64,000 nt of DNA from an uncultured Acidobacteriota bacterium (GTDB lineage: Bacteria; Acidobacteriota; UBA6911). Each line of letters starts with the position of its first letter. Position 1 is the first letter of the stretch. The stretch covers positions 198,417 to 262,416 of the forward strand of contig CAVZBT010000012.1 in assembly GCA_963773605.1 (NCBI GenBank), in the 5' to 3' direction. Positions 1 to 64,000 of this stretch are shown here, in pieces. The translations under genes were made by a program, and so were the position numbers. Below the pieces are notes generated by a model. It saw nothing but the letters and a program-made list of their open reading frames with translations. It searched no databases and was not told the origin of the DNA.

Positions 1-2
1 GC

Positions 3-206
3 GAACCGGTAACTTCGTACGCGTTCTCGGGGCATTGGCTCGACATCGGGCGTCCCGACGATTACCGGCAGGCGGTGGCGGAGTTCGAACTGGAGCAGGC
101 GCGGTACCTGAGAGAAGAGGTCGCCGCAGTGCCTCCGGCACCTCGGGCGGCACCCGAACGCGTGAAAGAAGGGACAATGGCCGAGTTACAGGTATTCGCA
201 GGATGA
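3..206 (+). CDS. C-terminal fragment of an NDP-sugar pyrophosphorylase-like nucleotidyltransferase (partial, runs off left edge)
   Basis: Frame 3 is open from the window edge to TGA at 204-206. The translation ..YAFSGHWLDIGRPDDYRQAVAEF.. resembles the G-x-W-x-DIG-x-P-x-DY C-terminal motif of sugar-1-phosphate nucleotidyltransferases. It is absent from the ORF track because no start codon lies in the window. Confidence 0.45.
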   Translation, partial: EPVTSYAFSGHWLDIGRPDDYRQAVAEFELEQARYLREEVAAVPPAPRAAPERVKEGTMAELQVFAG

Positions 207-342
207 TTAGACGGATGCGGCCCCCGGGAAGCAAGCGACCCGGTCCCTTTCGGCGCGGGAAATCGCGCATCTCCGCCAAAACACGTCACGGCGGCGCCAA
301 GGCGCTGCCTCCGAAACCGGCCCGCGGGCCGCAGGAATCCAG

Positions 343-960
343 ATGAAGCGCTGCTTTGACCTATTCCTTTCTGCGTTCGGACTCATCGTCCTCTCGCCGC
401 TGTTCCTCGTCATCGCGATCCTGGTGAAACGCGATTCGCCCGGCCCCGTGTTTTTCCGCGGCCCGCGCGTCGGCAAGGGGGGAAGAATATTCCGGATGCT
501 CAAGTTCCGCACAATGCACGAGCGCCCCGAGAGCTACGAGGGCCCGGCCTGACCTGCGAGACCGACAGCCGGATCACCGTCCTCGGGCGCTGGCTGAGGG
601 ACACGAAGTTGAACGAGCTCCCCCAGCTCTGGAACGTGCTCGACGGGGAAATGAGCCTGGTCGGCCCGCGCCCAGAGGATCCGGAGCTCCTGAAATCGTG
701 GCCCGCAGTCCTGGAGGCCGAAATTCTGTCGGTCCGCCCCGGCATGACGAGCCCCGCCAGCGTGCTGTACCACAGCGAGCAGAGCTGCTGTCCGGGACGG
801 AGTTCATCCGCCAGTACTTCAGGGACATCATGCCCGACAAGCTGCGCCTGGACCAGCTCTATGTGCGCAACCGCTCGTTCTCCCTTCGGACCTGGATGTG
901 CTGCTGTGCACCCTGGCCCTGTTCGTCCCGCGCAGCCCGGGGAAGCAGATCCCCGAAGCC
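343..960 (+). pseudogene. Polyprenyl-phosphate phosphoglycosyl transferase (bacterial sugar transferase, PglC/WbaP catalytic domain) interrupted by three frameshifts
   Basis: The domain is spread over frames 1, 3, 2 and 1. Pieces: MKRCFDLFLSAFGLIVLSPLFLVIAILVKRDSPGPVFFRGPRVGKGGRIFRMLKFRTM (343-552), TDSRITVLGRWLRDTKLNELPQLWNVLDGEMSLVGPRPE..PGMTSPASVLYHSEQ (552-782), ELLSGTEFIRQYFRDIMPDKLRLDQLYVRNRSFSL (782-886), DLDVLLCTLALFV (889-). Shifts lie near 541-552, 780-784 and 884-889. Confidence 0.75.
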
Positions 961-2307
961 AATCTTTTCGCGGGGCCGTTCGTGCGCCTTCTCCACCGAC
1001 ACCTGGCGTGGTTTATCCTCGACCTGTTGACGGCGCTCGCGGCGGCCGCCGGTGCCGGGTTCCTGTGGCGTTCGCAGGCGCCGCTCGACTGGGGGCTGCT
1101 CCCGCTGGCTGTTTTCGCCGCCCTGTTCGCGATTATGTTCAGCGTCGTGAACCTGCTGGCCGGTATGAACCGAATCGTCTGGTCGCAGGCCCCGGCGGAG
1201 GAGGGCCTCGGCCTGCTGTTGTCGAGCGGCGTCGTGATCGCGCTGGCGCTGTTGCTCAACGACATGCAGTTCACCTACCGGATACTCCCATACCCGCCGC
1301 TCCCGCCCGTCCTGATCGTGGCCATCGGGGCGCTCACGCAACTCGGGTCGGTGGTGTCCCGCTTCCGCCTGCGACTGGCCACTTTCTTTGCCGATGCGGT
1401 GTTGAGGCCGGGCTCCTCCGGGTACGGTGAACGGGTCATCATCGTCGGGGAGGGCGAGGGCAGCCAGATCGCCAGCTGGCTTCTGCGCCACCGGGTCTTC
1501 CGTCACGCCTTTTCCCTGATCGGCTTCGTTACGACCAATAACCCAACGGCGCGGGGCATGCGCGTGCACGGCTGCACTATCCTCGGGGGAATCGCAGAGC
1601 TGCAGTCGCTGATCGCGCGTCACGACGTCCGGATGCTGATCTACACGGTGCCAGACCTGGAGACCGAAACGAGCCGCAGCGCCTACGACGCGTGCCGGAC
1701 GTCGGGGATCAAAATCGCCTTCCTGCATGATCTGTTGGCGATCCTCGGGCGGCAGTTCGATCGCGGTGCCGGCGCCGACGAGTCCGAGCGGTGCAGCACG
1801 CGCCGGGGCGGCACCCGGCGGCTCTCCGACAATGTCCAGTCGATTTCGGACCGCAGGCTGCTCCAGCGGCGCCTCCGTCACTCGTTGGCGCTCGCTGAGC
1901 GTCGCATGGCCAGGCCCGCGATGCTCTTCATCGACATCGACGACGACGAAAACCTGCGCAAGCTCGAAGCCCGGCATGTCAGGGACGAACTCCTGACACT
2001 CATCGCGGAACGTCTGGTCCGGGTCAAGCGCGAGAGCGACCTGCTCGCGCGGTATACGGGCAAAGATTTTGCGCTCCTGCTGGAAGATGTCCCGGATGTC
2101 GGGGCGGTCCACACCATTGCACAGCGGATCGTCCGGCTTATGTCGGAACCGTTCAATGTCGGGGGTGTGCCGCTGGTGCTCAACGCGGACGTCGACGTCT
2201 GCCTCATCAACGACGAAAGCCTTGCTTCGACGAACGAAGACATCCTCGCGTTCCGTGCCGCACGGCACACCGGTGGTCGCGATTCCCGGGCGCGGGCAGT
2301 CTCATGA
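898..2307 (+). CDS. Membrane protein with a CapD/WbaP-type N-terminal module (TM helices plus CoA-binding-like Rossmann domain) and a C-terminal degenerate GGDEF domain; in frame with the last piece of the upstream sugar-transferase domain
   Basis: Hydrophobic N-terminus. GERVIIVGEGEGSQIASWLL..FSLIGFVTTN..MRVHGCTILGGIAELQSLIARHDVRMLIYTVP is typical of the CapD/WbpM/WbaP N-terminal half. The C-terminus AMLFIDIDDDENL..VKRESDLLARYTGKDFALLLEDV aligns to a GGDEF domain with TGKDF in place of GG(D/E)EF and RESD at the RxxD I-site position. Confidence 0.6.
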   Translation: MLLCTLALFVPRSPGKQIPEANLFAGPFVRLLHRHLAWFILDLLTALAAAAGAGFLWRSQAPLDWGLLPLAVFAALFAIMFSVVNLLAGMNRIVWSQAPAEEGLGLLLSSGVVIALALLLNDMQFTYRILPYPPLPPVLIVAIGALTQLGSVVSRFRLRLATFFADAVLRPGSSGYGERVIIVGEGEGSQIASWLLRHRVFRHAFSLIGFVTTNNPTARGMRVHGCTILGGIAELQSLIARHDVRMLIYTVPDLETETSRSAYDACRTSGIKIAFLHDLLAILGRQFDRGAGADESERCSTRRGGTRRLSDNVQSISDRRLLQRRLRHSLALAERRMARPAMLFIDIDDDENLRKLEARHVRDELLTLIAERLVRVKRESDLLARYTGKDFALLLEDVPDVGAVHTIAQRIVRLMSEPFNVGGVPLVLNADVDVCLINDESLASTNEDILAFRAARHTGGRDSRARAVS

Positions 2308-2423
2308 GCTGGACTGATACCGGCCCACCGAAGGCCGGGGATTCGGGCCGCAATCCGGCACCGCCCCGCTCACGGCGGTTCGCGCCCGGGGACGGAGGCG
2401 GCACGGAGAGGCCGGGCGCCTGA

Positions 2424-3131
2424 ATGCGGCCGCTTCACGCCTGGAGAACGGACCGCCTCGGCCGCACCACACTGACGAATAGGCGCCGGCTACTCCCTGC
2501 CGCAAGCGCGGTTCTGCTGGTCGTCGCCCTCCTCTTTTTTCTACGCGAATCCATCCTTCTGCTCGCGGGCGACTACCTGGTTATCCGCGACGAACTCCGG
2601 CCTGCCGACCTGATTCACGTCATCGCGGGCCCGGACTACCGTGCCGATCACGCCGCCGCCCTGTACCTGCGCGGATATGCCCCGGTTGTCTTTTTCACGG
2701 GAGGCTGGTGTGTCGACGAACATTACTATCACGGTGCGCACGGCCGGCAACGGGCGGTGCAGATGGGGGTGCCGGCAAGGGCGGTCGCCTCAGACGATTC
2801 AAGAGTGACGAGCACATATCAAGAGGTCCTCCGGCTGAAAGAGTTCATCGCTCAAAGCCCGGTCCCGATTCGGTCGGTGATCGTTGTCAGTGATCCCCAC
2901 CACATGCGGCGCGCCCGGTGGACTTATCACCAGATTCTGGGTTCCGGCATAGCCGTCCAGATGGCTCCGGTCCCCTTCGAATCTTCACCTTACCGGCGAC
3001 GTTGGTGGACCGAGGCCGCGTCGCGGAGGATGGTTTTTGACGAGTATCTGAAGATCGTGTATTACCACGCGAGATATCAACTCAGCCGCGGCCCGGTAAC
3101 CGACTGGCTGGCGTCGTTCGATCGCGAATGA
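2424..3131 (+). CDS. DUF218 (YdcF/ElyC/SanA-like) domain protein
   Basis: N-terminal TM segment, then LIHVIAGPDYRADHAAALYLRGYAPVVFFTGG..STYQEVLRLKEFI..VIVVSDPHHMRRA, which is the DUF218 pattern. Confidence 0.7.
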   Translation: MRPLHAWRTDRLGRTTLTNRRRLLPAASAVLLVVALLFFLRESILLLAGDYLVIRDELRPADLIHVIAGPDYRADHAAALYLRGYAPVVFFTGGWCVDEHYYHGAHGRQRAVQMGVPARAVASDDSRVTSTYQEVLRLKEFIAQSPVPIRSVIVVSDPHHMRRARWTYHQILGSGIAVQMAPVPFESSPYRRRWWTEAASRRMVFDEYLKIVYYHARYQLSRGPVTDWLASFDRE

Positions 3132-3162
3132 CCGCTTTCCTGCCTACTCATCCAGGTGTGCA

Positions 3163-3699
3163 GTGATGGAACATCTGTGCGGTTGCCAGATCCCGGGTCT
3201 GCAGGAGATTGCCGAAGGGAAAGCCGCCGCGGAGAACAAGGCGATTATCCTTAGCCTCAAACGCGCCCTGGCAAAACCATGGAACGGCCACGTGAAGAAG
3301 TGGTTGAAGAAGGCGTGGTGTCTCTGGAACGGACGAAGACCGCAGGGCTCCCGCGCCTCGAGCCCTACGGTTGGCCGGCCTGTCACTGTTGCGCTGAAGC
3401 CCGGCGACCGGGTTCGGGTTCGCTCCCGGGCGGAGATTCAGGCCACCCTGAACCCGTGGAACGAGCTCAAGGGGTGCGCATTCCTGGACGAAATGTGGCA
3501 GTATTGCGAAACAACCCAACGCGTTCTGCAACCACTCGAGAGATTCCTCGACGAAAGAGACTATACGGTAAAGAAGGCCCGGGGCATCATCCTGCTGGAA
3601 AGTGTGATCTGCCATGGCACTCCCGTCTTCGGCAGGTGCGATCGCTGCTGCTTCCTCTTCTGGAGAGAGGAGTGGCTCGAAAGGGTCGGCTCCGAGTAG
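3163..3699 (+). CDS. Hypothetical protein with Cys-rich C-terminus
   Basis: The ORF has a protein-like composition: KPGDRVRVRSRAEIQATLNPWNELKGCAFLDEMWQYCETTQRVL..VICHGTPVFGRCDRCCFLFWREEWLERV. The overlapping minus ORF 3148-3795 looks like a shadow. I do not recognise the family. Confidence 0.45.
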   Translation: MMEHLCGCQIPGLQEIAEGKAAAENKAIILSLKRALAKPWNGHVKKWLKKAWCLWNGRRPQGSRASSPTVGRPVTVALKPGDRVRVRSRAEIQATLNPWNELKGCAFLDEMWQYCETTQRVLQPLERFLDERDYTVKKARGIILLESVICHGTPVFGRCDRCCFLFWREEWLERVGSE

Positions 3700-3732
3700 G
3701 GAGCCGCGCGAAAAATCGAGCCAAACGGACTT

Positions 3733-3831
3733 TCGGGACGCAGACAAGCGCCGACAGACACTCACGGCATCTGATGATTGAGTCGGCGTCCTCATGGTTG
3801 TTCAGACTTCGCTTTCATGAATAATCCAGGT
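3733..3831. repeat. Left copy of a ~95-bp imperfect inverted repeat (partner at 12541-12632)
   Basis: The reverse complement of 3733-3831 aligns to 12541-12632. By manual alignment about 82 of 91 positions are identical, plus an 8-nt and a 1-nt indel. The shared core is AGCGAAGTCTGAAC..ATGAGGACGCCGACT.AATCATCAGATGCCGT....GTCTGTCGGCGCT. Confidence 0.85.
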
Positions 3832-3847
3832 TAAGGGCAGCACAGAC

Positions 3848-5077
3848 ATGCGCATCCTGATGCTTGTGCCTCACTACGAGCCTGATCTTGGTCCCAGCGC
3901 CCCCATGTTCACCATGCTCGCCACCGAGTTGGTGAAGCTCGGTCACCAGGTTTCGGTGATCGCCGCCGTGCCTCACTATCCGTCGGGGGATGTTGCGCCT
4001 CCCTACCGCGGCTTCAGAATCCGGCACTCGACCGAGAACGGCGTGAGAGTGATTCGGGTACCTCTGCCCTCCTTGAAACGTTCCAGGCTGGGTCCCCGCA
4101 TTCTTCAGTTTGCCTGCTATCAGGTGGGGGCGGCGCTCGCCGGAACCGGCCGGTCGTTCGATGTTGCTCTTGTGGTGAACCCTGCACTGTGGGTATGGCT
4201 CCCGTTTTTCTGGCTGGTGTCACGGCAGCGCAGACCGGCGGTTTTTTCCGTGTTCGATCTCTTTCCGCACGTAGGAGTGGCGCTCGGCATTTTCCGGCAC
4301 AAGTGGGTCACAGGTGCAGTAGCCCGCTTCGAGCGGTACTGCCTGCGCGGCTCCGCGGTCGTCGGCATCCTGTCGGACTCGTTCAGGCCCGGATTGCGTG
4401 AACTCGGGATCTCCGACGACAAGATGAGCCTTGTCCAGGTCTGGGTAGACACCGACCTTGTCCGCCCTATCCCGCGTGAGAACGACTTTTCGCAGGAACA
4501 CGACCTCGCCGATGCGTTCGTGGTGCTCTACGCGGGGAATCTCGGACTCTCACAGGGTCTCGAGGATGTGCTGGCGGCGGCCCAGATCCTGGCAGCGGAG
4601 AAAGACATTTGCTTTGTCTTCGTGGGTGACGGTTCCGGCCGTGAATCGCTGGTCCGGGAGGCGGCACGGCACAAGCTGTCCAACGTGCGCTTCCTGCCGT
4701 TCCAATCGCGCGAGCGCCTGCCTGAGGTGCTTGCCACCGCAAGTGTTTCCCTGGTTCTGCTCAGGAAGGGGATCGCCGCGGACTCTCTCCCCTCCAAGAT
4801 ATTTTCCATAATGGCAAGCGGCCGCCCCATCCTGGCCGCAGTCGATGAAGGCAGCAGGGCCTGGACCCTCGTGGAGTGCTCGAATGCCGGACTGTGCGTG
4901 CCGGCTCAAGTCCCGTCCGATCTGGCCAAGGCGATCCTGACTTTGAGGGACGATGCCGGTCTGCGGGAGAGTCTCGGCCGGAACGGTCGACAATGGGCGG
5001 AGAAATACCATTCGCCGCAGGCCGCTGCCCTGCATTACGAGGCGCTGGCCGCTGCGGCCATGGCATCGCGTTCATGA
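3848..5077 (+). CDS. Glycosyltransferase family 4 (WcaI-like)
   Basis: MRILMLVPHYEPDLGPSAPMFTMLATELVKLGHQVSVIAAVPHYPSG is a WcaI-type GT4 N-terminus. The C-terminal GT1/GT4 E-x7-E region is present. Confidence 0.85.
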   Translation: MRILMLVPHYEPDLGPSAPMFTMLATELVKLGHQVSVIAAVPHYPSGDVAPPYRGFRIRHSTENGVRVIRVPLPSLKRSRLGPRILQFACYQVGAALAGTGRSFDVALVVNPALWVWLPFFWLVSRQRRPAVFSVFDLFPHVGVALGIFRHKWVTGAVARFERYCLRGSAVVGILSDSFRPGLRELGISDDKMSLVQVWVDTDLVRPIPRENDFSQEHDLADAFVVLYAGNLGLSQGLEDVLAAAQILAAEKDICFVFVGDGSGRESLVREAARHKLSNVRFLPFQSRERLPEVLATASVSLVLLRKGIAADSLPSKIFSIMASGRPILAAVDEGSRAWTLVECSNAGLCVPAQVPSDLAKAILTLRDDAGLRESLGRNGRQWAEKYHSPQAAALHYEALAAAAMASRS

Positions 5078-5078
5078 T

Positions 5079-6023
5079 ATGAAAGCGGAAATCTTCGCGG
5101 AGTGGCTGCGCCGCCAGGGTCACCAGGTCGTAAGGAGCAGCAGCAGCTATTGGTTTGATGCCAGCCCGCGGGTTTACCAGGCTTTTCCGTATCACTGGGT
5201 GATCCAGCCTTCGGAACAGGAACTGAGCAGCTTCCTCCGGAGCCAACGGGCGGTGGGCTTGCGGTACTCCACTCCGGTCAGCCATCCGCTGGGCCGCATC
5301 AGTTACCACGTCGTGTATGACGGCTCCGAATACACCCTCGATCGCTTAGACCGTCGTACCCGTCAGAACGTGCGCCGCGGCCTGAGCCGATGCCGGGTGC
5401 AGGCACTTCCGATTCAGCGGCTGGCCGAGGAAGGCTGGGAACTCGAGGTGGATACGGCCCGTCGCCAGGGCCGGCACGTGGAGATAAGGAAAGAAAAGTG
5501 GCGCCAGCGCTATCTCTCGGCTTGCGACCTCGACGGCTTCGAAGCCTGGGGGGCCCTGGTGGAAGACCGCCTGGCGGCGTCGTTATTGACGTTTAAGATG
5601 GATGACTGCTGTGAAATGCTTTCGCAGCAGTGTCACGGCGACTACATCGATGAGCGCGTGAATCATGCTCTGGCCTTTACCGTTACCCACACAATGATGA
5701 GCCGCCCCGGCGTATCCTCTGTGTTCTATACGCTTCAGTCGCTCGACGCACCGCCCAGCGTCGACGCGTTCAAGTTTCGCATGGGCTACGTCGCCAAGCA
5801 GGTCCGCCAGCGTGTGGTTTTTCATCCCTGGCTTGCGCCGCTGATCGGTCCGGCCTGTCACGCGGCTGCCGAAAAACTCCGGCGCTGCAAGCCGGAGATT
5901 CCGAAACTGCCCAAAATCGCCGGCATGCTGCGTTTCTACCTGGAAGGGAAGAGTCCTCTCCTGGAGCAGCAATGGCCGGAGTGCATCGTGCGTGGAAATG
6001 ATGTGGGTGTGGTTAGAAGCTGA
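5079..6023 (+). CDS. FemAB/CelD-like GNAT-fold acyltransferase (putative)
   Basis: ATG at 5079 sits 2 nt after the upstream stop. Size and pattern (..FEAWGALVEDRLAASLLTFKMDDCCEMLSQQC..) resemble FemAB/BioF2-like acetyltransferase domains found in EPS loci. The assignment is weak. Confidence 0.5.
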   Translation: MKAEIFAEWLRRQGHQVVRSSSSYWFDASPRVYQAFPYHWVIQPSEQELSSFLRSQRAVGLRYSTPVSHPLGRISYHVVYDGSEYTLDRLDRRTRQNVRRGLSRCRVQALPIQRLAEEGWELEVDTARRQGRHVEIRKEKWRQRYLSACDLDGFEAWGALVEDRLAASLLTFKMDDCCEMLSQQCHGDYIDERVNHALAFTVTHTMMSRPGVSSVFYTLQSLDAPPSVDAFKFRMGYVAKQVRQRVVFHPWLAPLIGPACHAAAEKLRRCKPEIPKLPKIAGMLRFYLEGKSPLLEQQWPECIVRGNDVGVVRS

Positions 6024-6143
6024 ATCTCCGGGTTGACGCGGCGACGCGGCTCACAGGGGGTCCAGCGGACGCGCCCGGCAGACCAGCCCCGCCTGAGGCG
6101 GAACCCGGACAACACGTATCATCCGAGAACGGATACCCGACAG

Positions 6144-6773
6144 ATGACGCCGCGTATTTGGGACACTCCCTGGAAGATTCGGAACGAAATCTGGCGCTGC
6201 GTATGCTACCCGCGCGTGCGACTTCTTTTTGCTCTGAACGGGATCCGCTGGGGTCAAGGCTGGCGCATCCATGGAGTTCCTATCGTGCAAAAGCACCGTC
6301 GCAGCTCGATCAAATTCGGTCCCCGACTGGGCCTGCGCTCCTCCGTACGGGCCAACCCGCTGGGGACAAACCATCCGGTCATCATCGCCACCTGGCATGA
6401 GCGCGCCTGCCTCGAGGTGGGGGAGGATTTTGCCATGACAGGAGGCACGCTGTGTGCGGCCCAGCGTATTCTGATCGGCAACCGCGTCTCGATCGGTGCC
6501 AATACAACCATCGTAGATACCGATTTTCATCCTATTGATCCGGTCCTGCGGCGCTCCGCGCCCGGCGACGCCCGCACGGCCCCCGTGGTGATCGAGGACG
6601 ATGTCTTCGTCGGGATGAATTGCCTGATACTGAAGGGCGTCACGATTGGCAGGGGGAGCGTCGTCGGAGCCGGAAGCGTCGTTACTGCGGATGTGCCACC
6701 GTATGCTGTTGTCGGCGGCGGGCCGCTCAGACTGATCAGCCGATTGTCCTCGTCCTCCCAATCCAGCCGGTGA
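6144..6773 (+). CDS. Hexapeptide-repeat (LbH) O-acetyltransferase
   Basis: IGNRVSIGANTTIVDTDFHPI..VVIEDDVFVGMNCLILKGVTIGRGSVVGAGSVVTADVPPYAVVGG is a left-handed beta-helix acetyltransferase signature. Start chosen at the internal ATG 6144. Confidence 0.8.
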   Translation: MTPRIWDTPWKIRNEIWRCVCYPRVRLLFALNGIRWGQGWRIHGVPIVQKHRRSSIKFGPRLGLRSSVRANPLGTNHPVIIATWHERACLEVGEDFAMTGGTLCAAQRILIGNRVSIGANTTIVDTDFHPIDPVLRRSAPGDARTAPVVIEDDVFVGMNCLILKGVTIGRGSVVGAGSVVTADVPPYAVVGGGPLRLISRLSSSSQSSR

Positions 6774-7036
6774 GCAAGTATCGTTCGTCATAACTCGGCC
6801 TCCGCACACGAACCATCTCGCTGGGATCGTCGTGATGGGCCCATCGTCTTTCACAACGACAGGTACTCCCCGACCAGAATACTCGGCGCCATTCATGCCT
6901 CGCTTGAAAGTCGCGATCGACGAACATCGAACGTCATCGAAGCCACCCAAGTCCAAGAAGGTGCGTCCGATCTGCCCTCGAAACACGACTCGAGACCCGC
7001 GCTTCGGGTCGAAAAATCCAAACGCGTAGGAGTCCC

Positions 7037-8362
7037 ATGGACTCACCTTTGGTGGATGCCCTTACTCGCCTTGGGCCCCTGGATCTTGCCTTCCTCATTG
7101 CCGCATTCCTGCTGGTTTTCTGGCTTTCGCTCACGCGCCGCACATACGCGCTCATCTTCATCCTGGTCCTGAGCGCATCTTTTGCCGGTACTACCATCCC
7201 CATCCTGGACGCCACTGCATCCCTGGTGCGCTGGGCAGCCATACCCTTGATCGTCCTGTCCGGCCGACACCTCCCTGCACGGTTCGTTCCTCGCGGCTAT
7301 CTCTTCTTCTTGGGCTATGCAGTGCTCGGTTTTGTTTTCCTGTTTGCTGCCATATCCCCGGCCTGGCAGCTTCAACGGGCACTGCTACTCCTCGCCGTGG
7401 CCACAGCAATCCCATTTGCCTACTCCACGGCTTCCGAAGGCGATTTCAGGTCGTCCCTCGTATCGATTTCAGTCGCGGCCGCGCTTGTTCCCATCATAAA
7501 CCTGCCTTCATTTCATTCGGCTCTCGGCACGTCAGCCCGGTTCTCCGGGTATGCCGCGGGCGCACCGTTGTTCGCCGCCAGCCTTGGGGCCCTGCTGCCG
7601 TTTTCGCTGTGGGGATCCCTGATCGCCATTCCACGCAGTCTGAAACTGCTCTGTGCCACCGGTTTCCTGCTCGGGTTGTTCCAGCTGCTCCTGAGCGGTC
7701 AGCGTGCAGGTACCGTGGCAGGAATGGTCGCCGTATTACCGTTGGTGTTGTTGCACGGTCTTCGCAGAGGCAAGCTTCGGGCGACCCTGGCGCTTGCGTT
7801 GTTGTTGGTGATGTCGGCTGGTGCCGTGATGAGGTCCATAAGTACCGAAAAGCTCGAATTTCTGCAGGGCCGATACCGTCTCGAAGCGGGCGTGTCCGAT
7901 AGGGACCTGATATGGAAAAGTGCATATCGTCAGATTGCACGCAGCCCCTTGCTTGGCAGAGGTACAGGCGCCGCCGAGAGGGCATTCGACGGCAACAGTT
8001 ATCACAGCTCGTATCTCGAAGCGTGGTTTAACACGAGCCCTCTGGGGCTGATGCTGTTCGTGGGCTCGCAGATATATCTCCTTTTCAGGATCCGGTTTCT
8101 CTTTCGCAGGGCGAAAGACCCTGAGACACGGTCGATCCTGGCTCTTTCGCTCGGCTATCTGGCGGGATTTGTGTTTCTGGGAATCTTCGAGAGCGTGGGA
8201 GCAGGGGCAAGCAATGTCAACGTCGTCCTCTACATATTCCTGAGTGTCATGCTCTCTCAAGATGTCCTGTGCGCCAATTCTGCGGCGTCGGTGCGTCGTC
8301 TGAGAAGTTTTGTGCCTCAGACCGCAGCGACGCGGGGCTACAAGTTGAGGGCTGGGGCTTGA
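7037..8362 (+). CDS. O-antigen ligase-like / Wzy-type polymerase membrane protein
   Basis: Polytopic membrane protein of about 10-12 TM segments. The SGQRAGTVAGMV and SYHSSYLEAWFNTSPLGLMLF regions are typical of the O-antigen ligase (Wzy_C) family. Confidence 0.75.
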   Translation: MDSPLVDALTRLGPLDLAFLIAAFLLVFWLSLTRRTYALIFILVLSASFAGTTIPILDATASLVRWAAIPLIVLSGRHLPARFVPRGYLFFLGYAVLGFVFLFAAISPAWQLQRALLLLAVATAIPFAYSTASEGDFRSSLVSISVAAALVPIINLPSFHSALGTSARFSGYAAGAPLFAASLGALLPFSLWGSLIAIPRSLKLLCATGFLLGLFQLLLSGQRAGTVAGMVAVLPLVLLHGLRRGKLRATLALALLLVMSAGAVMRSISTEKLEFLQGRYRLEAGVSDRDLIWKSAYRQIARSPLLGRGTGAAERAFDGNSYHSSYLEAWFNTSPLGLMLFVGSQIYLLFRIRFLFRRAKDPETRSILALSLGYLAGFVFLGIFESVGAGASNVNVVLYIFLSVMLSQDVLCANSAASVRRLRSFVPQTAATRGYKLRAGA

Positions 8363-9876
8363 TTGATCATCCGGGCGGCCTGATCACAGAAGATAGGCCA
8401 TGTTGTGAACTCGACGCGATTTCCGTCGCAAACGTGGTCGCAGAAGGCGCAAAGTCGGTCAAATGGTCATTCCTGTACAACCTAACGCCGCGCGCCGTGA
8501 CGCCCTTCTCCACCATGATCCTGGCGGCACTTCTCATGCCGTCGGACTTTGGGCTCGTAGCTGTTGCGTCCTTCGTCATAGCCCTGGCACAGATCGTTGT
8601 CGACCTGGGGCTGGGAAAGGCATTGATCCAACGCGAAACTCGAATCCGTGAGTTTGCGTCCGTGAGTTTCTGGGCTTCGCTGTTATTGTCGGCCGCGTTG
8701 TGTGTCATGCTCTGGGTCGCTGCACCGTGGGTTGCCGTGCTGTACAAGGACCACCAGGTGGCCGGGGTGATCCGTGTCTCAGCATTCCTGTTGCCGTTGA
8801 ACGGATTGATTGCCATTCCGAAGGCACTGCTTCGGCGCAACATGGAATTCCGCAGTCTTTTCTGGGTGAACTCCTCCTTCTTGGTCGGCCAGGCCGTGGT
8901 TTCCGTGCTGCTGGCGCTGGCCGGGATCGGATTTTGGTCCCTGATTTTTGGACAATTGGCCGGAATGATCATCAGCGTGACGCTTGCCTGGAGATTTTCC
9001 CGGTGGCGGCCGATGCTGCACCTGGACTGGCCCTTGTTGCACTCTACGCTTGGATTCAGCGCGTGGGTCATGGTCTCAGGCTTTCACAACTGGCTCCTGC
9101 AGTACTCCGACAAGGCCATAGCCGGGTTGTTCCTTGGTGTGCAGGGGCTGGGCATCTATTCGCTCGGCTTCAGCATCGCCATATTGATCCCCGGACTCGT
9201 CGAGGCCTCGCTCAGCGACGTTGCTTACCCGACATTCTGCAAGCTTCAGCGGAACCCGATGATCGTGGGACGAAGTCTGGTGAAATTGCAGACGCTCGCC
9301 GCGGCGATTCTGTTCCCCGTGGCCTTCGGCCTCTCGGCAATTGCTCCATCCGTCATTGACCTGATTTATGGCGAGAAGTGGCGCGGCCTGGGCACCGTGT
9401 TGGCGATCCTGGTGGTTATGCCCGGACTTGGTTGTGTCTGGTCCCTGAATGAAACGGCCTATCAGGCACTGGGCAGACCCGATATATGGACGAAACTGAC
9501 CGGCGTGTCCCTCGTAGCGCTCCTTCCTGTCCTGTGGATTGCCGGTCCCCATGGTTTGCTGCCTTTCACTCTAGCGCGCTTTGCGGCGGGATGGCTTCTT
9601 CCGGTCGGGAATATCCTATTCGGCTCACGCACACTCAGGGTCGGCATCTGGCACCAGGTGAGGTCGATCCTGTCGCCACTTGGCATTTCGCTGGTGATGT
9701 TCGCGGTGTTGCATATCCTGATCCGGCAACTCGGTCCCTTTCATGGTTTGCCCGGGCTGCTCAAACTGCTCTCACTGGTTGCAGGGGGCGGCTTTCTATA
9801 CCTGGCGCTCACCTGGTCTTTACATCGGGACTTGTGGAACCGCCTGCGCGAGAGTGTGCGCCAGATGCTGGCCTGA
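8359..9876 (+). CDS. Polysaccharide flippase (Wzx / MOP superfamily)
   Basis: VKWSFLYNLTPRAVTPFSTMILAALLMPSDFGLVAVASFVIALAQIVVDLGLGKALIQ plus about 12 TM segments. The start is uncertain: TTG at 8359 overlaps the upstream stop, and GTG at 8434 is an alternative. Confidence 0.75.
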   Translation: MIDHPGGLITEDRPCCELDAISVANVVAEGAKSVKWSFLYNLTPRAVTPFSTMILAALLMPSDFGLVAVASFVIALAQIVVDLGLGKALIQRETRIREFASVSFWASLLLSAALCVMLWVAAPWVAVLYKDHQVAGVIRVSAFLLPLNGLIAIPKALLRRNMEFRSLFWVNSSFLVGQAVVSVLLALAGIGFWSLIFGQLAGMIISVTLAWRFSRWRPMLHLDWPLLHSTLGFSAWVMVSGFHNWLLQYSDKAIAGLFLGVQGLGIYSLGFSIAILIPGLVEASLSDVAYPTFCKLQRNPMIVGRSLVKLQTLAAAILFPVAFGLSAIAPSVIDLIYGEKWRGLGTVLAILVVMPGLGCVWSLNETAYQALGRPDIWTKLTGVSLVALLPVLWIAGPHGLLPFTLARFAAGWLLPVGNILFGSRTLRVGIWHQVRSILSPLGISLVMFAVLHILIRQLGPFHGLPGLLKLLSLVAGGGFLYLALTWSLHRDLWNRLRESVRQMLA

Positions 9877-10027
9877 GTGCAGGCTGGTGGATTCGAGGCA
9901 AGACTGCCAGCCGCGACTGCACCTGGAGCGTCGCGTCCTCCTCCTCGACACGCGGCTCATCGGAATTATGACCGATTGAGTTTTACCGGTGGTCCGCCGA
10001 CCAGGGTAAGAAAGTGGCGGAAGAGAA

Positions 10028-11263
10028 ATGCGCATACTGACAGTAACTCTTGGGTTTTATCCGGCTCTGTCCTGGGGCGGGCCGGTGAAGATCGTGTACC
10101 AGAACAGCAGGGAGTTGATTCGGCGTGGTCACCACGTGACGATCTATTGCTCCAACTTGATGAACAAGAAGCAGAAGATTCGCCCGGGGACCTTCGAAGG
10201 GAGCGTGGAAGGTATCCGCATTGTCTATTTCAACACCTGGAATCTGCCCTGGTGGCCGGGAACCCTGGGGCCGTTCTGGCTGCCCGACCTGCCGGCCTAT
10301 CTAAAGCGGGAGGTCGGCGGTTATGACGTCGTTCACCTGGTCGGTTATCGCAGTTCCATGACGCTTCTGTCGGCGATGGCGGCCCGGAAGGCCGGCATTC
10401 CCATTATCACGCAGCCGCAGGGGACTTTGCCGGTCATAGCCAATATGTTCCTCCCCAAGCGCATGTACGACAGGCTTCTGGGTCGGATGGAACTCAAAGG
10501 CGTAAGCGCGCTGATTGCCCTGCAGCAGAGTGAACGCCGGCAGGCGTTAAGTCGAGGGATCCCGTCCGAGCGGGTTGAGATGATCCCGAATGGCATCGAT
10601 CCGGGCGAAATCGAGGGTTTGCCGGAGCCGGGCACTTTCCGCCGCAGGTACGGGCTGGCGAGCGACCGCCCCCTGATCCTGTTCCTGGGCAGGATCAACA
10701 GGATAAAGGGCACAGACATGCTCGTCAGGGCGTTCGCCAAGTTGACGACTCCTGGAATCCAGTTGGCCATCGTGGGGCCGGATGATGGCCAACTGGCGGA
10801 GGTGAGACGCCTGATCCACGAGTTCGCGCTCAGCGATCGGGTGGTTCTTCCCGGATTGATATCGGATGCCGACAAACTGGCGGCGTTCCGGGATGCGGAC
10901 CTCTTTGTGCTACCCAGCAGATCCGATGCCTATCCGACTACGGTAATGGAATCCTGCCTCGCCGGCAAACCCATGGTCGTCAGCGATCGGTGCGAGATGG
11001 CCGACATAGTAAGAGATAGAGTCGCTGACGTGGTCCCTTTCGACGCGGACGCATTCGCAGGTGCCATGCAGCGACTGCTTACGGATGAGGAAAGGTATGA
11101 ACGCTACAAGAGCAACTGCGCGCAACTGCTGTCCGACACGTTCTCGATCAGCGCCGTCGTAGATCGGCTCGAAACGACTTATCAGCGCGTCGTCGCCGAG
11201 AAGAAGGCGGCGTTCCCGCCGGCCGGCTATGGAAACGCTGGTGGCAACCCACCTGTAAGGTGA
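10028..11263 (+). CDS. Glycosyltransferase family 4
   Basis: MRILTVTLGFYPALSWGGPVKIVYQNSRELIRRGHHVTIY and the C-terminal LFVLPSRSDAYPTTVMESCLAGKPMVVSD (E-x7-E region). Confidence 0.85.
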   Translation: MRILTVTLGFYPALSWGGPVKIVYQNSRELIRRGHHVTIYCSNLMNKKQKIRPGTFEGSVEGIRIVYFNTWNLPWWPGTLGPFWLPDLPAYLKREVGGYDVVHLVGYRSSMTLLSAMAARKAGIPIITQPQGTLPVIANMFLPKRMYDRLLGRMELKGVSALIALQQSERRQALSRGIPSERVEMIPNGIDPGEIEGLPEPGTFRRRYGLASDRPLILFLGRINRIKGTDMLVRAFAKLTTPGIQLAIVGPDDGQLAEVRRLIHEFALSDRVVLPGLISDADKLAAFRDADLFVLPSRSDAYPTTVMESCLAGKPMVVSDRCEMADIVRDRVADVVPFDADAFAGAMQRLLTDEERYERYKSNCAQLLSDTFSISAVVDRLETTYQRVVAEKKAAFPPAGYGNAGGNPPVR

Positions 11264-11266
11264 CGG

Positions 11267-12442
11267 ATGACAAGAGTTACCATTGGACAACCTTGCCTCG
11301 TCAGGTACAGGGTACCGGTGTTCCGGGAGCTTGCGCGACGCCCCGGGTTTGCGGTTGAGATCCTCTACGGGGAACTCGCCCAGTTTCCGAACGTCAGCCC
11401 GGAAGGCTTTCAAGGCAAGAAAAGTAACCTCCGGCTCCTCCCCGGGGGAGCAATATGGCATCTTGCGCACCTCTCGGCCGCAACCCGGACCGGTTGTGAC
11501 GTCCTGATACTGCCGTGGGACGTTCACTACATCCTGCTCATCCCTGCGCTTCTGCGCGCACGGGCAGCCGGGGTGAGAACCGTACTTTGGGGGCACGGAT
11601 ACTCGAAGCACGACAACGTCGTCAGGACGGCGTGCCGCGCCATTCCTGTGCGACTCGCGGATGCACTCCTGTTCTACAATCATTCTGCCGCCAGTCATTT
11701 CGTTGAGTCATTCCCTTCCGCTGCGGGTCGCGTTTTCGTGGCCCTGAACGCCCTTGACCAAACCCCGGTTCAGGAGGCAAGAACATACTGGTTGTCCCAT
11801 CCGGACGAACTGGCGTCTTTCCGCAGGCAGTGGGATCTCTCTCATCCCGTCGTGCTCTACGTTTCGCGCCTCGAACCCGATAACCACGTCGAGTTGCTCT
11901 TAACCGCTTCTGCCCGCCTCAGCGGAAACTACCCGGCCTTACGGGTCGTCATCGTAGGCTCGGGACCTTCACTCGGCGCGCTCCGGGCGCTCGTCAGGAA
12001 TCTCGGCCTTGAACGCAACGTACTTTTCACCGGTGCGATATACGATGAAATGAGCCTGGCGCCCTGGTTTCTTTGCAGCGACGTGTTCTGCTATCCGGAG
12101 AATATTGGCCTCAGCATTCTCCATGCCTTCGGCTATGGCCTACCGGTTGTGACCAGCGACAAACTCGAGATACACGGTCCCGAAATCGAAGCGTTGACGA
12201 ATGGGCAGAGTGGTGTTCTCTACCGACACGGCAACGTGGACTCTCTCGCCAGTGTGCTCGACCGGCTGTTTTCGGACAGGGAGTATCTGAGCTCGCTTTC
12301 CAGGGTTGCCCACGATACAGCCACCAGGCGATTTACCCTGGACAATATGGTGAACGGCATTGAAGAGGCTGTCCGTTTCTGCACACAACTCAACCGACAC
12401 GCCCAGCGAAAACACCGCGCCCCAATGCTTCGCCGCGGCTGA
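11267..12442 (+). CDS. Glycosyltransferase family 4 / group 1
   Basis: VVLYVSRLEPDNHVELLLTA..LRVVIVGSGP..DVFCYPENIGLSILHAFGYGLPVVTSD is a GT1/GT4 C-terminal domain. The start is 4 nt after the upstream stop. Confidence 0.8.
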   Translation: MTRVTIGQPCLVRYRVPVFRELARRPGFAVEILYGELAQFPNVSPEGFQGKKSNLRLLPGGAIWHLAHLSAATRTGCDVLILPWDVHYILLIPALLRARAAGVRTVLWGHGYSKHDNVVRTACRAIPVRLADALLFYNHSAASHFVESFPSAAGRVFVALNALDQTPVQEARTYWLSHPDELASFRRQWDLSHPVVLYVSRLEPDNHVELLLTASARLSGNYPALRVVIVGSGPSLGALRALVRNLGLERNVLFTGAIYDEMSLAPWFLCSDVFCYPENIGLSILHAFGYGLPVVTSDKLEIHGPEIEALTNGQSGVLYRHGNVDSLASVLDRLFSDREYLSSLSRVAHDTATRRFTLDNMVNGIEEAVRFCTQLNRHAQRKHRAPMLRRG

Positions 12443-12540
12443 CCGTGAAATAGCCCGCCATACCGTCTGCAGAACTTTCCAGCCACAACGACCTGCTTCG
12501 CTCGATACCATCCTCCCCGAACCCTTGACTACACGCGCTA

Positions 12541-12632
12541 ACCTGGATTAAGCGAAGTCTGAACGACCAATGAGGACGCCGACTGAATCATCAGATGCCG
12601 TCGGCGTCTGTCGGCGCTCGTCCGGGTCCCAA
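12541..12632. repeat. Right copy of the ~95-bp inverted repeat (partner at 3733-3831)
   Basis: See 3733-3831. This copy contains a 9-bp hairpin, GACGCCGAC-N16-GTCGGCGTC. It lies immediately upstream of the CapD-like gene. Confidence 0.85.
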
Positions 12633-12638
12633 CGCGAA

Positions 12639-13841
12639 ATGATGCAAGCGGAACTACTTCAAAAGATACTCAAGCGATCAAAACCGATCTTTGCCGACGA
12701 TCTGGCGGATCATCGATTACAGATCGAGGATTGTATCAAGGGCGCCCGGATAATGGTGATCGGGGCGGCAGGTTCCGTCGGGAGCGCGTTTGTCCGTCAA
12801 CTGGAGCTCTATGCACCGGGGGCGCTCCACCTCGTCGATATAAGTGAAAACAACCTGGTGGAGCTGGTGCGGGATCTGCGGTCTTCTTTGATCGCTCTGC
12901 CCGAAGATTTCAAGACCTACGCGGTGGCCATGGGCTCGCAGGAATTCGACAAGCTCCTGGAGGCGGAAAAGGATTACGATTATGTGGTCAATTTTTCCGC
13001 CTTGAAGCATGTGCGTTCCGAAAAGGACCCCTACAGCCTGATGCGGATGTACAACACAAATGTCTATTACGTTAAGGAGCTGCTGGATACCCTGACGGGC
13101 ACAAAGATCAGGAAGCACTTTTCCGTCTCTTCCGATAAGGCGGCTAACCCGGCCAGTGTCATGGGGGCAACAAAGACCTTCATGGAGCGGATTTTACTGT
13201 CCTATGCCGATCGTATCCCTTTTTCGACGGCCCGGTTCGCCAACGTGGCCTTTTCCGACGGCAGCCTGCTGCACGGTTTCATGCAGCGTTTGGCCAAGCG
13301 GCAGCCTCTTTCCGCGCCGAACGACGTCAAACGCTACTTCATCTCTCATGAGGAGGCTGGGCAGTTGTGCCTCTTGTCCTGTTTTCTGGGAGAAAACCGC
13401 GACATCTATTTCCCAAAGTTGGACGAAAGCAGGGATCTCTTGACCTTCTCCCAAATCGCCGTTCTGGTTTTGGAGGCGGAAGGGTATCGGCCCGCGATCT
13501 GCTCATCCGAGGAGGAGGCCAGGCAACAGGCCGGGCACCTGACGGCCGATGCCACGGCTTGGCCTTGCTGGTTTTTCGCCAGCGATACGACTGGGGAAAA
13601 GGCTGTTGAGGAGTTTTATACGGCCGGCGACCGTGTGGATTTGAAGCGTTACCGGAATGTGGGGATCATCAGCCAACCGCGCTGGCCGGCGCCCGACAAG
13701 ATTCATCAGGCCATGGATGCTTTTGCCCGGATCAAGAGGCGCGGTGCCTGGGTCAAGGAAGATATGATCGAAGCCATCAAGATTATCGTGCCGGAACTGG
13801 CGCACGAAGAGACAGGAAAAAACCTCGATCAGAAGATGTAA
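12639..13841 (+). CDS. Polysaccharide biosynthesis protein, CapD-like SDR (nucleotide-sugar 4,6-dehydratase/epimerase family), short form without membrane domain
   Basis: ARIMVIGAAGSVGSAFVRQL..LHLVDISENNLVELVRDL..FSALKHV..SSDKAANPASVMGATK matches the Polysacc_synt_2 pattern (GxxGxxG, S..YxxxK-like). Start set at ATG 12639, because the upstream extension lies inside the repeat. Confidence 0.8.
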   Translation: MMQAELLQKILKRSKPIFADDLADHRLQIEDCIKGARIMVIGAAGSVGSAFVRQLELYAPGALHLVDISENNLVELVRDLRSSLIALPEDFKTYAVAMGSQEFDKLLEAEKDYDYVVNFSALKHVRSEKDPYSLMRMYNTNVYYVKELLDTLTGTKIRKHFSVSSDKAANPASVMGATKTFMERILLSYADRIPFSTARFANVAFSDGSLLHGFMQRLAKRQPLSAPNDVKRYFISHEEAGQLCLLSCFLGENRDIYFPKLDESRDLLTFSQIAVLVLEAEGYRPAICSSEEEARQQAGHLTADATAWPCWFFASDTTGEKAVEEFYTAGDRVDLKRYRNVGIISQPRWPAPDKIHQAMDAFARIKRRGAWVKEDMIEAIKIIVPELAHEETGKNLDQKM

Positions 13842-13975
13842 CCGATGCTGAAAGAGATGCGACCGCGCCACACCCGTGGTATCGATTACGATGCTGCGGA
13901 GGATGAAGAGGCCATGGACGGTTGCCGCGTGAGTGCCGCGTCAACTCACCCGGTCGCTCCTACCCATGAGGTCGG

Positions 13976-15223
13976 TCAACCAATGATGCGCAGGTTCGTG
14001 GGTGCCGCCAGGGCCGTGCCGGACCCGGCCTTCAGTATGACGCGGAAATGCGACGTGGCGAAGCGGCACGAACTGCACAGTTGACTGTAGTACAGGGTGT
14101 TGATCCAGGACGAACCATTCCATTTCTGGGCCGACGAAGTCGCATACGTTGACGCGGCGCTCAGCCCGAGGTCTGCATCCACACCGGTGCGATCCGCCGA
14201 CATGCGCCACACCGAAGATCCAACTGCGACCATCTCGATGTCCAGGACGTCTCCCGCGGCAACTGAAAATCTCTGGTCGGTGGGAAGGTCCAAGCTGTAC
14301 CACGAGTAGACTCCGTTCCCGTTTGGGCTCGAGGTCGTAAAATTTGCGGTGGCCTGGTGAATGAGCGTCGTTGCGACCGTCGCGCCGTTCTTCTTGCAGG
14401 TGATGGCCAGGTCCCCGGCTGTCTGGGCGGACGCGTGAATCTCGACGCCTGTAATTATCGTATCCTCGGTGATATTGAAGCGCTCGCGTACCGGGCTGGA
14501 TGAGTTGACGACATAGGGATAGGAGGAGTAGTTGCCGGGCTCCAGGCGAATGAAACCAAAGTACGTGCCGTCCGAATAGCCGTATTCGGCGCTGGGGAAA
14601 TAGTACAGGCTGCCGGCCAGGCTGCTGGAGTGTTGAGTCGAGGCATCGATATACGTGCTCGAGCTCCCGCTTGACACTTCCCAGATCATGACCCAGTCCG
14701 GTACCGGCGTATGGCGGACTACGGTGACGTGCCGGTCGATTGCGCACTGCGCATTCACACTGACCCAGTTCACCGTAGGAGACGGATCGATGTTCTGGAT
14801 TTCGATGAAATACATTTGCCCGGCCGTCACTGAACCGTTCGCCGTAAGGGCGAACAACGGCCAGCTATCGGAAAGAGCAGTGCGATTACCGCCTATGAGG
14901 TTGAGCTGTACCGAACCCGTCGACAGGGGCGTGCCCGTGCGGATCGGACGGGCAGGCGTTCCATTGTCCGCGGGCCAGATGCGGGCCTGCATCCGGCCGC
15001 CGGTACCGGCAGCATACCCTCCCGAGCCTGCCTGCAAGTAGGTGCGGAAACTCGTGATATTTCCGGACCTCGGGGCCCGGAAGCTCATCAGTACCTTGTA
15101 GGAACTGCTGCCGACATATCGGACGGGCAGGTTGCTATTATTGTCATTGATGTCCAGACCGGGCCCCAGAAGACATCCTGCGCCGATAATGGCGGTGCAC
15201 CGAGAGCCCAAGAGCACGGTCAA
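13976..15223 (-). CDS. Hypothetical secreted protein (Ser/Thr/Gly/Asn-rich, probably beta-rich)
   Basis: 415-aa ORF with a hydrophobic N-terminus (LLGSRCTAIIGAGCLL). No family recognised. Confidence 0.5.
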   Translation of the reverse strand: MTVLLGSRCTAIIGAGCLLGPGLDINDNNSNLPVRYVGSSSYKVLMSFRAPRSGNITSFRTYLQAGSGGYAAGTGGRMQARIWPADNGTPARPIRTGTPLSTGSVQLNLIGGNRTALSDSWPLFALTANGSVTAGQMYFIEIQNIDPSPTVNWVSVNAQCAIDRHVTVVRHTPVPDWVMIWEVSSGSSSTYIDASTQHSSSLAGSLYYFPSAEYGYSDGTYFGFIRLEPGNYSSYPYVVNSSSPVRERFNITEDTIITGVEIHASAQTAGDLAITCKKNGATVATTLIHQATANFTTSSPNGNGVYSWYSLDLPTDQRFSVAAGDVLDIEMVAVGSSVWRMSADRTGVDADLGLSAASTYATSSAQKWNGSSWINTLYYSQLCSSCRFATSHFRVILKAGSGTALAAPTNLRIIG

Positions 15224-15486
15224 GGAAAGAGAGACCGTACAGGCATTTGATAGCAGGAGGCCTGAGTCTGAAAGTCAACCTCGTGGTCTGCTTCTCTTTC
15301 ATTGGAGCGCCCCGTTGTATCGGTTGGCAGGTCCGGTCGATCGGACAGCTGTGTGTCCTCAAGGGTAACAGTAACTCCAAGTGATCACACTTGTCTTCCT
15401 GAAGCTGCGATACGTTTGTCTGCCGACTCAGTATGGACTATTGCGCGCCCGGAAAGCGTGCCGCCCGTCACACTCGACGCGATATT

Positions 15487-16227
15487 TTAGTGAAGACCGC
15501 GGGGGATTCGGAGGCTCTTGGGTTGTTGACCATGCCCACCTGCAGACGTGCCGCTTCCGTCACTCACGCGCATGTAGAGATATACCGGGTTGCCTCGGAA
15601 AATCCGAGTCAATATAGTAAACATAGAAAACCGTATCACGTGTTTCCAGCTCGGGAGCTCTATCCAACCACCTTTGTCGAACACTCTCCTGCTCGGCTGA
15701 TTGGATTTGTAGATGCCCGAGCGAATTGCCCGGCTGCCCCTATTCTTACTCTGGGTGATGGTGGCCTCCACAAGAGCCGGAAAAACACCCGCACCCCGGT
15801 ATTCGGGATCCACTGCGCCAATCGTCATCTGTGCAAAGCCGGGTTGATCGGCAAGTTTCCTGCTGGTCTTTGAGACGTCCGGGCGACGGAACAATCGACT
15901 CCACAGGGCTTTCCGAAGCAATAGGCCCGGCGACCGCAACACGCTCTTCATGAATTCCGGTAAACATGCAATAAACATGGGCAGCGTGAATGGCCCGTCA
16001 CAAACGCCGACCAGTCCGATGACCTTCCCAGCTGAATCAGCCACGATACAGTAGGCTCTATTGCTGGTAATGAGCCAGCGATAAGCCGCACGCACATAAT
16101 CTCTCCCGAGCATGACGGGGACGTGCTCTTCCGGCCGGAATGAAGCGCAATGCAGTTCCGTTAGCGCGGCAATATCGTTTGTCGTTGCAGCGCGTATGAC
16201 GAAGTTCAGGGAGCGAATTTGATCCAT
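15487..16227 (-). CDS. GNAT family N-acetyltransferase
   Basis: IRAATTNDIAALTELHCASF..CIVADSAGKVIGLVGV..IGAVDPEYRGAGVFPALVEA shows the GNAT A/B motifs. Start chosen at the internal ATG 16227 (the ORF extends to 16287). Confidence 0.6.
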   Translation of the reverse strand: MDQIRSLNFVIRAATTNDIAALTELHCASFRPEEHVPVMLGRDYVRAAYRWLITSNRAYCIVADSAGKVIGLVGVCDGPFTLPMFIACLPEFMKSVLRSPGLLLRKALWSRLFRRPDVSKTSRKLADQPGFAQMTIGAVDPEYRGAGVFPALVEATITQSKNRGSRAIRSGIYKSNQPSRRVFDKGGWIELPSWKHVIRFSMFTILTRIFRGNPVYLYMRVSDGSGTSAGGHGQQPKSLRIPRGLH

Positions 16228-16581
16228 CGCGGAATGATCCTCCTGGTCAAATGCCCTTGGGGATTGACTCACACGCGGCCTCGCCAATCGTGTGGGCTAT
16301 CCTCTGTGGCGCAGCACATCGAAGACCTTACACGCGATGATAATGGTACACCCAGGGGGTAACGCTGAGGCACGCCGACTTACGCTGACAGACACTGACT
16401 GGAGTTATTTTGCTTTGCGAGCGCCGCCCGTCACAATTCGTATGAGTTTTGCAGAGATTCGTACCGAGAGGGGCGAAGGCGTCAGCAAGTCAGCGGACGT
16501 CAGCGCAGGTGAGCGTCCGTCAGCGTTACCGAGAGGCGGTCGTGAGCGGCGGCAGGGAATGAGCGTAAGTACCAGCCGCAC

Positions 16582-16638
16582 GGGGCACGGATCTGCGCGG
16601 ATCTGAATCGGTGTAGATCCGCGCAGATCCGTGTCCCC
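16582..16638 (-). terminator. Long stem-loop immediately downstream of the 893-aa gene stop
   Basis: GGGGCACGGATCTGCGCGGATCT-N10-AGATCCGCGCAGATCCGTGTCCCC is a ~23-bp stem with one bulge. It begins 5 nt after the stop at 16643. There is no clear U-tract. Confidence 0.5.
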
Positions 16639-16642
16639 TCAT

Positions 16643-19261
16643 CTATTGCGGTTCTTGGCTCTCGCGCTCAGGACCCAACGTTACACTCTCCGACAGGATC
16701 CGGCCTGTGGTGGGGTCGAGGATCCGGGCCCTGAGCGCCCACGTCCCCGACGGCTGCGCGAACGAGGCGAGCGGGTCCAGGCTCAGGCTGTCACCCGGAG
16801 CGAGCACCAGCGCACCGTCGGTACCCAGCGACAGTACCGGGACCGGCGCCTGCCCGGCGGCTTCGAGCCACATCTTCACCTCGAGCGAGGCATCTGCCCC
16901 ACCCACGTTCATGATGCCGTACTCGCCCCATTCCTCCAGGGCTGCCAGCAGCGACACCTCGCGGCGTGACTCGACGGTGCGGTTCTTTGCAGCCGAACCG
17001 ATCGTGAACGGCGCGACGTCTTCGGACAGAACGTCCCCTGTGGTGGGGTCGATTGCGCGCGCACCGAACTGGTACCTGCCTGGAGGAAGGTCGCCGGCCA
17101 CGTCAAAGAGCGGCCGCCGGCCGTAGTCTTCATCGTGGCGCGGCGCCAGCGTCACCACGTCTCCGGCGCCCGTGTCTCCTACCGGAACCGGGTTCAGGTC
17201 CGGGCCCTGCAACCACGTCTTCAGTTCCACGTCCCGGGCATACTCCGAAGGGTTGCTGACCCAGTAGGATTCCACGCCGACAGTCTGCCCGATCCCGTAC
17301 GACTGCTGCGTCATCTGGATCCCGACGATCGGGAGGGAGTTTGCCTGTTCGGGCGCCGCGGGGTCCGCGGCAGGGTATTCCGCCGCGACCTCCATGGCAG
17401 CCGCGCTGTCCGGATCCGCAGTCGCGTTTATCGCCGCAAGCGCGCCGCCGCCGGGTTTCAGGCCAGCCACCGGAGCGGACATGATCAACTTCACCTCGTC
17501 CTGGGCGAGAGCCCGGTTATAGACGCGGACCTCGTCAATCAGCCCTTTGTAGTACTCGGAGGCCGGAACTGAGCGGCCGATTTGGAAGGCGGTGACGGGA
17601 GCCGCCGGCGGGATGACTGTCGACGTGCTGGCCAGCGCGCCGTCGACGTAGAACCGGTTGACGGAGCCGTCGAAAACGTACGCGAAGTGGTGCCACCTGC
17701 GCGTCGGCGGCAGGTTCGAAGCGACGATCCACGTGTCGCCGAACTGCAACACCCCTATTTGCGAGGACCTGGTGCCATGCTTCACCGACGCCTGCCGGGC
17801 GGAGTTGGCGAGCACCACCGTCGATTGCAGTCCCGACGCCTTGCTGTTCAGGTAAAGCCAGCAGGCGACCGTCTTGGGGGCTCCGACGTCGGGCAGACCG
17901 GCGAGGCCGGCGGATACATAGCTGTTCTTCCCGTTGAAAGAAAGGGCCTTGCCGAACTTTGCCGTGTTCGTCCAGGAGGCACCGTTCAGCGTCGCCACGC
18001 TCCCGGACGGCGAATAGTCGGCGGTCGTCGTGCCGGCGCCTTCGTCGAAGCCGTAAGCCGCGACCAGGCCGGCGGTCACGTCAGCCGTGGTCATAACGAA
18101 TGTGTAGTCGGTCGACGTGGCGGGGTTGCCGGCCGCATCCTTCGACTTGACCCGGTAATGATAGAGTCTGCCGGCAACCAGGCCGTTCAGGGCTTGCGCA
18201 TGCGACGTGGTCAGCGCTGAATTCAGAGTGGTCGAGGAGCCGTATGTGGTGGAAGTGCCGTACTCGACCTGCCCGTCCGCCGGCTCGTTGGTGGTCCAGG
18301 AGACGGTCGCGGAAGTACTGGTCACTACTGAAGCCGTCACCGCGCTGATCACCGGCGGCGTCGTGTCGGCCGCGGCCGCGGTGGTGAACGTGAAGTCTGC
18401 CGACACCGCCTGGTTGCCGGCGGCGTCCTTCGACTTCACCCGGAAATGATACGTCGTCTTGGCCGTCAGGCTGCCGAGCGACTGCGAGTGAGAAGTGACC
18501 CGCGCGGTATTAATTGATGTGACCGACCCGTAGCCGGTCGTGGTCCCATATTCGACGAGCCCGTCCGCCGCTTCATTGGTGGTCCAGGTGATCGTGGCCG
18601 AACTCGAGGTCACGGAAGCGCTGGCGACCGCGCTGATCACCGGCGGGGTCGTGTCGGCCGGCACCGCGGTGGTGAACGTGAAGTCTGCCGACACCGCGGA
18701 GTTTCCGGCCGCGTCCCTGGATCCGACGCGGTAATGATAGATCGTTGCGGGAGCGAGGCCTCCGATACCCACGGAGTGCGCGGTCCTCATCACGGTATCG
18801 AGGCTCGTGAGCGAGCCGTAGGCGGTACTGACCCCATATTCGACCTGGGTGGTCGCCCCCTCGTTGGTGGTCCAGCTGATTGTGACCGAGGAAGCGGTGA
18901 TGCTCGAGCTCGCCACCAGGCTGATCACCGGGGCTTGCGTGTCCGCAGCGGCAACGACGGCCGAGGTCTCGTTCGAGTAGCCGGTTTCCGTGCGGGTGGA
19001 ATTGTAGGCGGTGACCGCGAAGTAATATGTGGCCGCCGGGAGACCCTTCACGGGATATGTCGTGACGTTGCCGACATCGATCGAGTTGGTGTACTGGCGG
19101 GAAGCCGTGCCGTAGTAGAGCTTATAGCCGCCCAGGCCCGGACCGACCGCGGGGTCCCACGCGAGTGTGACATCCCCGGCCAGTGCCGCGGTGGAAGACG
19201 CAAGCGCGGCGAGGATTAGGGTTGTAAGGATCAGGGCGTAACGGGTGGATATCAATCTCAT
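16643..19261 (-). CDS. Secreted protein: signal peptide, N-terminal Fn3, three tandem Fn3-like repeats, LamG/ConA-like domain, two C-terminal Ig-like domains
   Basis: MRLISTRYALILTTLILAALASSTAALA is the signal peptide. The repeats read D-T-x-P-P-V-I-S..ATI(T/S)WTTNE.AD..VEYG.(S/T)..YG. The LamG-like region reads ALSFNGKNSYVS..WHHFAYVFDGSVNRFYVDG..GLIDEVRVYNRAL. It is a paralog of 20198-23650. Confidence 0.8.
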   Translation of the reverse strand: MRLISTRYALILTTLILAALASSTAALAGDVTLAWDPAVGPGLGGYKLYYGTASRQYTNSIDVGNVTTYPVKGLPAATYYFAVTAYNSTRTETGYSNETSAVVAAADTQAPVISLVASSSITASSVTISWTTNEGATTQVEYGVSTAYGSLTSLDTVMRTAHSVGIGGLAPATIYHYRVGSRDAAGNSAVSADFTFTTAVPADTTPPVISAVASASVTSSSATITWTTNEAADGLVEYGTTTGYGSVTSINTARVTSHSQSLGSLTAKTTYHFRVKSKDAAGNQAVSADFTFTTAAAADTTPPVISAVTASVVTSTSATVSWTTNEPADGQVEYGTSTTYGSSTTLNSALTTSHAQALNGLVAGRLYHYRVKSKDAAGNPATSTDYTFVMTTADVTAGLVAAYGFDEGAGTTTADYSPSGSVATLNGASWTNTAKFGKALSFNGKNSYVSAGLAGLPDVGAPKTVACWLYLNSKASGLQSTVVLANSARQASVKHGTRSSQIGVLQFGDTWIVASNLPPTRRWHHFAYVFDGSVNRFYVDGALASTSTVIPPAAPVTAFQIGRSVPASEYYKGLIDEVRVYNRALAQDEVKLIMSAPVAGLKPGGGALAAINATADPDSAAAMEVAAEYPAADPAAPEQANSLPIVGIQMTQQSYGIGQTVGVESYWVSNPSEYARDVELKTWLQGPDLNPVPVGDTGAGDVVTLAPRHDEDYGRRPLFDVAGDLPPGRYQFGARAIDPTTGDVLSEDVAPFTIGSAAKNRTVESRREVSLLAALEEWGEYGIMNVGGADASLEVKMWLEAAGQAPVPVLSLGTDGALVLAPGDSLSLDPLASFAQPSGTWALRARILDPTTGRILSESVTLGPERESQEPQ

Positions 19262-19396
19262 GCCAGGCACCTCTCGGCAACAGTCAAACATCGCGAACGA
19301 TGAAAGGATTAGGAGGAGCGTCACAATTTCGGCCTTTTCCAGGAGACCAGTAACGATGGGCCAGGCTCAGGCGCGTCCGGCCAGTGAGCGGCGTCT

Positions 19397-19505
19397 GGAG
19401 TGCGGTGCCTCGGCACCGCTGTCTGGGTTGCGCTGGACCGGCAGGGGGGGCCCAAGGTCGGCGCCTAGGCGCCGACCCCAAAGCGGCGTCGAGCCGCCGC
19501 ACTCC
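19397..19505. repeat. Single REP-like structured element (family A)
   Basis: GGAGTGCGGTGCCTCGGCACCGC...GGTCGGCGCCTAGGCGCCGACCCCAAAGCGGCGTCGAGCCGCCGCACTCC. The termini GGAGTGCGG/CCGCACTCC are complementary. Confidence 0.85.
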
Positions 19506-19642
19506 AAACCGGTGTTTGAGGGCCGCTGCCAAGTAATGCAGCAGAGCAGGGTGCCCCGCAGGGGACCGCACGTGGGCGAAGATGCGGGGCGCGCGTGGGG
19601 CACGGGAGTTGCTGCGCTAACGGCAAGCGGAGAGCCTTGGCT

Positions 19643-19957
19643 ATGATTGCCCCCGCCGCATACCGGACCCGTCCACCGAGGTTCCCAATCCGGGCGCCCA
19701 TCTATTACCGCGGACGCTGGGAGCCGGACTGGACCGAGGGCACGACGCTCAACATCAGCCGAGGCGGCGTGCTCTTTCAAAGCCCCACCGAGCTCGAGCC
19801 GCAGTGCGTCGTGCAGGTACGCATCCTCTTCCCGGCCGAGCTGACCGGCGCGGCGGCGGCAAACATGGTCGGCACCGCCACCATACTGCGCATGGAGCCG
19901 GAGCGGTCGGCGGTGGCGGCGTCCCTGGTCAACTGCAGATTTGTGCAGGGGGAGTGA
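19643..19957 (+). CDS. PilZ domain protein (putative c-di-GMP receptor)
   Basis: MIAPAAYRTRPPRFPIRAPIYYR...GTTLNISRGGVLFQS contains an N-x-S-x-x-G motif (NISRGG) and an Arg-rich N-terminal RTRPPR that approximates RxxxR. Size is about 104 aa. Confidence 0.6.
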   Translation: MIAPAAYRTRPPRFPIRAPIYYRGRWEPDWTEGTTLNISRGGVLFQSPTELEPQCVVQVRILFPAELTGAAAANMVGTATILRMEPERSAVAASLVNCRFVQGE

Positions 19958-19996
19958 GCAGCAACCTCAAAGGCGGAAAGGGCTCCGAGATTCTCG

Positions 19997-20026
19997 AAGG
20001 CCGGGGAACGACCCGGCCTTTTTTTT
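19997..20026 (+). terminator. Rho-independent terminator after the PilZ gene
   Basis: AAGGCCGGG-gaacga-CCCGGCCTT followed by a T8 run (20019-20026). Confidence 0.75.
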
Positions 20027-20197
20027 GCCACGGAGGACACCCCGGGAATCCGGGCCCCGTCCTTCGTGCTGTGCGCGGCACCACGGCACTCCTAAGAGCG
20101 AAACCGGCAAAAGTGTGATGCGCGGCATACTCCGCAACGTCCTACGAGCAGATAAGTAGGACCGGGGAAGCCTCGAACACGCTAAAGGGGTGTCGCA

Positions 20198-23100
20198 ATG
20201 AGGATGCCGCGCATAGACCGGTTTATACGGCGTAGCTGTGGACCGATACCGATCTCACTGTTGTTCATCCTGATTGGCTTCGCGGCATCCCCCCCTGCGG
20301 CGCTGCCTGCGGATGTGACGCTCGCCTGGGACCCGTCCACGGGACCCGGCCTGGCCGGCTACAAGATCTATTACGGCACCGCCTCCGGCCGGTACACGAA
20401 CTCGGTCGATGTCGGCAACGTCACAACTTACGTGGTGACCGGCCTATCTCCGGGGACGTGGTACTTCGCGGCGACCGCCTACGACTCCACACGCAAGGAA
20501 ACCGTTTCGTCCAACGAGGTGTCGGTCCTTGTGGCCGCCGCCGACACCCAGGCTCCGGTGATCAGCGGCGTGGCGGCATCGGGCATAACCACCTCGGCTG
20601 CGGCGATCGGCTGGACCACGAATGAGCCGTCCAGCAGCCAGGTCGAGTATGGTCCGACAACCGCTTACGGCACCGTGGCGTCGCCGGGCGGCGCGATGGC
20701 GACATCCCACGCCGTCCTCCTCGGCGCCCTGCTTCCCTCGACCACCTATCATTACCGGGTCCTGTCCGCGGATGCTGCAGGCAACCTCTCGGTGTCGTCC
20801 GATGCCACCTTTACGACGCTGGCCCCGGCCGACATCACCCCTCCGGTGATCAGCGGCGTGAGCAGTTCGTCGGTGAGCGGCACCGCCGCGACCATCACCT
20901 GGACCACCAACGAGGCAGCCGATAGCCAGGTCGAGTACGGCCTCTCGACCAGCTACGGTCTGTCAACCACGCTCGACACGGCGAAGTTGACGTCGCATAC
21001 GCAGGTCCTGACGGGGCTTGCCGAAAACACGATCTATCACTACCGCGTCAAGTCGAAGGACGCGGCGAATAACGGGGCAGTCTCGACCGACTACGGCTTC
21101 ACCACCCTCGATTCCACCGCTCCGGTGATCAGCGGGGTGAGCAGTTCGTCGGTGACGGCCACCTCCGCGACCATCACCTGGACCACGAACGAGGCGGCCG
21201 ACGGCCGGGTCGAGTACGGCCTCTCGACCGCCTACGGTTCGTCAACCACGCTCGATCCGGCGAGGTCGGCCTCGCATGCGCAGTCCCTGACCGGGCTCAC
21301 GGAAAAGACGATCTATCACTATCGCGTCAGATCGAAAGACGCGGCGGGTAACGAGGCGTTCTCGGCCGATTACACGTTCACCACCATCGACGCCACCCCT
21401 CCGGTGATCAGCGGGGTGAGCAGTTCGTCGGTGACCGGTACCTCCGCGACCATCACCTGGACCACGAACGAGGCAGCCGACAGCCAGGTCGAGTACGGCC
21501 TCTCGACCGCCTACGGTTCGTCAACCACGCTCGACCCGGCGAAGTCGACCTTGCATGCGCAAGCCCTGACCGGGCTTGCCGAAAAGACGACCTACTACTA
21601 TCGCGTAAAATCCAAAGATAATGCGGGAAACCTAGCAATTTCATCAAGTGCCACTTTCACTACTGTAACCGCCGCGGACACCACCGCCCCAGTAATCAAC
21701 GCCGTGAGCAGCTCGTCGGTGACCGGTACCTCCGCGACCATCACCTGGATTACGAACGAGGCGGCCGACAGCCAGGTCGAGTACGGCGTCTCGACTGCCT
21801 ACGGTTCCTCAAGCACGCTCAACGCGGCCAGGGCGACCTCGCACGCGCAGGCCCTGACCGGGCTGACCGAAAAGACGATCTATCACTACCGCGTGAAGTC
21901 GAAAGACGCAGAGGGTAACGGGGCGGTCTCGGCCGATTACACCTTCACAACCCTCGATGCGACGCCCCCGGTGATCAGCGGCGTGAGCAGTTCGTCGGTG
22001 ACGGGCACCTCCGCGACCATCACTTGGACCACGAACGAGGCGGCCGACGGCCGGGTCGAGTACGGCCTCTCGACCGCCTACGGTTCCAGCGTGTTCAACG
22101 CGGCGCAGTCGACTGCGCATTCCCAGGTCCTGAGCGGGCTCACGGAAGGGAAGACGTATCACTATCGCGTCACGTCGAAAGACGCGGCGGGCAACGCCGC
22201 GGTCTCGGCCGATTACGCGTTTGCGACGACGCCCATCAACGACGTCACCGCCGGGCTGGTCGCCGCCTACGGCTTCGACGAAGGCGCGGGCTCGGTCACC
22301 TCGGACTATTCCTCCAACTTGAACACCGCCGTCCTGAAGAACGTGAGCTGGTCGCCCACGGCGAAGTTCGGCAGGGCCCTTTCGTTCAATGGAAAGAACA
22401 GCTATGTGTCGGCCGGCGTGGCCGGCCTGCCGGACATCGGCACCCCGAAGACGATTGCCTGCTGGGTGTACATGAACAGCAAGCCCGCTTCCATCCAGTC
22501 GACGGTCACGCTTGCCAACCCGGTACAGAAGGCCTCGGTGAAGCAGGGGACCAGGACCTCACAGGCGGGGGCGTTGCGCTACGGAGACACCTGGCTGGTT
22601 GCCTCGGCGCTGCCGTCGGTGAAGAAGTGGCACCATTTCGCCTATGTTTTCGACGGGTTGATGAACCGGTTCTACGTTGACGGGGTGCTGGCCAGCACCT
22701 CGACGGTTCCCTCGAACATGGCTCCCGTAACCAGCTTGGACATCGGCCGGTCGAACCCGGCCTCCGAGTACTACAAGGGAATCATCGACGAGGTCCGCAT
22801 CTACAACCGGGCGCTCAGCCAGGCGGAAGTGAAATCGATCATGACGGCGCCGATCGCGAATCTGAAGGGGACGACCGGCGCCGCCGCCCCGTCGCAGATG
22901 GCCATGACCGAGACGGCGCAAACCGATGCGTCCGGGGAGGACCTCGCCATCGCGGACGATGCTGCCGATGCAACGGTGCCCTATGCCGAGGGCTCCCTCC
23001 CGGTGGTCGAGGTGGGGCTGACGCAGCGGTATTACGGGGTCGGGGAGGTTGTGACTGCCGGCTCGTACCGGGTCAGCAACCCGTCGGACCACGGCCGGGA

Positions 23101-23650
23101 GATCGAGTTGAAGACGTGGGTGGAGGGCCCGGGCCTGGCGCCGGTCCCGGTGTGGGGCTTTGGTGCGGACGAGGCGTTCAAACTGCCTCCGGGCTACGAC
23201 GAAGACTACGGCCCGCTGGGGCTGTTTGACGTGTCGGGGGATCTGCCTGCGGGGAGCTACCAGTTCAAGGCGCGCGTCGTCGACCCGGTGACCGGGGACA
23301 TCTTCTCCGAGGATGGAAAGAGCTTCGCGATCGGGTCCGAAGGGCACAAGCGCAGCGTCGAGCGGCGCGACGAACCGGTGCTGCTGGCCGACATGCAGCA
23401 GTGGGGCGAACTCGGGGTTACGAATGCCGGCGGCGGGGCGGCGGTGATTGAGGTGAAGATATGGCTCGAAGCGCCGGGCCGCTCCCCGGTTGCGGTGCTG
23501 TCGGTGGGCGCCGACGGCTCCCTGGTGCTGGCCCCGGGCGCAGCCATGACGCTCGACCCGTTGTCGTCCTTTGACCCGCCGCCCGGCTCGTGGACCGTAA
23601 AGTTCCGCATCCTCGACCCGGTCACCGCACGGATCGTGCTGGAACGTTAG
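20198..23650 (+). CDS. Secreted protein: N-terminal Fn3, six tandem Fn3-like repeats, LamG/ConA-like domain, two C-terminal Ig-like domains
   Basis: Same architecture as 16643-19261, but with six copies of the ~95-aa repeat (about 20543-22235), which are highly similar at the DNA level. LamG-like region: ALSFNGKNSYVS..WHHFAYVFDGLMNRFYVDG..GIIDEVRIYNRAL. Confidence 0.85.
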   Translation: MRMPRIDRFIRRSCGPIPISLLFILIGFAASPPAALPADVTLAWDPSTGPGLAGYKIYYGTASGRYTNSVDVGNVTTYVVTGLSPGTWYFAATAYDSTRKETVSSNEVSVLVAAADTQAPVISGVAASGITTSAAAIGWTTNEPSSSQVEYGPTTAYGTVASPGGAMATSHAVLLGALLPSTTYHYRVLSADAAGNLSVSSDATFTTLAPADITPPVISGVSSSSVSGTAATITWTTNEAADSQVEYGLSTSYGLSTTLDTAKLTSHTQVLTGLAENTIYHYRVKSKDAANNGAVSTDYGFTTLDSTAPVISGVSSSSVTATSATITWTTNEAADGRVEYGLSTAYGSSTTLDPARSASHAQSLTGLTEKTIYHYRVRSKDAAGNEAFSADYTFTTIDATPPVISGVSSSSVTGTSATITWTTNEAADSQVEYGLSTAYGSSTTLDPAKSTLHAQALTGLAEKTTYYYRVKSKDNAGNLAISSSATFTTVTAADTTAPVINAVSSSSVTGTSATITWITNEAADSQVEYGVSTAYGSSSTLNAARATSHAQALTGLTEKTIYHYRVKSKDAEGNGAVSADYTFTTLDATPPVISGVSSSSVTGTSATITWTTNEAADGRVEYGLSTAYGSSVFNAAQSTAHSQVLSGLTEGKTYHYRVTSKDAAGNAAVSADYAFATTPINDVTAGLVAAYGFDEGAGSVTSDYSSNLNTAVLKNVSWSPTAKFGRALSFNGKNSYVSAGVAGLPDIGTPKTIACWVYMNSKPASIQSTVTLANPVQKASVKQGTRTSQAGALRYGDTWLVASALPSVKKWHHFAYVFDGLMNRFYVDGVLASTSTVPSNMAPVTSLDIGRSNPASEYYKGIIDEVRIYNRALSQAEVKSIMTAPIANLKGTTGAAAPSQMAMTETAQTDASGEDLAIADDAADATVPYAEGSLPVVEVGLTQRYYGVGEVVTAGSYRVSNPSDHGREIELKTWVEGPGLAPVPVWGFGADEAFKLPPGYDEDYGPLGLFDVSGDLPAGSYQFKARVVDPVTGDIFSEDGKSFAIGSEGHKRSVERRDEPVLLADMQQWGELGVTNAGGGAAVIEVKIWLEAPGRSPVAVLSVGADGSLVLAPGAAMTLDPLSSFDPPPGSWTVKFRILDPVTARIVLER

Positions 23651-23756
23651 TACCGGATTCCGTAAATACGACCTTTGCTCGCTGAACACCAGGAAGAGGG
23701 CCGCGTGCGTCGGCGTGTTCCCGCGTCATCGCGGCCGTAGTGACACAGCGCAATTT

Positions 23757-23812
23757 GGAGTGCGGCGGCTCGACACCGCTCTCCCGGGCGGCGCCTCGGC
23801 GCAGCCCTTCAT
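23757..23812. repeat. Partial/rearranged REP-like element
   Basis: GGAGTGCGGCGGCTCGACACCGCTCTCCCGGGCGGCGCCTCGGCGC shares blocks with the 33.6-34.4 kb variant but lacks the closing CCGCACTCC arm. Confidence 0.5.
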
Positions 23813-23880
23813 CGCCGACCAGTACGTTACCATAATTGCGAACGGCAGTACTCAGCCTGCTGTCTGGTCAGCCACGAAGG

Positions 23881-23920
23881 AACACAAAAACCACGGAATT
23901 GCTTCCGTGGTTTTTGTGTT
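23881..23920. terminator. Bidirectional intrinsic terminator between convergent genes
   Basis: Perfect 18-bp stem AACACAAAAACCACGGAA-ttgc-TTCCGTGGTTTTTGTGTT. A GC-rich core is flanked by A/T runs on both strands. Confidence 0.7.
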
Positions 23921-24253
23921 TTCCAGAGCGTTCTTACGTTTCCCATTCCTTCCGGCCGCGGAATGTTCACGGCCGAGGCCCACGAGCGGGTGGGGCCAGC
24001 CAAGTGGGACGAAGTCGCGGCGAGCATGGTTGCGTTGCTGGAGTACGGGACCGCTGGCGGCCCTCGACGCCGTGGGAGATGTTGAGCGAGGCGGGTAGCG
24101 ATCGAGCCGGCGGGAGGAGTTGATCGCAAGCGGCCCAAGGCGAGGTGTTTCACAACGAGGGCACCACAGTATTAAGCACGGTGGGCGGTCCCGGAAATCG
24201 GCAATTCCCTGGCGCCGGTAAGCCCTTGGCGGGATTTGGTCGGTAGCGTAGAA

Positions 24254-24279
24254 AAGGGGTGCTTTTTAGGGCACCCCTT
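24254..24279 (-). terminator. Putative terminator of the PEP-CTERM gene
   Basis: AAGGGGTGC-N8-GCACCCCTT with a T-run following on the minus strand, about 50 nt after the stop at 24331. Confidence 0.5.
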
Positions 24280-24330
24280 CTCTCAGGAACTTCATCTTAG
24301 TAGTTGAATTCGGGGATATTCCCCAGGGCG

Positions 24331-24957
24331 TTATTTTCTTGCCCTATTTCTGCTGAATCCATACAGTCCCAGCAAGCCACATCCAAGAAGAATCAGAGAG
24401 CCGGGCTCCGGGACTTCCGTGTTTTTGAAATCGGTACTAATTGACTCCCAAGCATTAGTTGTCCCGGGGATGGGCTGGCCGGTAAGCGAGAAGCCGAAAA
24501 ACTCAAATTTTGTGTCGACGGGAAGGCCGATTGCGTCTAAGAAATCAGCATCCTTAGTATCTGGTCCAATGGCTTGAAAAATACCCTGAGGACTTGCTAT
24601 CCAGGAATTAAATGAACCGGTCAGCAGGATGGTGCCATTTGGAATATTCAATAATGGTATCCCGCCGGTGATGGTGACGGTGTTTGCGATAGTGCTAAAA
24701 TCTAAAGCTGCACTTCCGCCAGCAGCCGTACCGGTCACCATATACTGTAGAAACCCCGCTGGCGCTCCGGAGATATTCACGACGCCGATTGGAATATCGA
24801 CACCCGTAGCGTTGCCCCCTGGCAAGAGTGAAAATATGCCACCAGTTGGAGCTAGGCCAGTCCCGAAATCAATAATGGTACCAGCATTAGCAAATGGCAG
24901 GCATATGCACATGAACATTGCCACCAAACTTACTGTGACGAGCAGCTTCCTGATCAT
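24331..24957 (-). CDS. PEP-CTERM sorting-domain protein (exosortase substrate)
   Basis: The signal peptide is MIRKLLVTVSLVAMFMCICLPFANA. The C-terminus VPEPGSLILLGCGLLGLYGFSRNRARK has the P-E-P motif, a TM helix and a basic tail. A strong SD (GGGAGGAG) lies 6 nt upstream of the ATG. The gene is visibly AT-richer than its surroundings. Confidence 0.85.
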   Translation of the reverse strand: MIRKLLVTVSLVAMFMCICLPFANAGTIIDFGTGLAPTGGIFSLLPGGNATGVDIPIGVVNISGAPAGFLQYMVTGTAAGGSAALDFSTIANTVTITGGIPLLNIPNGTILLTGSFNSWIASPQGIFQAIGPDTKDADFLDAIGLPVDTKFEFFGFSLTGQPIPGTTNAWESISTDFKNTEVPEPGSLILLGCGLLGLYGFSRNRARK

Positions 24958-24992
24958 TTTTGTCTCCTCCCGATAATTCCATTCCGATTAAG

Positions 24993-25007
24993 GCAAATAG
25001 AGTGCCA
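24993..25007 (-). promoter_or_regulatory. Sigma-54 (-24/-12) promoter for the PEP-CTERM gene
   Basis: The minus strand reads TGGCAC-TCTAT-TTGC, an exact match to the TGGCAC-N5-TTGC core. The -12 element lies about 36 nt upstream of the ATG at 24957. Confidence 0.65.
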
Positions 25008-25653
25008 ATGAGGGCATCAGCTGTTAAGGTAAAATATGGTCGGTTGATAAATGGCTTATATTTCTATTAGTTAGAAGATTACGAATACTTTGACATAGCT
25101 GAGAGATTTCAATCTGCATTAAAAAGAAATGCGTTGACTGTAAAAGTTTGCGACGCTCGGCGAGCCGCCAATTTGATATTTCCCGGGGTCAATGGCAGCA
25201 ATTCTATCCATGACAATAGTTTATGTTACAGGGACCCAGTATTTGAAAGTGGAAAGAAGTCCGACAAATGAACAAATTCCGGGTCCGACACAAATAAAAT
25301 AATATCTTTCAGTAACTTACGGTGATTCCTGACCGTAAGATGACGCGAGGAGACCGATTTGTTTCTCCTCCTCTCCTCTGACGACCCGTTTCGGATCCCC
25401 CTCTCCCTTGATTGGACTTGGCTTCCCTCAAAGGACGTGGGTTTTCACCAGGTGGCCGGAGCCGATGAGCTTTACATTGCGGGCGGAACAGTCCGCAGGC
25501 CCGAGGGGAACAAACTGAATGGAAACGACGATTAGGGTCGGTCACAGACGCGGCGGGTTCACCGTTTGATTTCTAAGTAACGCGACTGCGGGACGGTAAG
25601 GGGTAAACGAAGCATGAGCCGTAAACCGGAATGGCACGGACTGTCTCGCTGTC

Positions 25654-26304
25654 TCAGACCGGCAGGAATCTTCCCAGGAAGGGGAAGAGGACGTTCACGA
25701 ATTCGAGAGCGCTTTCTTCTGCGAGACGCTCGGATTCAGGACTCAGGTCGGCGATGGGGCAGACAACGCGGACGAGTGCGGCGTCGGTGCGGCCCGTGCG
25801 CATGGCGTCAAGGACGGTGTAGACCTTGCCCCAGTATTCGCTCGCGATGACGCGGCCATGGCTCTGGTACCAGTAGAGTACCAGCTGCTTGCCGGTACCC
25901 TTCAGGATGGCGATCCGGTTGATGCGGACCGGGTCTGCGCCTGCATCGGGGGGCATCACGACCAGGGTTCCGCGATTCACGGGATTCCAGCCGGAGCCGG
26001 GCAGGCAGTTCAGCGGGGAATGGATCGTGTCCCCCTGCCGCTGGCTCTTGTAATAGCCGACGTACAGGTAGGCAATCTCGCCGGACGGCTTCCCATAGAC
26101 ACGATTCACGTAATCATCCACCCCGAGCACCGTGAGCACACGCTGCTCAAAGGCCGGCAGGTCGTTTCCGCTCCAGGACCCGAGTGCCAGGGGCAGCTTC
26201 TCGAGGGATTCGCGCGGCGGGATCGCTTCAGGCCGCGCGGCCCGGGTAATGTAGCCAGCGGTCAACAGCAACGAGGCGCTCAGGACGAGGATCCGGACGA
26301 TCAT
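25654..26304 (-). CDS. epsI: EpsI family protein (exosortase-associated)
   Basis: MIVRILVLSASLLLTAGYI..LPLALGSWSGNDLP..LGVDDYVNRVY..IAYLYVGYYKSQRQGDTIHSPLNCLPGSGW is the EpsI/methanolan-type signature. It starts 9 nt after the exosortase stop. Confidence 0.85.
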   Translation of the reverse strand: MIVRILVLSASLLLTAGYITRAARPEAIPPRESLEKLPLALGSWSGNDLPAFEQRVLTVLGVDDYVNRVYGKPSGEIAYLYVGYYKSQRQGDTIHSPLNCLPGSGWNPVNRGTLVVMPPDAGADPVRINRIAILKGTGKQLVLYWYQSHGRVIASEYWGKVYTVLDAMRTGRTDAALVRVVCPIADLSPESERLAEESALEFVNVLFPFLGRFLPV

Positions 26305-26312
26305 TTTTTCTC

Positions 26313-27179
26313 TCACGCGGCGGCCGACCTGGTTTGCTCTGCCTCGCTTCGGTTGGGCGCTATGCAGAGCAGGAATCTCTGGACCACAAACAGGAGCAGG
26401 AACGCCGCCAGGAAGACGAGCCAACCCGAGAAGGTGTGGAAAAAACCCTGCGCTGCCTCCGGACCGTAGAACTGGGCGGCTATCCCAGTCCCGGCCACCC
26501 GGATCCCGTTGGCCAGGATAGCGATGGGAACGGTCGCCAGGGCGAGCGCGGTCCGGAACCAGATCCGTGAATCGGTGAAATACCCGTAGACGATTCCCAG
26601 GGTGAGCAGGGAGACGAGGGATCGTATGCCGCTGCACGCTTCCGCAACCTCCAGGCTCGTGTTGGCGAGGTTGATGACGTTGCCCTCGCGCAGCACCGGC
26701 ACCTGGCAAGCCAGGAGCGCCACCTCGCCAAAGCGGGAGGCCAGGAGCTGCAGGGGGAAGGCGATCTGGTTGAAGATGATGGCGGGAATCGGGATCATCA
26801 GCAGAAGGAACAGGATCGGGAACAGCATCACCTTCAGGTGCTGCCAGCCGCAGAGAAAGAGCAGGGTCCCGGCAATCATCCCGAGAAGCGAAATGCGGGT
26901 CATGAACAGCTCGGATCCGAGGATCCCGGCCACAAGGCTGGCGAGGGCGCCCAGCACGACAACCAGGCCCAGCCAGCTCGGGCGGGCGGCTGCCTCCCGG
27001 AAACGCGCTCGCCGCTCCCAGGCAAAGTATGCCGCAAGCGGCACGATCAGGAACCCGTGGGAGTAATTGTCGTCGATCGACCAGTCGTGCACCAGTTTCC
27101 CGATCACATCCCAATAGACGATTGCGAAACTTGCCAGGAGCAGGGCCAGTGCCGATGCCAATCCAGCTTTCCTGTTCAT
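26313..27179 (-). CDS. xrtA: Exosortase (EpsH/XrtA-type)
   Basis: DDNYSHGFLIVPLAAYFAW, EACSGIRSL (catalytic Cys) and ANGIRV motifs in a polytopic membrane protein. ATG at 27179; an alternative GTG is at 27218. Confidence 0.9.
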   Translation of the reverse strand: MNRKAGLASALALLLASFAIVYWDVIGKLVHDWSIDDNYSHGFLIVPLAAYFAWERRARFREAAARPSWLGLVVVLGALASLVAGILGSELFMTRISLLGMIAGTLLFLCGWQHLKVMLFPILFLLLMIPIPAIIFNQIAFPLQLLASRFGEVALLACQVPVLREGNVINLANTSLEVAEACSGIRSLVSLLTLGIVYGYFTDSRIWFRTALALATVPIAILANGIRVAGTGIAAQFYGPEAAQGFFHTFSGWLVFLAAFLLLFVVQRFLLCIAPNRSEAEQTRSAAA

Positions 27180-27349
27180 AACCACCAATGTGGAGGGCTC
27201 GAGCCAGGAGCCTATCACCGTATCGAGCCGGCGTAAAGCAGCGACACAACGAACGAAAAAAGGCGCCGAAGTTCATTTCGGCGCCTGGGTGGATTTTTGA
27301 TACTTCTAATTCGAAAGAGGTGGCGCCTGGGCGGCGCTGTCTAAAATAT

Positions 27350-27928
27350 GGAGTGCGGTGCCTGGGCACCGCTGTCTGGGTTTGGCTGGACCGGCAGGCA
27401 GCTCCGCAAGGTCGGCGCCTAGGCGCCGACCCCAAAGCGGCGTCGAGCCGCCGCACTCCAAAATATGGAGTGCGGTGCCTGGGCACCGCTGTCTGGGTTT
27501 GGCTGGACCGGCAAGCAGGCGCGCAAGGTCGGCGCCTAGGCGCCGACCCCAAAGCGGCGTCGAGCCGCCGCACTCCAAAGTATGGAGTGCGGTGCCTGGG
27601 CACCGCTGTCTGGGTTTGGCTGGACCGGCAAGCAGCTCGCGCAAGGTCGGCGCCTAGGCGCCGACCCCAAAGCGGCGTCGAGCCGCCGCACTCCAAAATA
27701 TGGAGTGCGGTGCCTGGGCGGCGCTGTCTGGGTTTAGCTGGACCGGCAGGCAGGTGCGCAAGGTCGGCGCCTAGGCGCCGACCCCAAAGCGGCGTCGAGC
27801 CGCCGCACTCCAAAATATGGAGTGCGGTGCCTGGGCACCGCTGTCTGGGTTTAGCTGGACCGGCAGGCAGCTCCGCAAGGTCGGCGCCTAGGCGCCGACC
27901 CCAAAGCGGCGTCGAGCCGCCGCACTCC
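27350..27928. repeat. Tandem array of 5 REP-like elements (period 117-118 bp), family A, plus a degenerate partial copy at about 27317-27345
   Basis: Copies start at 27350, 27467, 27584, 27702 and 27819. Each reads GGAGTGCGGTGCCTGGGCACCGCTGTCTGGGTTT.GCTGGACCGGCA.GCAG....GCAAGGTCGGCGCCTAGGCGCCGACCCCAAAGCGGCGTCGAGCCGCCGCACTCC. The array ends 4 nt before the prsK stop codon. Confidence 0.9.
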
Positions 27929-27932
27929 AAAA

Positions 27933-29996
27933 CTAGGCCCGGCAGGGAAGCAGGATGCGCACGGTGGTGCCTTTCCCGATCTGGCTCTCGACCGCTATGC
28001 TGCCCCGGTGGGCTTCCACGATCCGCTTGCACTGAAACAACCCGATCCCCAGCCCGTCGCTCTTGGTCGTGTGGAACGGGTGGAACAGTTCTTTCTGAAG
28101 GAATTCCGGCGTCATCCCTCTCCCCCGGTCGATCACGGCCAGCTCGACCCTTTCGTTTACGCGAGCGGTTCTGATGACGATCTCGTCCCCGGCCGAGGTT
28201 GCCTCGCGGGAGTTGAGCACCAGGTTCTGGAGCACGCGGCCGATCTCCTCCGAGTCCATCAGGACGGGCGGCACCTCGGACAGCTGCAGTGTCACGACCC
28301 GATCATCCCCGTCGAGCATCCCGGCGGCACAGTCCCTGACCAGCCGGTTGATATCCTGGAGCTTTCGATCTGCTGCCAACGTTGCCGAGAAGGTCTTCAG
28401 GCTGTTGCACAGCCGCTTCATTTTCCCGGCGGTATCGTGCACCGACTGGAACGCGTCCTTCTGGAAGTCCGGGTTGTCGCGGTGGCGCGTGGCGTTTCCG
28501 GCGACCAGCGACAGCGTGGAAGCGAAGTTCTTCAGATCGTGGAGCAGGAACGTCGAGAACGTGCGGAAGGCCTCCGCCTCCTTGGCCTCCACGAGCGTGG
28601 CCAGCAGTTCCCACTTGTGGAGCTCGCCGGCGGCGTGGCCGCCCAGAACCCGCAGGAACTCCCGGGTTTCCCGGTCGTAGGGACGGCCGCTGCGGTCGCT
28701 CCCGACGGTCATGACGCCGACCAGCCGGTCGCTCGACAGCAGGGGGACCAGCAGGGCCGCACGCGTCTTTTGCGCAAAATCGCGCAGCCCGGTTTGCCCC
28801 GCATCGATCGTATCGCCGCCGAATACGTCCTTGTAGTGAAGGAGGTTGAGGACGATCCCGTCCTCCGCCGTTTCACCGGTTTCGGGAGTGTTGCCGATGT
28901 ACGACAGGAGGCTCAGGCGGTTCGGATCGCGCAGGCGGAGCCACACGGTTACATCTATGGCGCCCAGGGCGCTGTGCACTATGTGCGCGAGTTCTGCGGC
29001 GCCAATTTTCGGGTCGTCGATGGACCGGATTTTTTCGGACGCCTGCATCCAGTATTGCCGGTAATCGTAACGACCGGAGAAGATGTTGCGGCGCAGCCAT
29101 TGCCGGACCCGCTGGCGGAAGCTGGTCCAGAACAGGACCAGTCCCATGGCCACCGCCGCAAGCAGGAAAACGAGCGCTTCCAGTTCGAGGTCGCTCTGGC
29201 CCAGAAGGCTGGCCCAGCGCGCCAGGAGGCTCGATACGATGAGGTAGACGCCGACGGCCAGCAGCGTGATGGAGCTGAAGGCCAGGGTCTGCGAGATTCT
29301 GATCCCGCCACCGCCCGCACTGCGGCGCCAGGAAACCAGGATCAGGACCGAAGCGACCAGGGACATGACCGGCAGGACGCTCAGGGAGTCCAGCGGCAGG
29401 AGCGCGTAGCTGAACGAATAGAGCAGCACCCTGGAAGCGAGATACAGCACGCTGGCAAACGAGGCGGCCAGCCCGAGCATGAGGAACTTGATTTTCCACC
29501 GGGCCCCCTCGTCGGAGCCGCGCACGATCTGCTCGATATGCGCAAGGCTCAGAACGGACAGGGCCAGGAGATAGACCGAAGCCAGGTATCCGCCAGGACC
29601 GAGGGCGACAAACGTACCGTCCTGGATGCTGGAGATTTCGAGTACCGGCCGCTCCAGGAGCAACAGCGCAGCAAGCAGCGGCGCCGGGACGGCGACCAGG
29701 ATTACGGGGATTCTTCGCTTGCGCAGCGCCGCGCGGTAATCCGGCTGGCCGAAGGCCCAGAGGAACCGGAGGGCCGCCGGGAAGGCCGCTACAAGCAGCG
29801 CGTAGGCAATCCGGGCTTTCCACTCAAACGAAAGGACGGTCTCGGCCACAAGAGAGTGAAGGCCGAATCCGATGGCCGGTAGCGCCAGGAACCAGGAGAG
29901 CATCCAGGAACCCGCTCCGAACCGGGGTGCCACAAGCACCAGGATGGCGACGCCCAGGGTCAGCGCGGCGGGAACGACAAAAAGCAGTTCACTCAT
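27933..29996 (-). CDS. prsK: PEP-CTERM system histidine kinase PrsK-like (multi-TM sensor, GAF-like domain, HisKA/HATPase)
   Basis: About 8-10 N-terminal TM segments. FSTFLLHDLKNFASTLSL is the H-box. QNLVLNSREA..AVIDRGRGM..FHPFHTTKSDGLGIGLFQCKRIVEAHRGSI are the N/G boxes. The architecture and the context next to the exosortase match PrsK. Confidence 0.85.
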   Translation of the reverse strand: MSELLFVVPAALTLGVAILVLVAPRFGAGSWMLSWFLALPAIGFGLHSLVAETVLSFEWKARIAYALLVAAFPAALRFLWAFGQPDYRAALRKRRIPVILVAVPAPLLAALLLLERPVLEISSIQDGTFVALGPGGYLASVYLLALSVLSLAHIEQIVRGSDEGARWKIKFLMLGLAASFASVLYLASRVLLYSFSYALLPLDSLSVLPVMSLVASVLILVSWRRSAGGGGIRISQTLAFSSITLLAVGVYLIVSSLLARWASLLGQSDLELEALVFLLAAVAMGLVLFWTSFRQRVRQWLRRNIFSGRYDYRQYWMQASEKIRSIDDPKIGAAELAHIVHSALGAIDVTVWLRLRDPNRLSLLSYIGNTPETGETAEDGIVLNLLHYKDVFGGDTIDAGQTGLRDFAQKTRAALLVPLLSSDRLVGVMTVGSDRSGRPYDRETREFLRVLGGHAAGELHKWELLATLVEAKEAEAFRTFSTFLLHDLKNFASTLSLVAGNATRHRDNPDFQKDAFQSVHDTAGKMKRLCNSLKTFSATLAADRKLQDINRLVRDCAAGMLDGDDRVVTLQLSEVPPVLMDSEEIGRVLQNLVLNSREATSAGDEIVIRTARVNERVELAVIDRGRGMTPEFLQKELFHPFHTTKSDGLGIGLFQCKRIVEAHRGSIAVESQIGKGTTVRILLPCRA

Positions 29997-30043
29997 AGCG
30001 ATCTATGACTCGGCCACGGAGATCAGGGTCGGCAACGCGAGGG

Positions 30044-31255
30044 TCAACAGCACGGATGCCGCTCTGAAGCGGCTATCGCAGATCGGCCCTCGCCCACGGT
30101 GCGGTACAAGTCCACATAGCCGCGTATCATCCTGCCGAGCGAGTAGGCCTCCTCGACACGGCGACGGGCGTTGGCGCCATGCCGGGAGCGCAGATCGGGC
30201 GCCAGGAAACAGGTCATCAGCCTTTCGGCGAGCCCTGCATCGTCCCCGACCGGCACAAAAATGCCTGTTTCACCGTCTGTGATCATGCGCCGGCTTTCGC
30301 CCACGGGCGTGCACACGATCGACAAGCCGGAGGACATGGCCTCGAGAAGCGTGTTCGACATTCCTTCGGCAACGGAGTTCAAAACGAAGACATCGAACAC
30401 TCCGTAGAACCGGTCGACATCCGAACGATAACCCGTCAGGACCGGGCAGGGGGTCCCGGTCAGGTCACGAATTGCGGCTGCGAGCCGGGCGCGTTCCGGA
30501 CCGTCGCCGACAATGACCAGCCGGGCTGGCCCCGCACGCTGCGCCAGCTGCGCGAATGCGCGGATGAGGCCGGTGTTGTTCTTCACAGGGTCCAGGCGAC
30601 CGACGGCGCCGACCACGAAGGCGTCGTCCGGAATGCCCAGTTCTTTCCTCAGCCGAGGGTCTCGATGGGGCCTGTAGCGATCGGTGTCCACCCCGTTTGG
30701 GATCAGCACGATTTTCCGGCGCGGGATTCCGACGACATCGGACAACCAGGTCGCGAGATTGTCCGATACCGCCGTGAAGACCCGGACGCGGACGCCGAGC
30801 AGCCGGCGGAGCGTGTTGCGCAAGCGATCCAACCCCTCCGGATCGCCAATCTCGCGCCCGTGCTCGCCGTGCAGCACGGCCACACCGGGACACAGGCAGG
30901 CGGCAAGGACGCCGTCGAATGCACCCCAGTTGCGTGTGTGGACGATGTCGGCGCCCGATTTCCTGATTACGTGCCGCAGCTGCAGGACGAGGTTCAGGCT
31001 GTTGCCGGGCCGCTTGTGGAGCTCATGGTAACGGACCGGTCGCTTGAGGCGGTGCATGAATTCACCGGCCGTCGTCAGCAGGCAGAGTTCGTGTTCGATT
31101 TCGGGAGGCGAGCCGTTGATGACATTGACAATGCCGTTCTCGAGCCCGCCATGCGAAAAGGCGTGCAGTATGTGGAGGACCTTCACCGGACGGGACACCT
31201 GTCGGACCGTGTGTATCTCCGGGGCGACTAAAGCCATTTTCCGAGCCATTGCCAC
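30044..31255 (-). CDS. GT4 glycosyltransferase, PEP-CTERM/EpsH1-system-associated type (stp2-like)
   Basis: VKVLHILHAFSHGGLENGIVNVINGSPPEIEHELCLL has the characteristic GGLENG..N.IN N-terminus. The GT4 C-terminus reads VFVLNSVAEGMSNTLLEAMSSGLSIVCTPVGE. Confidence 0.8.
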   Translation of the reverse strand: MAMARKMALVAPEIHTVRQVSRPVKVLHILHAFSHGGLENGIVNVINGSPPEIEHELCLLTTAGEFMHRLKRPVRYHELHKRPGNSLNLVLQLRHVIRKSGADIVHTRNWGAFDGVLAACLCPGVAVLHGEHGREIGDPEGLDRLRNTLRRLLGVRVRVFTAVSDNLATWLSDVVGIPRRKIVLIPNGVDTDRYRPHRDPRLRKELGIPDDAFVVGAVGRLDPVKNNTGLIRAFAQLAQRAGPARLVIVGDGPERARLAAAIRDLTGTPCPVLTGYRSDVDRFYGVFDVFVLNSVAEGMSNTLLEAMSSGLSIVCTPVGESRRMITDGETGIFVPVGDDAGLAERLMTCFLAPDLRSRHGANARRRVEEAYSLGRMIRGYVDLYRTVGEGRSAIAASERHPCC

Positions 31256-32472
31256 GCATCGGCCTGCATTTCGGCATTGAACTCGTGCTGCGCATCGTAC
31301 AGCCGGGCACGGAATTTTTCCGGGATGCCTGCCTTGCGAAAGCAGGCAGCCAGCTTGTCAAAGGCGGCCTGGACCCCCGCCGGCTCGAACAGGTAGTCTC
31401 TGCTGCCGTTGATGACCAGCAGGGCCGCCGGCATAGCCAGGGCGGCGACATCGGGATAGTCCAGGTAGCGGCAGAGGCCCGGCACGAGCTGGGTGAATCC
31501 GACGGCCTGCAAGACGTGGGCATGGAGCTGGGCGGGGAATGACGTCATCCAGCCGACGACCACTGCCGCGCGGATCCGGTCATCGAGCGCCGCAAGGTAG
31601 CACGACCTCAGCCCGCCCAGGGACAGGCCAATGCAGCCGATCCGGTCCTTATCCACTTCAGGACGTGTCAGAAGGTAGTCGACCGTTCGGAGGTCGTCCC
31701 AGAACACAATGCCGGACCAGGTGAAACCGGCCAGGTATATGGTCCTTGCGATCAACTCCTCCTTCTGTTTGGCGCGGCTGTTGAATTCCGCGAGCCGCCT
31801 CGGGCTTATCGACGCGCGGGTGCGCCAGTCGGAGCGGTCATCATCGAACAGCAACCTGCGTTCGCCCCAATAGAACATGTCGATGACGATGACGACGTAC
31901 CCGCGGCGGGCAAGCTCCTGTGCGATGGGCCGGCCGGCGTAAGTCTCGTTGCGGAAACGCGTGAGTGCCGCGTGCTCATCCGCCAACTGCACAATCTTTT
32001 CTTTTCCCCAGAAGTAGAGCGCGCTGTGGTCGTGGAGGGCGACGATCGCGGGGGCGGGGAGGGGTACGTTTTGCGGGACGAAAAGATAGGCAGGCACCCG
32101 GGTTTCCGGGGTTGTGTTGAAATACACCTTCTCGCGCACGTATCCGTTGCCGGGAACCCTCTCGACGATCTCGGGATTCGGGTCGCAAGGCTGAGGGGAG
32201 TAGTGCAGCAGGTCAAGTACTTTCGACCGCGCCTGCAGTTTCCAGGGTGCCACGTCGACAAACTCGCTCCTCAGATACGACAGCGGGAAATCGAGCTTCG
32301 CGGCCTGGTTCCCGATAAGCGGGAAGAGGGACCCGACGCCGGAGCCTGAGGGCCCGGCATCAGACCTTCGGATGGGGTTGCGTCCGTGTCGCACGGCCCG
32401 CACGGCGTGTCGGATTTTCTGCAAGTACCCTCTGGAGTCGGGGAGGGGTTCAGTGCACTGGACGCACAACAC
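31228..32472 (-). CDS. Alpha/beta hydrolase (dienelactone hydrolase / acetyl-esterase-like)
   Basis: PAIVALHDH.., the nucleophile elbow IGCIGLSLGG, and a C-terminal H in DAQHEF. The start is uncertain, with GTG candidates at 32472, 32403 and 32394. Confidence 0.65.
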   Translation of the reverse strand: MLCVQCTEPLPDSRGYLQKIRHAVRAVRHGRNPIRRSDAGPSGSGVGSLFPLIGNQAAKLDFPLSYLRSEFVDVAPWKLQARSKVLDLLHYSPQPCDPNPEIVERVPGNGYVREKVYFNTTPETRVPAYLFVPQNVPLPAPAIVALHDHSALYFWGKEKIVQLADEHAALTRFRNETYAGRPIAQELARRGYVVIVIDMFYWGERRLLFDDDRSDWRTRASISPRRLAEFNSRAKQKEELIARTIYLAGFTWSGIVFWDDLRTVDYLLTRPEVDKDRIGCIGLSLGGLRSCYLAALDDRIRAAVVVGWMTSFPAQLHAHVLQAVGFTQLVPGLCRYLDYPDVAALAMPAALLVINGSRDYLFEPAGVQAAFDKLAACFRKAGIPEKFRARLYDAQHEFNAEMQADAWQWLGKWL

Positions 32473-33607
32473 TCCCGACGTTTGCCAGGAGATCGGCGAC
32501 GCGGTGGTCCCACGTGTGGTGCGACAGGATAGTCGAGCGGGCGGCGGAGCCAAGGGACATTCTGAGTCCCGCGTCGGCGTGAAGCCGCTCCAGGCCATCA
32601 CACAAGGAGTCCTTCGAACCCGGCGCAAAAATCCAGCCGTCCACACCGTGGGTAATCAGATCGCGGATCGGACCATAATCGGGGGCGAGCACCGGTTTTC
32701 CCGCCGCCATATATTCGAGGATCTTCATGGGGGAACCGTGCTCGTTCGAATCGGCCAGGAGGCAGACGTCCATCGCATCGACGTATCCCGGGATGGAGGC
32801 CGGGGGAACTGTCCCCGTCAACGTGACGTGGGACTGAAGGTGGAGTTCGGCGATCCTCCGCTCCAGCCTGGGGCGTTCCGGGCCGTCTCCTACCAGCAGC
32901 AGCCTGGAGCCGGTCCGCGTCAGGAACGCTGCGACGCAGTCCAGGAGAAACGCGGCACCGTGCCAGGGTACGAAGGCCGCTACCATCCCGAGGGTGAACG
33001 GGTCGGACGGGGCCCGGGCGGCCACGTCCCCTGGCGACCTGAAGAGTTCCGGATCGACGGCATTCGGTTGAACGAGGAGGCGTCCCAATGCGATCCCGTG
33101 CTTCGCGGTAATCAGGTCTGCGAAGCGACGGGAAACGGTCACGAGCAGGGAAGCGTTCTGGAACGCCCATTTCTCGATCCGCTCGGCCGCTCGTCGAGAA
33201 CTGAGCGGGCGCGATCTGGCAATGACCGTCGCGTCGTTGATCTCGAGCACGGTCGGCACTCCGCAATGGCGTCCGACCCAGGTCCCTGCCCAGCCAAAGA
33301 GTGCGTAACGCTCGTAGATCAGGTCGATCGAGTTCCTGGTAACGAGGTGGCGCAGTCTTGGCAACGATTGAAGGTTGTAGCCGAGCTCGAGTGCTTCGAA
33401 TACGGGCTGCGGGGCAGCGCCGCTTACGAACTTCCACACCGCCCGGTAGCTCCCGGGCCGGGATCCCTCGTGGACTTCGAGCAGAACTCCGGGCGGCGAC
33501 AGGACGTATACCTGGTTTCCGGCCCGGCGGAAGGCATTTACGATACCCCTGATGTGGGCCCCCTCCGCCCCCTTGGCCTGGGTGCGGTGGTGGTAAAGAA
33601 TCCTCAC
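32450..33607 (-). CDS. Glycosyltransferase family 4
   Basis: GTG start at 33607 gives (M)RILYHHRTQAKGAEGAHIRGIVNAFRRAGNQVYVLSP. The GT4 C-terminal region reads DVCLLADSNEHGSPMKILEYMAAGKPVLAPD. The ORF-track N-terminal extension runs into the repeat. Confidence 0.8.
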   Translation of the reverse strand: MRILYHHRTQAKGAEGAHIRGIVNAFRRAGNQVYVLSPPGVLLEVHEGSRPGSYRAVWKFVSGAAPQPVFEALELGYNLQSLPRLRHLVTRNSIDLIYERYALFGWAGTWVGRHCGVPTVLEINDATVIARSRPLSSRRAAERIEKWAFQNASLLVTVSRRFADLITAKHGIALGRLLVQPNAVDPELFRSPGDVAARAPSDPFTLGMVAAFVPWHGAAFLLDCVAAFLTRTGSRLLLVGDGPERPRLERRIAELHLQSHVTLTGTVPPASIPGYVDAMDVCLLADSNEHGSPMKILEYMAAGKPVLAPDYGPIRDLITHGVDGWIFAPGSKDSLCDGLERLHADAGLRMSLGSAARSTILSHHTWDHRVADLLANVGSVVRPVH

Positions 33608-33619
33608 CCCTACCCCCTT

Positions 33620-34395
33620 GGAGTGCGGCGCCTCGGCGCCGCCCTTCACCTGCACTCTAACGGTCGAACCCCGGCGGCGCCCAGGCGCCGCCCACAAAGC
33701 GGCGTCGAGCCGCCGCACTCCAAAGTCCTACTCTGTCCCGCGCGTGTACCGTCGAGGAGGACTCCAGTCGGTAACAGGAGGTATGCCTGGTTTCCGGCCC
33801 GGCGGAAGGCATTGACGATACCCCTGATGTTAGGCCCCCTACCCTCTTTGGAGTGCGGCGCCTCGGCGCCGCTTTCCCGGGCGGCGGCTCGACGCCGCCC
33901 TTCACCTGCACTCGAACGGTCGAACCCCGGCGGCGCCCAGGCGCCGCCCACAAAGCGGCGTCGAGCCGGCGCACTCCAGAGTCCTACTTTGTCCCGCGCG
34001 TGTACCGTCGAGGAGGACTCCAGGCGGTAACAGGACGTATGCCTGGTTTCCGGCCCGGCGGAAGGCATCGACGATACCCCTGATGTGGGCCCCCTACCCT
34101 CTTTGGAGTGCGGCGCCTCGGCGCCGCTTTCCCGGGCGGCGGCTCGACGCCGCCCTTCACCTGCACTCGAACGGTCGAACCCCGGCGGCGCCCAGGCGCC
34201 GCCCACAAAGCGGCGTCGAGCCGCCGCACTCCAAAGTCCTACTCTGTCCCGCGCGTGTACCGTCGAGGAGGACTCCAGGCGGTAACAGGACGTATGCCTG
34301 GTTTCCGGCCCGGCGGAAGGCATTGACGATACCCCTGATGTGGGCCCCGTACCCCCTTGGAGTGCGGCGTCGAGCCCGTCGAGCCGGCGCACTCC
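33620..34395. repeat. Composite tandem array: 4 REP-like elements (family B) embedded in ~254-bp units that also carry copies of the csd 3' end and the GT4 5' coding region
   Basis: GGAGTGCGG starts at 33620, 33850, 34105 and 34359 (periods 230, 255, 254). The inter-REP segments repeat AGTCCTACTCTGTCCCGCGCGTGTA (compare the csd end at 34397-34421) and CTGGTTTCCGGCCCGGCGGAAGGCATTGACGATACCCCTGATGTGGGCCCCCT (compare the GT4 codons at 33511-33562). Confidence 0.85.
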
Positions 34396-34401
34396 AGAGT
34401 C

Positions 34402-35670
34402 CTATTTTGTCCCGCGCGTGTAGGATTGGGCAATCTCGTCAAGCGCACTTCCAAGACGGCCAATCTCTTCCGGGGTATTGTAGAGGTAAAAGGACGCGCG
34501 GACTGTCTGCAGGAGACCGAGCTCTTCGTGCAGGACCTGGGCGCAATGGTATCCGGAGCGCACCATTATCGCGTACCGGTTGGACAGGATTCGCGCCAGG
34601 CCGTGTGCTTCCAGGCCCGGCAGTTCGAAAGAGACCGAAGCACTCCGGTGTTTCGGATCAAGAGGTCCGTGCACGCGAAATTTCCGTTTCGGGACCAGTT
34701 CGGACAGCGCCACCGCCGTGAGGTTGCGGACGTGGGCCTCGACGTTGGCCATGCCGATTCCTTCCAGGTAGTCCACGGCGGCGCCGAGCCCGATAGCGCC
34801 TTCGATGTTCGGTGTGCCGGCCTCGAATTTTCCGGGCAGACCCTCCGGGCGGTATCCGTTCTTACGGACCTCCTTGACCATCGAGCCACCGAGCATGAAC
34901 GGCTGCATCCGGTCAAGAAGCTCGCGCTTCCCATAGAGGATTCCGATGCCCGACGGACCCAGCATTTTGTGTCCGCTGAACGCCAGGAAATCGCACCCGA
35001 GCGCACGTACGTCCGTGGGCATGTGAGGCACGGACTGGGAGCCGTCGATCAGAACCATGGCCTTGGCTTCGCGCGCAATGGTCACCGCTTCTGCGACGGG
35101 CGTGATGGCGCCGAGGGCATTGGAGACGTGCGGGAGGCAAACCAGCGCCGGTTTTTGCAGGACAGCCTTCTTGAAATCCGCCATGTCGAGCATCCCGTTC
35201 CTCTGCACGCCGGCGTGGATGATCTCCCGGCGACCTGACCAGGGCAGGAGAACCGAATGGTGGTCCGCCAGGGTGGCGAGGACCGGCCCCGACAACGGCA
35301 GGCAATGAGACACGAGATTTATGGCCTCCGTCGCGTTGCGCACAAAGACAATCTCTTCCTCGTCGCAATTCAGGAACCGGGCTACCTTGCGCCTCGCCTC
35401 CTCGTAGAGATCCGAAGCCTCCATCGACAGCAGGTGGACTCCCCGATGAATGTTGGCCGTCGAGTGCGTGTAAAACTCCATTATGGCGTCGATGACCGGT
35501 TGCGGTTTCAGGCTGGTCGCGGCGGAGTCGAAATAGGTAAGCGGTTTTCCCTCGATAACACGTTGCAGGATTGCGAAATCGGAACGAATCCGCTTCGTGT
35601 CGAGTGGTTTCGGGTCCGCGACGATCGCCCCGGACTCGGTTGCCTGCCGCTGCTGCCCTCTGTCATTCAT
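34402..35670 (-). CDS. Cysteine desulfurase, class V aminotransferase (SufS/CsdA-like)
   Basis: FLAFSGHKMLGPSGIGILYG carries the PLP lysine, and VRSGYHCAQ carries the catalytic Cys motif R-x-G-x-H-C-A. The N-terminus has IYFDSAATSLKP. Confidence 0.85.
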   Translation of the reverse strand: MNDRGQQRQATESGAIVADPKPLDTKRIRSDFAILQRVIEGKPLTYFDSAATSLKPQPVIDAIMEFYTHSTANIHRGVHLLSMEASDLYEEARRKVARFLNCDEEEIVFVRNATEAINLVSHCLPLSGPVLATLADHHSVLLPWSGRREIIHAGVQRNGMLDMADFKKAVLQKPALVCLPHVSNALGAITPVAEAVTIAREAKAMVLIDGSQSVPHMPTDVRALGCDFLAFSGHKMLGPSGIGILYGKRELLDRMQPFMLGGSMVKEVRKNGYRPEGLPGKFEAGTPNIEGAIGLGAAVDYLEGIGMANVEAHVRNLTAVALSELVPKRKFRVHGPLDPKHRSASVSFELPGLEAHGLARILSNRYAIMVRSGYHCAQVLHEELGLLQTVRASFYLYNTPEEIGRLGSALDEIAQSYTRGTK

Positions 35671-35679
35671 AGCCTGGTC

Positions 35680-37149
35680 CTACGCACACTTGTGGATGCG
35701 CTCAAAGGAAGTGGATTTCACAAATCTGAATTTCCCGGAAACCTCCGGTTTTATTGTACTCACAACCCGGGGGCGTATGTGCATTCCGCCCCCCAGTAAC
35801 GCCCCGGTTGCCTCGGCGACTGCACCGAGATCGGGCTTTCCGGATTCACCTTCCACTATGAGAATATCGCACCTGGTCTCGTTGCGCTGGACCAGTTGAG
35901 CGAACTCGACGCTCGGCCACGCCGCCAGGGAATCAACGATCTCCCGTTCCGTGGTGATGCCCCGCGAGGTGACTATGGTGTTTTGGACACGTCCCTCCAC
36001 AACCAGCAGTCGGGTCTTGCGGCCACAGGCGCAAAAGTCGTCATAGAGCCGGCCGATGTCGCCCGGCCGATAGCGGATGAGCGGCATCACGAGGTTGTTA
36101 AAGGCGGTAATGACGATTTCGCCGACTTCTCCCGGCGCGACATGCTTCCCATCCCGGACGATTTCCACCAGGCACTCGGGCATGAGCACGTGCAGCCGGT
36201 CCTGTCTTTCGCAGGTGGTCGCGATACAGCCGAATTCGTGACCGCCATAGACCTCGTGCACGGGAACCCCAAAGGCCCGGGCGAGCGCCTTTTTGAGACT
36301 CGGCGGGGACAACGCACCCTGCGGCAGCAGGGCGCGGATCGGCAGGGGCGCGGGTTTGTGATTTTCGAGGTACCGGGCCAGCAACTGAAGGTAGGTAGGC
36401 AGGCCCGACAGCACGGCCGGTTGCCAGGTGCGGATGCGGTCGACGTACCAGCCCAGCAAGTCGGGAGGCACCCTCGTCCCTTCGGGTCCGAACGATGGCA
36501 TTTCGCGCTCGGGCGCCACGATGCTCCGCAGGAGCCATCCGGCCGACCACCGGGGCAGGTTCAGGATGCCTTTTGACGTCATGTCATCCACGACCTCCCG
36601 GGCGAGGCGCCAGGGATCCCGCGGCTGCAACGATGCCGCGGCACAGGCGAGGCTGCAGGCGTCGGGCGGGATATTGACCTGCAGGGTGCCCGGCGCGTAC
36701 GTTCCCTGCACTTGTTCCTCGTATAACGCCAGCGCCATGTTCTTGCTCAGGGACTCCGAGTCCTTCACGACCATGAGGCGATCGGTCGTCCCCGAGGTGG
36801 CGAAATACTGCCATTTGGATCGATCCGAGCTGCGCGAAGTGATGCGGTCCGGGAAATTGGCTGCGACCTGGGCCTTGTCGATGGTGGGGACCGAGAGAAA
36901 GTCTTCCGCGGTGTTTATGCCCGAAGCCGATACCCCCGCCGCGCCGAAGGTTTCAGCATAATAGGGGATGTTTTTTCCGGCATATTCCACAAGAGACCGA
37001 AACCTGTCCAGCTGGATGCCCAGCAACTCGTCACGGCCTGCCCGGTCCAACTTCATCAGTCTCCTGTATGTCGGCCAGGGCGGATCCGTGGTGAAGCGCA
37101 GCAGGAGCGGCATCAGGACCGCACGCGAGGCGACGCATCTCAAGGACAT
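35680..37149 (-). CDS. Phenylacetate-CoA ligase-like adenylate-forming enzyme (PaaK/CapK/F390 synthetase family)
   Basis: WQYFATSGTTDRLMVV is a P-loop-like SGTTG motif. YGGHEFGCIATTC, YRPGDIGRL and a C-terminal GKFRFV are also present. ATG at 37149. Confidence 0.75.
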   Translation of the reverse strand: MSLRCVASRAVLMPLLLRFTTDPPWPTYRRLMKLDRAGRDELLGIQLDRFRSLVEYAGKNIPYYAETFGAAGVSASGINTAEDFLSVPTIDKAQVAANFPDRITSRSSDRSKWQYFATSGTTDRLMVVKDSESLSKNMALALYEEQVQGTYAPGTLQVNIPPDACSLACAAASLQPRDPWRLAREVVDDMTSKGILNLPRWSAGWLLRSIVAPEREMPSFGPEGTRVPPDLLGWYVDRIRTWQPAVLSGLPTYLQLLARYLENHKPAPLPIRALLPQGALSPPSLKKALARAFGVPVHEVYGGHEFGCIATTCERQDRLHVLMPECLVEIVRDGKHVAPGEVGEIVITAFNNLVMPLIRYRPGDIGRLYDDFCACGRKTRLLVVEGRVQNTIVTSRGITTEREIVDSLAAWPSVEFAQLVQRNETRCDILIVEGESGKPDLGAVAEATGALLGGGMHIRPRVVSTIKPEVSGKFRFVKSTSFERIHKCA

Positions 37150-37168
37150 AGACTCTCCGTTTACAGTC

Positions 37169-38494
37169 TCACTCTGCCGGAACCGGCACCAGGATGGGGC
37201 CGGGGGCCTCCTCAATCCTGGCAGCCGCACCCTTGGTCACGGTGCGTTCCAGCAGGATCGGCAAAGTTAGGACAATCCACAGCATCTCGGAATACAGGAC
37301 ACTGTGAGTGGTCATCAAGCCCGCCGCGAACATGACGAGTGCGGTACACAGGGCAGATCTGAAGAGTTGGACTTCGGATCTCATGGCGTCATCGAGTGCG
37401 CCGAGCGGGATTCGTCGAAGGGCCGAGAACGACTGGCCCAAGATGATCAGGAACAACGCGATGCCCACGATTCCCAGTTCGGTGTAACACAGGACATACG
37501 TGTTGTGCGCATCCATCCCCTTGTTGCTGGGGTCGTAAAGGGGAACCAGCTGTTCGAATTGCTTGACGCCCACGCCGAGCGGGTGATCCGCAAACATCCG
37601 CAGCGAAGCTTTCCAGAACTGGATCCTGGTCATCCCGGCGGAACCGGCGTCCTGGCCTATGAGTGCCGCGCTGTCCCGGATAGTACTCATCCGGGCGAGA
37701 AACGTCACATCCGACAGTGCGGCAAACAGGACGCCTCCGAGGACGATGCACAGGGTGACGCGTGTCCTGTATTTACCCGGTACCGTGAAGAACGCAAACG
37801 GAAGTGCGACGAGCATTCCGAGGAACACGGCGCGGGACCGCGTCATGATAATCGTGTTCGCAATGAGCCCGGCCCCCACGACGTACAGGGCATTTTTCCA
37901 CAGGTTCGACCGAAGCATCTGGTAGCCGAGCAAAACCAGGGCCAGGCACAGAAAGGCGGCCAGCTGGTTTGCCTCGCGGAAGTCGATGCCTCCCAGGTCC
38001 TCCAATCGGCCGCCCTGAAAGTATCCCGAGGACACCACGTGCGCCTGGTAGCCAAGAAACAGGGCTTCTGCCACGATCACCCAGATCACGATTTTGAATT
38101 GCTTGAAGGAGTTCACGCTTCTGATAAACAGAAAGATAAACACGAACATCTTGGTCAACTTGACCAGGTACACCAGGGTGTTGCGGTTCGCACCGACGCC
38201 GAAAAACATCGACGTGAGCCATGCGACCGCGAGAAAGGCGTAAAGACTCAACTCGTTTCTCGACAGTCTCCAGTTCAGGCTTCTCCAATGCAGCAGGCAC
38301 CCGAGGCCGAGAAATAGAACGGCCAGGAAAGATGGCCGGGGCAGGGCACTGGCGATTCCCTGGCCCCACCATATGTCGGGATTATACAGGATATACACGG
38401 AGAGATAGCCGGCGACCCCGAAGATCGGGTTCCACAGGGACGCGATGAAGAAAAAGCCATAAATAGCAATGACGAAAAGAACGGTGAGTGACAT
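37169..38494 (-). CDS. O-antigen ligase-like membrane protein (exosortase-system-associated putative O-glycosylation ligase type)
   Basis: Polytopic. MSLTVLFVIAIYGFFFIASLWNPIFGVAGYLSVYILYNPDIWW.., TRSRAVFLGMLVAL and AHNTYVLCYTELGIVG are Wzy_C-type motifs. Confidence 0.75.
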   Translation of the reverse strand: MSLTVLFVIAIYGFFFIASLWNPIFGVAGYLSVYILYNPDIWWGQGIASALPRPSFLAVLFLGLGCLLHWRSLNWRLSRNELSLYAFLAVAWLTSMFFGVGANRNTLVYLVKLTKMFVFIFLFIRSVNSFKQFKIVIWVIVAEALFLGYQAHVVSSGYFQGGRLEDLGGIDFREANQLAAFLCLALVLLGYQMLRSNLWKNALYVVGAGLIANTIIMTRSRAVFLGMLVALPFAFFTVPGKYRTRVTLCIVLGGVLFAALSDVTFLARMSTIRDSAALIGQDAGSAGMTRIQFWKASLRMFADHPLGVGVKQFEQLVPLYDPSNKGMDAHNTYVLCYTELGIVGIALFLIILGQSFSALRRIPLGALDDAMRSEVQLFRSALCTALVMFAAGLMTTHSVLYSEMLWIVLTLPILLERTVTKGAAARIEEAPGPILVPVPAE

Positions 38495-38537
38495 GGGGCG
38501 GAGAAAGGTCTACAAGTCCCGGGTTCCGGGCTGCACG

Positions 38538-40431
38538 TCAACGGTCAATGAATGACCTGTGCCAGAGCTCGAGCGTTAAGAGGGAAATGACGCAGGTCGC
38601 GGAGCCGGTCGCATAGTCTGTTGTCCCGGCCAGAAAGGCCTCCACCGTTTTCACGAGCGCCTTTTCGTTGAAATAGCCCCGGCGCAACGTGCGGCGATCG
38701 AGGAGAATGGCGCGCACGTAATCCGCGAGGTGGAGCGTGAGCCACTCGTTTATGGGCATCGCGAAGCCCTGCTTTCGCTTTTGGAGAGTGTGCTGCGGCA
38801 GCAGGGGACGCATCGCTTCACGGAGGATGACCTTCCGGACCGTACCCCTGATCTTGAGCGGGTTGGGCAGGGAGGCGACAAATTCGACGAGCCGTCGGTC
38901 GTGAAAGGGGCTGATCGGGTTGAGGCCGTGTGCGGAAGACATCCGGTCGACTTTCACCATCAGGTCGTCGGGGGCATAGGAAAGAACGTCGAAATAGAGC
39001 AGCCGGGTCAGAAGATCGTCGCTTCCGGCCTCGCGGAAAAGCCCCCGGGCGACGGCCATGGGATCGTGCGTTGCGTTGACTTGGCGCAAGTCGGAACTGT
39101 ACAGGTAGGTTCTTCAGCAATGGCGGGACGGGCATCGCGGAAAGTACTTTTTGTTCTTCCAGGGGAAACGACTCCCGGTACAAAGCCCGCTTGATCTTGT
39201 TCGGCAGGGAAGTCGTGTGCGCCCGCCAGCCGAAGGCCGAGAACGCGCGGTTGAAGGTCGGATGGCCGCGCAGTGCCGTCTTCCAGAAGGGATCCTCGCG
39301 GGCGCGGGCAAGGGCGAGCACCTGATGACCGGACCCTCCGATCAGTTGATCGGGGAAGTCCCCGGTAAATACGGTATCCACGTGCCGGCGGGCAAGCTGC
39401 GCGAGCAGGTAGGAGGGTACCGCGGAGGTATCCGCAAAAGGACCATCGTGGTGCCAGACGAGCTTTTCGAGCAAGGCGGGGAAATTCCGGTCGAAATCGA
39501 CGAGGAGGGTATGGTGTTCGAGGTCCAGGTGGTCGGATAGGATCTTCGCGTCGCCGATTTCGTTGAAGGCTTCCTCGCGGAAGCCCGCCGTAAACGCCTT
39601 GACGGGAGCGCCCTTGAGCGCGCGCAACATGGCCACCACGCTGCCGGTATCCAGGCCCCCGCTCAAGAAGGCGCCCGCGTGAGGATGCCGCCGCAGTCGC
39701 TGCGCCACGGCCGATCTGAAGATCTCGAGGAAGGCGCCGACATATTCTGCTTCCGATCGCTTGCCCTCCCCCGCTGCGCCACACCCGTCCTGCGCAAACC
39801 TCCAATAGCGCTTCTCCGTCAGCGTTCCGTTCCGGCATATCAGCAGGCAGCCCGGCCCCACCTGCTTGATGGATTCAAACATCGTCGACGGGTTCGGAAC
39901 GTAACCGAAAGTCAGGAATTCGTCGACCGCCCGCAAACTGGGCTTCCGGTCGACCAGGCCCGTGGCGAGAATGCCCTTTATTTCCGAGGCAAAAATCAAA
40001 CACTGCTCATCGGCATAATAGTAGAGCGGCCTGGTGCCGAGCCGATCCCTGAGCAGAACCAGTTTCTCCCCCGCCTGATCCCAGAGTGCAACGGAGTAGG
40101 ATCCGTCGAAATGCCCGGCGAAGTCGTCACCGTGGGACTTGTAGGCATCGACGATGTCAGCAATGTCGCGTAAACAGGGATCCTGCTCTCGACTCGGGCC
40201 ATTGCACCAGTCGGACAATTCGCCGTCCAGCATCACCGCAACCCTGTGGGATTCCGGGCGCTCCGGGGCCCGCGGAGCACCCGCATCTCCCTTTGCCAGG
40301 GAAACACGTGTACCCTTGTGGACGACCGTGTGCACGGCGCCCCGGTGGTCCATCGCCGCCAGCATTTTGTCAACGGCATCGCTGTCGGCGATTGGCCGCT
40401 TGAATGTATACACGCCCGCAATGGCTGCCAT
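38538..40431 (-). pseudogene. Asparagine synthetase (AsnB) family amidotransferase/amidoligase, frameshifted, N-terminal Cys nucleophile absent
   Basis: The N-terminus is MAAIAGVYTF, where canonical AsnB has MCGI.G. SGGLDTGSVVAML is the PP-loop. The reading frame changes between about 39095 and 39113: ..PPLLKN in one frame, TYLYSSDLRQVNATHDP..KVDRMSSAHGLNPISPFHDRRLVEF.. in another. Confidence 0.8.
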
Positions 40432-40437
40432 AGTTTT

Positions 40438-40742
40438 GGAGTGCGGCGGCTCGACGCCGCTTTGGGGTCGGCGCCTAGGCGCCGACCTTGGGCTCACACC
40501 GGCCGGTCCAGTGCAACCGCAACAGCGGTGCCAAGGCACCGCACTCCAGAATTTGGAGTGCGGCGGCTCGACGCCGCTTTGGGGTCGGCGCCTAGGCGCC
40601 GACCTTGGGCTCACACCGGCCGGCCCAGTGCAACCGCAACAGCGGTGCCAAGGCACCGCACTCCAGAATTTGGAGTGCGGCGGCTGGACGCCGACCTTGG
40701 GCTCACACCGGCCGGCCCAGTGCGACCGCGACAGCGGTGTCA
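40438..40742. repeat. Tandem array of about 2.6 REP-like elements (family A, opposite orientation to the 27.3 kb array; period 117 bp)
   Basis: Copies start at 40438, 40555 and 40672. Each reads GGAGTGCGGCGGCTCGACGCCGCTTTGGGGTCGGCGCCTAGGCGCCGACCTTGGGCTCACACCGGCCGG.CCAGTGCAACCGCAACAGCGGTGCCAAGGCACCGCACTCC. The array begins 7 nt from the asnB-like ATG, and its truncated last copy overlaps the stop codon at 40740-40742. Confidence 0.9.
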
Positions 40743-43232
40743 CTTGACCCGCAGATTAATGGGATTGGCCGGAGGCGGGTTTGCCGACGAATACCTCGCA
40801 TAATAACCGGCATACATATAGTTTCCCCAGACTCCTCCCGAAGGCACTCCCTCCTGGCCGAGGCTGTCGATCGCGGCTACGTAGAACCGATTGTACTTGT
40901 CGATACCGGTCTTGGGGGCAGAGTAAGAGGTTTGCGTCACGGCGTTTGTCGTGACTTCATGGACGCCGAGGTCCGTGTCTGCCACGTAAACGCGATATCC
41001 GGTAATTCCCTGGCCGCCGTCGTGCGGCGGAAGCCAGGAGATATCGTAGGTTGAGGCGTTGTTCAACACCCTCAACCCGACCGGAGCCTGGGGGATCGTG
41101 AACCAGAGTGGAGACCGGCCGCTTTCATGGCCGCCGGAATCGACGGCCGTGACGTAGAAGGCATATACCTTGTACGGATAGCCGGAGCCGCCGTTGAGAG
41201 CGACGGTAGTGTCGAGGAAAGACGTGCCCGTTATGGGGCTGGAGTTGAGTTTTCTGAAGTCCGCCAGTGCAGGCTGCGTTATGTCCTGGATGACGTCGCG
41301 CGTGTACTGTGCGAGGTCACGGTACGGATAAGCGGGGGGTGCGTTTTTCGGATACGGCGTTACAGACACCGGCGCCCGATACACATTGTAGCCGACGACA
41401 CCGGTATCTTCCGATCGTGGAACCCAGTGGAGCAGAACCTTCGTTGCATCGATAACGGCGGCGAAACCCTCCCTCACAAAGCGGGGATAATTTCTCACCG
41501 GCGGAGTGATTGCGGGTGGCGTCGCGGAAGTGTTCGAATAGCGATAGGCGCACGTCCTGTTGCCGACCTCTTCGGCGGCATTGGCGCCGGCGTCGAGAAC
41601 GATCACCGCGTTGTGCTTTTCGGAAAACGCGGCGTTCAGATCCATCTGGCGATGTCCCTTGGGTCCCCACGGCATATCGTTCCCGCGGGTCCAGGTTTTC
41701 GTGGCCGGGTCGTAGACGAAGACCATGATCAGCTTGGCCTCGTCGGAGATGTTTACGGAACTGGCGCCGGTGACCAGCACGAACATGATGACCTTGTCGT
41801 GAAGGGTGTCGTACGCCGCCGCCACGTCGGCTATGAATTTGTTGTTGGTCGCCGGCAGGAGTTCGGTTCCAGAAACGCCCTGGACTTTAACCCACTTCCT
41901 GTCCCCCCTCAGGTTGAAGGTCCAGACGTCGTTCATGAATCCGCCGGGTCCGCTGTCGGGTGTCATTACGGCCGCACCCACGAAGATAAACTGCTTTCTC
42001 TTGGTATCGTAGACCAATCCCTGGCTCTGACGGCTTCCTCCAAGATCTTCCCACGTAGCGACGTTGATGGTCGACGTTTCGTTCTTATACGGGTCGTAGA
42101 GTGTATAGCGCCCTTGACGGTCGTGTCGGTCATCGACGATGAAAAGGATACCGTCGTCGGGATCCCAGGCACTGACGTCGCTGAGTTCGCGACCCTTGTA
42201 GCCGAGCGAGGCAGCGTCAAACCACTTGTGGAGTTTGAAGTCGTAAAGCCACGGACCCTGTTCGAGGTAGAACTTGCGCCAGTATTCGTATCTCTGGGTG
42301 GCTTGTCTGCCCATTCCGAGGAAATACTGTTCGTCCGTCGGAAGCGAGCCCAGGAAGTTTCCGTGATTGGTGCAACCGCCGACCGGCTTGTCGGAATTCA
42401 CAAATCGGAGGTTTTCAAGCTTCCACACTCCGCCGGGGGCGCTGTCCAACTCGTAGGTGTACAGGTCGTCGATTTGCGGGTAGCCCCCGCCCGCCGGATG
42501 TCCGCCCCAGGTCCCGACCATTTCATGAACGTGGTCGTACCCGAAAGCGATCTGCGACACGCCTCCGGATGGAAGTTGGGGGCGGAGGTCCATCCAGGAG
42601 TCGCTTGGCATCGAGGCGAAGCTGGTAGAGTTCCAGGACCTGGAGGCGTCCGTGGTTACGACCCTTGCCACATTGGACAGGGGCGAGTAGCCCGCAGTCG
42701 CATTCCATGCCTTCAGGGCAAAATAGTATGGGGTCGAGTATCTTAGATTGTTCACCCGAAAGTAATTCCAGACCCCGCGGTCCGGGTTCAAATCCGACCT
42801 TTCCACCTTTGTTACTGAATTCCAGTTCGAGTCGTCGATAGGCGAAACAGAGTATCCGAGGACATACTTTTCGATCGGCGCAAAGGTCGGAGGATTGGAG
42901 GTCGGGTTGAAACTGACGATGACGGAGGGAGCGTCGGTCAGCGTAAATACAGTGAGATCGGTTATTGCCGTCGCCGTTTGCGGATCCGGTACGGTTGCCT
43001 CATTGGGAGCTGGATATTCGCCCGGCTGGCCGGCTTCGTTCGGTCGCGAAGCGGCGCTCGCCGTGCTGTTGATGACGGTGGGTGTGTGCGGGACGAGGAC
43101 AACGGTGAGTACGACCACCGCCAGAAGCTGCGCAAAGTGCCGCTGTCGGGAAGGTGCAGCGGGCGATGGGGATTGTGTCGAGCGAAGCATAACGCCGATC
43201 TCCTGCTTAGGCGCGTGACGCCGTGAATTCAT
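40740..43232 (-). CDS. Secreted protein with N-terminal Fn3-like domain, Kelch-type beta-propeller-like core and two C-terminal Fn3 domains
   Basis: A TM/signal segment FAQLLAVVVLTVVLV is present. Repeated beta-strand blocks (..DDLYTYELDS..GVWKL.., ..RYTLYDPYKNE.., ..NDVWTFNL..KWVKV.., ..MVFVYDPATKTWTRG..) suggest a propeller. Fn3-like regions read GVVGYNVYRAP and ITGYRVYVAD. The start is at 43232 or 43190. Confidence 0.65.
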   Translation of the reverse strand: MNSRRHAPKQEIGVMLRSTQSPSPAAPSRQRHFAQLLAVVVLTVVLVPHTPTVINSTASAASRPNEAGQPGEYPAPNEATVPDPQTATAITDLTVFTLTDAPSVIVSFNPTSNPPTFAPIEKYVLGYSVSPIDDSNWNSVTKVERSDLNPDRGVWNYFRVNNLRYSTPYYFALKAWNATAGYSPLSNVARVVTTDASRSWNSTSFASMPSDSWMDLRPQLPSGGVSQIAFGYDHVHEMVGTWGGHPAGGGYPQIDDLYTYELDSAPGGVWKLENLRFVNSDKPVGGCTNHGNFLGSLPTDEQYFLGMGRQATQRYEYWRKFYLEQGPWLYDFKLHKWFDAASLGYKGRELSDVSAWDPDDGILFIVDDRHDRQGRYTLYDPYKNETSTINVATWEDLGGSRQSQGLVYDTKRKQFIFVGAAVMTPDSGPGGFMNDVWTFNLRGDRKWVKVQGVSGTELLPATNNKFIADVAAAYDTLHDKVIMFVLVTGASSVNISDEAKLIMVFVYDPATKTWTRGNDMPWGPKGHRQMDLNAAFSEKHNAVIVLDAGANAAEEVGNRTCAYRYSNTSATPPAITPPVRNYPRFVREGFAAVIDATKVLLHWVPRSEDTGVVGYNVYRAPVSVTPYPKNAPPAYPYRDLAQYTRDVIQDITQPALADFRKLNSSPITGTSFLDTTVALNGGSGYPYKVYAFYVTAVDSGGHESGRSPLWFTIPQAPVGLRVLNNASTYDISWLPPHDGGQGITGYRVYVADTDLGVHEVTTNAVTQTSYSAPKTGIDKYNRFYVAAIDSLGQEGVPSGGVWGNYMYAGYYARYSSANPPPANPINLRVK

Positions 43233-43393
43233 GGCTGAAAAGCGGGCGGGCGCATCGGGGAAGCCCGCCGCGCGCGTATCGAGGGTATGTTACCCGACAG
43301 CGTTGCGATCCTGCTGTGAGTTGGGACACAAGAATCGGGTGGGAGCTGAAATCGTGTGACTCCAGGTGTTTAGGGCCGTTTGTGTACTCATGT

Positions 43394-43481
43394 GGAGTGC
43401 GGCGCCTGGGCGCCGCCGTTGGCCGGCTCCGACCCTATCATCCTTCGTGTTTTGAAGGGCGCCGTCGAGCCGCCGCACTCC
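43394..43481. repeat. Single REP-like element (short variant)
   Basis: GGAGTGCGGCGCCTGGGCGCCGCC...GGGCGCCGTCGAGCCGCCGCACTCC. It ends 13 nt before the rhodanese stop codon. Confidence 0.8.
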
Positions 43482-43493
43482 AGATGCTCCTTC

Positions 43494-43964
43494 TTAATAG
43501 AGCGTGATCACCTTCCCCAGGGGGGTCATCTTCTTGACCTTGGTGCCGTCGTAATAGGGAAACCCGGCTTTGAGCATCGCAGGCTGGCCGTCGGCAATCA
43601 CGATCACATTCTTGTACCCGCGCTGAAGCAATATCAGTGCCGCACCGGCACTGTAGCCTTCGGCGGGCCCTCAGTTGCAGAAGACTCCGATGAGAACTCC
43701 GGGGGGGGCGTTTATTTTCACCCCGGCAAGCCTGGTCGTCGGTACGTAGACGGCTCCCACGATGTCCGAGCGGCGCTTGTCGTCCCCGCCGGGATGCACG
43801 TCCATGAGGATAATCTTGCCAGCCTGATACAACTGGAGAGCTTGTCGCGCTCCCACGTGGCGGACCTGAGTCCGGGGATCTGGCTGCCCGTATGAAAGCG
43901 GAGCCAGGGCCACGACAACCAGTATGGCGGCAAGCGCCCTTCGCAAAGCTGCTGGCGCGGTCAT
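43494..43964 (-). CDS. Periplasmic single-domain rhodanese-like sulfurtransferase with an in-frame TGA (43671-43673) in the active-site loop; either a selenoprotein candidate or a nonsense pseudogene
   Basis: An AGGAGGAGG SD lies 6 nt before ATG 43964. The signal peptide is MTAPAALRRALAAILVVVALAPLSYG. The rhodanese pattern is GKIILMDVH..IVGAVYVP..VLIGVFCN-TGA-GPAEGYSAGAALILLQRGYKNVIVIADGQPAMLKAGFPY. The same frame continues 59 codons past the TGA to TAA at 43494-43496. Confidence 0.55.
43635..43653 (-). promoter_or_regulatory. SECIS-like stem-loop downstream of the in-frame TGA
   Basis: The mRNA reads UGA-N17-CAGUGCC-GGUGC-GGCACUG. This is a 7-bp stem with an apical loop starting GG. The loop begins 24 nt after the UGA. 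Confidence 0.3.
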
Positions 43965-44035
43965 TTCGGCCTCCTCCTGTGGAATGGATGCAAGTTCTTC
44001 CGTCGGGTTGCAAGGGTGGTGCGGAGGAACTGGGT

Positions 44036-45358
44036 TCACCGGCATGCTCGAGAGCAGTCCCGCTTGTCCGCATCCGGTTGATCCCGGCTTTGCTCTCGTG
44101 GGTCGCCGCCCCGGATTTCCCGCGAACTTGCGTATCGGTCATACAGTCGTTCGATCTTGTTGACGGTCATTCTGACGTCGAAGTGATCGCGGACCCGCTC
44201 ACGGGCGGCGGCGCCCATCGACTGGGCCCGGTTGGGATCCGTGGCCAGGGCGACGATGCGCTCGGCCAACAGGGTGATATTCCCGCGTGGCACTATGAAT
44301 CCGGTGATTCCGTCCACCACAGTATCGGTAAAGCCGGGCACGTCGGAGGTTATCACGGGTTTGCCGAGGGCCATGGCTTCGATAGGCGTCAGACTCATGC
44401 CCTCCGGGAAAGTGGAGACCTGTGCCACGACATCAAGGTCGGCAAGAACGCTGGGAACGTCGTTGCGCCATCCCGTGAAGATCACGTTGGTTTCGATGCC
44501 GAGATCGCGGCAACGGCGCTTCAGATCTCCGGGATAGTCGCTCCCCAGCGGGTCGTTGCCGACTATGACAAACTTCGCGTCGGGCAGAAGTTTCAGGACC
44601 TGGGAAGCCGCCTCTATGAATTCGGATATGCCCTTACCCGGCACGAGTCGTGCGATGGTTCCGACCAGAAAACCTTTCTGCCCCAGGCCGTATTCGGCCC
44701 GGAGAACGCCGCGCGCCACGTCTTCATAGGCATCGAGATCGACGCCGTTGAAAATCAGGCAGACCTTTTCAGATCCGAATGCGCTGCGGTACTCATTCTC
44801 CACGTGCGAATTCAGAGTGACGATCATGCTGAGCCATTTGCCCGTCCGGCATTCAAGTCCGGTTAACGGTTCCGTGCCCCTGATGTGAGCCATGCACGGA
44901 ACGCCGGTCAACCTGGCCGCCAGAAGCGCGGCGAACCCTTCGTAGATACCGTTGTTCAGGTGAACCAGGGCAATGTGCTTTTCGCGTATGATGCGGGCGA
45001 TGCGCCAGGCATTTGTGCAGGTGTTTACGAGGAAATTGCCGTAAAAGCAGACATTCCGGCCGACACGTCCGGAAGTGCCTTGGGGAAAGGGATAGACAAG
45101 ACTGGCCCTTCGAACATCTACTCCCGCATTCTGGATCTCTGCTATCCTCGGTCCTACGCCATGGACGACGACGTGCGGTGTGTACCGCTCCCGATCGAGG
45201 CATTTCACGAGCCGATAGAGACTTACGGCGGATCCCCCGAACCCGGAGCCCGTTTCGTACAGAAGGACATTCACTGCAAATCGCCCCCCGGAGCAGGGCG
45301 GGCGCAGAAGCGGGGGGCCATCACCGTTCATTGTTACCTTCGCAATTCGCCTCAACAC
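44036..45358 (-). CDS. Glycosyltransferase family 4
   Basis: VNVLLYETGSGFGGSAVSLYRLVKCLDRERY.. at the N-terminus and DVVAQVSTFPEGMSLTPIEAMALGKPVITSDVPG at the C-terminus. The start is uncertain (45358, 45331 or GTG 45274). Confidence 0.8.
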   Translation of the reverse strand: MLRRIAKVTMNGDGPPLLRPPCSGGRFAVNVLLYETGSGFGGSAVSLYRLVKCLDRERYTPHVVVHGVGPRIAEIQNAGVDVRRASLVYPFPQGTSGRVGRNVCFYGNFLVNTCTNAWRIARIIREKHIALVHLNNGIYEGFAALLAARLTGVPCMAHIRGTEPLTGLECRTGKWLSMIVTLNSHVENEYRSAFGSEKVCLIFNGVDLDAYEDVARGVLRAEYGLGQKGFLVGTIARLVPGKGISEFIEAASQVLKLLPDAKFVIVGNDPLGSDYPGDLKRRCRDLGIETNVIFTGWRNDVPSVLADLDVVAQVSTFPEGMSLTPIEAMALGKPVITSDVPGFTDTVVDGITGFIVPRGNITLLAERIVALATDPNRAQSMGAAARERVRDHFDVRMTVNKIERLYDRYASSREIRGGDPREQSRDQPDADKRDCSRACR

Positions 45359-46526
45359 CTCTCGGTGGGCACACGTACTGTTGCCCGCTCGCTGCCCCCA
45401 AGACTTGTAGCAGGCGCTCCGCGTTGGAGTCTATCGAGAATTGTCTCGCTCTCTCGGCCGCATTCAGACCCAATTGTGAGCGCAGAAGTGCATCGCTGTG
45501 CAGATCCAGGATTTTCTGTGCGAGGGCCCCGGCGTCTTCGGCCTGCACGATGAGCGCCTCGCGCCCGTTCGTCACCAATGCGGCGAATGCCGGAATATCG
45601 GTCGCTACAATTGGTTTGCCCAAGGCCATCGCTTCCAACAGCGCAATCCCAAGGCCCTCATATCTCGAGGGCATCACGAACACATCTGAAGCATTAATGA
45701 TGTCGAGGATATCAGGGCGGGACCCCAGAAACATGAACCTTCCTGAAAGTCCTTCCTTGCTTACATTCTGTTTCAGGTCCTCCGCGTGATGACTCTTGTC
45801 ACTTCCACACACCAGGACGTGGCAGTTGACGAGTCTTGGGGCAATTTCCGCAAAGGCCTTCAACAAAACATCGTGACCCTTCCGAGGATGGATGTTGCCG
45901 GCGGCAACCAGCAGGAAGTCGCTTGCGGCGAATCCGAGTTCCCGTCTCTTGGCATCCCGAGGCATCAGATGCGAGAATCGTTTCAGGTCTACCCCGTTGA
46001 CTATGACACTGATTTTCGCCGGCGCAACTCCCACGTGAATCAGGTAATCCTTAACGGCCTCGGACACCGCTATAACCCGGTCCGACACGTGCGCCAAAAT
46101 CCTGTCCACGAAGAGCTCTATACCATTCTTCTCCGCTTCATAGACATTGTGTTCGTACGTGATAACCAAGGGCCGGGGGTGAACGAACAGGGCAGCCAGA
46201 CGGGTCAGCGTATTGGTGAAATACAGGTTGCTTATGATGCAGTCAGGCCTTTCTGACCTCAAGAACATAACGAGCCGCACGAAACGGGGGACATCCAGCA
46301 GGTACTTGAAATGAAACCTCGTGACGTGACTTCCGGGCAGAGTGATCAGCTCGTCGAAATTCCTTCCCATGCTCTTCCGCAAGGTGGCTAGGCGAACATC
46401 GTATCCCCACGAACTCAGGAGGGTTGTCTGGTCAACCACGAGCCTCTCGGCTCCGCCGGCACTCAAGTTGTTGATCGCGAACAGGATCTTCTTGGGAGCG
46501 TTTGCCATGAGGATGTCAATTGCCAT
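45321..46526 (-). CDS. Glycosyltransferase family 4
   Basis: KKILFAINNLSAGGAERLVVDQTTLL.. at the N-terminus and DVFVMPSRYEGLGIALLEAMALGKPIVATDIP at the C-terminus. ATG at 46526 or 46508. Confidence 0.8.
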   Translation of the reverse strand: MAIDILMANAPKKILFAINNLSAGGAERLVVDQTTLLSSWGYDVRLATLRKSMGRNFDELITLPGSHVTRFHFKYLLDVPRFVRLVMFLRSERPDCIISNLYFTNTLTRLAALFVHPRPLVITYEHNVYEAEKNGIELFVDRILAHVSDRVIAVSEAVKDYLIHVGVAPAKISVIVNGVDLKRFSHLMPRDAKRRELGFAASDFLLVAAGNIHPRKGHDVLLKAFAEIAPRLVNCHVLVCGSDKSHHAEDLKQNVSKEGLSGRFMFLGSRPDILDIINASDVFVMPSRYEGLGIALLEAMALGKPIVATDIPAFAALVTNGREALIVQAEDAGALAQKILDLHSDALLRSQLGLNAAERARQFSIDSNAERLLQVLGAASGQQYVCPPRGVEANCEGNNER

Positions 46527-46540
46527 GTGCTGGGGTCCTG

Positions 46541-48124
46541 TCAGTCCCTGACGCCGGCTAACCTGGAGTATTTTCCAAGAAGCGTCCGCATTTGCGAGCA
46601 TTCGCCTTTTGTCGTCAGTGTCGCGATGCCGATGGGGACGTACAGGCACACGAAGAGTACGCCCTTGCCGAAGAACGTGGGCCAGTCCGAAAAGCTGGAG
46701 AGACGCGGCAACAGGAGATACGGTACGGCTATGAGCGCCGTCGCCGAGAGCCACCGGAGCACGGTCTCGCGCACATACCGGCGCAGCGACAGGGAGGCGC
46801 TTCTGCAGGCCAGGATGGGCAGGAGAAAGGAGGAAAACACCAACGAGGGGACGAGACTGCCCAGCGCTATGCCCATGAGGCCAAGGTGGAAACGGAGAAC
46901 CAGGACGATCCCCAGGGTGAGGTTCGTCAGGCCTTCCGCCACGACGCACGCCGCCAGAAGCCGCACACGCCCGATGCCCAACAGCAGGGTCGAGCAGGGC
47001 CAGGCGGCCAGCGCTCCCAGTTGTGCGAGTGCCAGCACAATCAGTATGGGATAGTGCTCTGCGTATTTTGCGCCCATCCACTTGCTTATGAAATCACGGC
47101 CGAAAACGACAATCCCGATCATCAAAGGCACCGCGAAAATCATCACAAAGCGGGTTGTCCGCTCCACCAGCCACTGCATTTCACTGGGGTTCGAACGGGC
47201 GCCGGTCTTGAGCAACTCGGGCGCAAGTACGGCGCGCACCTGCTTTATGGCGGTCAGGCCGTAGTCGACGAGCATGAAAGGGATATTGTAGAAGGTGATC
47301 GCGGCCGCGCCGATCAACCGGCCTATCACCAGGGAGTTCGTATAATAGATGAGTTGCACGCCGACGTCCGCGACAAACGCGTACGCCCCGAAGTGGACAA
47401 TGTCCTGGAACGTCGCCTTCGTGACATTCGACGGCGCGATCGCAAATGGCGGTCCCCACCGTCTGGCCAGCCAGAAGAGAAGCGCGCACGCCAGGGTGCT
47501 CGACAGGAGTTGGACGCTTGCCAGGCCCAGCATGCCCCAGCCCGATGCCAAGGCCGCCACCGTGCCGATCGCACCGGCGATCAGGGTCGTGACCGTGACC
47601 CCGTTGATGACGCCGAAGCGGTCGCGTGCCGCCAGGAGTTGGCGAAAGACGCCGGCCGCGAACCCCATGACAATATTTCCGGAAAGCACGACCAGTATCA
47701 CCCGGGCCTGGGCCGTCATGCCCATGGGGAGACGGGAAAACAGGGCGTACAGCACGGGGCCCAGGGTAGCGCCTATACCTACAATGACGAGCCCGAGGAT
47801 TGCATACAGAACCAGCGAGGTCGAGACGATCCGGTTCAGCCGTTCCTGGTCGTTCTTGGCAATGGAGAGATTGATGTAGCGCGAGATGCTTGTGGTGGCT
47901 CCCAGGTCGAGGAGTCCCATATAGCCCGTGAGCGAAATCAACAACACCCACACGCCATACATCGCATCGCCGAGACTGTGCACGACGAACGGTGAGAGGA
48001 AGAAGGTCACGACCAACTTCGCCCCGTAGCCGGAAACGTTGGCGAGGGTATTGCCGAAATAGACTCCAGCCATACCTGTGGGCCGGGTTTCCCTGGGCGC
48101 ACAGGTTGCTGGTTTGGAGGTCAT
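46541..48124 (-). CDS. Polysaccharide flippase (Wzx / MOP superfamily), second copy in the window
   Basis: The ATG at 48124 overlaps the upstream stop (ATGA). NVSGYGAKLVVTFFLSPFVVHSLGDAMYGVWVLLISLTGYMGLLDLG plus about 12 TM segments. Confidence 0.8.
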   Translation of the reverse strand: MTSKPATCAPRETRPTGMAGVYFGNTLANVSGYGAKLVVTFFLSPFVVHSLGDAMYGVWVLLISLTGYMGLLDLGATTSISRYINLSIAKNDQERLNRIVSTSLVLYAILGLVIVGIGATLGPVLYALFSRLPMGMTAQARVILVVLSGNIVMGFAAGVFRQLLAARDRFGVINGVTVTTLIAGAIGTVAALASGWGMLGLASVQLLSSTLACALLFWLARRWGPPFAIAPSNVTKATFQDIVHFGAYAFVADVGVQLIYYTNSLVIGRLIGAAAITFYNIPFMLVDYGLTAIKQVRAVLAPELLKTGARSNPSEMQWLVERTTRFVMIFAVPLMIGIVVFGRDFISKWMGAKYAEHYPILIVLALAQLGALAAWPCSTLLLGIGRVRLLAACVVAEGLTNLTLGIVLVLRFHLGLMGIALGSLVPSLVFSSFLLPILACRSASLSLRRYVRETVLRWLSATALIAVPYLLLPRLSSFSDWPTFFGKGVLFVCLYVPIGIATLTTKGECSQMRTLLGKYSRLAGVRD

Positions 48125-49251
48125 TGAGCGACAATCTCCCGGGATCTGAACGGTCGGCAGCAGCTCGAGGCCACGCGACGAATAACCGGGCCGTGTTTGT
48201 GAGCGGCATAGAGGATGGCCGGGTACCCTCGTCGGGGGTAGAACAGGACGTTTCTGCGCTCGTGCAGTTTCCCGGACCAGCGCATTTTGTACCCGTAGGG
48301 CAGCCCGCAAAAATCGTACTCCTTGAGCGAGTTGGCAAAACAGTGTTTGATGATGGCCGACTCCAGCACGGACCCCGGGGAAAGATGCTCGAAGCCCTGG
48401 TCGAAATCCCCGCGCATGGCGTGAGTTATCCCGGCGTATTCGAGATGATATTCCGTGGCGATCGCCTGCCCACCCAGGCGCAAGAGCCAGATGCGCAACC
48501 AGCCGTTGTCCTGGGCGGTGCGGGAGAGGGCCCTGAAGAAACGTTCGCGTTCCGGCGTCCCCGTCATGGAGGTTTTGCCGGCGTGTTTCCAGCTGCGGCG
48601 GGAAACGGACATGGCCTCCTCGAGGTATTGCTGCCCTTCACCCACCGTGTCGTAGACCCTTATTTCCACGTCCCCCTGCTGCTCCAGGCGGTTTACTTTA
48701 TTCCGCAGCTGTTTTCTGAATTTCGGCGTGGTCGTTTGCAGAAAAGCATCGTATTCACCGTTGGTGTCTATGTATGGGGAATCCATGGACGGCCGCACGA
48801 TATGCCGGACTTTGTTTTTTTTCAGACACTCTTGAAGCGTCGGCAACGATGCGACCGGCACCTTGTTCAAGACGGCGACATCCCACAGGGCGGGAACGTG
48901 GTGCAGGAGGAACCCCAGAAGTTCCCCGATGGCCCGGCTCTCGTGTTCTGTGCGGCACACTATGTTCATGGAGGGTGCGTTGGCATCCTCGATAAAGCCC
49001 AGGCGTGTGTAACGAAGGCCTTTGTAGTTGTCGCCAAAAAGCATCAGGGGCGCAACGCCCTGGAGTTGGCCCTGGTCATAGCAGAGCAGGACAAACATCT
49101 TTCTTGCCGCACCGAACGCTTCGAACCACGCCTGAAACCATTCATGGCGCAAGAACACGTTGCCGGCCTCCCCGCTGCTGTCGAGCAGGGAGTTCCAGTC
49201 AGATCGAAGCTGTCCGAAGCGACCCGGTTCTGTGATGATTTCGACGCTCAC
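48121..49251 (-). CDS. CelD/BcsL-like GNAT-fold acyltransferase (FemAB-related)
   Basis: FGQLRSDWNSLLDSSGEAGNVFLRHEWFQAWFEAFG..LLCYDQGQLQGVAPLM..LEYAGITHAMRGDFDQGFEHLSPGSVL is the CelD-like pattern. Confidence 0.7.
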   Translation of the reverse strand: MSVEIITEPGRFGQLRSDWNSLLDSSGEAGNVFLRHEWFQAWFEAFGAARKMFVLLCYDQGQLQGVAPLMLFGDNYKGLRYTRLGFIEDANAPSMNIVCRTEHESRAIGELLGFLLHHVPALWDVAVLNKVPVASLPTLQECLKKNKVRHIVRPSMDSPYIDTNGEYDAFLQTTTPKFRKQLRNKVNRLEQQGDVEIRVYDTVGEGQQYLEEAMSVSRRSWKHAGKTSMTGTPERERFFRALSRTAQDNGWLRIWLLRLGGQAIATEYHLEYAGITHAMRGDFDQGFEHLSPGSVLESAIIKHCFANSLKEYDFCGLPYGYKMRWSGKLHERRNVLFYPRRGYPAILYAAHKHGPVIRRVASSCCRPFRSREIVAQ

Positions 49252-49331
49252 CCGTCAACACCCTGCTTTCGGATAATTCATTCGCGGACGAGCGCCGAGC
49301 TTCATTGACGGCATCGGATGATGGTGCTCCA

Positions 49332-50267
49332 TCACGCTTCGAGCCAACGCACTTCCCAGGGCAGCGAACGCCTCAGTTCATATGGGGCCGCATGCAACCC
49401 GTTGGTGCCCGGTTCGGTCGTGACCGCACAGGCAAAGCCGAGCTGTTTCAGGAGCGCGGGGGCTTCCCTGGGGTAATGTGTTGTGCGCCCGAAGGGGTAA
49501 GCAAAGCTCTTTACGGCTCGGCCGGTTCTCTCTTCAATCATCGTTTTCGAGTCCGCTATTTCCTTTTGGAGGACTTCGGCGTCGACCTGGGAAAGAACAG
49601 GGTGGGTGACCGTATGGGCGCCGAACTGAATGCCATTCTGGCTCATTTCGTTGACTTGCGCCCATGTCAGCATCTGCGGCTCAAGCGTGCTCGAGGGGTC
49701 AACTCCCAGCAGCAGGGGAAGGGTGGGCAGGATCGTGAGCCTTTCCCGGTCGGGGCACGTCCGCAGGTAATGCATCACCGTGTCGGAGGCAGCCCGCTTT
49801 TCCGCAGCGGTCCGAAGTGAGAGGGGCACCGTCTGTTTTCCCAGGTCGATGTCGACGCGGCTCTTCGGCGTGCGCATGAAAACGGAGCGCAACTTGATGA
49901 ACCAGGGTGTTTCCCCTTTTTCGATGAACCCGGTGGTGAGGAAAATTGTCGCCGGCACCCCGTACTTTTTCAAAACGGGGTATGCTTTTTCGTAATTGTC
50001 CCGGAAGCCGTCGTCAAAAGTAACCGCGACACAATTCCTGACAGACTCCTGCCGCGACAGCCTTCCGATTATTTCCTCGAGGGGAAGAACGTTGTAGTTG
50101 CTCCTGAGGAACTGGATCTGCCTGACAAAATTCCGCAGGGAAATTTCGGGAAAAAAACCGTTCGGGGCGTCGGAAATCATGTGATAGGCGAGGATATGGA
50201 ACTCATTCCGCAGGTGGGTGAGCCTGGGCAACCTGCTTCTGAGTAAGAGCACTCGAAGTGCACTCAA
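49332..50267 (-). CDS. Polysaccharide deacetylase (CE4 family)
   Basis: VAVTFDDGFRDNYEKAYPVLKKYGVPATIFLTTGFI..FGAHTVTHPVLS shows the CE4 motifs TFDDG and H-x-x-x-H. Confidence 0.85.
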   Translation of the reverse strand: MSALRVLLLRSRLPRLTHLRNEFHILAYHMISDAPNGFFPEISLRNFVRQIQFLRSNYNVLPLEEIIGRLSRQESVRNCVAVTFDDGFRDNYEKAYPVLKKYGVPATIFLTTGFIEKGETPWFIKLRSVFMRTPKSRVDIDLGKQTVPLSLRTAAEKRAASDTVMHYLRTCPDRERLTILPTLPLLLGVDPSSTLEPQMLTWAQVNEMSQNGIQFGAHTVTHPVLSQVDAEVLQKEIADSKTMIEERTGRAVKSFAYPFGRTTHYPREAPALLKQLGFACAVTTEPGTNGLHAAPYELRRSLPWEVRWLEA

Positions 50268-50332
50268 GATTCGACCTCTTGTGAGTCGGAAACCGGGCTG
50301 TTCTGAATGGAGCGGGCTGATCTGAGGGCGGA

Positions 50333-51580
50333 CTACTGAGGAACGATCGGAGTCGTCGGCCGGGAGGTGCTTTGCGTAGCGGCGGATGCCAGCGCAGGAG
50401 GCAAGAGCAGCCCTGCGAACCTGCTCAGGTTCCTCTCCCAGCCGTAGTGCTCTTCGAGGACGGACCGTGTCGCCGCAACCTCAGAGTCGGACCGGTCGGC
50501 GCCGGTAAGATACCGGACGACGGAGTCGGCCATCCGACGAGGGTCGGATGCGACGGCGACAGGGAGTTGCTCCACAGCGTGGAGGCCTTCGGTCACCTGT
50601 GGGCTGGCCACGACCGGGAGGCCCGTCGCGAGTGCTTCCAGGACTTTGTTCTGCATCCCCTGGGAAATGCGCAACGGAACCACCGCCACGCGCGCCTGTG
50701 CCAGAAACGGTCTCACATCCGGGACTGTGCCGGCCACGGTAACTCCCTCCACTTCGGCGAGTTTCCGGACCGACCTGGCCGGATTCCTTCCAACAATCAG
50801 GAAACGGGAGGACGGGATTTGCGACCGGATCATGGGGAACACCGACCGGACGAAAAACTGCACGGCATCGACATTCGGGAAGTAGTCCATCGCTCCGGTG
50901 AAGATGATCACCGGGCCGCGCGGCCCGGCCGTTCGGGGCTGAAAGTAGTCCAGATCAATCCCGTTCGGGATGAAGTGCACCCTGGTGCGGAATTCCCGAC
51001 CGAACGGATCGTCGCGCCCGATCCAGCCGACTTCCCTGGAGGAGACAAATACCGATGCCTCACAGAGCCTGATCATCTGGAGTTCGAAGGCGGAGAGGCG
51101 CCGCGACTCGAATCTGTAAAGCAGGCTTTTCGGGAAAGGCTTCATACGCGAGTACTGCTGCCACTTGGCCGCGTCTGAATCCACAAAATCGAGAACCCGG
51201 CGGCAGGGCAGTGACGCCAGGTAAGGGGCCACCGAAGACGAATATGCGAGCGCCACATCGACGCTCGCCTCCCGGAACTTACGCCAGACCGCAGATCGCA
51301 TCTCGTGGCTCTCGTAGAATCCAAGAGTCCACGGCTTGCCTCGCAGCATCGAGACCAGGGCCTTCCTCGTCTGCCGACGGCGATCCAGGGCAATGAGCGT
51401 GACCGACCGGCAGAATTGCTCGAGGTCGCCCGCATACTCCGCATCGGCGGGATCGTCACAGAAGGCGAGCAGGTGGATCGCGTGGTTTCGGGCGAGAAAC
51501 CTGATTTCGTGAAACGAGCGGATCTTGTCGCCTTTGTTCGGCGGAAAGGGGACGCGATGCGCCAGGTAGAGAATATTCAT
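50333..51580 (-). CDS. GT4 glycosyltransferase, PEP-CTERM/EpsH1-system-associated type (stp1-like)
   Basis: MNILYLAHRVPFPPNKGDKIRSFHEIRFLARNH is the characteristic stp1 N-terminus. The C-terminus reads VAVVPLRISQGMQNKVLEALATGLPVVAS. Confidence 0.85.
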   Translation of the reverse strand: MNILYLAHRVPFPPNKGDKIRSFHEIRFLARNHAIHLLAFCDDPADAEYAGDLEQFCRSVTLIALDRRRQTRKALVSMLRGKPWTLGFYESHEMRSAVWRKFREASVDVALAYSSSVAPYLASLPCRRVLDFVDSDAAKWQQYSRMKPFPKSLLYRFESRRLSAFELQMIRLCEASVFVSSREVGWIGRDDPFGREFRTRVHFIPNGIDLDYFQPRTAGPRGPVIIFTGAMDYFPNVDAVQFFVRSVFPMIRSQIPSSRFLIVGRNPARSVRKLAEVEGVTVAGTVPDVRPFLAQARVAVVPLRISQGMQNKVLEALATGLPVVASPQVTEGLHAVEQLPVAVASDPRRMADSVVRYLTGADRSDSEVAATRSVLEEHYGWERNLSRFAGLLLPPALASAATQSTSRPTTPIVPQ

Positions 51581-51911
51581 CGTGGAGACGGTGGCCGGGG
51601 GCGCGTTGTAACAGTAGAGAGCTTCGCCCTCTCAATTACAGGGCTGGGCCTTGAAACTGAAGGACTTATATGGTTTTTGGGCGTTCTGCACGCCAGGGTG
51701 CGTTGATGATAACACAGGGTGCAGACAATCGTAATCCCGCGCCCCCGGGCCGGCATGCGCCGCTGAATCGATCGGCAACCGCGGCGCAAATCGTGAGCAT
51801 TATAGCGGTTCCAAACTCCTAAAGATTGGCCGGCTGCAAACCGATCTCCTTGTCTGGGATGCGGGGGCGGTGTATGGTTTTATCGTTTCCTGATCCTGAG
51901 GAGCAAATAAC

Positions 51912-52487
51912 GTGAACAGGTATCTTACAGTGTTAGTCGCGGCGTGCGCGTTGGAAATGCCACACCCTGCAGTCCATGGGCAGACTGCAGCGGCGAATTC
52001 GGAACAATTCGTTATCGGGCTGCAGGACGTGCTTTCGGTTGTCGTCTGGCGCGAACCGGAGCTTTCGGTAAAGGAGGTGGTGGTCCGGCCCGATGGCAGG
52101 ATTAGCCTTCCGCTCGTAAACGATATCCAGGCCGCCGGGCTGACCCCTAAACAACTGCAGGAAGGCATCGCGGACAAACTGAAAGATTTCGTATCCTCGC
52201 CCAACGTCACCGTGACGGTGATCAAGATCTTGAGCCAGACTGTGTCGCTCGTGGGAGAGGTGGCCAAGCCCGGAGTGTACACGCTCGGGGCTCCCATGAG
52301 CGTGCTGGACCTGCTGGCGCGTTCCGGGGGATTCCGTGAAACGGCCAAAACGAAGAAGATAAAGATTGTCAGGCAGGAAGGGAGTCGATCACTGCAGTTC
52401 GATTTCAACTTCCGTGATGTCTCGGCGGGAAAGAAGCTGGAGCAGAACATTCAGTTGAAGAACGGAGACGTGGTGATCGTCCCGTAG
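51912..52487 (+). CDS. Polysaccharide export outer-membrane protein (Wza/EpsE-like, Poly_export domain)
   Basis: FVIGLQDVLSVVVWREPELSVKEVVVRPDGRISLPLVNDIQAAGLTPKQLQEGIADKL..VTVTVIK..VSLVGEVAKPGVY. Confidence 0.85.
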   Translation: MNRYLTVLVAACALEMPHPAVHGQTAAANSEQFVIGLQDVLSVVVWREPELSVKEVVVRPDGRISLPLVNDIQAAGLTPKQLQEGIADKLKDFVSSPNVTVTVIKILSQTVSLVGEVAKPGVYTLGAPMSVLDLLARSGGFRETAKTKKIKIVRQEGSRSLQFDFNFRDVSAGKKLEQNIQLKNGDVVIVP

Positions 52488-52533
52488 GGGCGCACTTCGG
52501 CGGCTCCGGGAACGGGCAAGAGGTGAAACGGCG

Positions 52534-54090
52534 ATGAAGGATTTCAAGAGCCTGGACTTCTTCGGCTACGTCGGAATACTGTGGCGGAGAAAGTGGTACG
52601 TGGTTACGGTGTTTGTGCTCGTCAGCGCCGGGACGGCCCTGTATGCCTGGAGACGACCGCTGATATACAGGTCTGAAACCCGCATCCTCGTCGAACAACC
52701 CACGATCTCCGAGGAATATGTGCGCCAGAGCGACCCGTCCACTCCGGAGCAGCAGGCCGCGAACCTGCGCCAACAGGTTCAAAGCCAGTCCTTTCTGGCG
52801 CCGGTGGTCGAACAAATGCAGCTATTTGGATACGGCGCCAACAGTGACTTTTCGATGGACCTCGCGGTTACCATTTTGCGCAGCAACGTTCAGGTGACCG
52901 CTACGGGCGGCAACGTCGTGATCCTGAGTTACGCGGCGGCGGATCCGCAGGTGGCGCGCGATGTTGCCCAGCGCCTCGCCGATTCACTGGTCCGCAAGAA
53001 CGTGACTTATCGGCGCGACAGGGCTGTCGACACAAAGCAGTTTCTGGAAGACGAGCTGGTGCAGGCCCAGCGGGAACTCGCTGGGAAGGAGGACCAGGTC
53101 AAGCAGTTCAAAATGTCGCATCTCGGGCAGTTGCCCGAGCAGGCAACGGCGAACATGAGCGCGCTTACGCTCCTGCACACGCGGCTCGCGTCGGCAGACG
53201 ATGCCATCGAGCAGGCAAAGGGCCAGAAGAAGCTGCTCGATTTCCGCACGCAGGAGCAAAGGCGGCTGGATACCCTGAGCCGTGGCGTAATTTCGTTCGC
53301 GGCCGCTCCCGCTGCCGGCGACGCTGCGCAAGCGAACCCGCAACTGGCGGCCAAACGCGCAGAGCTGGCTCAGCTGATTGCCAAATACACGCCAAAGCAC
53401 CCCGACGTGGTGCGCGCGGCGAAGGAAGTGGAGGAACTGGAGCGGCAGCAGAAGGCAGCCTCGGCCATGAACCCCGGGCCGGAAGGTGTGACGCCGCTGG
53501 GCCAGGACACGCCTTCAGGCCAGGCGGACGCAAACCCGAAGTCCGGGGAAGGCGACGCCTTTACGGTCGATGCCGGCGACGCGGAGCTGCGGCTCGAGGC
53601 CGAGGCGCTCAACGAGGAGATTTCGAAGAGGCAAAAAGAACGCGGGGAGATTTTGAGGCAGATCAGCGATTATCAGGCTCGCTTGAACCTGGCTCCAGCG
53701 CTGGAACAGGAGCTTGGGACTCTGGTTCGGGATGTCGAGGTACTCAAGTCCCGATATACCAGCCTGCTAAGCAAGAAGTTTCAAGCCCAGATGACGGAGA
53801 ACCTGGAGACCAGCCGGAACTACGTGAGCTACCGCGTTGTCGACGAGGCCACGCTGCCTCCATTGCCGGCGTTTCCCAACCGGGCCCAGATGATCCTGAT
53901 GGGCCTCGGCATGGGGTTGGTGCTGGGCCTTGGCGCTGCGCTCGGGAGGGAGTACCTCGATCCGACGCTGCGCAGTGAGGATGAAGCGGTGGCCGTACTG
54001 GGTTTGCCGGTACTCGTTTCCGTGCCGGAGCTGAAGGAGAGCGCGCGGAAGGGGAGGCAGCTGCTGGGGGGCGGAAGGGAAGCCGCCTGA
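52534..54090 (+). CDS. Chain-length determinant (Wzz/EpsF-like polysaccharide co-polymerase)
   Basis: N-terminal Wzz motif ILWRRKWYVVTVFVLVSAGTALYAWRRPLIYRSETRILV, a long coiled-coil middle region, and a C-terminal TM segment (ILMGLGMGLVLGLGAAL). Confidence 0.85.
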   Translation: MKDFKSLDFFGYVGILWRRKWYVVTVFVLVSAGTALYAWRRPLIYRSETRILVEQPTISEEYVRQSDPSTPEQQAANLRQQVQSQSFLAPVVEQMQLFGYGANSDFSMDLAVTILRSNVQVTATGGNVVILSYAAADPQVARDVAQRLADSLVRKNVTYRRDRAVDTKQFLEDELVQAQRELAGKEDQVKQFKMSHLGQLPEQATANMSALTLLHTRLASADDAIEQAKGQKKLLDFRTQEQRRLDTLSRGVISFAAAPAAGDAAQANPQLAAKRAELAQLIAKYTPKHPDVVRAAKEVEELERQQKAASAMNPGPEGVTPLGQDTPSGQADANPKSGEGDAFTVDAGDAELRLEAEALNEEISKRQKERGEILRQISDYQARLNLAPALEQELGTLVRDVEVLKSRYTSLLSKKFQAQMTENLETSRNYVSYRVVDEATLPPLPAFPNRAQMILMGLGMGLVLGLGAALGREYLDPTLRSEDEAVAVLGLPVLVSVPELKESARKGRQLLGGGREAA

Positions 54091-54154
54091 TAGTTCGCAG
54101 TGAACCAGGCCCCGCATCAGCGTCGAGGCGAGGCTCAGCACCTTTGCCGTGAAT

Positions 54155-55324
54155 TCAGGACCGATTCGAAGACCCCCCCACCGAGGCGGCGCTCCGTTCC
54201 CAGGTTTGCTGCCGCGCCCAGGCTGAAATCCGCTCTCGATCCCAGCTCCTCTCCAGCGCCTCGGTCAGGCGTTGCGCTATTGCCGGGGACGATCGTTCAG
54301 TCGCCAGCCCCAGATCTTCCGATTCGAGGACACCGGCTAACCCGCACATCGGGGTCGCGACCACCGGGGTGCCGCAGGCGAGCGATTCCATTATCACGTT
54401 CGGCCACCCCTCGCGGCTGCTCGCCAGGCAAAAGACGTCAGCCGCGCTGTACCACAGGTGCAGATCGTCCGGCTGCACCACACCGGGAAATCGGACGGCG
54501 TCAGTCAAACACAGCTCCGATACGAGTCTCTCCAGCCTCCCGCGTTCCTCTCCCTCGCCGATGATGACGAGTCGCACATCGGCGAACCCCTTTTCCCGGC
54601 GGAGGCAGTCCACCGCCCGAATGAGGTATTCGAACCCTTTGAGTTCGACCAGGCGCCCGACCGACAAAAACAGGGGACCTTCCCCGATCTGCAGCCGTGC
54701 CCGGGCTTCGTGGCCCGGAACTCTGCGGAACTTCTCCGCGTCCACGCCGTTGGGGATCATCGACAGCGTTTGCGCACCGGCGCCGAGCTCGAGCATCCGC
54801 TGTTGCAGCGCCGGGCTGACGGCGATGCAGGCGTCGGCACGGCGCAGCGTGTATCTGATCAGCGGCCGAATCAGCGGGAAGCGGGAAAAGAGGTTTATGT
54901 CCGTGCCGCGCGCCGAGACGGTCACGGGGCGGCGAAATACTTTCCCCAGCAGCACGGCAGCCATCCCGTCCGGATACACGTAGTGGGCGTCTATGATGTC
55001 GAAATCGAAATGCCTGCGCACCCGGGAGAGCGTCGGCAACACCGAAAGGAACATCGTGACGCCATAGGAGGACATTGCCACCTTTGGAGTCATGAAGAAG
55101 CGGGGGTGGCAGACCGGCATGCCGTCGATCTCCTCGTGGCGGGCAACCTGCGAGAGAGGCCAGCGGCGGGTGTTTCTTATCGGCGGGTAATACGGGACCG
55201 GCGCCACCACCTGAACGTGGCATCCGTCCATGCGGGAGACGCGCAGCATCCGCTCCTTTATGAAAATGCCGTTGAGCGGCTGCATGTTGTTGGGGAACAG
55301 GGAAGTGAAGACGAGGATCTTCAT
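54155..55324 (-). CDS. Glycosyltransferase family 4
   Basis: MKILVFTSLFPNNMQPLNGIFIKERM.. at the N-terminus and DVFCLASSREGWPNVIMESLACGTPVVATP at the C-terminus. Confidence 0.85.
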   Translation of the reverse strand: MKILVFTSLFPNNMQPLNGIFIKERMLRVSRMDGCHVQVVAPVPYYPPIRNTRRWPLSQVARHEEIDGMPVCHPRFFMTPKVAMSSYGVTMFLSVLPTLSRVRRHFDFDIIDAHYVYPDGMAAVLLGKVFRRPVTVSARGTDINLFSRFPLIRPLIRYTLRRADACIAVSPALQQRMLELGAGAQTLSMIPNGVDAEKFRRVPGHEARARLQIGEGPLFLSVGRLVELKGFEYLIRAVDCLRREKGFADVRLVIIGEGEERGRLERLVSELCLTDAVRFPGVVQPDDLHLWYSAADVFCLASSREGWPNVIMESLACGTPVVATPMCGLAGVLESEDLGLATERSSPAIAQRLTEALERSWDRERISAWARQQTWERSAASVGGSSNRS

Positions 55325-55330
55325 CGGGGG

Positions 55331-56392
55331 CTAGGTCAGGTGCCGCGAGATCAGCGGGCCGATGGTGTTTGCCACAGGCATGGGCAAGTGGCGCCAGGTT
55401 CGAATCAGGAGCGAGAATTTCGGGTTCAGGGGCGACGTGTCGGGCAGCGCCGTGCGGCGGACCAGGTGGTATTGATAGGGCAAGTCCAGCATCGTCATGC
55501 CCCACCGTTTCTTGAAGTCGAAGGAGCCGGTCCCTTTCTTGCTCCGGCCGAAGTCGTATACGCGGCAGCCGTTCTCACAGCCGTACCTGATCAGCATCCA
55601 GTATATGAAGTTGTTGACGGCGAGGCGGTTGTATTCACGGAAGGAGCCGCCGTAGTACGGAACGACTTCGCCCTGATAAAAGAGCGTCAGGACGGCTGCC
55701 GCCAGCTTTCCGTTACTGTGCACCGAAAAGATACGGCAGTCCGACCCGAACTGGTGTTTTATTTCGTGAAACAGCCGTTTGGTGAAGATGGGTGTCCCAA
55801 GGTCGCGCAGGCTGCGCGAGTATACCGAGTAAAACTCGTCCACCCCGATCGAGTCCACGCCGAATTCCAGCCCGTTGCGGATCCCTTCTCTTATCTCGGC
55901 CCGGGTCTTGCGCGGGATTGACAGCATCTGCTTTTCGACATCCGGGGTCAGCTCGACCCGAAACGTCACGTACAGATCTTTCCGCGGCATGGACGGGTCG
56001 TCTACCTCGTTTCGGAAGTTCCGCAGCTCAAGGAAGTCCACTTTCTCGTGCTCGGCGAGAGCCTTCGCCTCCGCCAGCAGCACTCGATAGGCATTCGGGT
56101 CGGTGGCGAGAATCCCGCCGTAGGCGCCCTGCGGCGTGGACACGAGCATCCGGCCGAACACCAGGCTGCGCACGAGGAATAGCGGAAGCACGCCGGCAAT
56201 CTCCCCGGACGGCCCCCGCGCGATCAGGTGGCTGGGCTTGTGGCCGAACGCGGATTGGATCGAGCGCTGCCAGGCGGACAGGTGGAACGGGGAGCCGGCG
56301 GGGTGGGATCGGACGAACGTGTCCCAGGCGGCGTCTGGTGTGGTCAGGGCAGGAGTGTCCATACTCGAAGACTCGAAGACGCAAAGACTCAA
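55331..56392 (-). CDS. FemAB-related protein, PEP-CTERM-system-associated type
   Basis: WDTFVRSHPAGSPFHLSAWQRSIQSAFGHKPSHLIA..GVLPLFLVRSLVFGRMLVSTPQGAYGGILA..YWMLIRYGCENGCRVYDFGRS. The start is at 56392 or 56362. Confidence 0.8.
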   Translation of the reverse strand: MSLCVFESSSMDTPALTTPDAAWDTFVRSHPAGSPFHLSAWQRSIQSAFGHKPSHLIARGPSGEIAGVLPLFLVRSLVFGRMLVSTPQGAYGGILATDPNAYRVLLAEAKALAEHEKVDFLELRNFRNEVDDPSMPRKDLYVTFRVELTPDVEKQMLSIPRKTRAEIREGIRNGLEFGVDSIGVDEFYSVYSRSLRDLGTPIFTKRLFHEIKHQFGSDCRIFSVHSNGKLAAAVLTLFYQGEVVPYYGGSFREYNRLAVNNFIYWMLIRYGCENGCRVYDFGRSKKGTGSFDFKKRWGMTMLDLPYQYHLVRRTALPDTSPLNPKFSLLIRTWRHLPMPVANTIGPLISRHLT

Positions 56393-56416
56393 AGGCTCGA
56401 AAAGTACGAAAGTCGA

Positions 56417-57517
56417 TTATCGTCGATCGGGGGCGGGAAGTTCAGCGTTTTCGTCTTTAGCCGGCAGGAGGCCCCGGATGGACTTGCGCAGCAGGTGCGG
56501 AATCAAAAGATGCGCCGGCATGCGGAGCCAGTGGGAGCGGACGTAAAGCGCCCGTCCGGCTGCCCTGGACGCGGCTGAGGGAAGATCGCCTTCCTGCGGT
56601 AGCAGGGCCTTCCCAACAAGCGAGTCCATTACGTCGAGCGTAAATTTCGACGGGGCAGCTCCGGTCACCTCATCGGTTGCGGTTCCGAGGTATTTCGAGG
56701 TGTAGCGGAGCGCGTAAAACATCGGTCGCTCGAGCCCGTGCACGCGGCTCCGCTCTGCCAGGGCATCTCGAAAACCGGGTTGGCGGCCGAAGACGCCGAG
56801 CAGGTCGTCCAGGTCGACGAGGTCGCGGAGTGAGCCGGAAACCTCACCATCCTGGAAAAGATGGGCGGCACTGTGCAGAACCATATCGGCAGGGCACAGC
56901 ACCGCCAGCCGTCCTGATCCGGCCAGGGGCACCGCCGCCCGGAATAACTCTTCCGCCTTCGGATGGAGACGGCCCGTTTCCGGAAGGATCGTGTGGTGCA
57001 CGTCCAGCGACGTGCCTCGTTCGCGGTGCCGCAGCGGCGGGAGCTCGTGCATCCACTTACGGTAATAGCGCTGATCGTACGGCTCGAGCTTTTCGTGTTC
57101 CCACCCATTCTCGAGCAAGGCCCGCTCGACTTCCACGATCCTCGCCTTCGGGACGAGGATGTCGACGTCGTCGTATAGCCGTCCGCGTGCGGCCGGAAGC
57201 TCCGCCATGACATAAGCGGCGCCTTTGAGCAGCACGATCGGAGTCTCGATATCGGCGAGCGCGCGCTCAAGCTTGTGCACCTCCCAGCGAACTGCCCTTT
57301 CCTGCGCCAGGGCAAAGCGGCGAGCCCAGTCGAGGCACTCGGCCGCGACTTTCGGCACCCGGTCAATCTGGCCCTCGTTGCAGATGAGCGCCCCCAACCT
57401 CCCCAATAACCTCGTCTGGCGGGCCTGGCGCAGCAGTACATTCCACTGCGGCGCATCCAGCGACAGTAGTATCCCCGGGTCTCGAATGGCACGGAGCAGG
57501 ACAGGGTCGTTTCTCAT
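56417..57517 (-). CDS. Uncharacterised nucleotidyltransferase family protein (NTP_transf_5-like)
   Basis: The ATG at 57517 overlaps the kinase stop (ATGA). IVLLKGAAYVMAELPAARGRLYDDVDILVPK..LDVHHTILP is the pattern of the uncharacterised nucleotidyltransferase family found with HprK-related kinases. Confidence 0.7.
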   Translation of the reverse strand: MRNDPVLLRAIRDPGILLSLDAPQWNVLLRQARQTRLLGRLGALICNEGQIDRVPKVAAECLDWARRFALAQERAVRWEVHKLERALADIETPIVLLKGAAYVMAELPAARGRLYDDVDILVPKARIVEVERALLENGWEHEKLEPYDQRYYRKWMHELPPLRHRERGTSLDVHHTILPETGRLHPKAEELFRAAVPLAGSGRLAVLCPADMVLHSAAHLFQDGEVSGSLRDLVDLDDLLGVFGRQPGFRDALAERSRVHGLERPMFYALRYTSKYLGTATDEVTGAAPSKFTLDVMDSLVGKALLPQEGDLPSAASRAAGRALYVRSHWLRMPAHLLIPHLLRKSIRGLLPAKDENAELPAPDRR

Positions 57518-58419
57518 CGTCGATGCAGTTGGGAAATCAAGCTCAATCCGTCGTCGAGGCTGCCATAGCGAATCTCGTAACTTGGGCACGATTCGATCAA
57601 GCGGGCCAGCGCCTCGAAGCCCGGCAGCCCAAGGCGGCTGTAATTGAAGGACTGATCGACCAGGAGCGCAAACGCCCGCGCCCGCGTCACGTTGTGCGCC
57701 ACCGGCGCGCTTCCCGGCTTGAATTGCGTGAACACCATGAGATCGACCGGTGCGGGTTCCAGCGCTCTTTGCACACTCTCGACCGGGGGGCGCAGATACC
57801 CCATGGTCCCGCGAATCCTGTCCTGCACGACCGGTCCGATGTCCGCATCGTGGCAGAAGGCCCGGATGACCTCGAGAGAATTGTCTTTGAGGCCGACGGG
57901 CCGCGTCAACGGCTGTATCTCGCCATCGCTCAACCGCACCAGCGCCATTTCGTCCGACAGGAGCCGTGAACCCTCCAAAACCAGGGCAGCACAGAGGGTG
58001 CTCTTTCCGGAGCCGGATGCGCCGGCGATGATTACGGCGCGGCCATGCTGCTCCACAACGGCAGAATGCAGGATGAGATAATCGAGGGCGTGTTCTGCAA
58101 CACAGTGATTCAAGCCCCATTCAAAAAGGGGCAGCGCCATGGCACGCGGGAAAGGGAAAAAAGGGACGTGGCCATCCGAATAAAAGAGCGCCTGGGGGCG
58201 AATCCGGCGACGCAGTCCCGGGGGCGCTGCGACGCTCACGCGAAAATGGGCGATTCCGTCCTGATCAATCGTGTGGTCCCGGTACAGCGCTCGTATGGCA
58301 TCCGCGAGGTGGGGTAATTCTGTCCGCAACTGAAACACGAATGGTCCCGTACGCAGGAGAATACCCGAGGTCGAGAGTGCAGCGGAGGTTTCCGAACGCG
58401 ACAGGTCGGCGAGTCTCAC
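57514..58419 (-). CDS. HprK-related kinase (HPr kinase/phosphorylase C-terminal-like, P-loop)
   Basis: LHSAVVEQHGRAVIIAGASGSGKSTLCAALVLEGSRLLSDEMALV shows a Walker A plus an HprK-like fold pattern. It overlaps the PqqD stop by 4 nt. Confidence 0.8.
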   Translation of the reverse strand: MRLADLSRSETSAALSTSGILLRTGPFVFQLRTELPHLADAIRALYRDHTIDQDGIAHFRVSVAAPPGLRRRIRPQALFYSDGHVPFFPFPRAMALPLFEWGLNHCVAEHALDYLILHSAVVEQHGRAVIIAGASGSGKSTLCAALVLEGSRLLSDEMALVRLSDGEIQPLTRPVGLKDNSLEVIRAFCHDADIGPVVQDRIRGTMGYLRPPVESVQRALEPAPVDLMVFTQFKPGSAPVAHNVTRARAFALLVDQSFNYSRLGLPGFEALARLIESCPSYEIRYGSLDDGLSLISQLHRR

Positions 58420-58694
58420 TGACGTGTGGGCTCGATCAGTCCGGCTTGTGCGAGCATGGCGAGGACCGAGTCGAGGCGCTCCGGAGTAATATCACCTGTG
58501 TTTCCTCGAAGTCGTAATGATAGGTGATCGCAGAGCTCGCCTCGTGTGGCCGGCTGGTGCAGTTCCAGGAGGACCTCACCAGAGAAGGCGTCCAGAACGT
58601 GAGAATCCGCGGAAGAAGAATTGAAAACGACGACATCCCCGTCCCAGTAGCGCCAGTGCAGGTCAGACTGCGGTGGAATACGCCATCGGGTCAT
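58416..58694 (-). CDS. PqqD-family protein (RiPP-recognition-element-like peptide chaperone)
   Basis: 92 aa. WRYWDGDVVVFNSSSADSHVLDAFSGEVLLEL..ATRGELCDHL is PqqD-like (a beta-strand trio followed by helices). Confidence 0.75.
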   Translation of the reverse strand: MTRWRIPPQSDLHWRYWDGDVVVFNSSSADSHVLDAFSGEVLLELHQPATRGELCDHLSLRLRGNTGDITPERLDSVLAMLAQAGLIEPTRQ

Positions 58695-58700
58695 GCCGCA

Positions 58701-58940
58701 CTAGGAGCCCTTGGAAGAACCGGAGGTGGCGGCGGCGCCCCCGGGCTTTCCCAGGAGCGGCCGGCTGATCACGGTGAGCACGACCGGAGCCGCGGCGAGG
58801 CTTGCCTTAACGAAGCGGCGCCGCTCCGATTCCGGGGGAACTTGCGGATCATGTGCCCTGTCTGCAGATTGGGATGCCGGGGTCCCGCACCCGACCTCGA
58901 TTTCTTTCTCACCCATCGCGCTGTCTCCGGAACTGGCCAC
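58701..58940 (-). CDS. Small ORF (71-79 aa) with a twin-arginine-like motif, a hydrophobic stretch and a Gly/Ala/Ser/Thr-rich tail ending in Ser; candidate substrate peptide
   Basis: It ends 7 nt upstream of the PqqD start. The sequence is ..ESERRRFVKASLAAAPVVLTVISRPLLGKPGGAAATSGSSKGS-stop. Third-position GC is high on this strand. Starts are GTG 58940 or ATG 58916 (GGAG about 11 nt upstream). I recognise no homology. Confidence 0.4.
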   Translation of the reverse strand: MASSGDSAMGEKEIEVGCGTPASQSADRAHDPQVPPESERRRFVKASLAAAPVVLTVISRPLLGKPGGAAATSGSSKGS

Positions 58941-59055
58941 ACTGGCCGTCCCCTTTTGTTTTCACTATCCAGACACAAGCCCCTATTCATGGGGTGAGGA
59001 GAATCCCAATCTAACACTCTCCCTGCGCAGTGTCAACGGATCGGCGCGGGCCGGC

Positions 59056-59259
59056 TCACTCCCCGGGCTTCCTCGTCAGGGTCAGGCGATAGAGGCTGAT
59101 GGCGATCACGAATGCAACGGACGTGACCGTGAGCATCAGAAAGCCTTCGTACGAGACCTTCGCGATCGGGCCCGTGAACCTGGTAATCAGCCAACCCAAC
59201 CAGGATAGCAGCGAAAGAACGAGGAATGCCTGCGCCAACTTCTCAAGGATCCTGGCCAT
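59056..59259 (-). CDS. Small two-TM membrane protein (hypothetical)
   Basis: MARILEKLAQAFLVLSLLSWLGWLITRF..FLMLTVTSVAFVIAISLY has two hydrophobic helices. It is the first gene of the minus-strand block. Confidence 0.4.
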   Translation of the reverse strand: MARILEKLAQAFLVLSLLSWLGWLITRFTGPIAKVSYEGFLMLTVTSVAFVIAISLYRLTLTRKPGE

Positions 59260-59375
59260 TGCCTTCTCCCTTCATATCGTGCGAATGGCACGATTGTATG
59301 AGCAGGAATTTGGAAAAACAAGGACATAACCCGGGACCCGGAAGACGAAAACTCCACGCCGTCCAGCGGGCAGGC

Positions 59376-59405
59376 TTGTGCCTCCGGGGGGGGCGACGGT
59401 ATAAT
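59376..59405 (+). promoter_or_regulatory. Sigma-70-like promoter candidate for the BY-kinase gene, with a G8 tract in the spacer
   Basis: TTGTGC (59376-59381), an 18-nt spacer containing GGGGGGGG (59386-59393), then TATAAT (59400-59405), about 40 nt upstream of ATG 59445. Confidence 0.3.
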
Positions 59406-59444
59406 CGCCTCGCGGATTTTTCCCTCTCAGGTCCTGCCGGAGCG

Positions 59445-60395
59445 ATGAGTGCAGAAATATGTGAAATATCGCCGCAGGATCTCGATAAGATAGACGTTAT
59501 GAGTGAAATATACGGCTGGCTCAAGAAAACGGAACGTGAGCGGAAGAAGCTGCAGGCTGAGACGCCTCCGGAGTTGCCCCCGGTCGCGGCTCCGATGGGC
59601 GGGGGTCCGGCCCCGACTTTCGAAGAGCACGCAGATTCGGCACACCCGGCGGCTCCAAACGCTCTGATGGGAAGGGCCGGCGTGTTTGACCTGGCTGCGG
59701 CGAACAACCGGGTCCGCATGGTCCTCGATCCGCAAACGCTCATGGGGGAGCAGTTCCGGGTTCTGCGCTCCAAACTCTCGCTGATGCAGAAGCACCGCGG
59801 CATCAAGACGCTGCTCGTGACCAGCACTATTCCCCGGGAGGGGAAAACCTTCACCGCGTGCGGGTTGGCCGGCGTCCTGGCCCAGGAGCCCGGGAGACGG
59901 GTCGTTCTTGTCGACGCGGACCTCAGGAAACCCACCGCGGGGCAGAAAATCGGGCTAAACGGCTCGGGAAATATGGACGGTCTGGCTGCGATCCTGCGTG
60001 GCGAGAAGGGGATCGAGGAGGCGTTGTTCAGCTCCAAGACCTTCGAATTCTGCTTCCTGCCCGCGGGGGCGGTGCCCCCCAACCCGTCGGAGCTGCTCAG
60101 CTCGCCTTTACTCGAACAGATGCTGAAGTCGATGGCCGAGACATTCGACTGGGTGGTGGTGGACTCTCCTCCCGTGCTGGCGCTGGCCGACACTCCGCTG
60201 ATTGCATCGCTTTGCGATACCGTCGTGCTGGTGGTGCAGTCCGATTCCACTCCTTCGAAGCTCGTCCTCGAGGCCATTCAGAGGATCGGGCGCGAGAAGA
60301 TCTGCGGCGTGGTCATGAATCGGACCCGGCAACTGCACTCGTCGCGGTACTACTACCACTACTACACCGGCAAATCGCAAAGCCGGATCCAGTAA
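59445..60395 (+). CDS. BY-kinase-like protein tyrosine kinase (EpsG/CpsD-type ATPase with C-terminal Tyr cluster)
   Basis: The Walker A reads LLVTSTIPREGKTF. The Walker A'/B regions read VVLVDADLRKP and WVVVDSPPV. The C-terminal Tyr cluster reads SSRYYYHYYTG. The start is at 59445 or 59499. Confidence 0.8.
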   Translation: MSAEICEISPQDLDKIDVMSEIYGWLKKTERERKKLQAETPPELPPVAAPMGGGPAPTFEEHADSAHPAAPNALMGRAGVFDLAAANNRVRMVLDPQTLMGEQFRVLRSKLSLMQKHRGIKTLLVTSTIPREGKTFTACGLAGVLAQEPGRRVVLVDADLRKPTAGQKIGLNGSGNMDGLAAILRGEKGIEEALFSSKTFEFCFLPAGAVPPNPSELLSSPLLEQMLKSMAETFDWVVVDSPPVLALADTPLIASLCDTVVLVVQSDSTPSKLVLEAIQRIGREKICGVVMNRTRQLHSSRYYYHYYTGKSQSRIQ

Positions 60396-60409
60396 CATTA
60401 AGACTGCAA

Positions 60410-62245
60410 ATGAATCGAGTCTTCGAGTCTTCCGGTCTTCGACTCTTCGAGCTGATCTTTCTGATGCTCGCGGCGGCCGGGGTACAGGCCCAGAGCGCCG
60501 CGAACGTTCTGCTCGTCCTCAACGAAGCGAGCCCCGTGTCCCTCGAAGTGGGGCAGTACTATGCTCAGAAGCGCGGGATTACGCCGGGCAACATCATCCG
60601 GCTGAAGATCCCGGTCGACGACGAAATCTCCCGCCAGGGGTTCGAACGGGGGATCGAGGCGCCGCTGGCCCGCTGGTTTGCCGCCAATTCCGGTCACGAC
60701 CGTATTCTCTACATCGTGCTGACCAAGGGGGTGCCGTTGCGCATTTCCGGCTCCGGCGGGGCGGACGGCACGGTGGCGAGCGTCGATTCGGAGCTGGCGC
60801 TGCTCTACCGGAAAATGGCGGCGCAGCCGGTGGCTGCCGCGGGCCGTGTCCCCAACCCCTACTTCCTCGGCGACGTACCGCTTTCGCAGGCGAAGCAGTT
60901 CTCCCACGAGTTCCAGGAGATCTACCTCGTCACGCGCCTGGATGGTTATACCAGCGCCGATATCCGCGGGTTGATCGACCGCGGTTTTGCGCCCGCCAAG
61001 GAGGGGAAGATTGTCCTCGATGAAAAACAGTCGGGGCAGGAAAAAGGGAACGCGTGGCTGAGGGCGGCCGCGGATGCGCTCGGCAGCCTGGGGTCGGGCG
61101 GTCGCGTCGTGCACGACGCGACCGAAAAGGTGCTCACGGGGACAAAGGATGTCCTGGGGTACTACTCCTGGGGATCCAACGACCCGGCCATCCGGATCCG
61201 CCATTTCGATTTCGGATTTGTCCCGGGTGCGCTGGCCGGGATGTTCGTCAGCTCGGATGGGCGCACATTCAGCGAGCCCCCGGCCGACTGGAAGCTGGGG
61301 ACGTGGGACGACAAGAGCACGTACTTCGCCTCATCGCCGCAGTCCCTGGCCGGGGACCTCATCCGCGACGGCATCACGGGCGTGGCGGGCCACGTGGCCG
61401 AGCCTTTCCTGGAATCGACGATCCGGCCGGACATTCTCTTCCCGGCGTACCTCTCGGGATTCAACCTTGCGGAATCCTATTACCTGGCCATGCCGTATCT
61501 GAGCTGGCAGACCGTGATCGTCGGCGATCCGCTGTGCGCGCCGTTTCGGACGACGTCCCTCGGGACGGAGCAGATCGACCAGGGGATCGACGAGGAGACC
61601 GAGTTGCCGGCATACTTCGGGCCGCGACGTTTCCACACCATATCGGTCGCTGCGTATCAGCAGGCGCGCATTCACCCGGATACGACCCGGCTGTTGATCA
61701 GGGCGGAAGTCAGGGTGGCCAGGCGCGACCTGGCGGGGGCCCGCCGGATTCTGGAGGAGGCGACGTCGCGCGACAGCCGGATCCTGTCGGCACAGCTCAC
61801 CCTGGCATCGCTGTACGAGCAGGCGCAGGAGTACGACAAGGCGATCGAGCGGTACCGGCGCATCCTGCAGCTGAACGCGGAAAACCCGGTCGCGCTCAAC
61901 AATCTCGCCTACGCGCTCGCGGTGCGGAAGAATGCGCCGCAGGAAGCGCTGCCCATGGCCGAGAAGGCCTATGCGGCAACGAAGGGTAACCCCAACATGG
62001 CCGACACGGTCGGGTGGATCCATCACCTGTTGGGGGACGACAAGAAGGCGAAACCCTACCTTGAAGCGGCCATCAACGGCGGGGCGCCGAATCCCGAGAT
62101 GCACTTCCATGCGGCTGCCATCTATGCGGCGCTGGGCGAGGAATTAGCGGCCGCCGCCGAACTCGAGCACGCCCTGCAGGCCGACCCCGATCTCGCCAAG
62201 CGCGAAGACGTCCGCCAGCTTCAAGCGAAACTGCAAAAGAAGTAA
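60410..62245 (+). CDS. Secreted protein resembling the uncharacterised TIGR03790 family, with a C-terminal TPR region
   Basis: Signal peptide LFELIFLMLAAAGVQAQS. ANVLLVLNEASPVSLEVGQYYAQKRGITPGNIIRL..YIVLTKGVPLRI..ASVDSELALLY..NPYF..IYLVTRLDGYT..VAGHVAEPFL..SWQTVIVGDPLCAPF, then TPR-like repeats. Confidence 0.65.
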   Translation: MNRVFESSGLRLFELIFLMLAAAGVQAQSAANVLLVLNEASPVSLEVGQYYAQKRGITPGNIIRLKIPVDDEISRQGFERGIEAPLARWFAANSGHDRILYIVLTKGVPLRISGSGGADGTVASVDSELALLYRKMAAQPVAAAGRVPNPYFLGDVPLSQAKQFSHEFQEIYLVTRLDGYTSADIRGLIDRGFAPAKEGKIVLDEKQSGQEKGNAWLRAAADALGSLGSGGRVVHDATEKVLTGTKDVLGYYSWGSNDPAIRIRHFDFGFVPGALAGMFVSSDGRTFSEPPADWKLGTWDDKSTYFASSPQSLAGDLIRDGITGVAGHVAEPFLESTIRPDILFPAYLSGFNLAESYYLAMPYLSWQTVIVGDPLCAPFRTTSLGTEQIDQGIDEETELPAYFGPRRFHTISVAAYQQARIHPDTTRLLIRAEVRVARRDLAGARRILEEATSRDSRILSAQLTLASLYEQAQEYDKAIERYRRILQLNAENPVALNNLAYALAVRKNAPQEALPMAEKAYAATKGNPNMADTVGWIHHLLGDDKKAKPYLEAAINGGAPNPEMHFHAAAIYAALGEELAAAAELEHALQADPDLAKREDVRQLQAKLQKK

Positions 62246-62251
62246 GAATTT

Positions 62252-62677
62252 GGAGTGCGGTGCCTCGGCACCGCTGTCGCGGTTGCGCTGGATCGACAGG
62301 CAGGCGCCCACGGTCGGCGCCTAGGCGCCGACCCCAAAGCGGCGTCGAGCCGCCGCACTCCAAATCAGACCTTCCGATAATCTGGAGTGCGGTGCCTCGG
62401 CACCGCTGTCGCGGTTGCGCTGGATCGATAGGCAGGCGCTACGGTCGGCGCCTAGGCGCCGACCCCAAAGCGGCGTCGAGCCGCCGCACTCCAAATCAGA
62501 CCTTCCGATAATCTGGAGTGCGGTGCCTCGGCACCGCTGTCGCGGTTGCGCTGGATCGATAGGCAGGCGCCCAGGGTCGGCGCCTAGGCGCCGACCCCAA
62601 AGCGGCGTCGAGCCGCCGCACTCCAAATCAGACCTTCCGATAATTTGGAGTGCGGTGCCTAGGCGCCGACCGCAAAA
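62252..62677. repeat. Tandem array of about 3.3 REP-like elements (family A, period 131-132 bp including a 22-nt linker)
   Basis: Copies start at 62252, 62384, 62515 and 62647 (the last is internally deleted). The linker is AAATCAGACCTTCCGATAATCT. The array begins 7 nt after the upstream stop and abuts the prsT-like stop codon at 62678-62680. Confidence 0.9.
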
Positions 62678-64000
62678 TCAGACTTTGGCGAGCGTGGCCC
62701 GGGCTTCGTCGGAGCCGGGGAAGTTCGGGTTCAGCCGGGTCGCTTCCGACAGCGCATCCTTCGCCCCCTGCCGGTCGCCGGCTTTGAAGTAGGTCATCCC
62801 CAGATGGTAGTGGTACACGGGGTTCTTCGGTTCCAGCCGCACGCATTCCCGAAACAGATCGATGGCGCTCCGGTAAGCCCCCCTCTTGTAGAGGACCCAC
62901 CCGAGCGTGTCGGCGACACTGCTCGAATCGGGCATCTTTTCCCTGGCAATCTGCGCCAGTTTCAGCGCCTCGTCCAGATTGCCGCCGGTTTCCGCGAGAA
63001 TCCAGGCGAGATTGTTGGCAGCCACGGGCGCCTGCGGGTCGATTTTCAGCGCCTCGCGGTAATAAGGGGCGGCCTTGGCCTGGTTCTTCTGGACATCCCA
63101 GAGCGACCCGAGAACGATGTAGCCCGCTACGGACTTAGGGTTGATGCGCACCGCGTTTTCGAATTCCTTCACCGCCCGGTCGAGCGACTTCTGGGCGATG
63201 AAGAGCCGTCCCAGGAGCTCGTAGGCAGTGAAGCTGTTGCTGTCAAGGGAAAGCACCTTGCGACACGACTCCTCGGCTTTGGGATAGTTCTGCTGAGAGA
63301 GATAGACCTGGCCGAGGGTCTCATACAGGCGGGGGTTCTTCGGATTCCGGGCGATCTCGGCATTGATCAGCTGAACCGCCCTGTCGGCTCGCTTCGAGGA
63401 GGTGTACACGTTGGCCAGCGTGTACAGGAGTGAAATGTCGCCGGGATTGGTCTTCAGAGCCTCCGTCAACGTCGACTCCGCGTTCTTGATGTCCAGCGTG
63501 CCGGCATAGGCCAGTGCGAGCCGCTGCTGGGCGACGGGACTGGCGGGATTGAGCCGGGCCGCCTCCTTGAATTCGGGGAGCGCGCGGAGGAAGTCGCGCT
63601 TGCGGGCATAGGCGTTTCCGAGCGCCGTGCGCGCGTCGACGTTGTTCGGATTGGCCTGGACGCCCTGTTGCGCGTAGTTGGCGGCCGCGTCGGCGTCGCC
63701 GGATTCCAGCTTGAGCTGCGCCAGGTTTGCGTATGCCGGGGCGAAGCGCGCGTCGGCCCGGATGGCCTGGTTCCACGCCGCTTCCGCTTCTGCGGCCTTC
63801 TTTCCCTGGTAATAGGCAACCCCGAGATAGTAGTGGGCCGCCGCGGCATTCGGGTTGGCCGCAACGATGGCTTTCAGGTCGGAGATTCCCTCGGCGGTCT
63901 TCTGCTGCCCCAGGAGGATCCGGGCCCGCAGGATACGGCCTTCCGTGTCGCCGGGTTTCGCCTTGAGAATCTCATCGGCGACCTGGAGGGCTTGATCGAA
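62678..64000 (-). CDS. prsT: TPR-repeat protein, PrsT-like (PEP-CTERM system TPR lipoprotein type), partial; N-terminus beyond the right edge
   Basis: My manual translation shows the frame of ORF 62678-63469 stays open, with no in-frame stop or start, up to position 64000. TPR motifs run throughout (..AAAHYYLGVAYYQGKKAAEAEAAWNQAIRADARFAPAYANLAQLKL..). The ORF-track start at 63469 is a TTG artefact. Confidence 0.75.
   Translation of the reverse strand, partial: FDQALQVADEILKAKPGDTEGRILRARILLGQQKTAEGISDLKAIVAANPNAAAAHYYLGVAYYQGKKAAEAEAAWNQAIRADARFAPAYANLAQLKLESGDADAAANYAQQGVQANPNNVDARTALGNAYARKRDFLRALPEFKEAARLNPASPVAQQRLALAYAGTLDIKNAESTLTEALKTNPGDISLLYTLANVYTSSKRADRAVQLINAEIARNPKNPRLYETLGQVYLSQQNYPKAEESCRKVLSLDSNSFTAYELLGRLFIAQKSLDRAVKEFENAVRINPKSVAGYIVLGSLWDVQKNQAKAAPYYREALKIDPQAPVAANNLAWILAETGGNLDEALKLAQIAREKMPDSSSVADTLGWVLYKRGAYRSAIDLFRECVRLEPKNPVYHYHLGMTYFKAGDRQGAKDALSEATRLNPNFPGSDEARATLAKV

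Follow-up and report, generated by a model that had tools for sequence, protein, structure and literature searches.

The stretch of DNA analyzed here (64 kb, hereafter the window) comes from an uncultured Acidobacteriota bacterium and carries an EPS/PEP-CTERM locus. Repeat elements, all of them intergenic, make up 3.7% of the window. The gene names given in the original prediction fit, namely PrsK (27933-29996, minus strand), an exosortase (26313-27218, minus strand), an AsnB-like protein with its real ATG near 40431 on the minus strand, and GT4, SufS-like and PrsT-like proteins. All seven repeat sites listed there are likewise present, with the arrays recovered by TRF (periods of 117, 132 and 255 bp) and the single and partial copies by direct reading. 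A single full unit of 109 bp lies at 19397-19505 (plus strand), in the divergent gap upstream of an fn3/LamG gene (16643-19324, minus strand), and consists of the 22-nt palindrome at its center with the module GGAGT-GCGGTGC/ctcg/GCACCGC to its left and the module AAAGCGGCGTCGAGCCGCCGCACTCC to its right. The partial copy at 23757-23812 (plus strand) holds the module GGAGTGCGGCGGCTCGACACCGC and a second GC hairpin 106 nt past the stop of gene 20198-23650 (plus strand), and a short 88-bp inverted doublet without the 22-nt palindrome (GGAGTGCGGCGCC..GGCGCCGC ... GCCGTCGAGCCGCCGCACTCC) is found at 43394-43481 (plus strand) beside the stop codon of the rhodanese gene (43494-43496, minus strand). A BIME-like array at 27318-27932 (plus strand) separates the stop codon of prsK (27933-27935) from the exosortase gene, these two genes being on the minus strand. 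It contains five head-to-tail 117-bp units, each being the 109-bp unit with an AAAATAT-type spacer (TRF 27343-27932, 117 bp x 5.0, 95% matches); its limits need a small correction, since a degenerate partial unit beginning at about 27318 comes first. At 33620-34395 (plus strand; TRF 33625-34369, 2.9 copies) each 255-bp period combines a variant REP doublet with two stretches of copied gene sequence, one of about 25 nt that stems from the 3' end of the SufS-like gene and one of about 98 nt that is 85% identical to its source in the 5' region of GT4 (33468-33565); the repeat element proper is therefore only part of the period, and the description of this site is corrected accordingly. The array of opposite orientation at 40435-40742 (minus strand) has two full 117-bp units (TRF 40435-40701, 117 bp x 2.3) and an internally deleted, truncated third that adjoins the stop codon of an fn3/Kelch gene, and the array at 62247-62677 (plus strand), between the convergent genes 59858-62245 (plus strand) and PrsT-like 62678- (minus strand), has three units with a 132-bp period (TRF 62247-62668, 132 bp x 3.2), a 22-nt spacer that looks like flanking sequence, and an internally deleted fourth unit. 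The predicted distances to the prsK stop (4 nt), the AsnB-like ATG (7 nt) and the rhodanese stop (12-13 nt) held, as did the abutment of arrays on the stop at 40740-40742 and on the PrsT-like stop, and at 6 of the 7 sites a hairpin lies within 13 nt of a stop codon.

The features ascribed to the units were recovered as well. The 22-nt palindrome GGTCGGCGCCTAGGCGCCGACC is present in 11 exact copies and one with three mismatches (none in shuffles), and the complementary GGAGTGCGG/CCGCACTCC ends are reflected in 33 GGAGTGCGG tags on both strands, distributed across the seven intergenic sites, against 1.1 expected in the 64 kb. The peptides said to recur in spurious ORFs do so 8 times (ECGGSTPLWGRRLGADL) and 13 times (PRRRPQSGVEPPHSK), and a search of these ORFs against Pfam returned no family match. 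For one unit the folding energy is -70.9 kcal/mol on the plus strand (z = -4.6) and -66.2 kcal/mol on the minus strand (z = -4.7). A scan of the window with Rfam 15 gave no match at the gathering score and, at permissive thresholds, generic hairpin hits only, all sub-threshold; the same scan of 20 module-rich loci gave tRNAs as sole matches, and the Rfam motif Acido-Lenti-1 is a different sequence family from the window repeats.

What links these repeats to other genomes is their terminal module, TTT-GGAGT-[GCG nnn / GCTYGA / nnn' CGC]-TTT, the conserved part of the elements, which runs from an unpaired GGAGT tag through a GC hairpin to the TTT; the hairpin has a fixed GCG...CGC base and a loop of GCTYGA type, and its mid-stem is free. 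The pattern AAAGCGGCG-N6-CGCCGCACTCC occurs in 24 viral_contigs stretches, and the exact 23-mer in at least 115 genome_contigs stretches from at least 79 assemblies with labels of at least 12 phyla, some of the contigs being 0.1-6 Mb long. It takes the form of single copies, inverted doublets of 60-160 bp and clusters; the spacing of head-to-head inverted pairs peaks at the same 60-160 bp, and solo modules number 47 against 39 doublets in the other genomes. Of those GGAGTGC heptamers that the search had not selected, 39% precede a perfect hairpin of at least 5 bp, compared with 2-9% of control heptamers. GGAGT is invariant in 37/37 aligned modules and every module has TTTGGAGT-GCG as its foot, where a GTAG/GTGG tag was sought and is absent; base, loop and tag are fixed, and the variable mid-stem positions covary in hairpins that had been chosen for being perfect (wobble pairs, 2 against 2 of 212 cells). 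The doublet spacer holds two lineage-specific additions, the 22-nt palindrome and the GGTGCC hairpin. By the gene calls of a crude self-made caller, some 87% of the 145 elements from other genomes fall between genes, the median distance is 67 nt to stop codons and 129 nt to start codons, the junction types (61/21/18%) match the background (66/17/17%), divergent gaps hold 18% of copies (background 17%), and single copies are found 16 times in sense and 12 times in antisense. The suggested junction preference thus did not emerge from the enrichment test across phyla, and the module's presence in so many assemblies leaves the proposed targeting of the EPS locus without support.

The guess that the repeats are substrates of a RAYT is backed by sequence comparison, in that the same terminal module flanks a RAYT-type Y1/HUH transposase gene (176-190 aa) in 11/11 genomes examined, these being the L137 gene, 8 homologues and 2 from tblastn of pattern loci. 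The L137 gene (3202-3729, minus strand) encodes a 176-aa Y1_Tnp protein (PF01797, 26 bits against a cut-off of 23) and is bracketed by inverted modules. Its product has 282 homologues with labels that include Verrucomicrobiota, Armatimonadota, Acidobacteriota and Chlamydiota, and GGAGTGC-tagged hairpins lie within 320 nt of 8/8 homologues looked up and of the 2 tblastn finds. The 11 sequences compared all have H64-Y65-H66 and Y125, with NHYH and the Tyr motif SY.ARL.YV..N likewise invariant, and the sole PDB match of the transposase is E. coli TnpA-REP (4ER8, E = 5.6e-5). Since the module flanks a Y1/HUH gene with TnpA-REP as its only structure match, this arrangement is a REPtron, and comparable arrays adjoin RAYT genes in other assemblies (81 bp x 3.6 in L143, 180 bp x 1.9 in L115, and L130). 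By tblastn there is no RAYT gene within the 64-kb window, and we therefore infer the partner enzyme of the window copies from these other genomes.

Because the module is common to the REPtrons of other genomes, the window arrays are most probably clusters of a REP family, consisting of inverted doublets and BIME-like arrays, with the terminal module as the predicted recognition hairpin of a RAYT clade (a Y1/HUH enzyme with an H-Y-H motif). Tag, hairpin, inverted doublets, clusters and intergenic placement all bear out the REP/BIME-like nature first proposed for them, and the window repeats belong to the known REP-RAYT type of system, of which the GGAGT-tagged family is an added member. The RAYT would bind the hairpin on single-stranded DNA and cut and rejoin beside the tag, and through this step copies could spread into intergenic gaps. 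The sequence shows that copies lying close together then underwent local duplication, by unequal recombination or replication slippage between units, which yielded head-to-tail arrays and dragged along pieces of neighboring genes. Such duplication is indicated by the copied flanking gene ends within the periods, and similarly REP clusters have been described in which REPs are tandemly reiterated together with flanking DNA (PMC3733652). The lack of junction-type and orientation bias, along with the wobble counts, fits a DNA-level element. Since its end hairpin flanks a RAYT gene in many bacterial phyla, the family is most probably a selfish repeat of an already known type rather than a regulatory device that arose for the EPS operons; any effects on their transcripts, with 3' end protection and ribosome stalling where a hairpin lies within 15 nt of a stop codon as candidates, would probably be by-products and not the reason for the elements' existence.

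An alternative that we regard as improbable is that the elements are selected operon punctuation, whose stable RNA folds set the expression of neighbors (prsK versus exosortase and similar pairs) in the EPS/PEP-CTERM locus through 3' end protection, processing or attenuation. The very stable folding of units on either strand is consistent with it, as are the hairpins close to stop codons at all but one site of the window and the cross-phylum elements that lie nearer to stops than to starts. Passages of PMC12306157 that cite Liang 2015 and others provide E. coli precedents, in which ribosomes stall when a REP lies no more than 15 nt from a stop codon and mRNA is stabilized by REPs in 3' UTRs. 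However, purifying selection against insertions into promoters would equally leave elements close to stop codons, the same module sits at unrelated loci in its many assemblies, and one copy (19397) occupies a divergent promoter gap. Moreover, both orientations occur within the same-direction gene trains of the window, cross-phylum junction types equal the background, and single copies are found in both sense and antisense. The original prediction had taken the two orientations to speak against a strand-specific RNA role, and this holds both in the window and across phyla, where the absence of junction-type or orientation preference argues in the same direction.

Still less plausible is that the GGAGTGCGG... 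ends are the terminal inverted repeats of a MITE, as the unit size of 80-130 bp and the roughly 29-bp inverted ends might suggest. Single copies lack target-site duplications (flanks gcgtct / aaaccg at 19397-19505 and tcatgt / agatgc at 43394-43481), solo modules are as frequent as doublets, which is a trait of REPs and not of MITEs, and the Y1 transposase is the only recurrent gene between or beside modules, with no DDE gene found between them. Slightly weaker again is the case for intrinsic (factor-independent) or bidirectional terminators: in every module TTT comes after the GC hairpin and the 23757 and 62247 sites lie between convergent genes, but the run has no more than three T residues, the conserved tag, stem base and loop sequences are unneeded for termination, at 40438 copies precede an operon-internal start codon by 7 nt, and there is neither an orientation bias relative to the upstream gene nor a departure from background in divergent gaps. 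That the tandem arrays were mis-assembled from a dispersed repeat is scarcely credible, for although no independent assembly of them was found (a metagenome scan gave 3 unrelated palindromes, and four public runs carry the organism at about 2-5x in short contigs), within-array copies differ at specific positions (95-97% identity), the arrays end in distinct internally deleted units with clean joins to unique flanks, and the RAYT-adjoining arrays of other assemblies are comparable.

As REP clusters, the window repeats resemble the E. coli REP/BIME elements with TnpA-REP (4ER8) and the Pseudomonas fluorescens REPIN-RAYT system, in which, likewise, the hairpins are short, GC-rich and preceded by an unpaired 5' tag, the copies lie between genes either alone, as inverted doublets or in clusters, and the cognate Y1/HUH gene is flanked by the same hairpins (REPtron). 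They differ in their tag (GGAGT here, GTAG or GT[AG]G there), in the H-Y-H form of the HUH motif, and in the two extra hairpins and long head-to-tail arrays of the window units. Classical REPs also differ from genus to genus, whereas here an identical 23-nt hairpin recurs across phyla. In co-evolving REP-RAYT pairs it is unusual for the REP to be far more conserved than the enzyme, and RAYTs adjoining the identical 23-mer share only 49-55% mutual identity, which hints, from these comparisons, at a further constraint. With the hairpin fixed while the enzymes drifted to about 50% identity, something beyond co-evolution might hold it, and we offer as a speculation, one we think rather doubtful, that TTTGGAGT-GCGGCG-GCTCGA-CGCCGC-TTT is kept letter-for-letter over a dozen or more phyla by host use or frequent transfer and not by co-evolution with its own transposase. 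If so, either a conserved host factor or process would use the hairpin, making it a domesticated, beneficial element, or transfer of this clade's REPtrons between phyla would be much commoner than is assumed for RAYTs, and in this Acidobacteriota genome the family would be more than junk, serving as a shared and functional signal that structures the genome.

Among described RAYTs, subclass 2.8 carries the signature NHYH; W[YH]; YIHYNP (Quentin et al. 2018, PMC6006769), which by motifs alone is similar to the NHYH; WY/WF; YVH.NP of the present clade. This subclass was sampled in Cyanobacteria only, has close relatives in unrelated phyla, and reportedly has long canonical REPs on its flanks, their feet being GT[AG]G (PMC6006769), unlike the modules described here. 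A point against the REP-RAYT reading is that the tag is GGAGT, where classical REPs have a GT[AG]G guide. The GTAG- and CGTC-tagged REP superfamilies (Di Nocera et al. 2013, PMC3733652) follow the same concept of a tagged stem-loop in many phyla, and GGAGT, being neither, would on sequence grounds make a third tag class. A partial counterpart is GGAGTGCGGCAGCCATGCTGCCG, a REP adjoining the Chloroflexus aurantiacus RAYT ABY36092.1 of subclass 2.2 (PMC6006769, Table S1); most copies there have GGCGTG, the loop is a 3-nt CAT and the enzyme falls in another subclass, but this variant has its first 10 nt, tag and stem base, in common with the module.

The repeat family in the window is real and of a known kind, namely REP/BIME clusters (a BIME being a cluster of REPs), with a REP-associated tyrosine transposase (RAYT) as partner, as found in other genomes. 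The tagged hairpin, its doublets and clusters, and its position on either side of RAYT genes in those other genomes bear out the REP/BIME-like character that the original prediction had proposed, and all of the sequence features it listed are present in the window. We found 11 exact copies of the 22-nt palindrome that lies at the center of the ~109-bp unit, compared with none in shuffled sequences, and GGAGTGCGG occurs 33 times on both strands against an expectation of 1.1. The proposed tandem arrangement was recovered by Tandem Repeats Finder as four arrays, at 27343-27932 (117 bp x 5.0), 33625-34369 (255 bp x 2.9), 40435-40701 (inverted, 117 bp x 2.3) and 62247-62668 (132 bp x 3.2), and single or partial copies were read directly at 19397-19505, 23757-23812 and 43394-43481, the elements occupying 2383 bp or 3.7% of the window. 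The folding energy of one unit is close to -70 kcal/mol for both strands (z near -4.6), in agreement with the stable folding claimed for it, and the recurring spurious peptides were also found, with no Pfam family matching the ORFs that carry them. Differences between array copies cluster in a short stretch directly 5' of the 22-nt palindrome (~27395-27407 and the same place in every unit, e.g. 62300-62312 and 19445-19455), where the variants are cagctccgcaa, caggcgcgcaa, cagctcgcgcaa and caggtgcgcaa, while the hairpins are identical.

The conserved part of the element is its terminal module, a GGAGT-tagged GC hairpin found solo, as an inverted doublet or in arrays, and judged by its matches this module is very widespread. 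Drawing the consensus from partner modules, which lie outside selection by the search pattern, we obtained TTT-GGAGT-[GCG nnn / GCTYGA / nnn' CGC]-TTT, in which GGAGT is invariant, as are the first two and last two pairs of the stem and most of the loop; the three inner stem pairs vary with compensation (GC, CG, AU and UA are all seen). The hairpins used for covariation were chosen for perfection, and we therefore made a heptamer control: a perfect hairpin of at least 5 bp follows 39% of all other GGAGTGC heptamers in the loci, versus 2-9% for eight control heptamers. In modules anchored on GGAGTGC...GC alone, Watson-Crick pairing accounts for 205 of the 212 mid-stem cells and each strand has 2 wobble pairs, which shows near-perfect Watson-Crick stems, and such stems fit better with a palindrome acting at the DNA level than with an RNA read from a single strand. 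The spacing of inverted pairs peaks at 60-160 bp and is flat elsewhere, with 47 solo copies versus 39 doublets. In some genomes an extra outer hairpin, GCGCGAAGCGC, stands beside the tag (TGCGCGAAGCGCTTTGGAGTG...) and the conserved end is then ~45 nt; in the contig stretch L137 it lies at 2880-3160 and 3848-3890, and it is also present in L057, L062, L116 and L120. In another stretch, L150, at ~1910-1975 and upstream of a RAYT gene (2001-2555), the module loop is interrupted by an insert (GGAGTGCGGCGG-tccgcttcgcggactcctgtgaaaccggag-CTCGACGCCGCTTT), and this split module suggests that the hairpin loop can be a target for insertion. The likeness of AGTGCGGT to the Haemophilus uptake signal sequence was dropped as chance.

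The pattern AAAGCGGCG-N6-CGCCGCACTCC matched 24 viral_contigs stretches, with variable loops and frequent inverted pairs, and the exact 23-mer of the source genome, GCGGYGTCGAGCCGSCGCACTCC, was found in at least 115 genome_contigs stretches, with none of the 23-mer or pattern loci overlapping the window. Labels among the matches listed are Acidobacteriota, Verrucomicrobiota, Planctomycetota, Armatimonadota, Kiritimatiellota and Lentisphaerota, and further Chloroflexota, Dormibacterota, Sumerlaeota, Coatesbacteria, Desulfobacterota and a few others; several of the 23-mer matches sit on contigs of 0.1-6 Mb and are therefore not binning debris. The targeting of the EPS locus (the sugar-polymer operons of the window) that had been suggested is thus unsupported, since the same module occurs across 79 assemblies (by record title) among the matches listed. 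A metagenome scan for the 22-nt central palindrome returned just three unrelated solo palindromes, and independent assemblies of the composite unit were not found in it; the palindrome is not shared outside, and the composite unit is therefore lineage-specific. The public runs that contain the organism are all DNA, four low-coverage metagenomes (2-5x) whose contigs are too short to confirm array lengths. In these the summed contig depth of the repeat bins, which is not a copy number, exceeds that of the unique flanks several-fold, and the majority of repeat contigs continue into other sequence, as expected if many further copies exist elsewhere.

The partner enzyme was located through ORFs between inverted modules and by tblastn. 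At L137:3202-3729(-) a 176-aa protein lies between inverted modules, which include the outer hairpin GCGCGAAGCGC; it scores above the Pfam threshold for Y1_Tnp, and among solved structures it matches E. coli TnpA-REP (4ER8) alone. Homologues number 282 at E<1e-5, mostly seen on one contig each, some of them named transposases at source (Verrucomicrobia, Armatimonadota, Thermoanaerobaculia, Acidobacteria and Parachlamydiaceae) and one named 'REP-associated tyrosine transposase'. Hairpins with the GGAGTGC tag were found no more than 320 nt from the gene in 8/8 homologue contigs examined, usually on both sides, with mid-stems and loops that vary by genome, and two further genes of the clade, found by tblastn within the 115 pattern loci (L038, Syntrophaceae, and L130, Kiritimatiellales), are both flanked by doublets or arrays. 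The guess that the elements are RAYT substrates is thereby strengthened: tag hairpins flank the RAYT gene in 11/11 cases examined, all in other genomes, where a 7-mer is expected by chance ~0.08 times per 640 nt. The tblastn search found no RAYT gene within the 64-kb window. The HUH motif of the clade is H-Y-H, and WPHxPxH, QAWA..NHYH and SY.ARL.YV..N are invariant in 11 aligned members. RAYTs adjoining the identical 23-mer share just 49-55% identity with each other, the hairpin being far more conserved than the enzyme; candidate explanations are an extreme constraint on recognition, another force that holds the sequence, or movement between phyla. As side observations, the RAYT genes at L143 3001-3624 (P0020) and L130 1580-2200 read through into the downstream REP and so gain a C-terminal 'GVEPPHSK'-type repeat-peptide tail, and at L053 4555-5466 (a Candidatus Acidoferrum assembly) a 303-aa HNH endonuclease ORF lies between two inverted modules.

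Among known systems, the Acido-Lenti-1 motif was excluded as the identity of the module because no Rfam family covers it at gathering or permissive thresholds, and the class 3 TnpA-Y1 of Planctomycetes and Acidobacteria was rejected as partner, its 'CnGA foot' being mismatched and the enzyme found showing a class 2 RAYT signature. RAYT subclass 2.8, for which Quentin et al. list an NHYH-type motif set (PMC6006769), has the same set as the module-flanked clade in a comparison by motifs alone; Table S1 of that work gives GGAGTGCGGCAGCCATGCTGCCG as a REP beside a Chloroflexus aurantiacus RAYT. A literature search with the literal sequence gave chance primer matches only, and we found no description as such of a GGAGT-tagged, many-phyla family with an H-Y-H RAYT in the literature. 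RAYTs are seen as vertically inherited and co-evolving with lineage-specific REPs. A GGAGT-tagged REP identical across many phyla, together with its H-Y-H RAYT clade, offers a test case for how hairpin and guide are read, and could reveal whether REPtrons (RAYT genes flanked by their own REP hairpins) cross phylum borders.

As for their origin, the arrays bear the marks of local duplication and of slippage from one repeat to another, and repeated insertion does not account for them. Each 255-bp period combines a variant doublet, ~25 nt that match the SufS-like gene's 3' end exactly, and a ~98-nt copy with 85% identity to 33468-33565 in the GT4 gene's 5' region; the 132-bp array has a 22-nt spacer similar to both flanks; and in the 40435 and 62247 arrays the last unit is internally deleted between similar hairpins. 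Arrays also lie beside RAYT genes elsewhere (81 bp x 3.6 in L143; period ~48 bp in L130). Upstream of the GT4 gene, its start region thus recurs as three 'decoy' copies, in the intervals 33722-33849, 33977-34104 and 34232-34358.

Pfam and NCBIfam confirmed the gene names: PrsK (27933-29996, minus strand), an XrtA-type exosortase (26313-27218, minus strand), a GT4 glycosyltransferase, a SufS-like desulfurase, an AsnB-like amidotransferase (family match from residue 105 of a long ORF), a TIGR03790/TPR protein and a PrsT-like protein. An exact-protein look-up of PrsK, aimed at sister strains, gave no record of an identical protein. By our own crude, codon-usage based gene caller, trained on long ORFs of all DNA retrieved, every repeat site falls between called genes, as had been claimed, with four at same-direction junctions, two at convergent junctions and one in a divergent gap (19397), and the AsnB-like start is predicted at 40431. 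Both orientations do occur, the 27350 and 40438 arrays being opposed although each lies inside a minus-strand gene train. A junction preference did not hold up across phyla, where the same crude calls place 94 classifiable elements at 61% same-direction, 21% convergent and 18% divergent junctions, close to the background of the same loci (66/17/17%). Single copies run 16 sense and 12 antisense to the gene train, and these junction and orientation counts across phyla reveal no fixed orientation of the kind expected of terminators. Elements lie at a median of 67 nt from a stop codon (21% within 15 nt) and 129 nt from a predicted start (9.5% within 15 nt), and this nearness to stops reflects no more than the tolerance that REPs usually meet at the 3' ends of genes. 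A special regulatory device is no longer needed for the EPS locus. In the window, 6/7 sites have a hairpin no more than 13 nt from a stop codon and, according to the account of Liang et al. 2015 in PMC12306157, REPs that lie within 15 nt of a stop codon cause ribosomes to stall in E. coli; by analogy, it is therefore plausible that the hairpins affect prsK and other upstream genes as a by-product, and those within 15 nt of stops may lower their expression.

For annotation, the arrays create long false ORFs and false N-terminal extensions (e.g. ORF 25654-28032 and the AsnB-like ORF) as well as copied 'decoy' gene starts, and we advise masking such arrays in Acidobacteriota, PVC and Armatimonadota genomes. 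Other repeats were seen in the window: coding tandem repeats of 288 bp (18339-18889) and 279 bp (20836-22216) lie within two large divergent genes, both fn3 / purple-acid-phosphatase-N / LamG, and two 8-bp tandem runs that are mutual reverse complements (ACTCGAAG x 4.9 and TCGAGTCT x 4.6, at 56363-56401 and 60415-60451) flank ~4 kb with PqqD, HprK-like kinase and nucleotidyltransferase genes.
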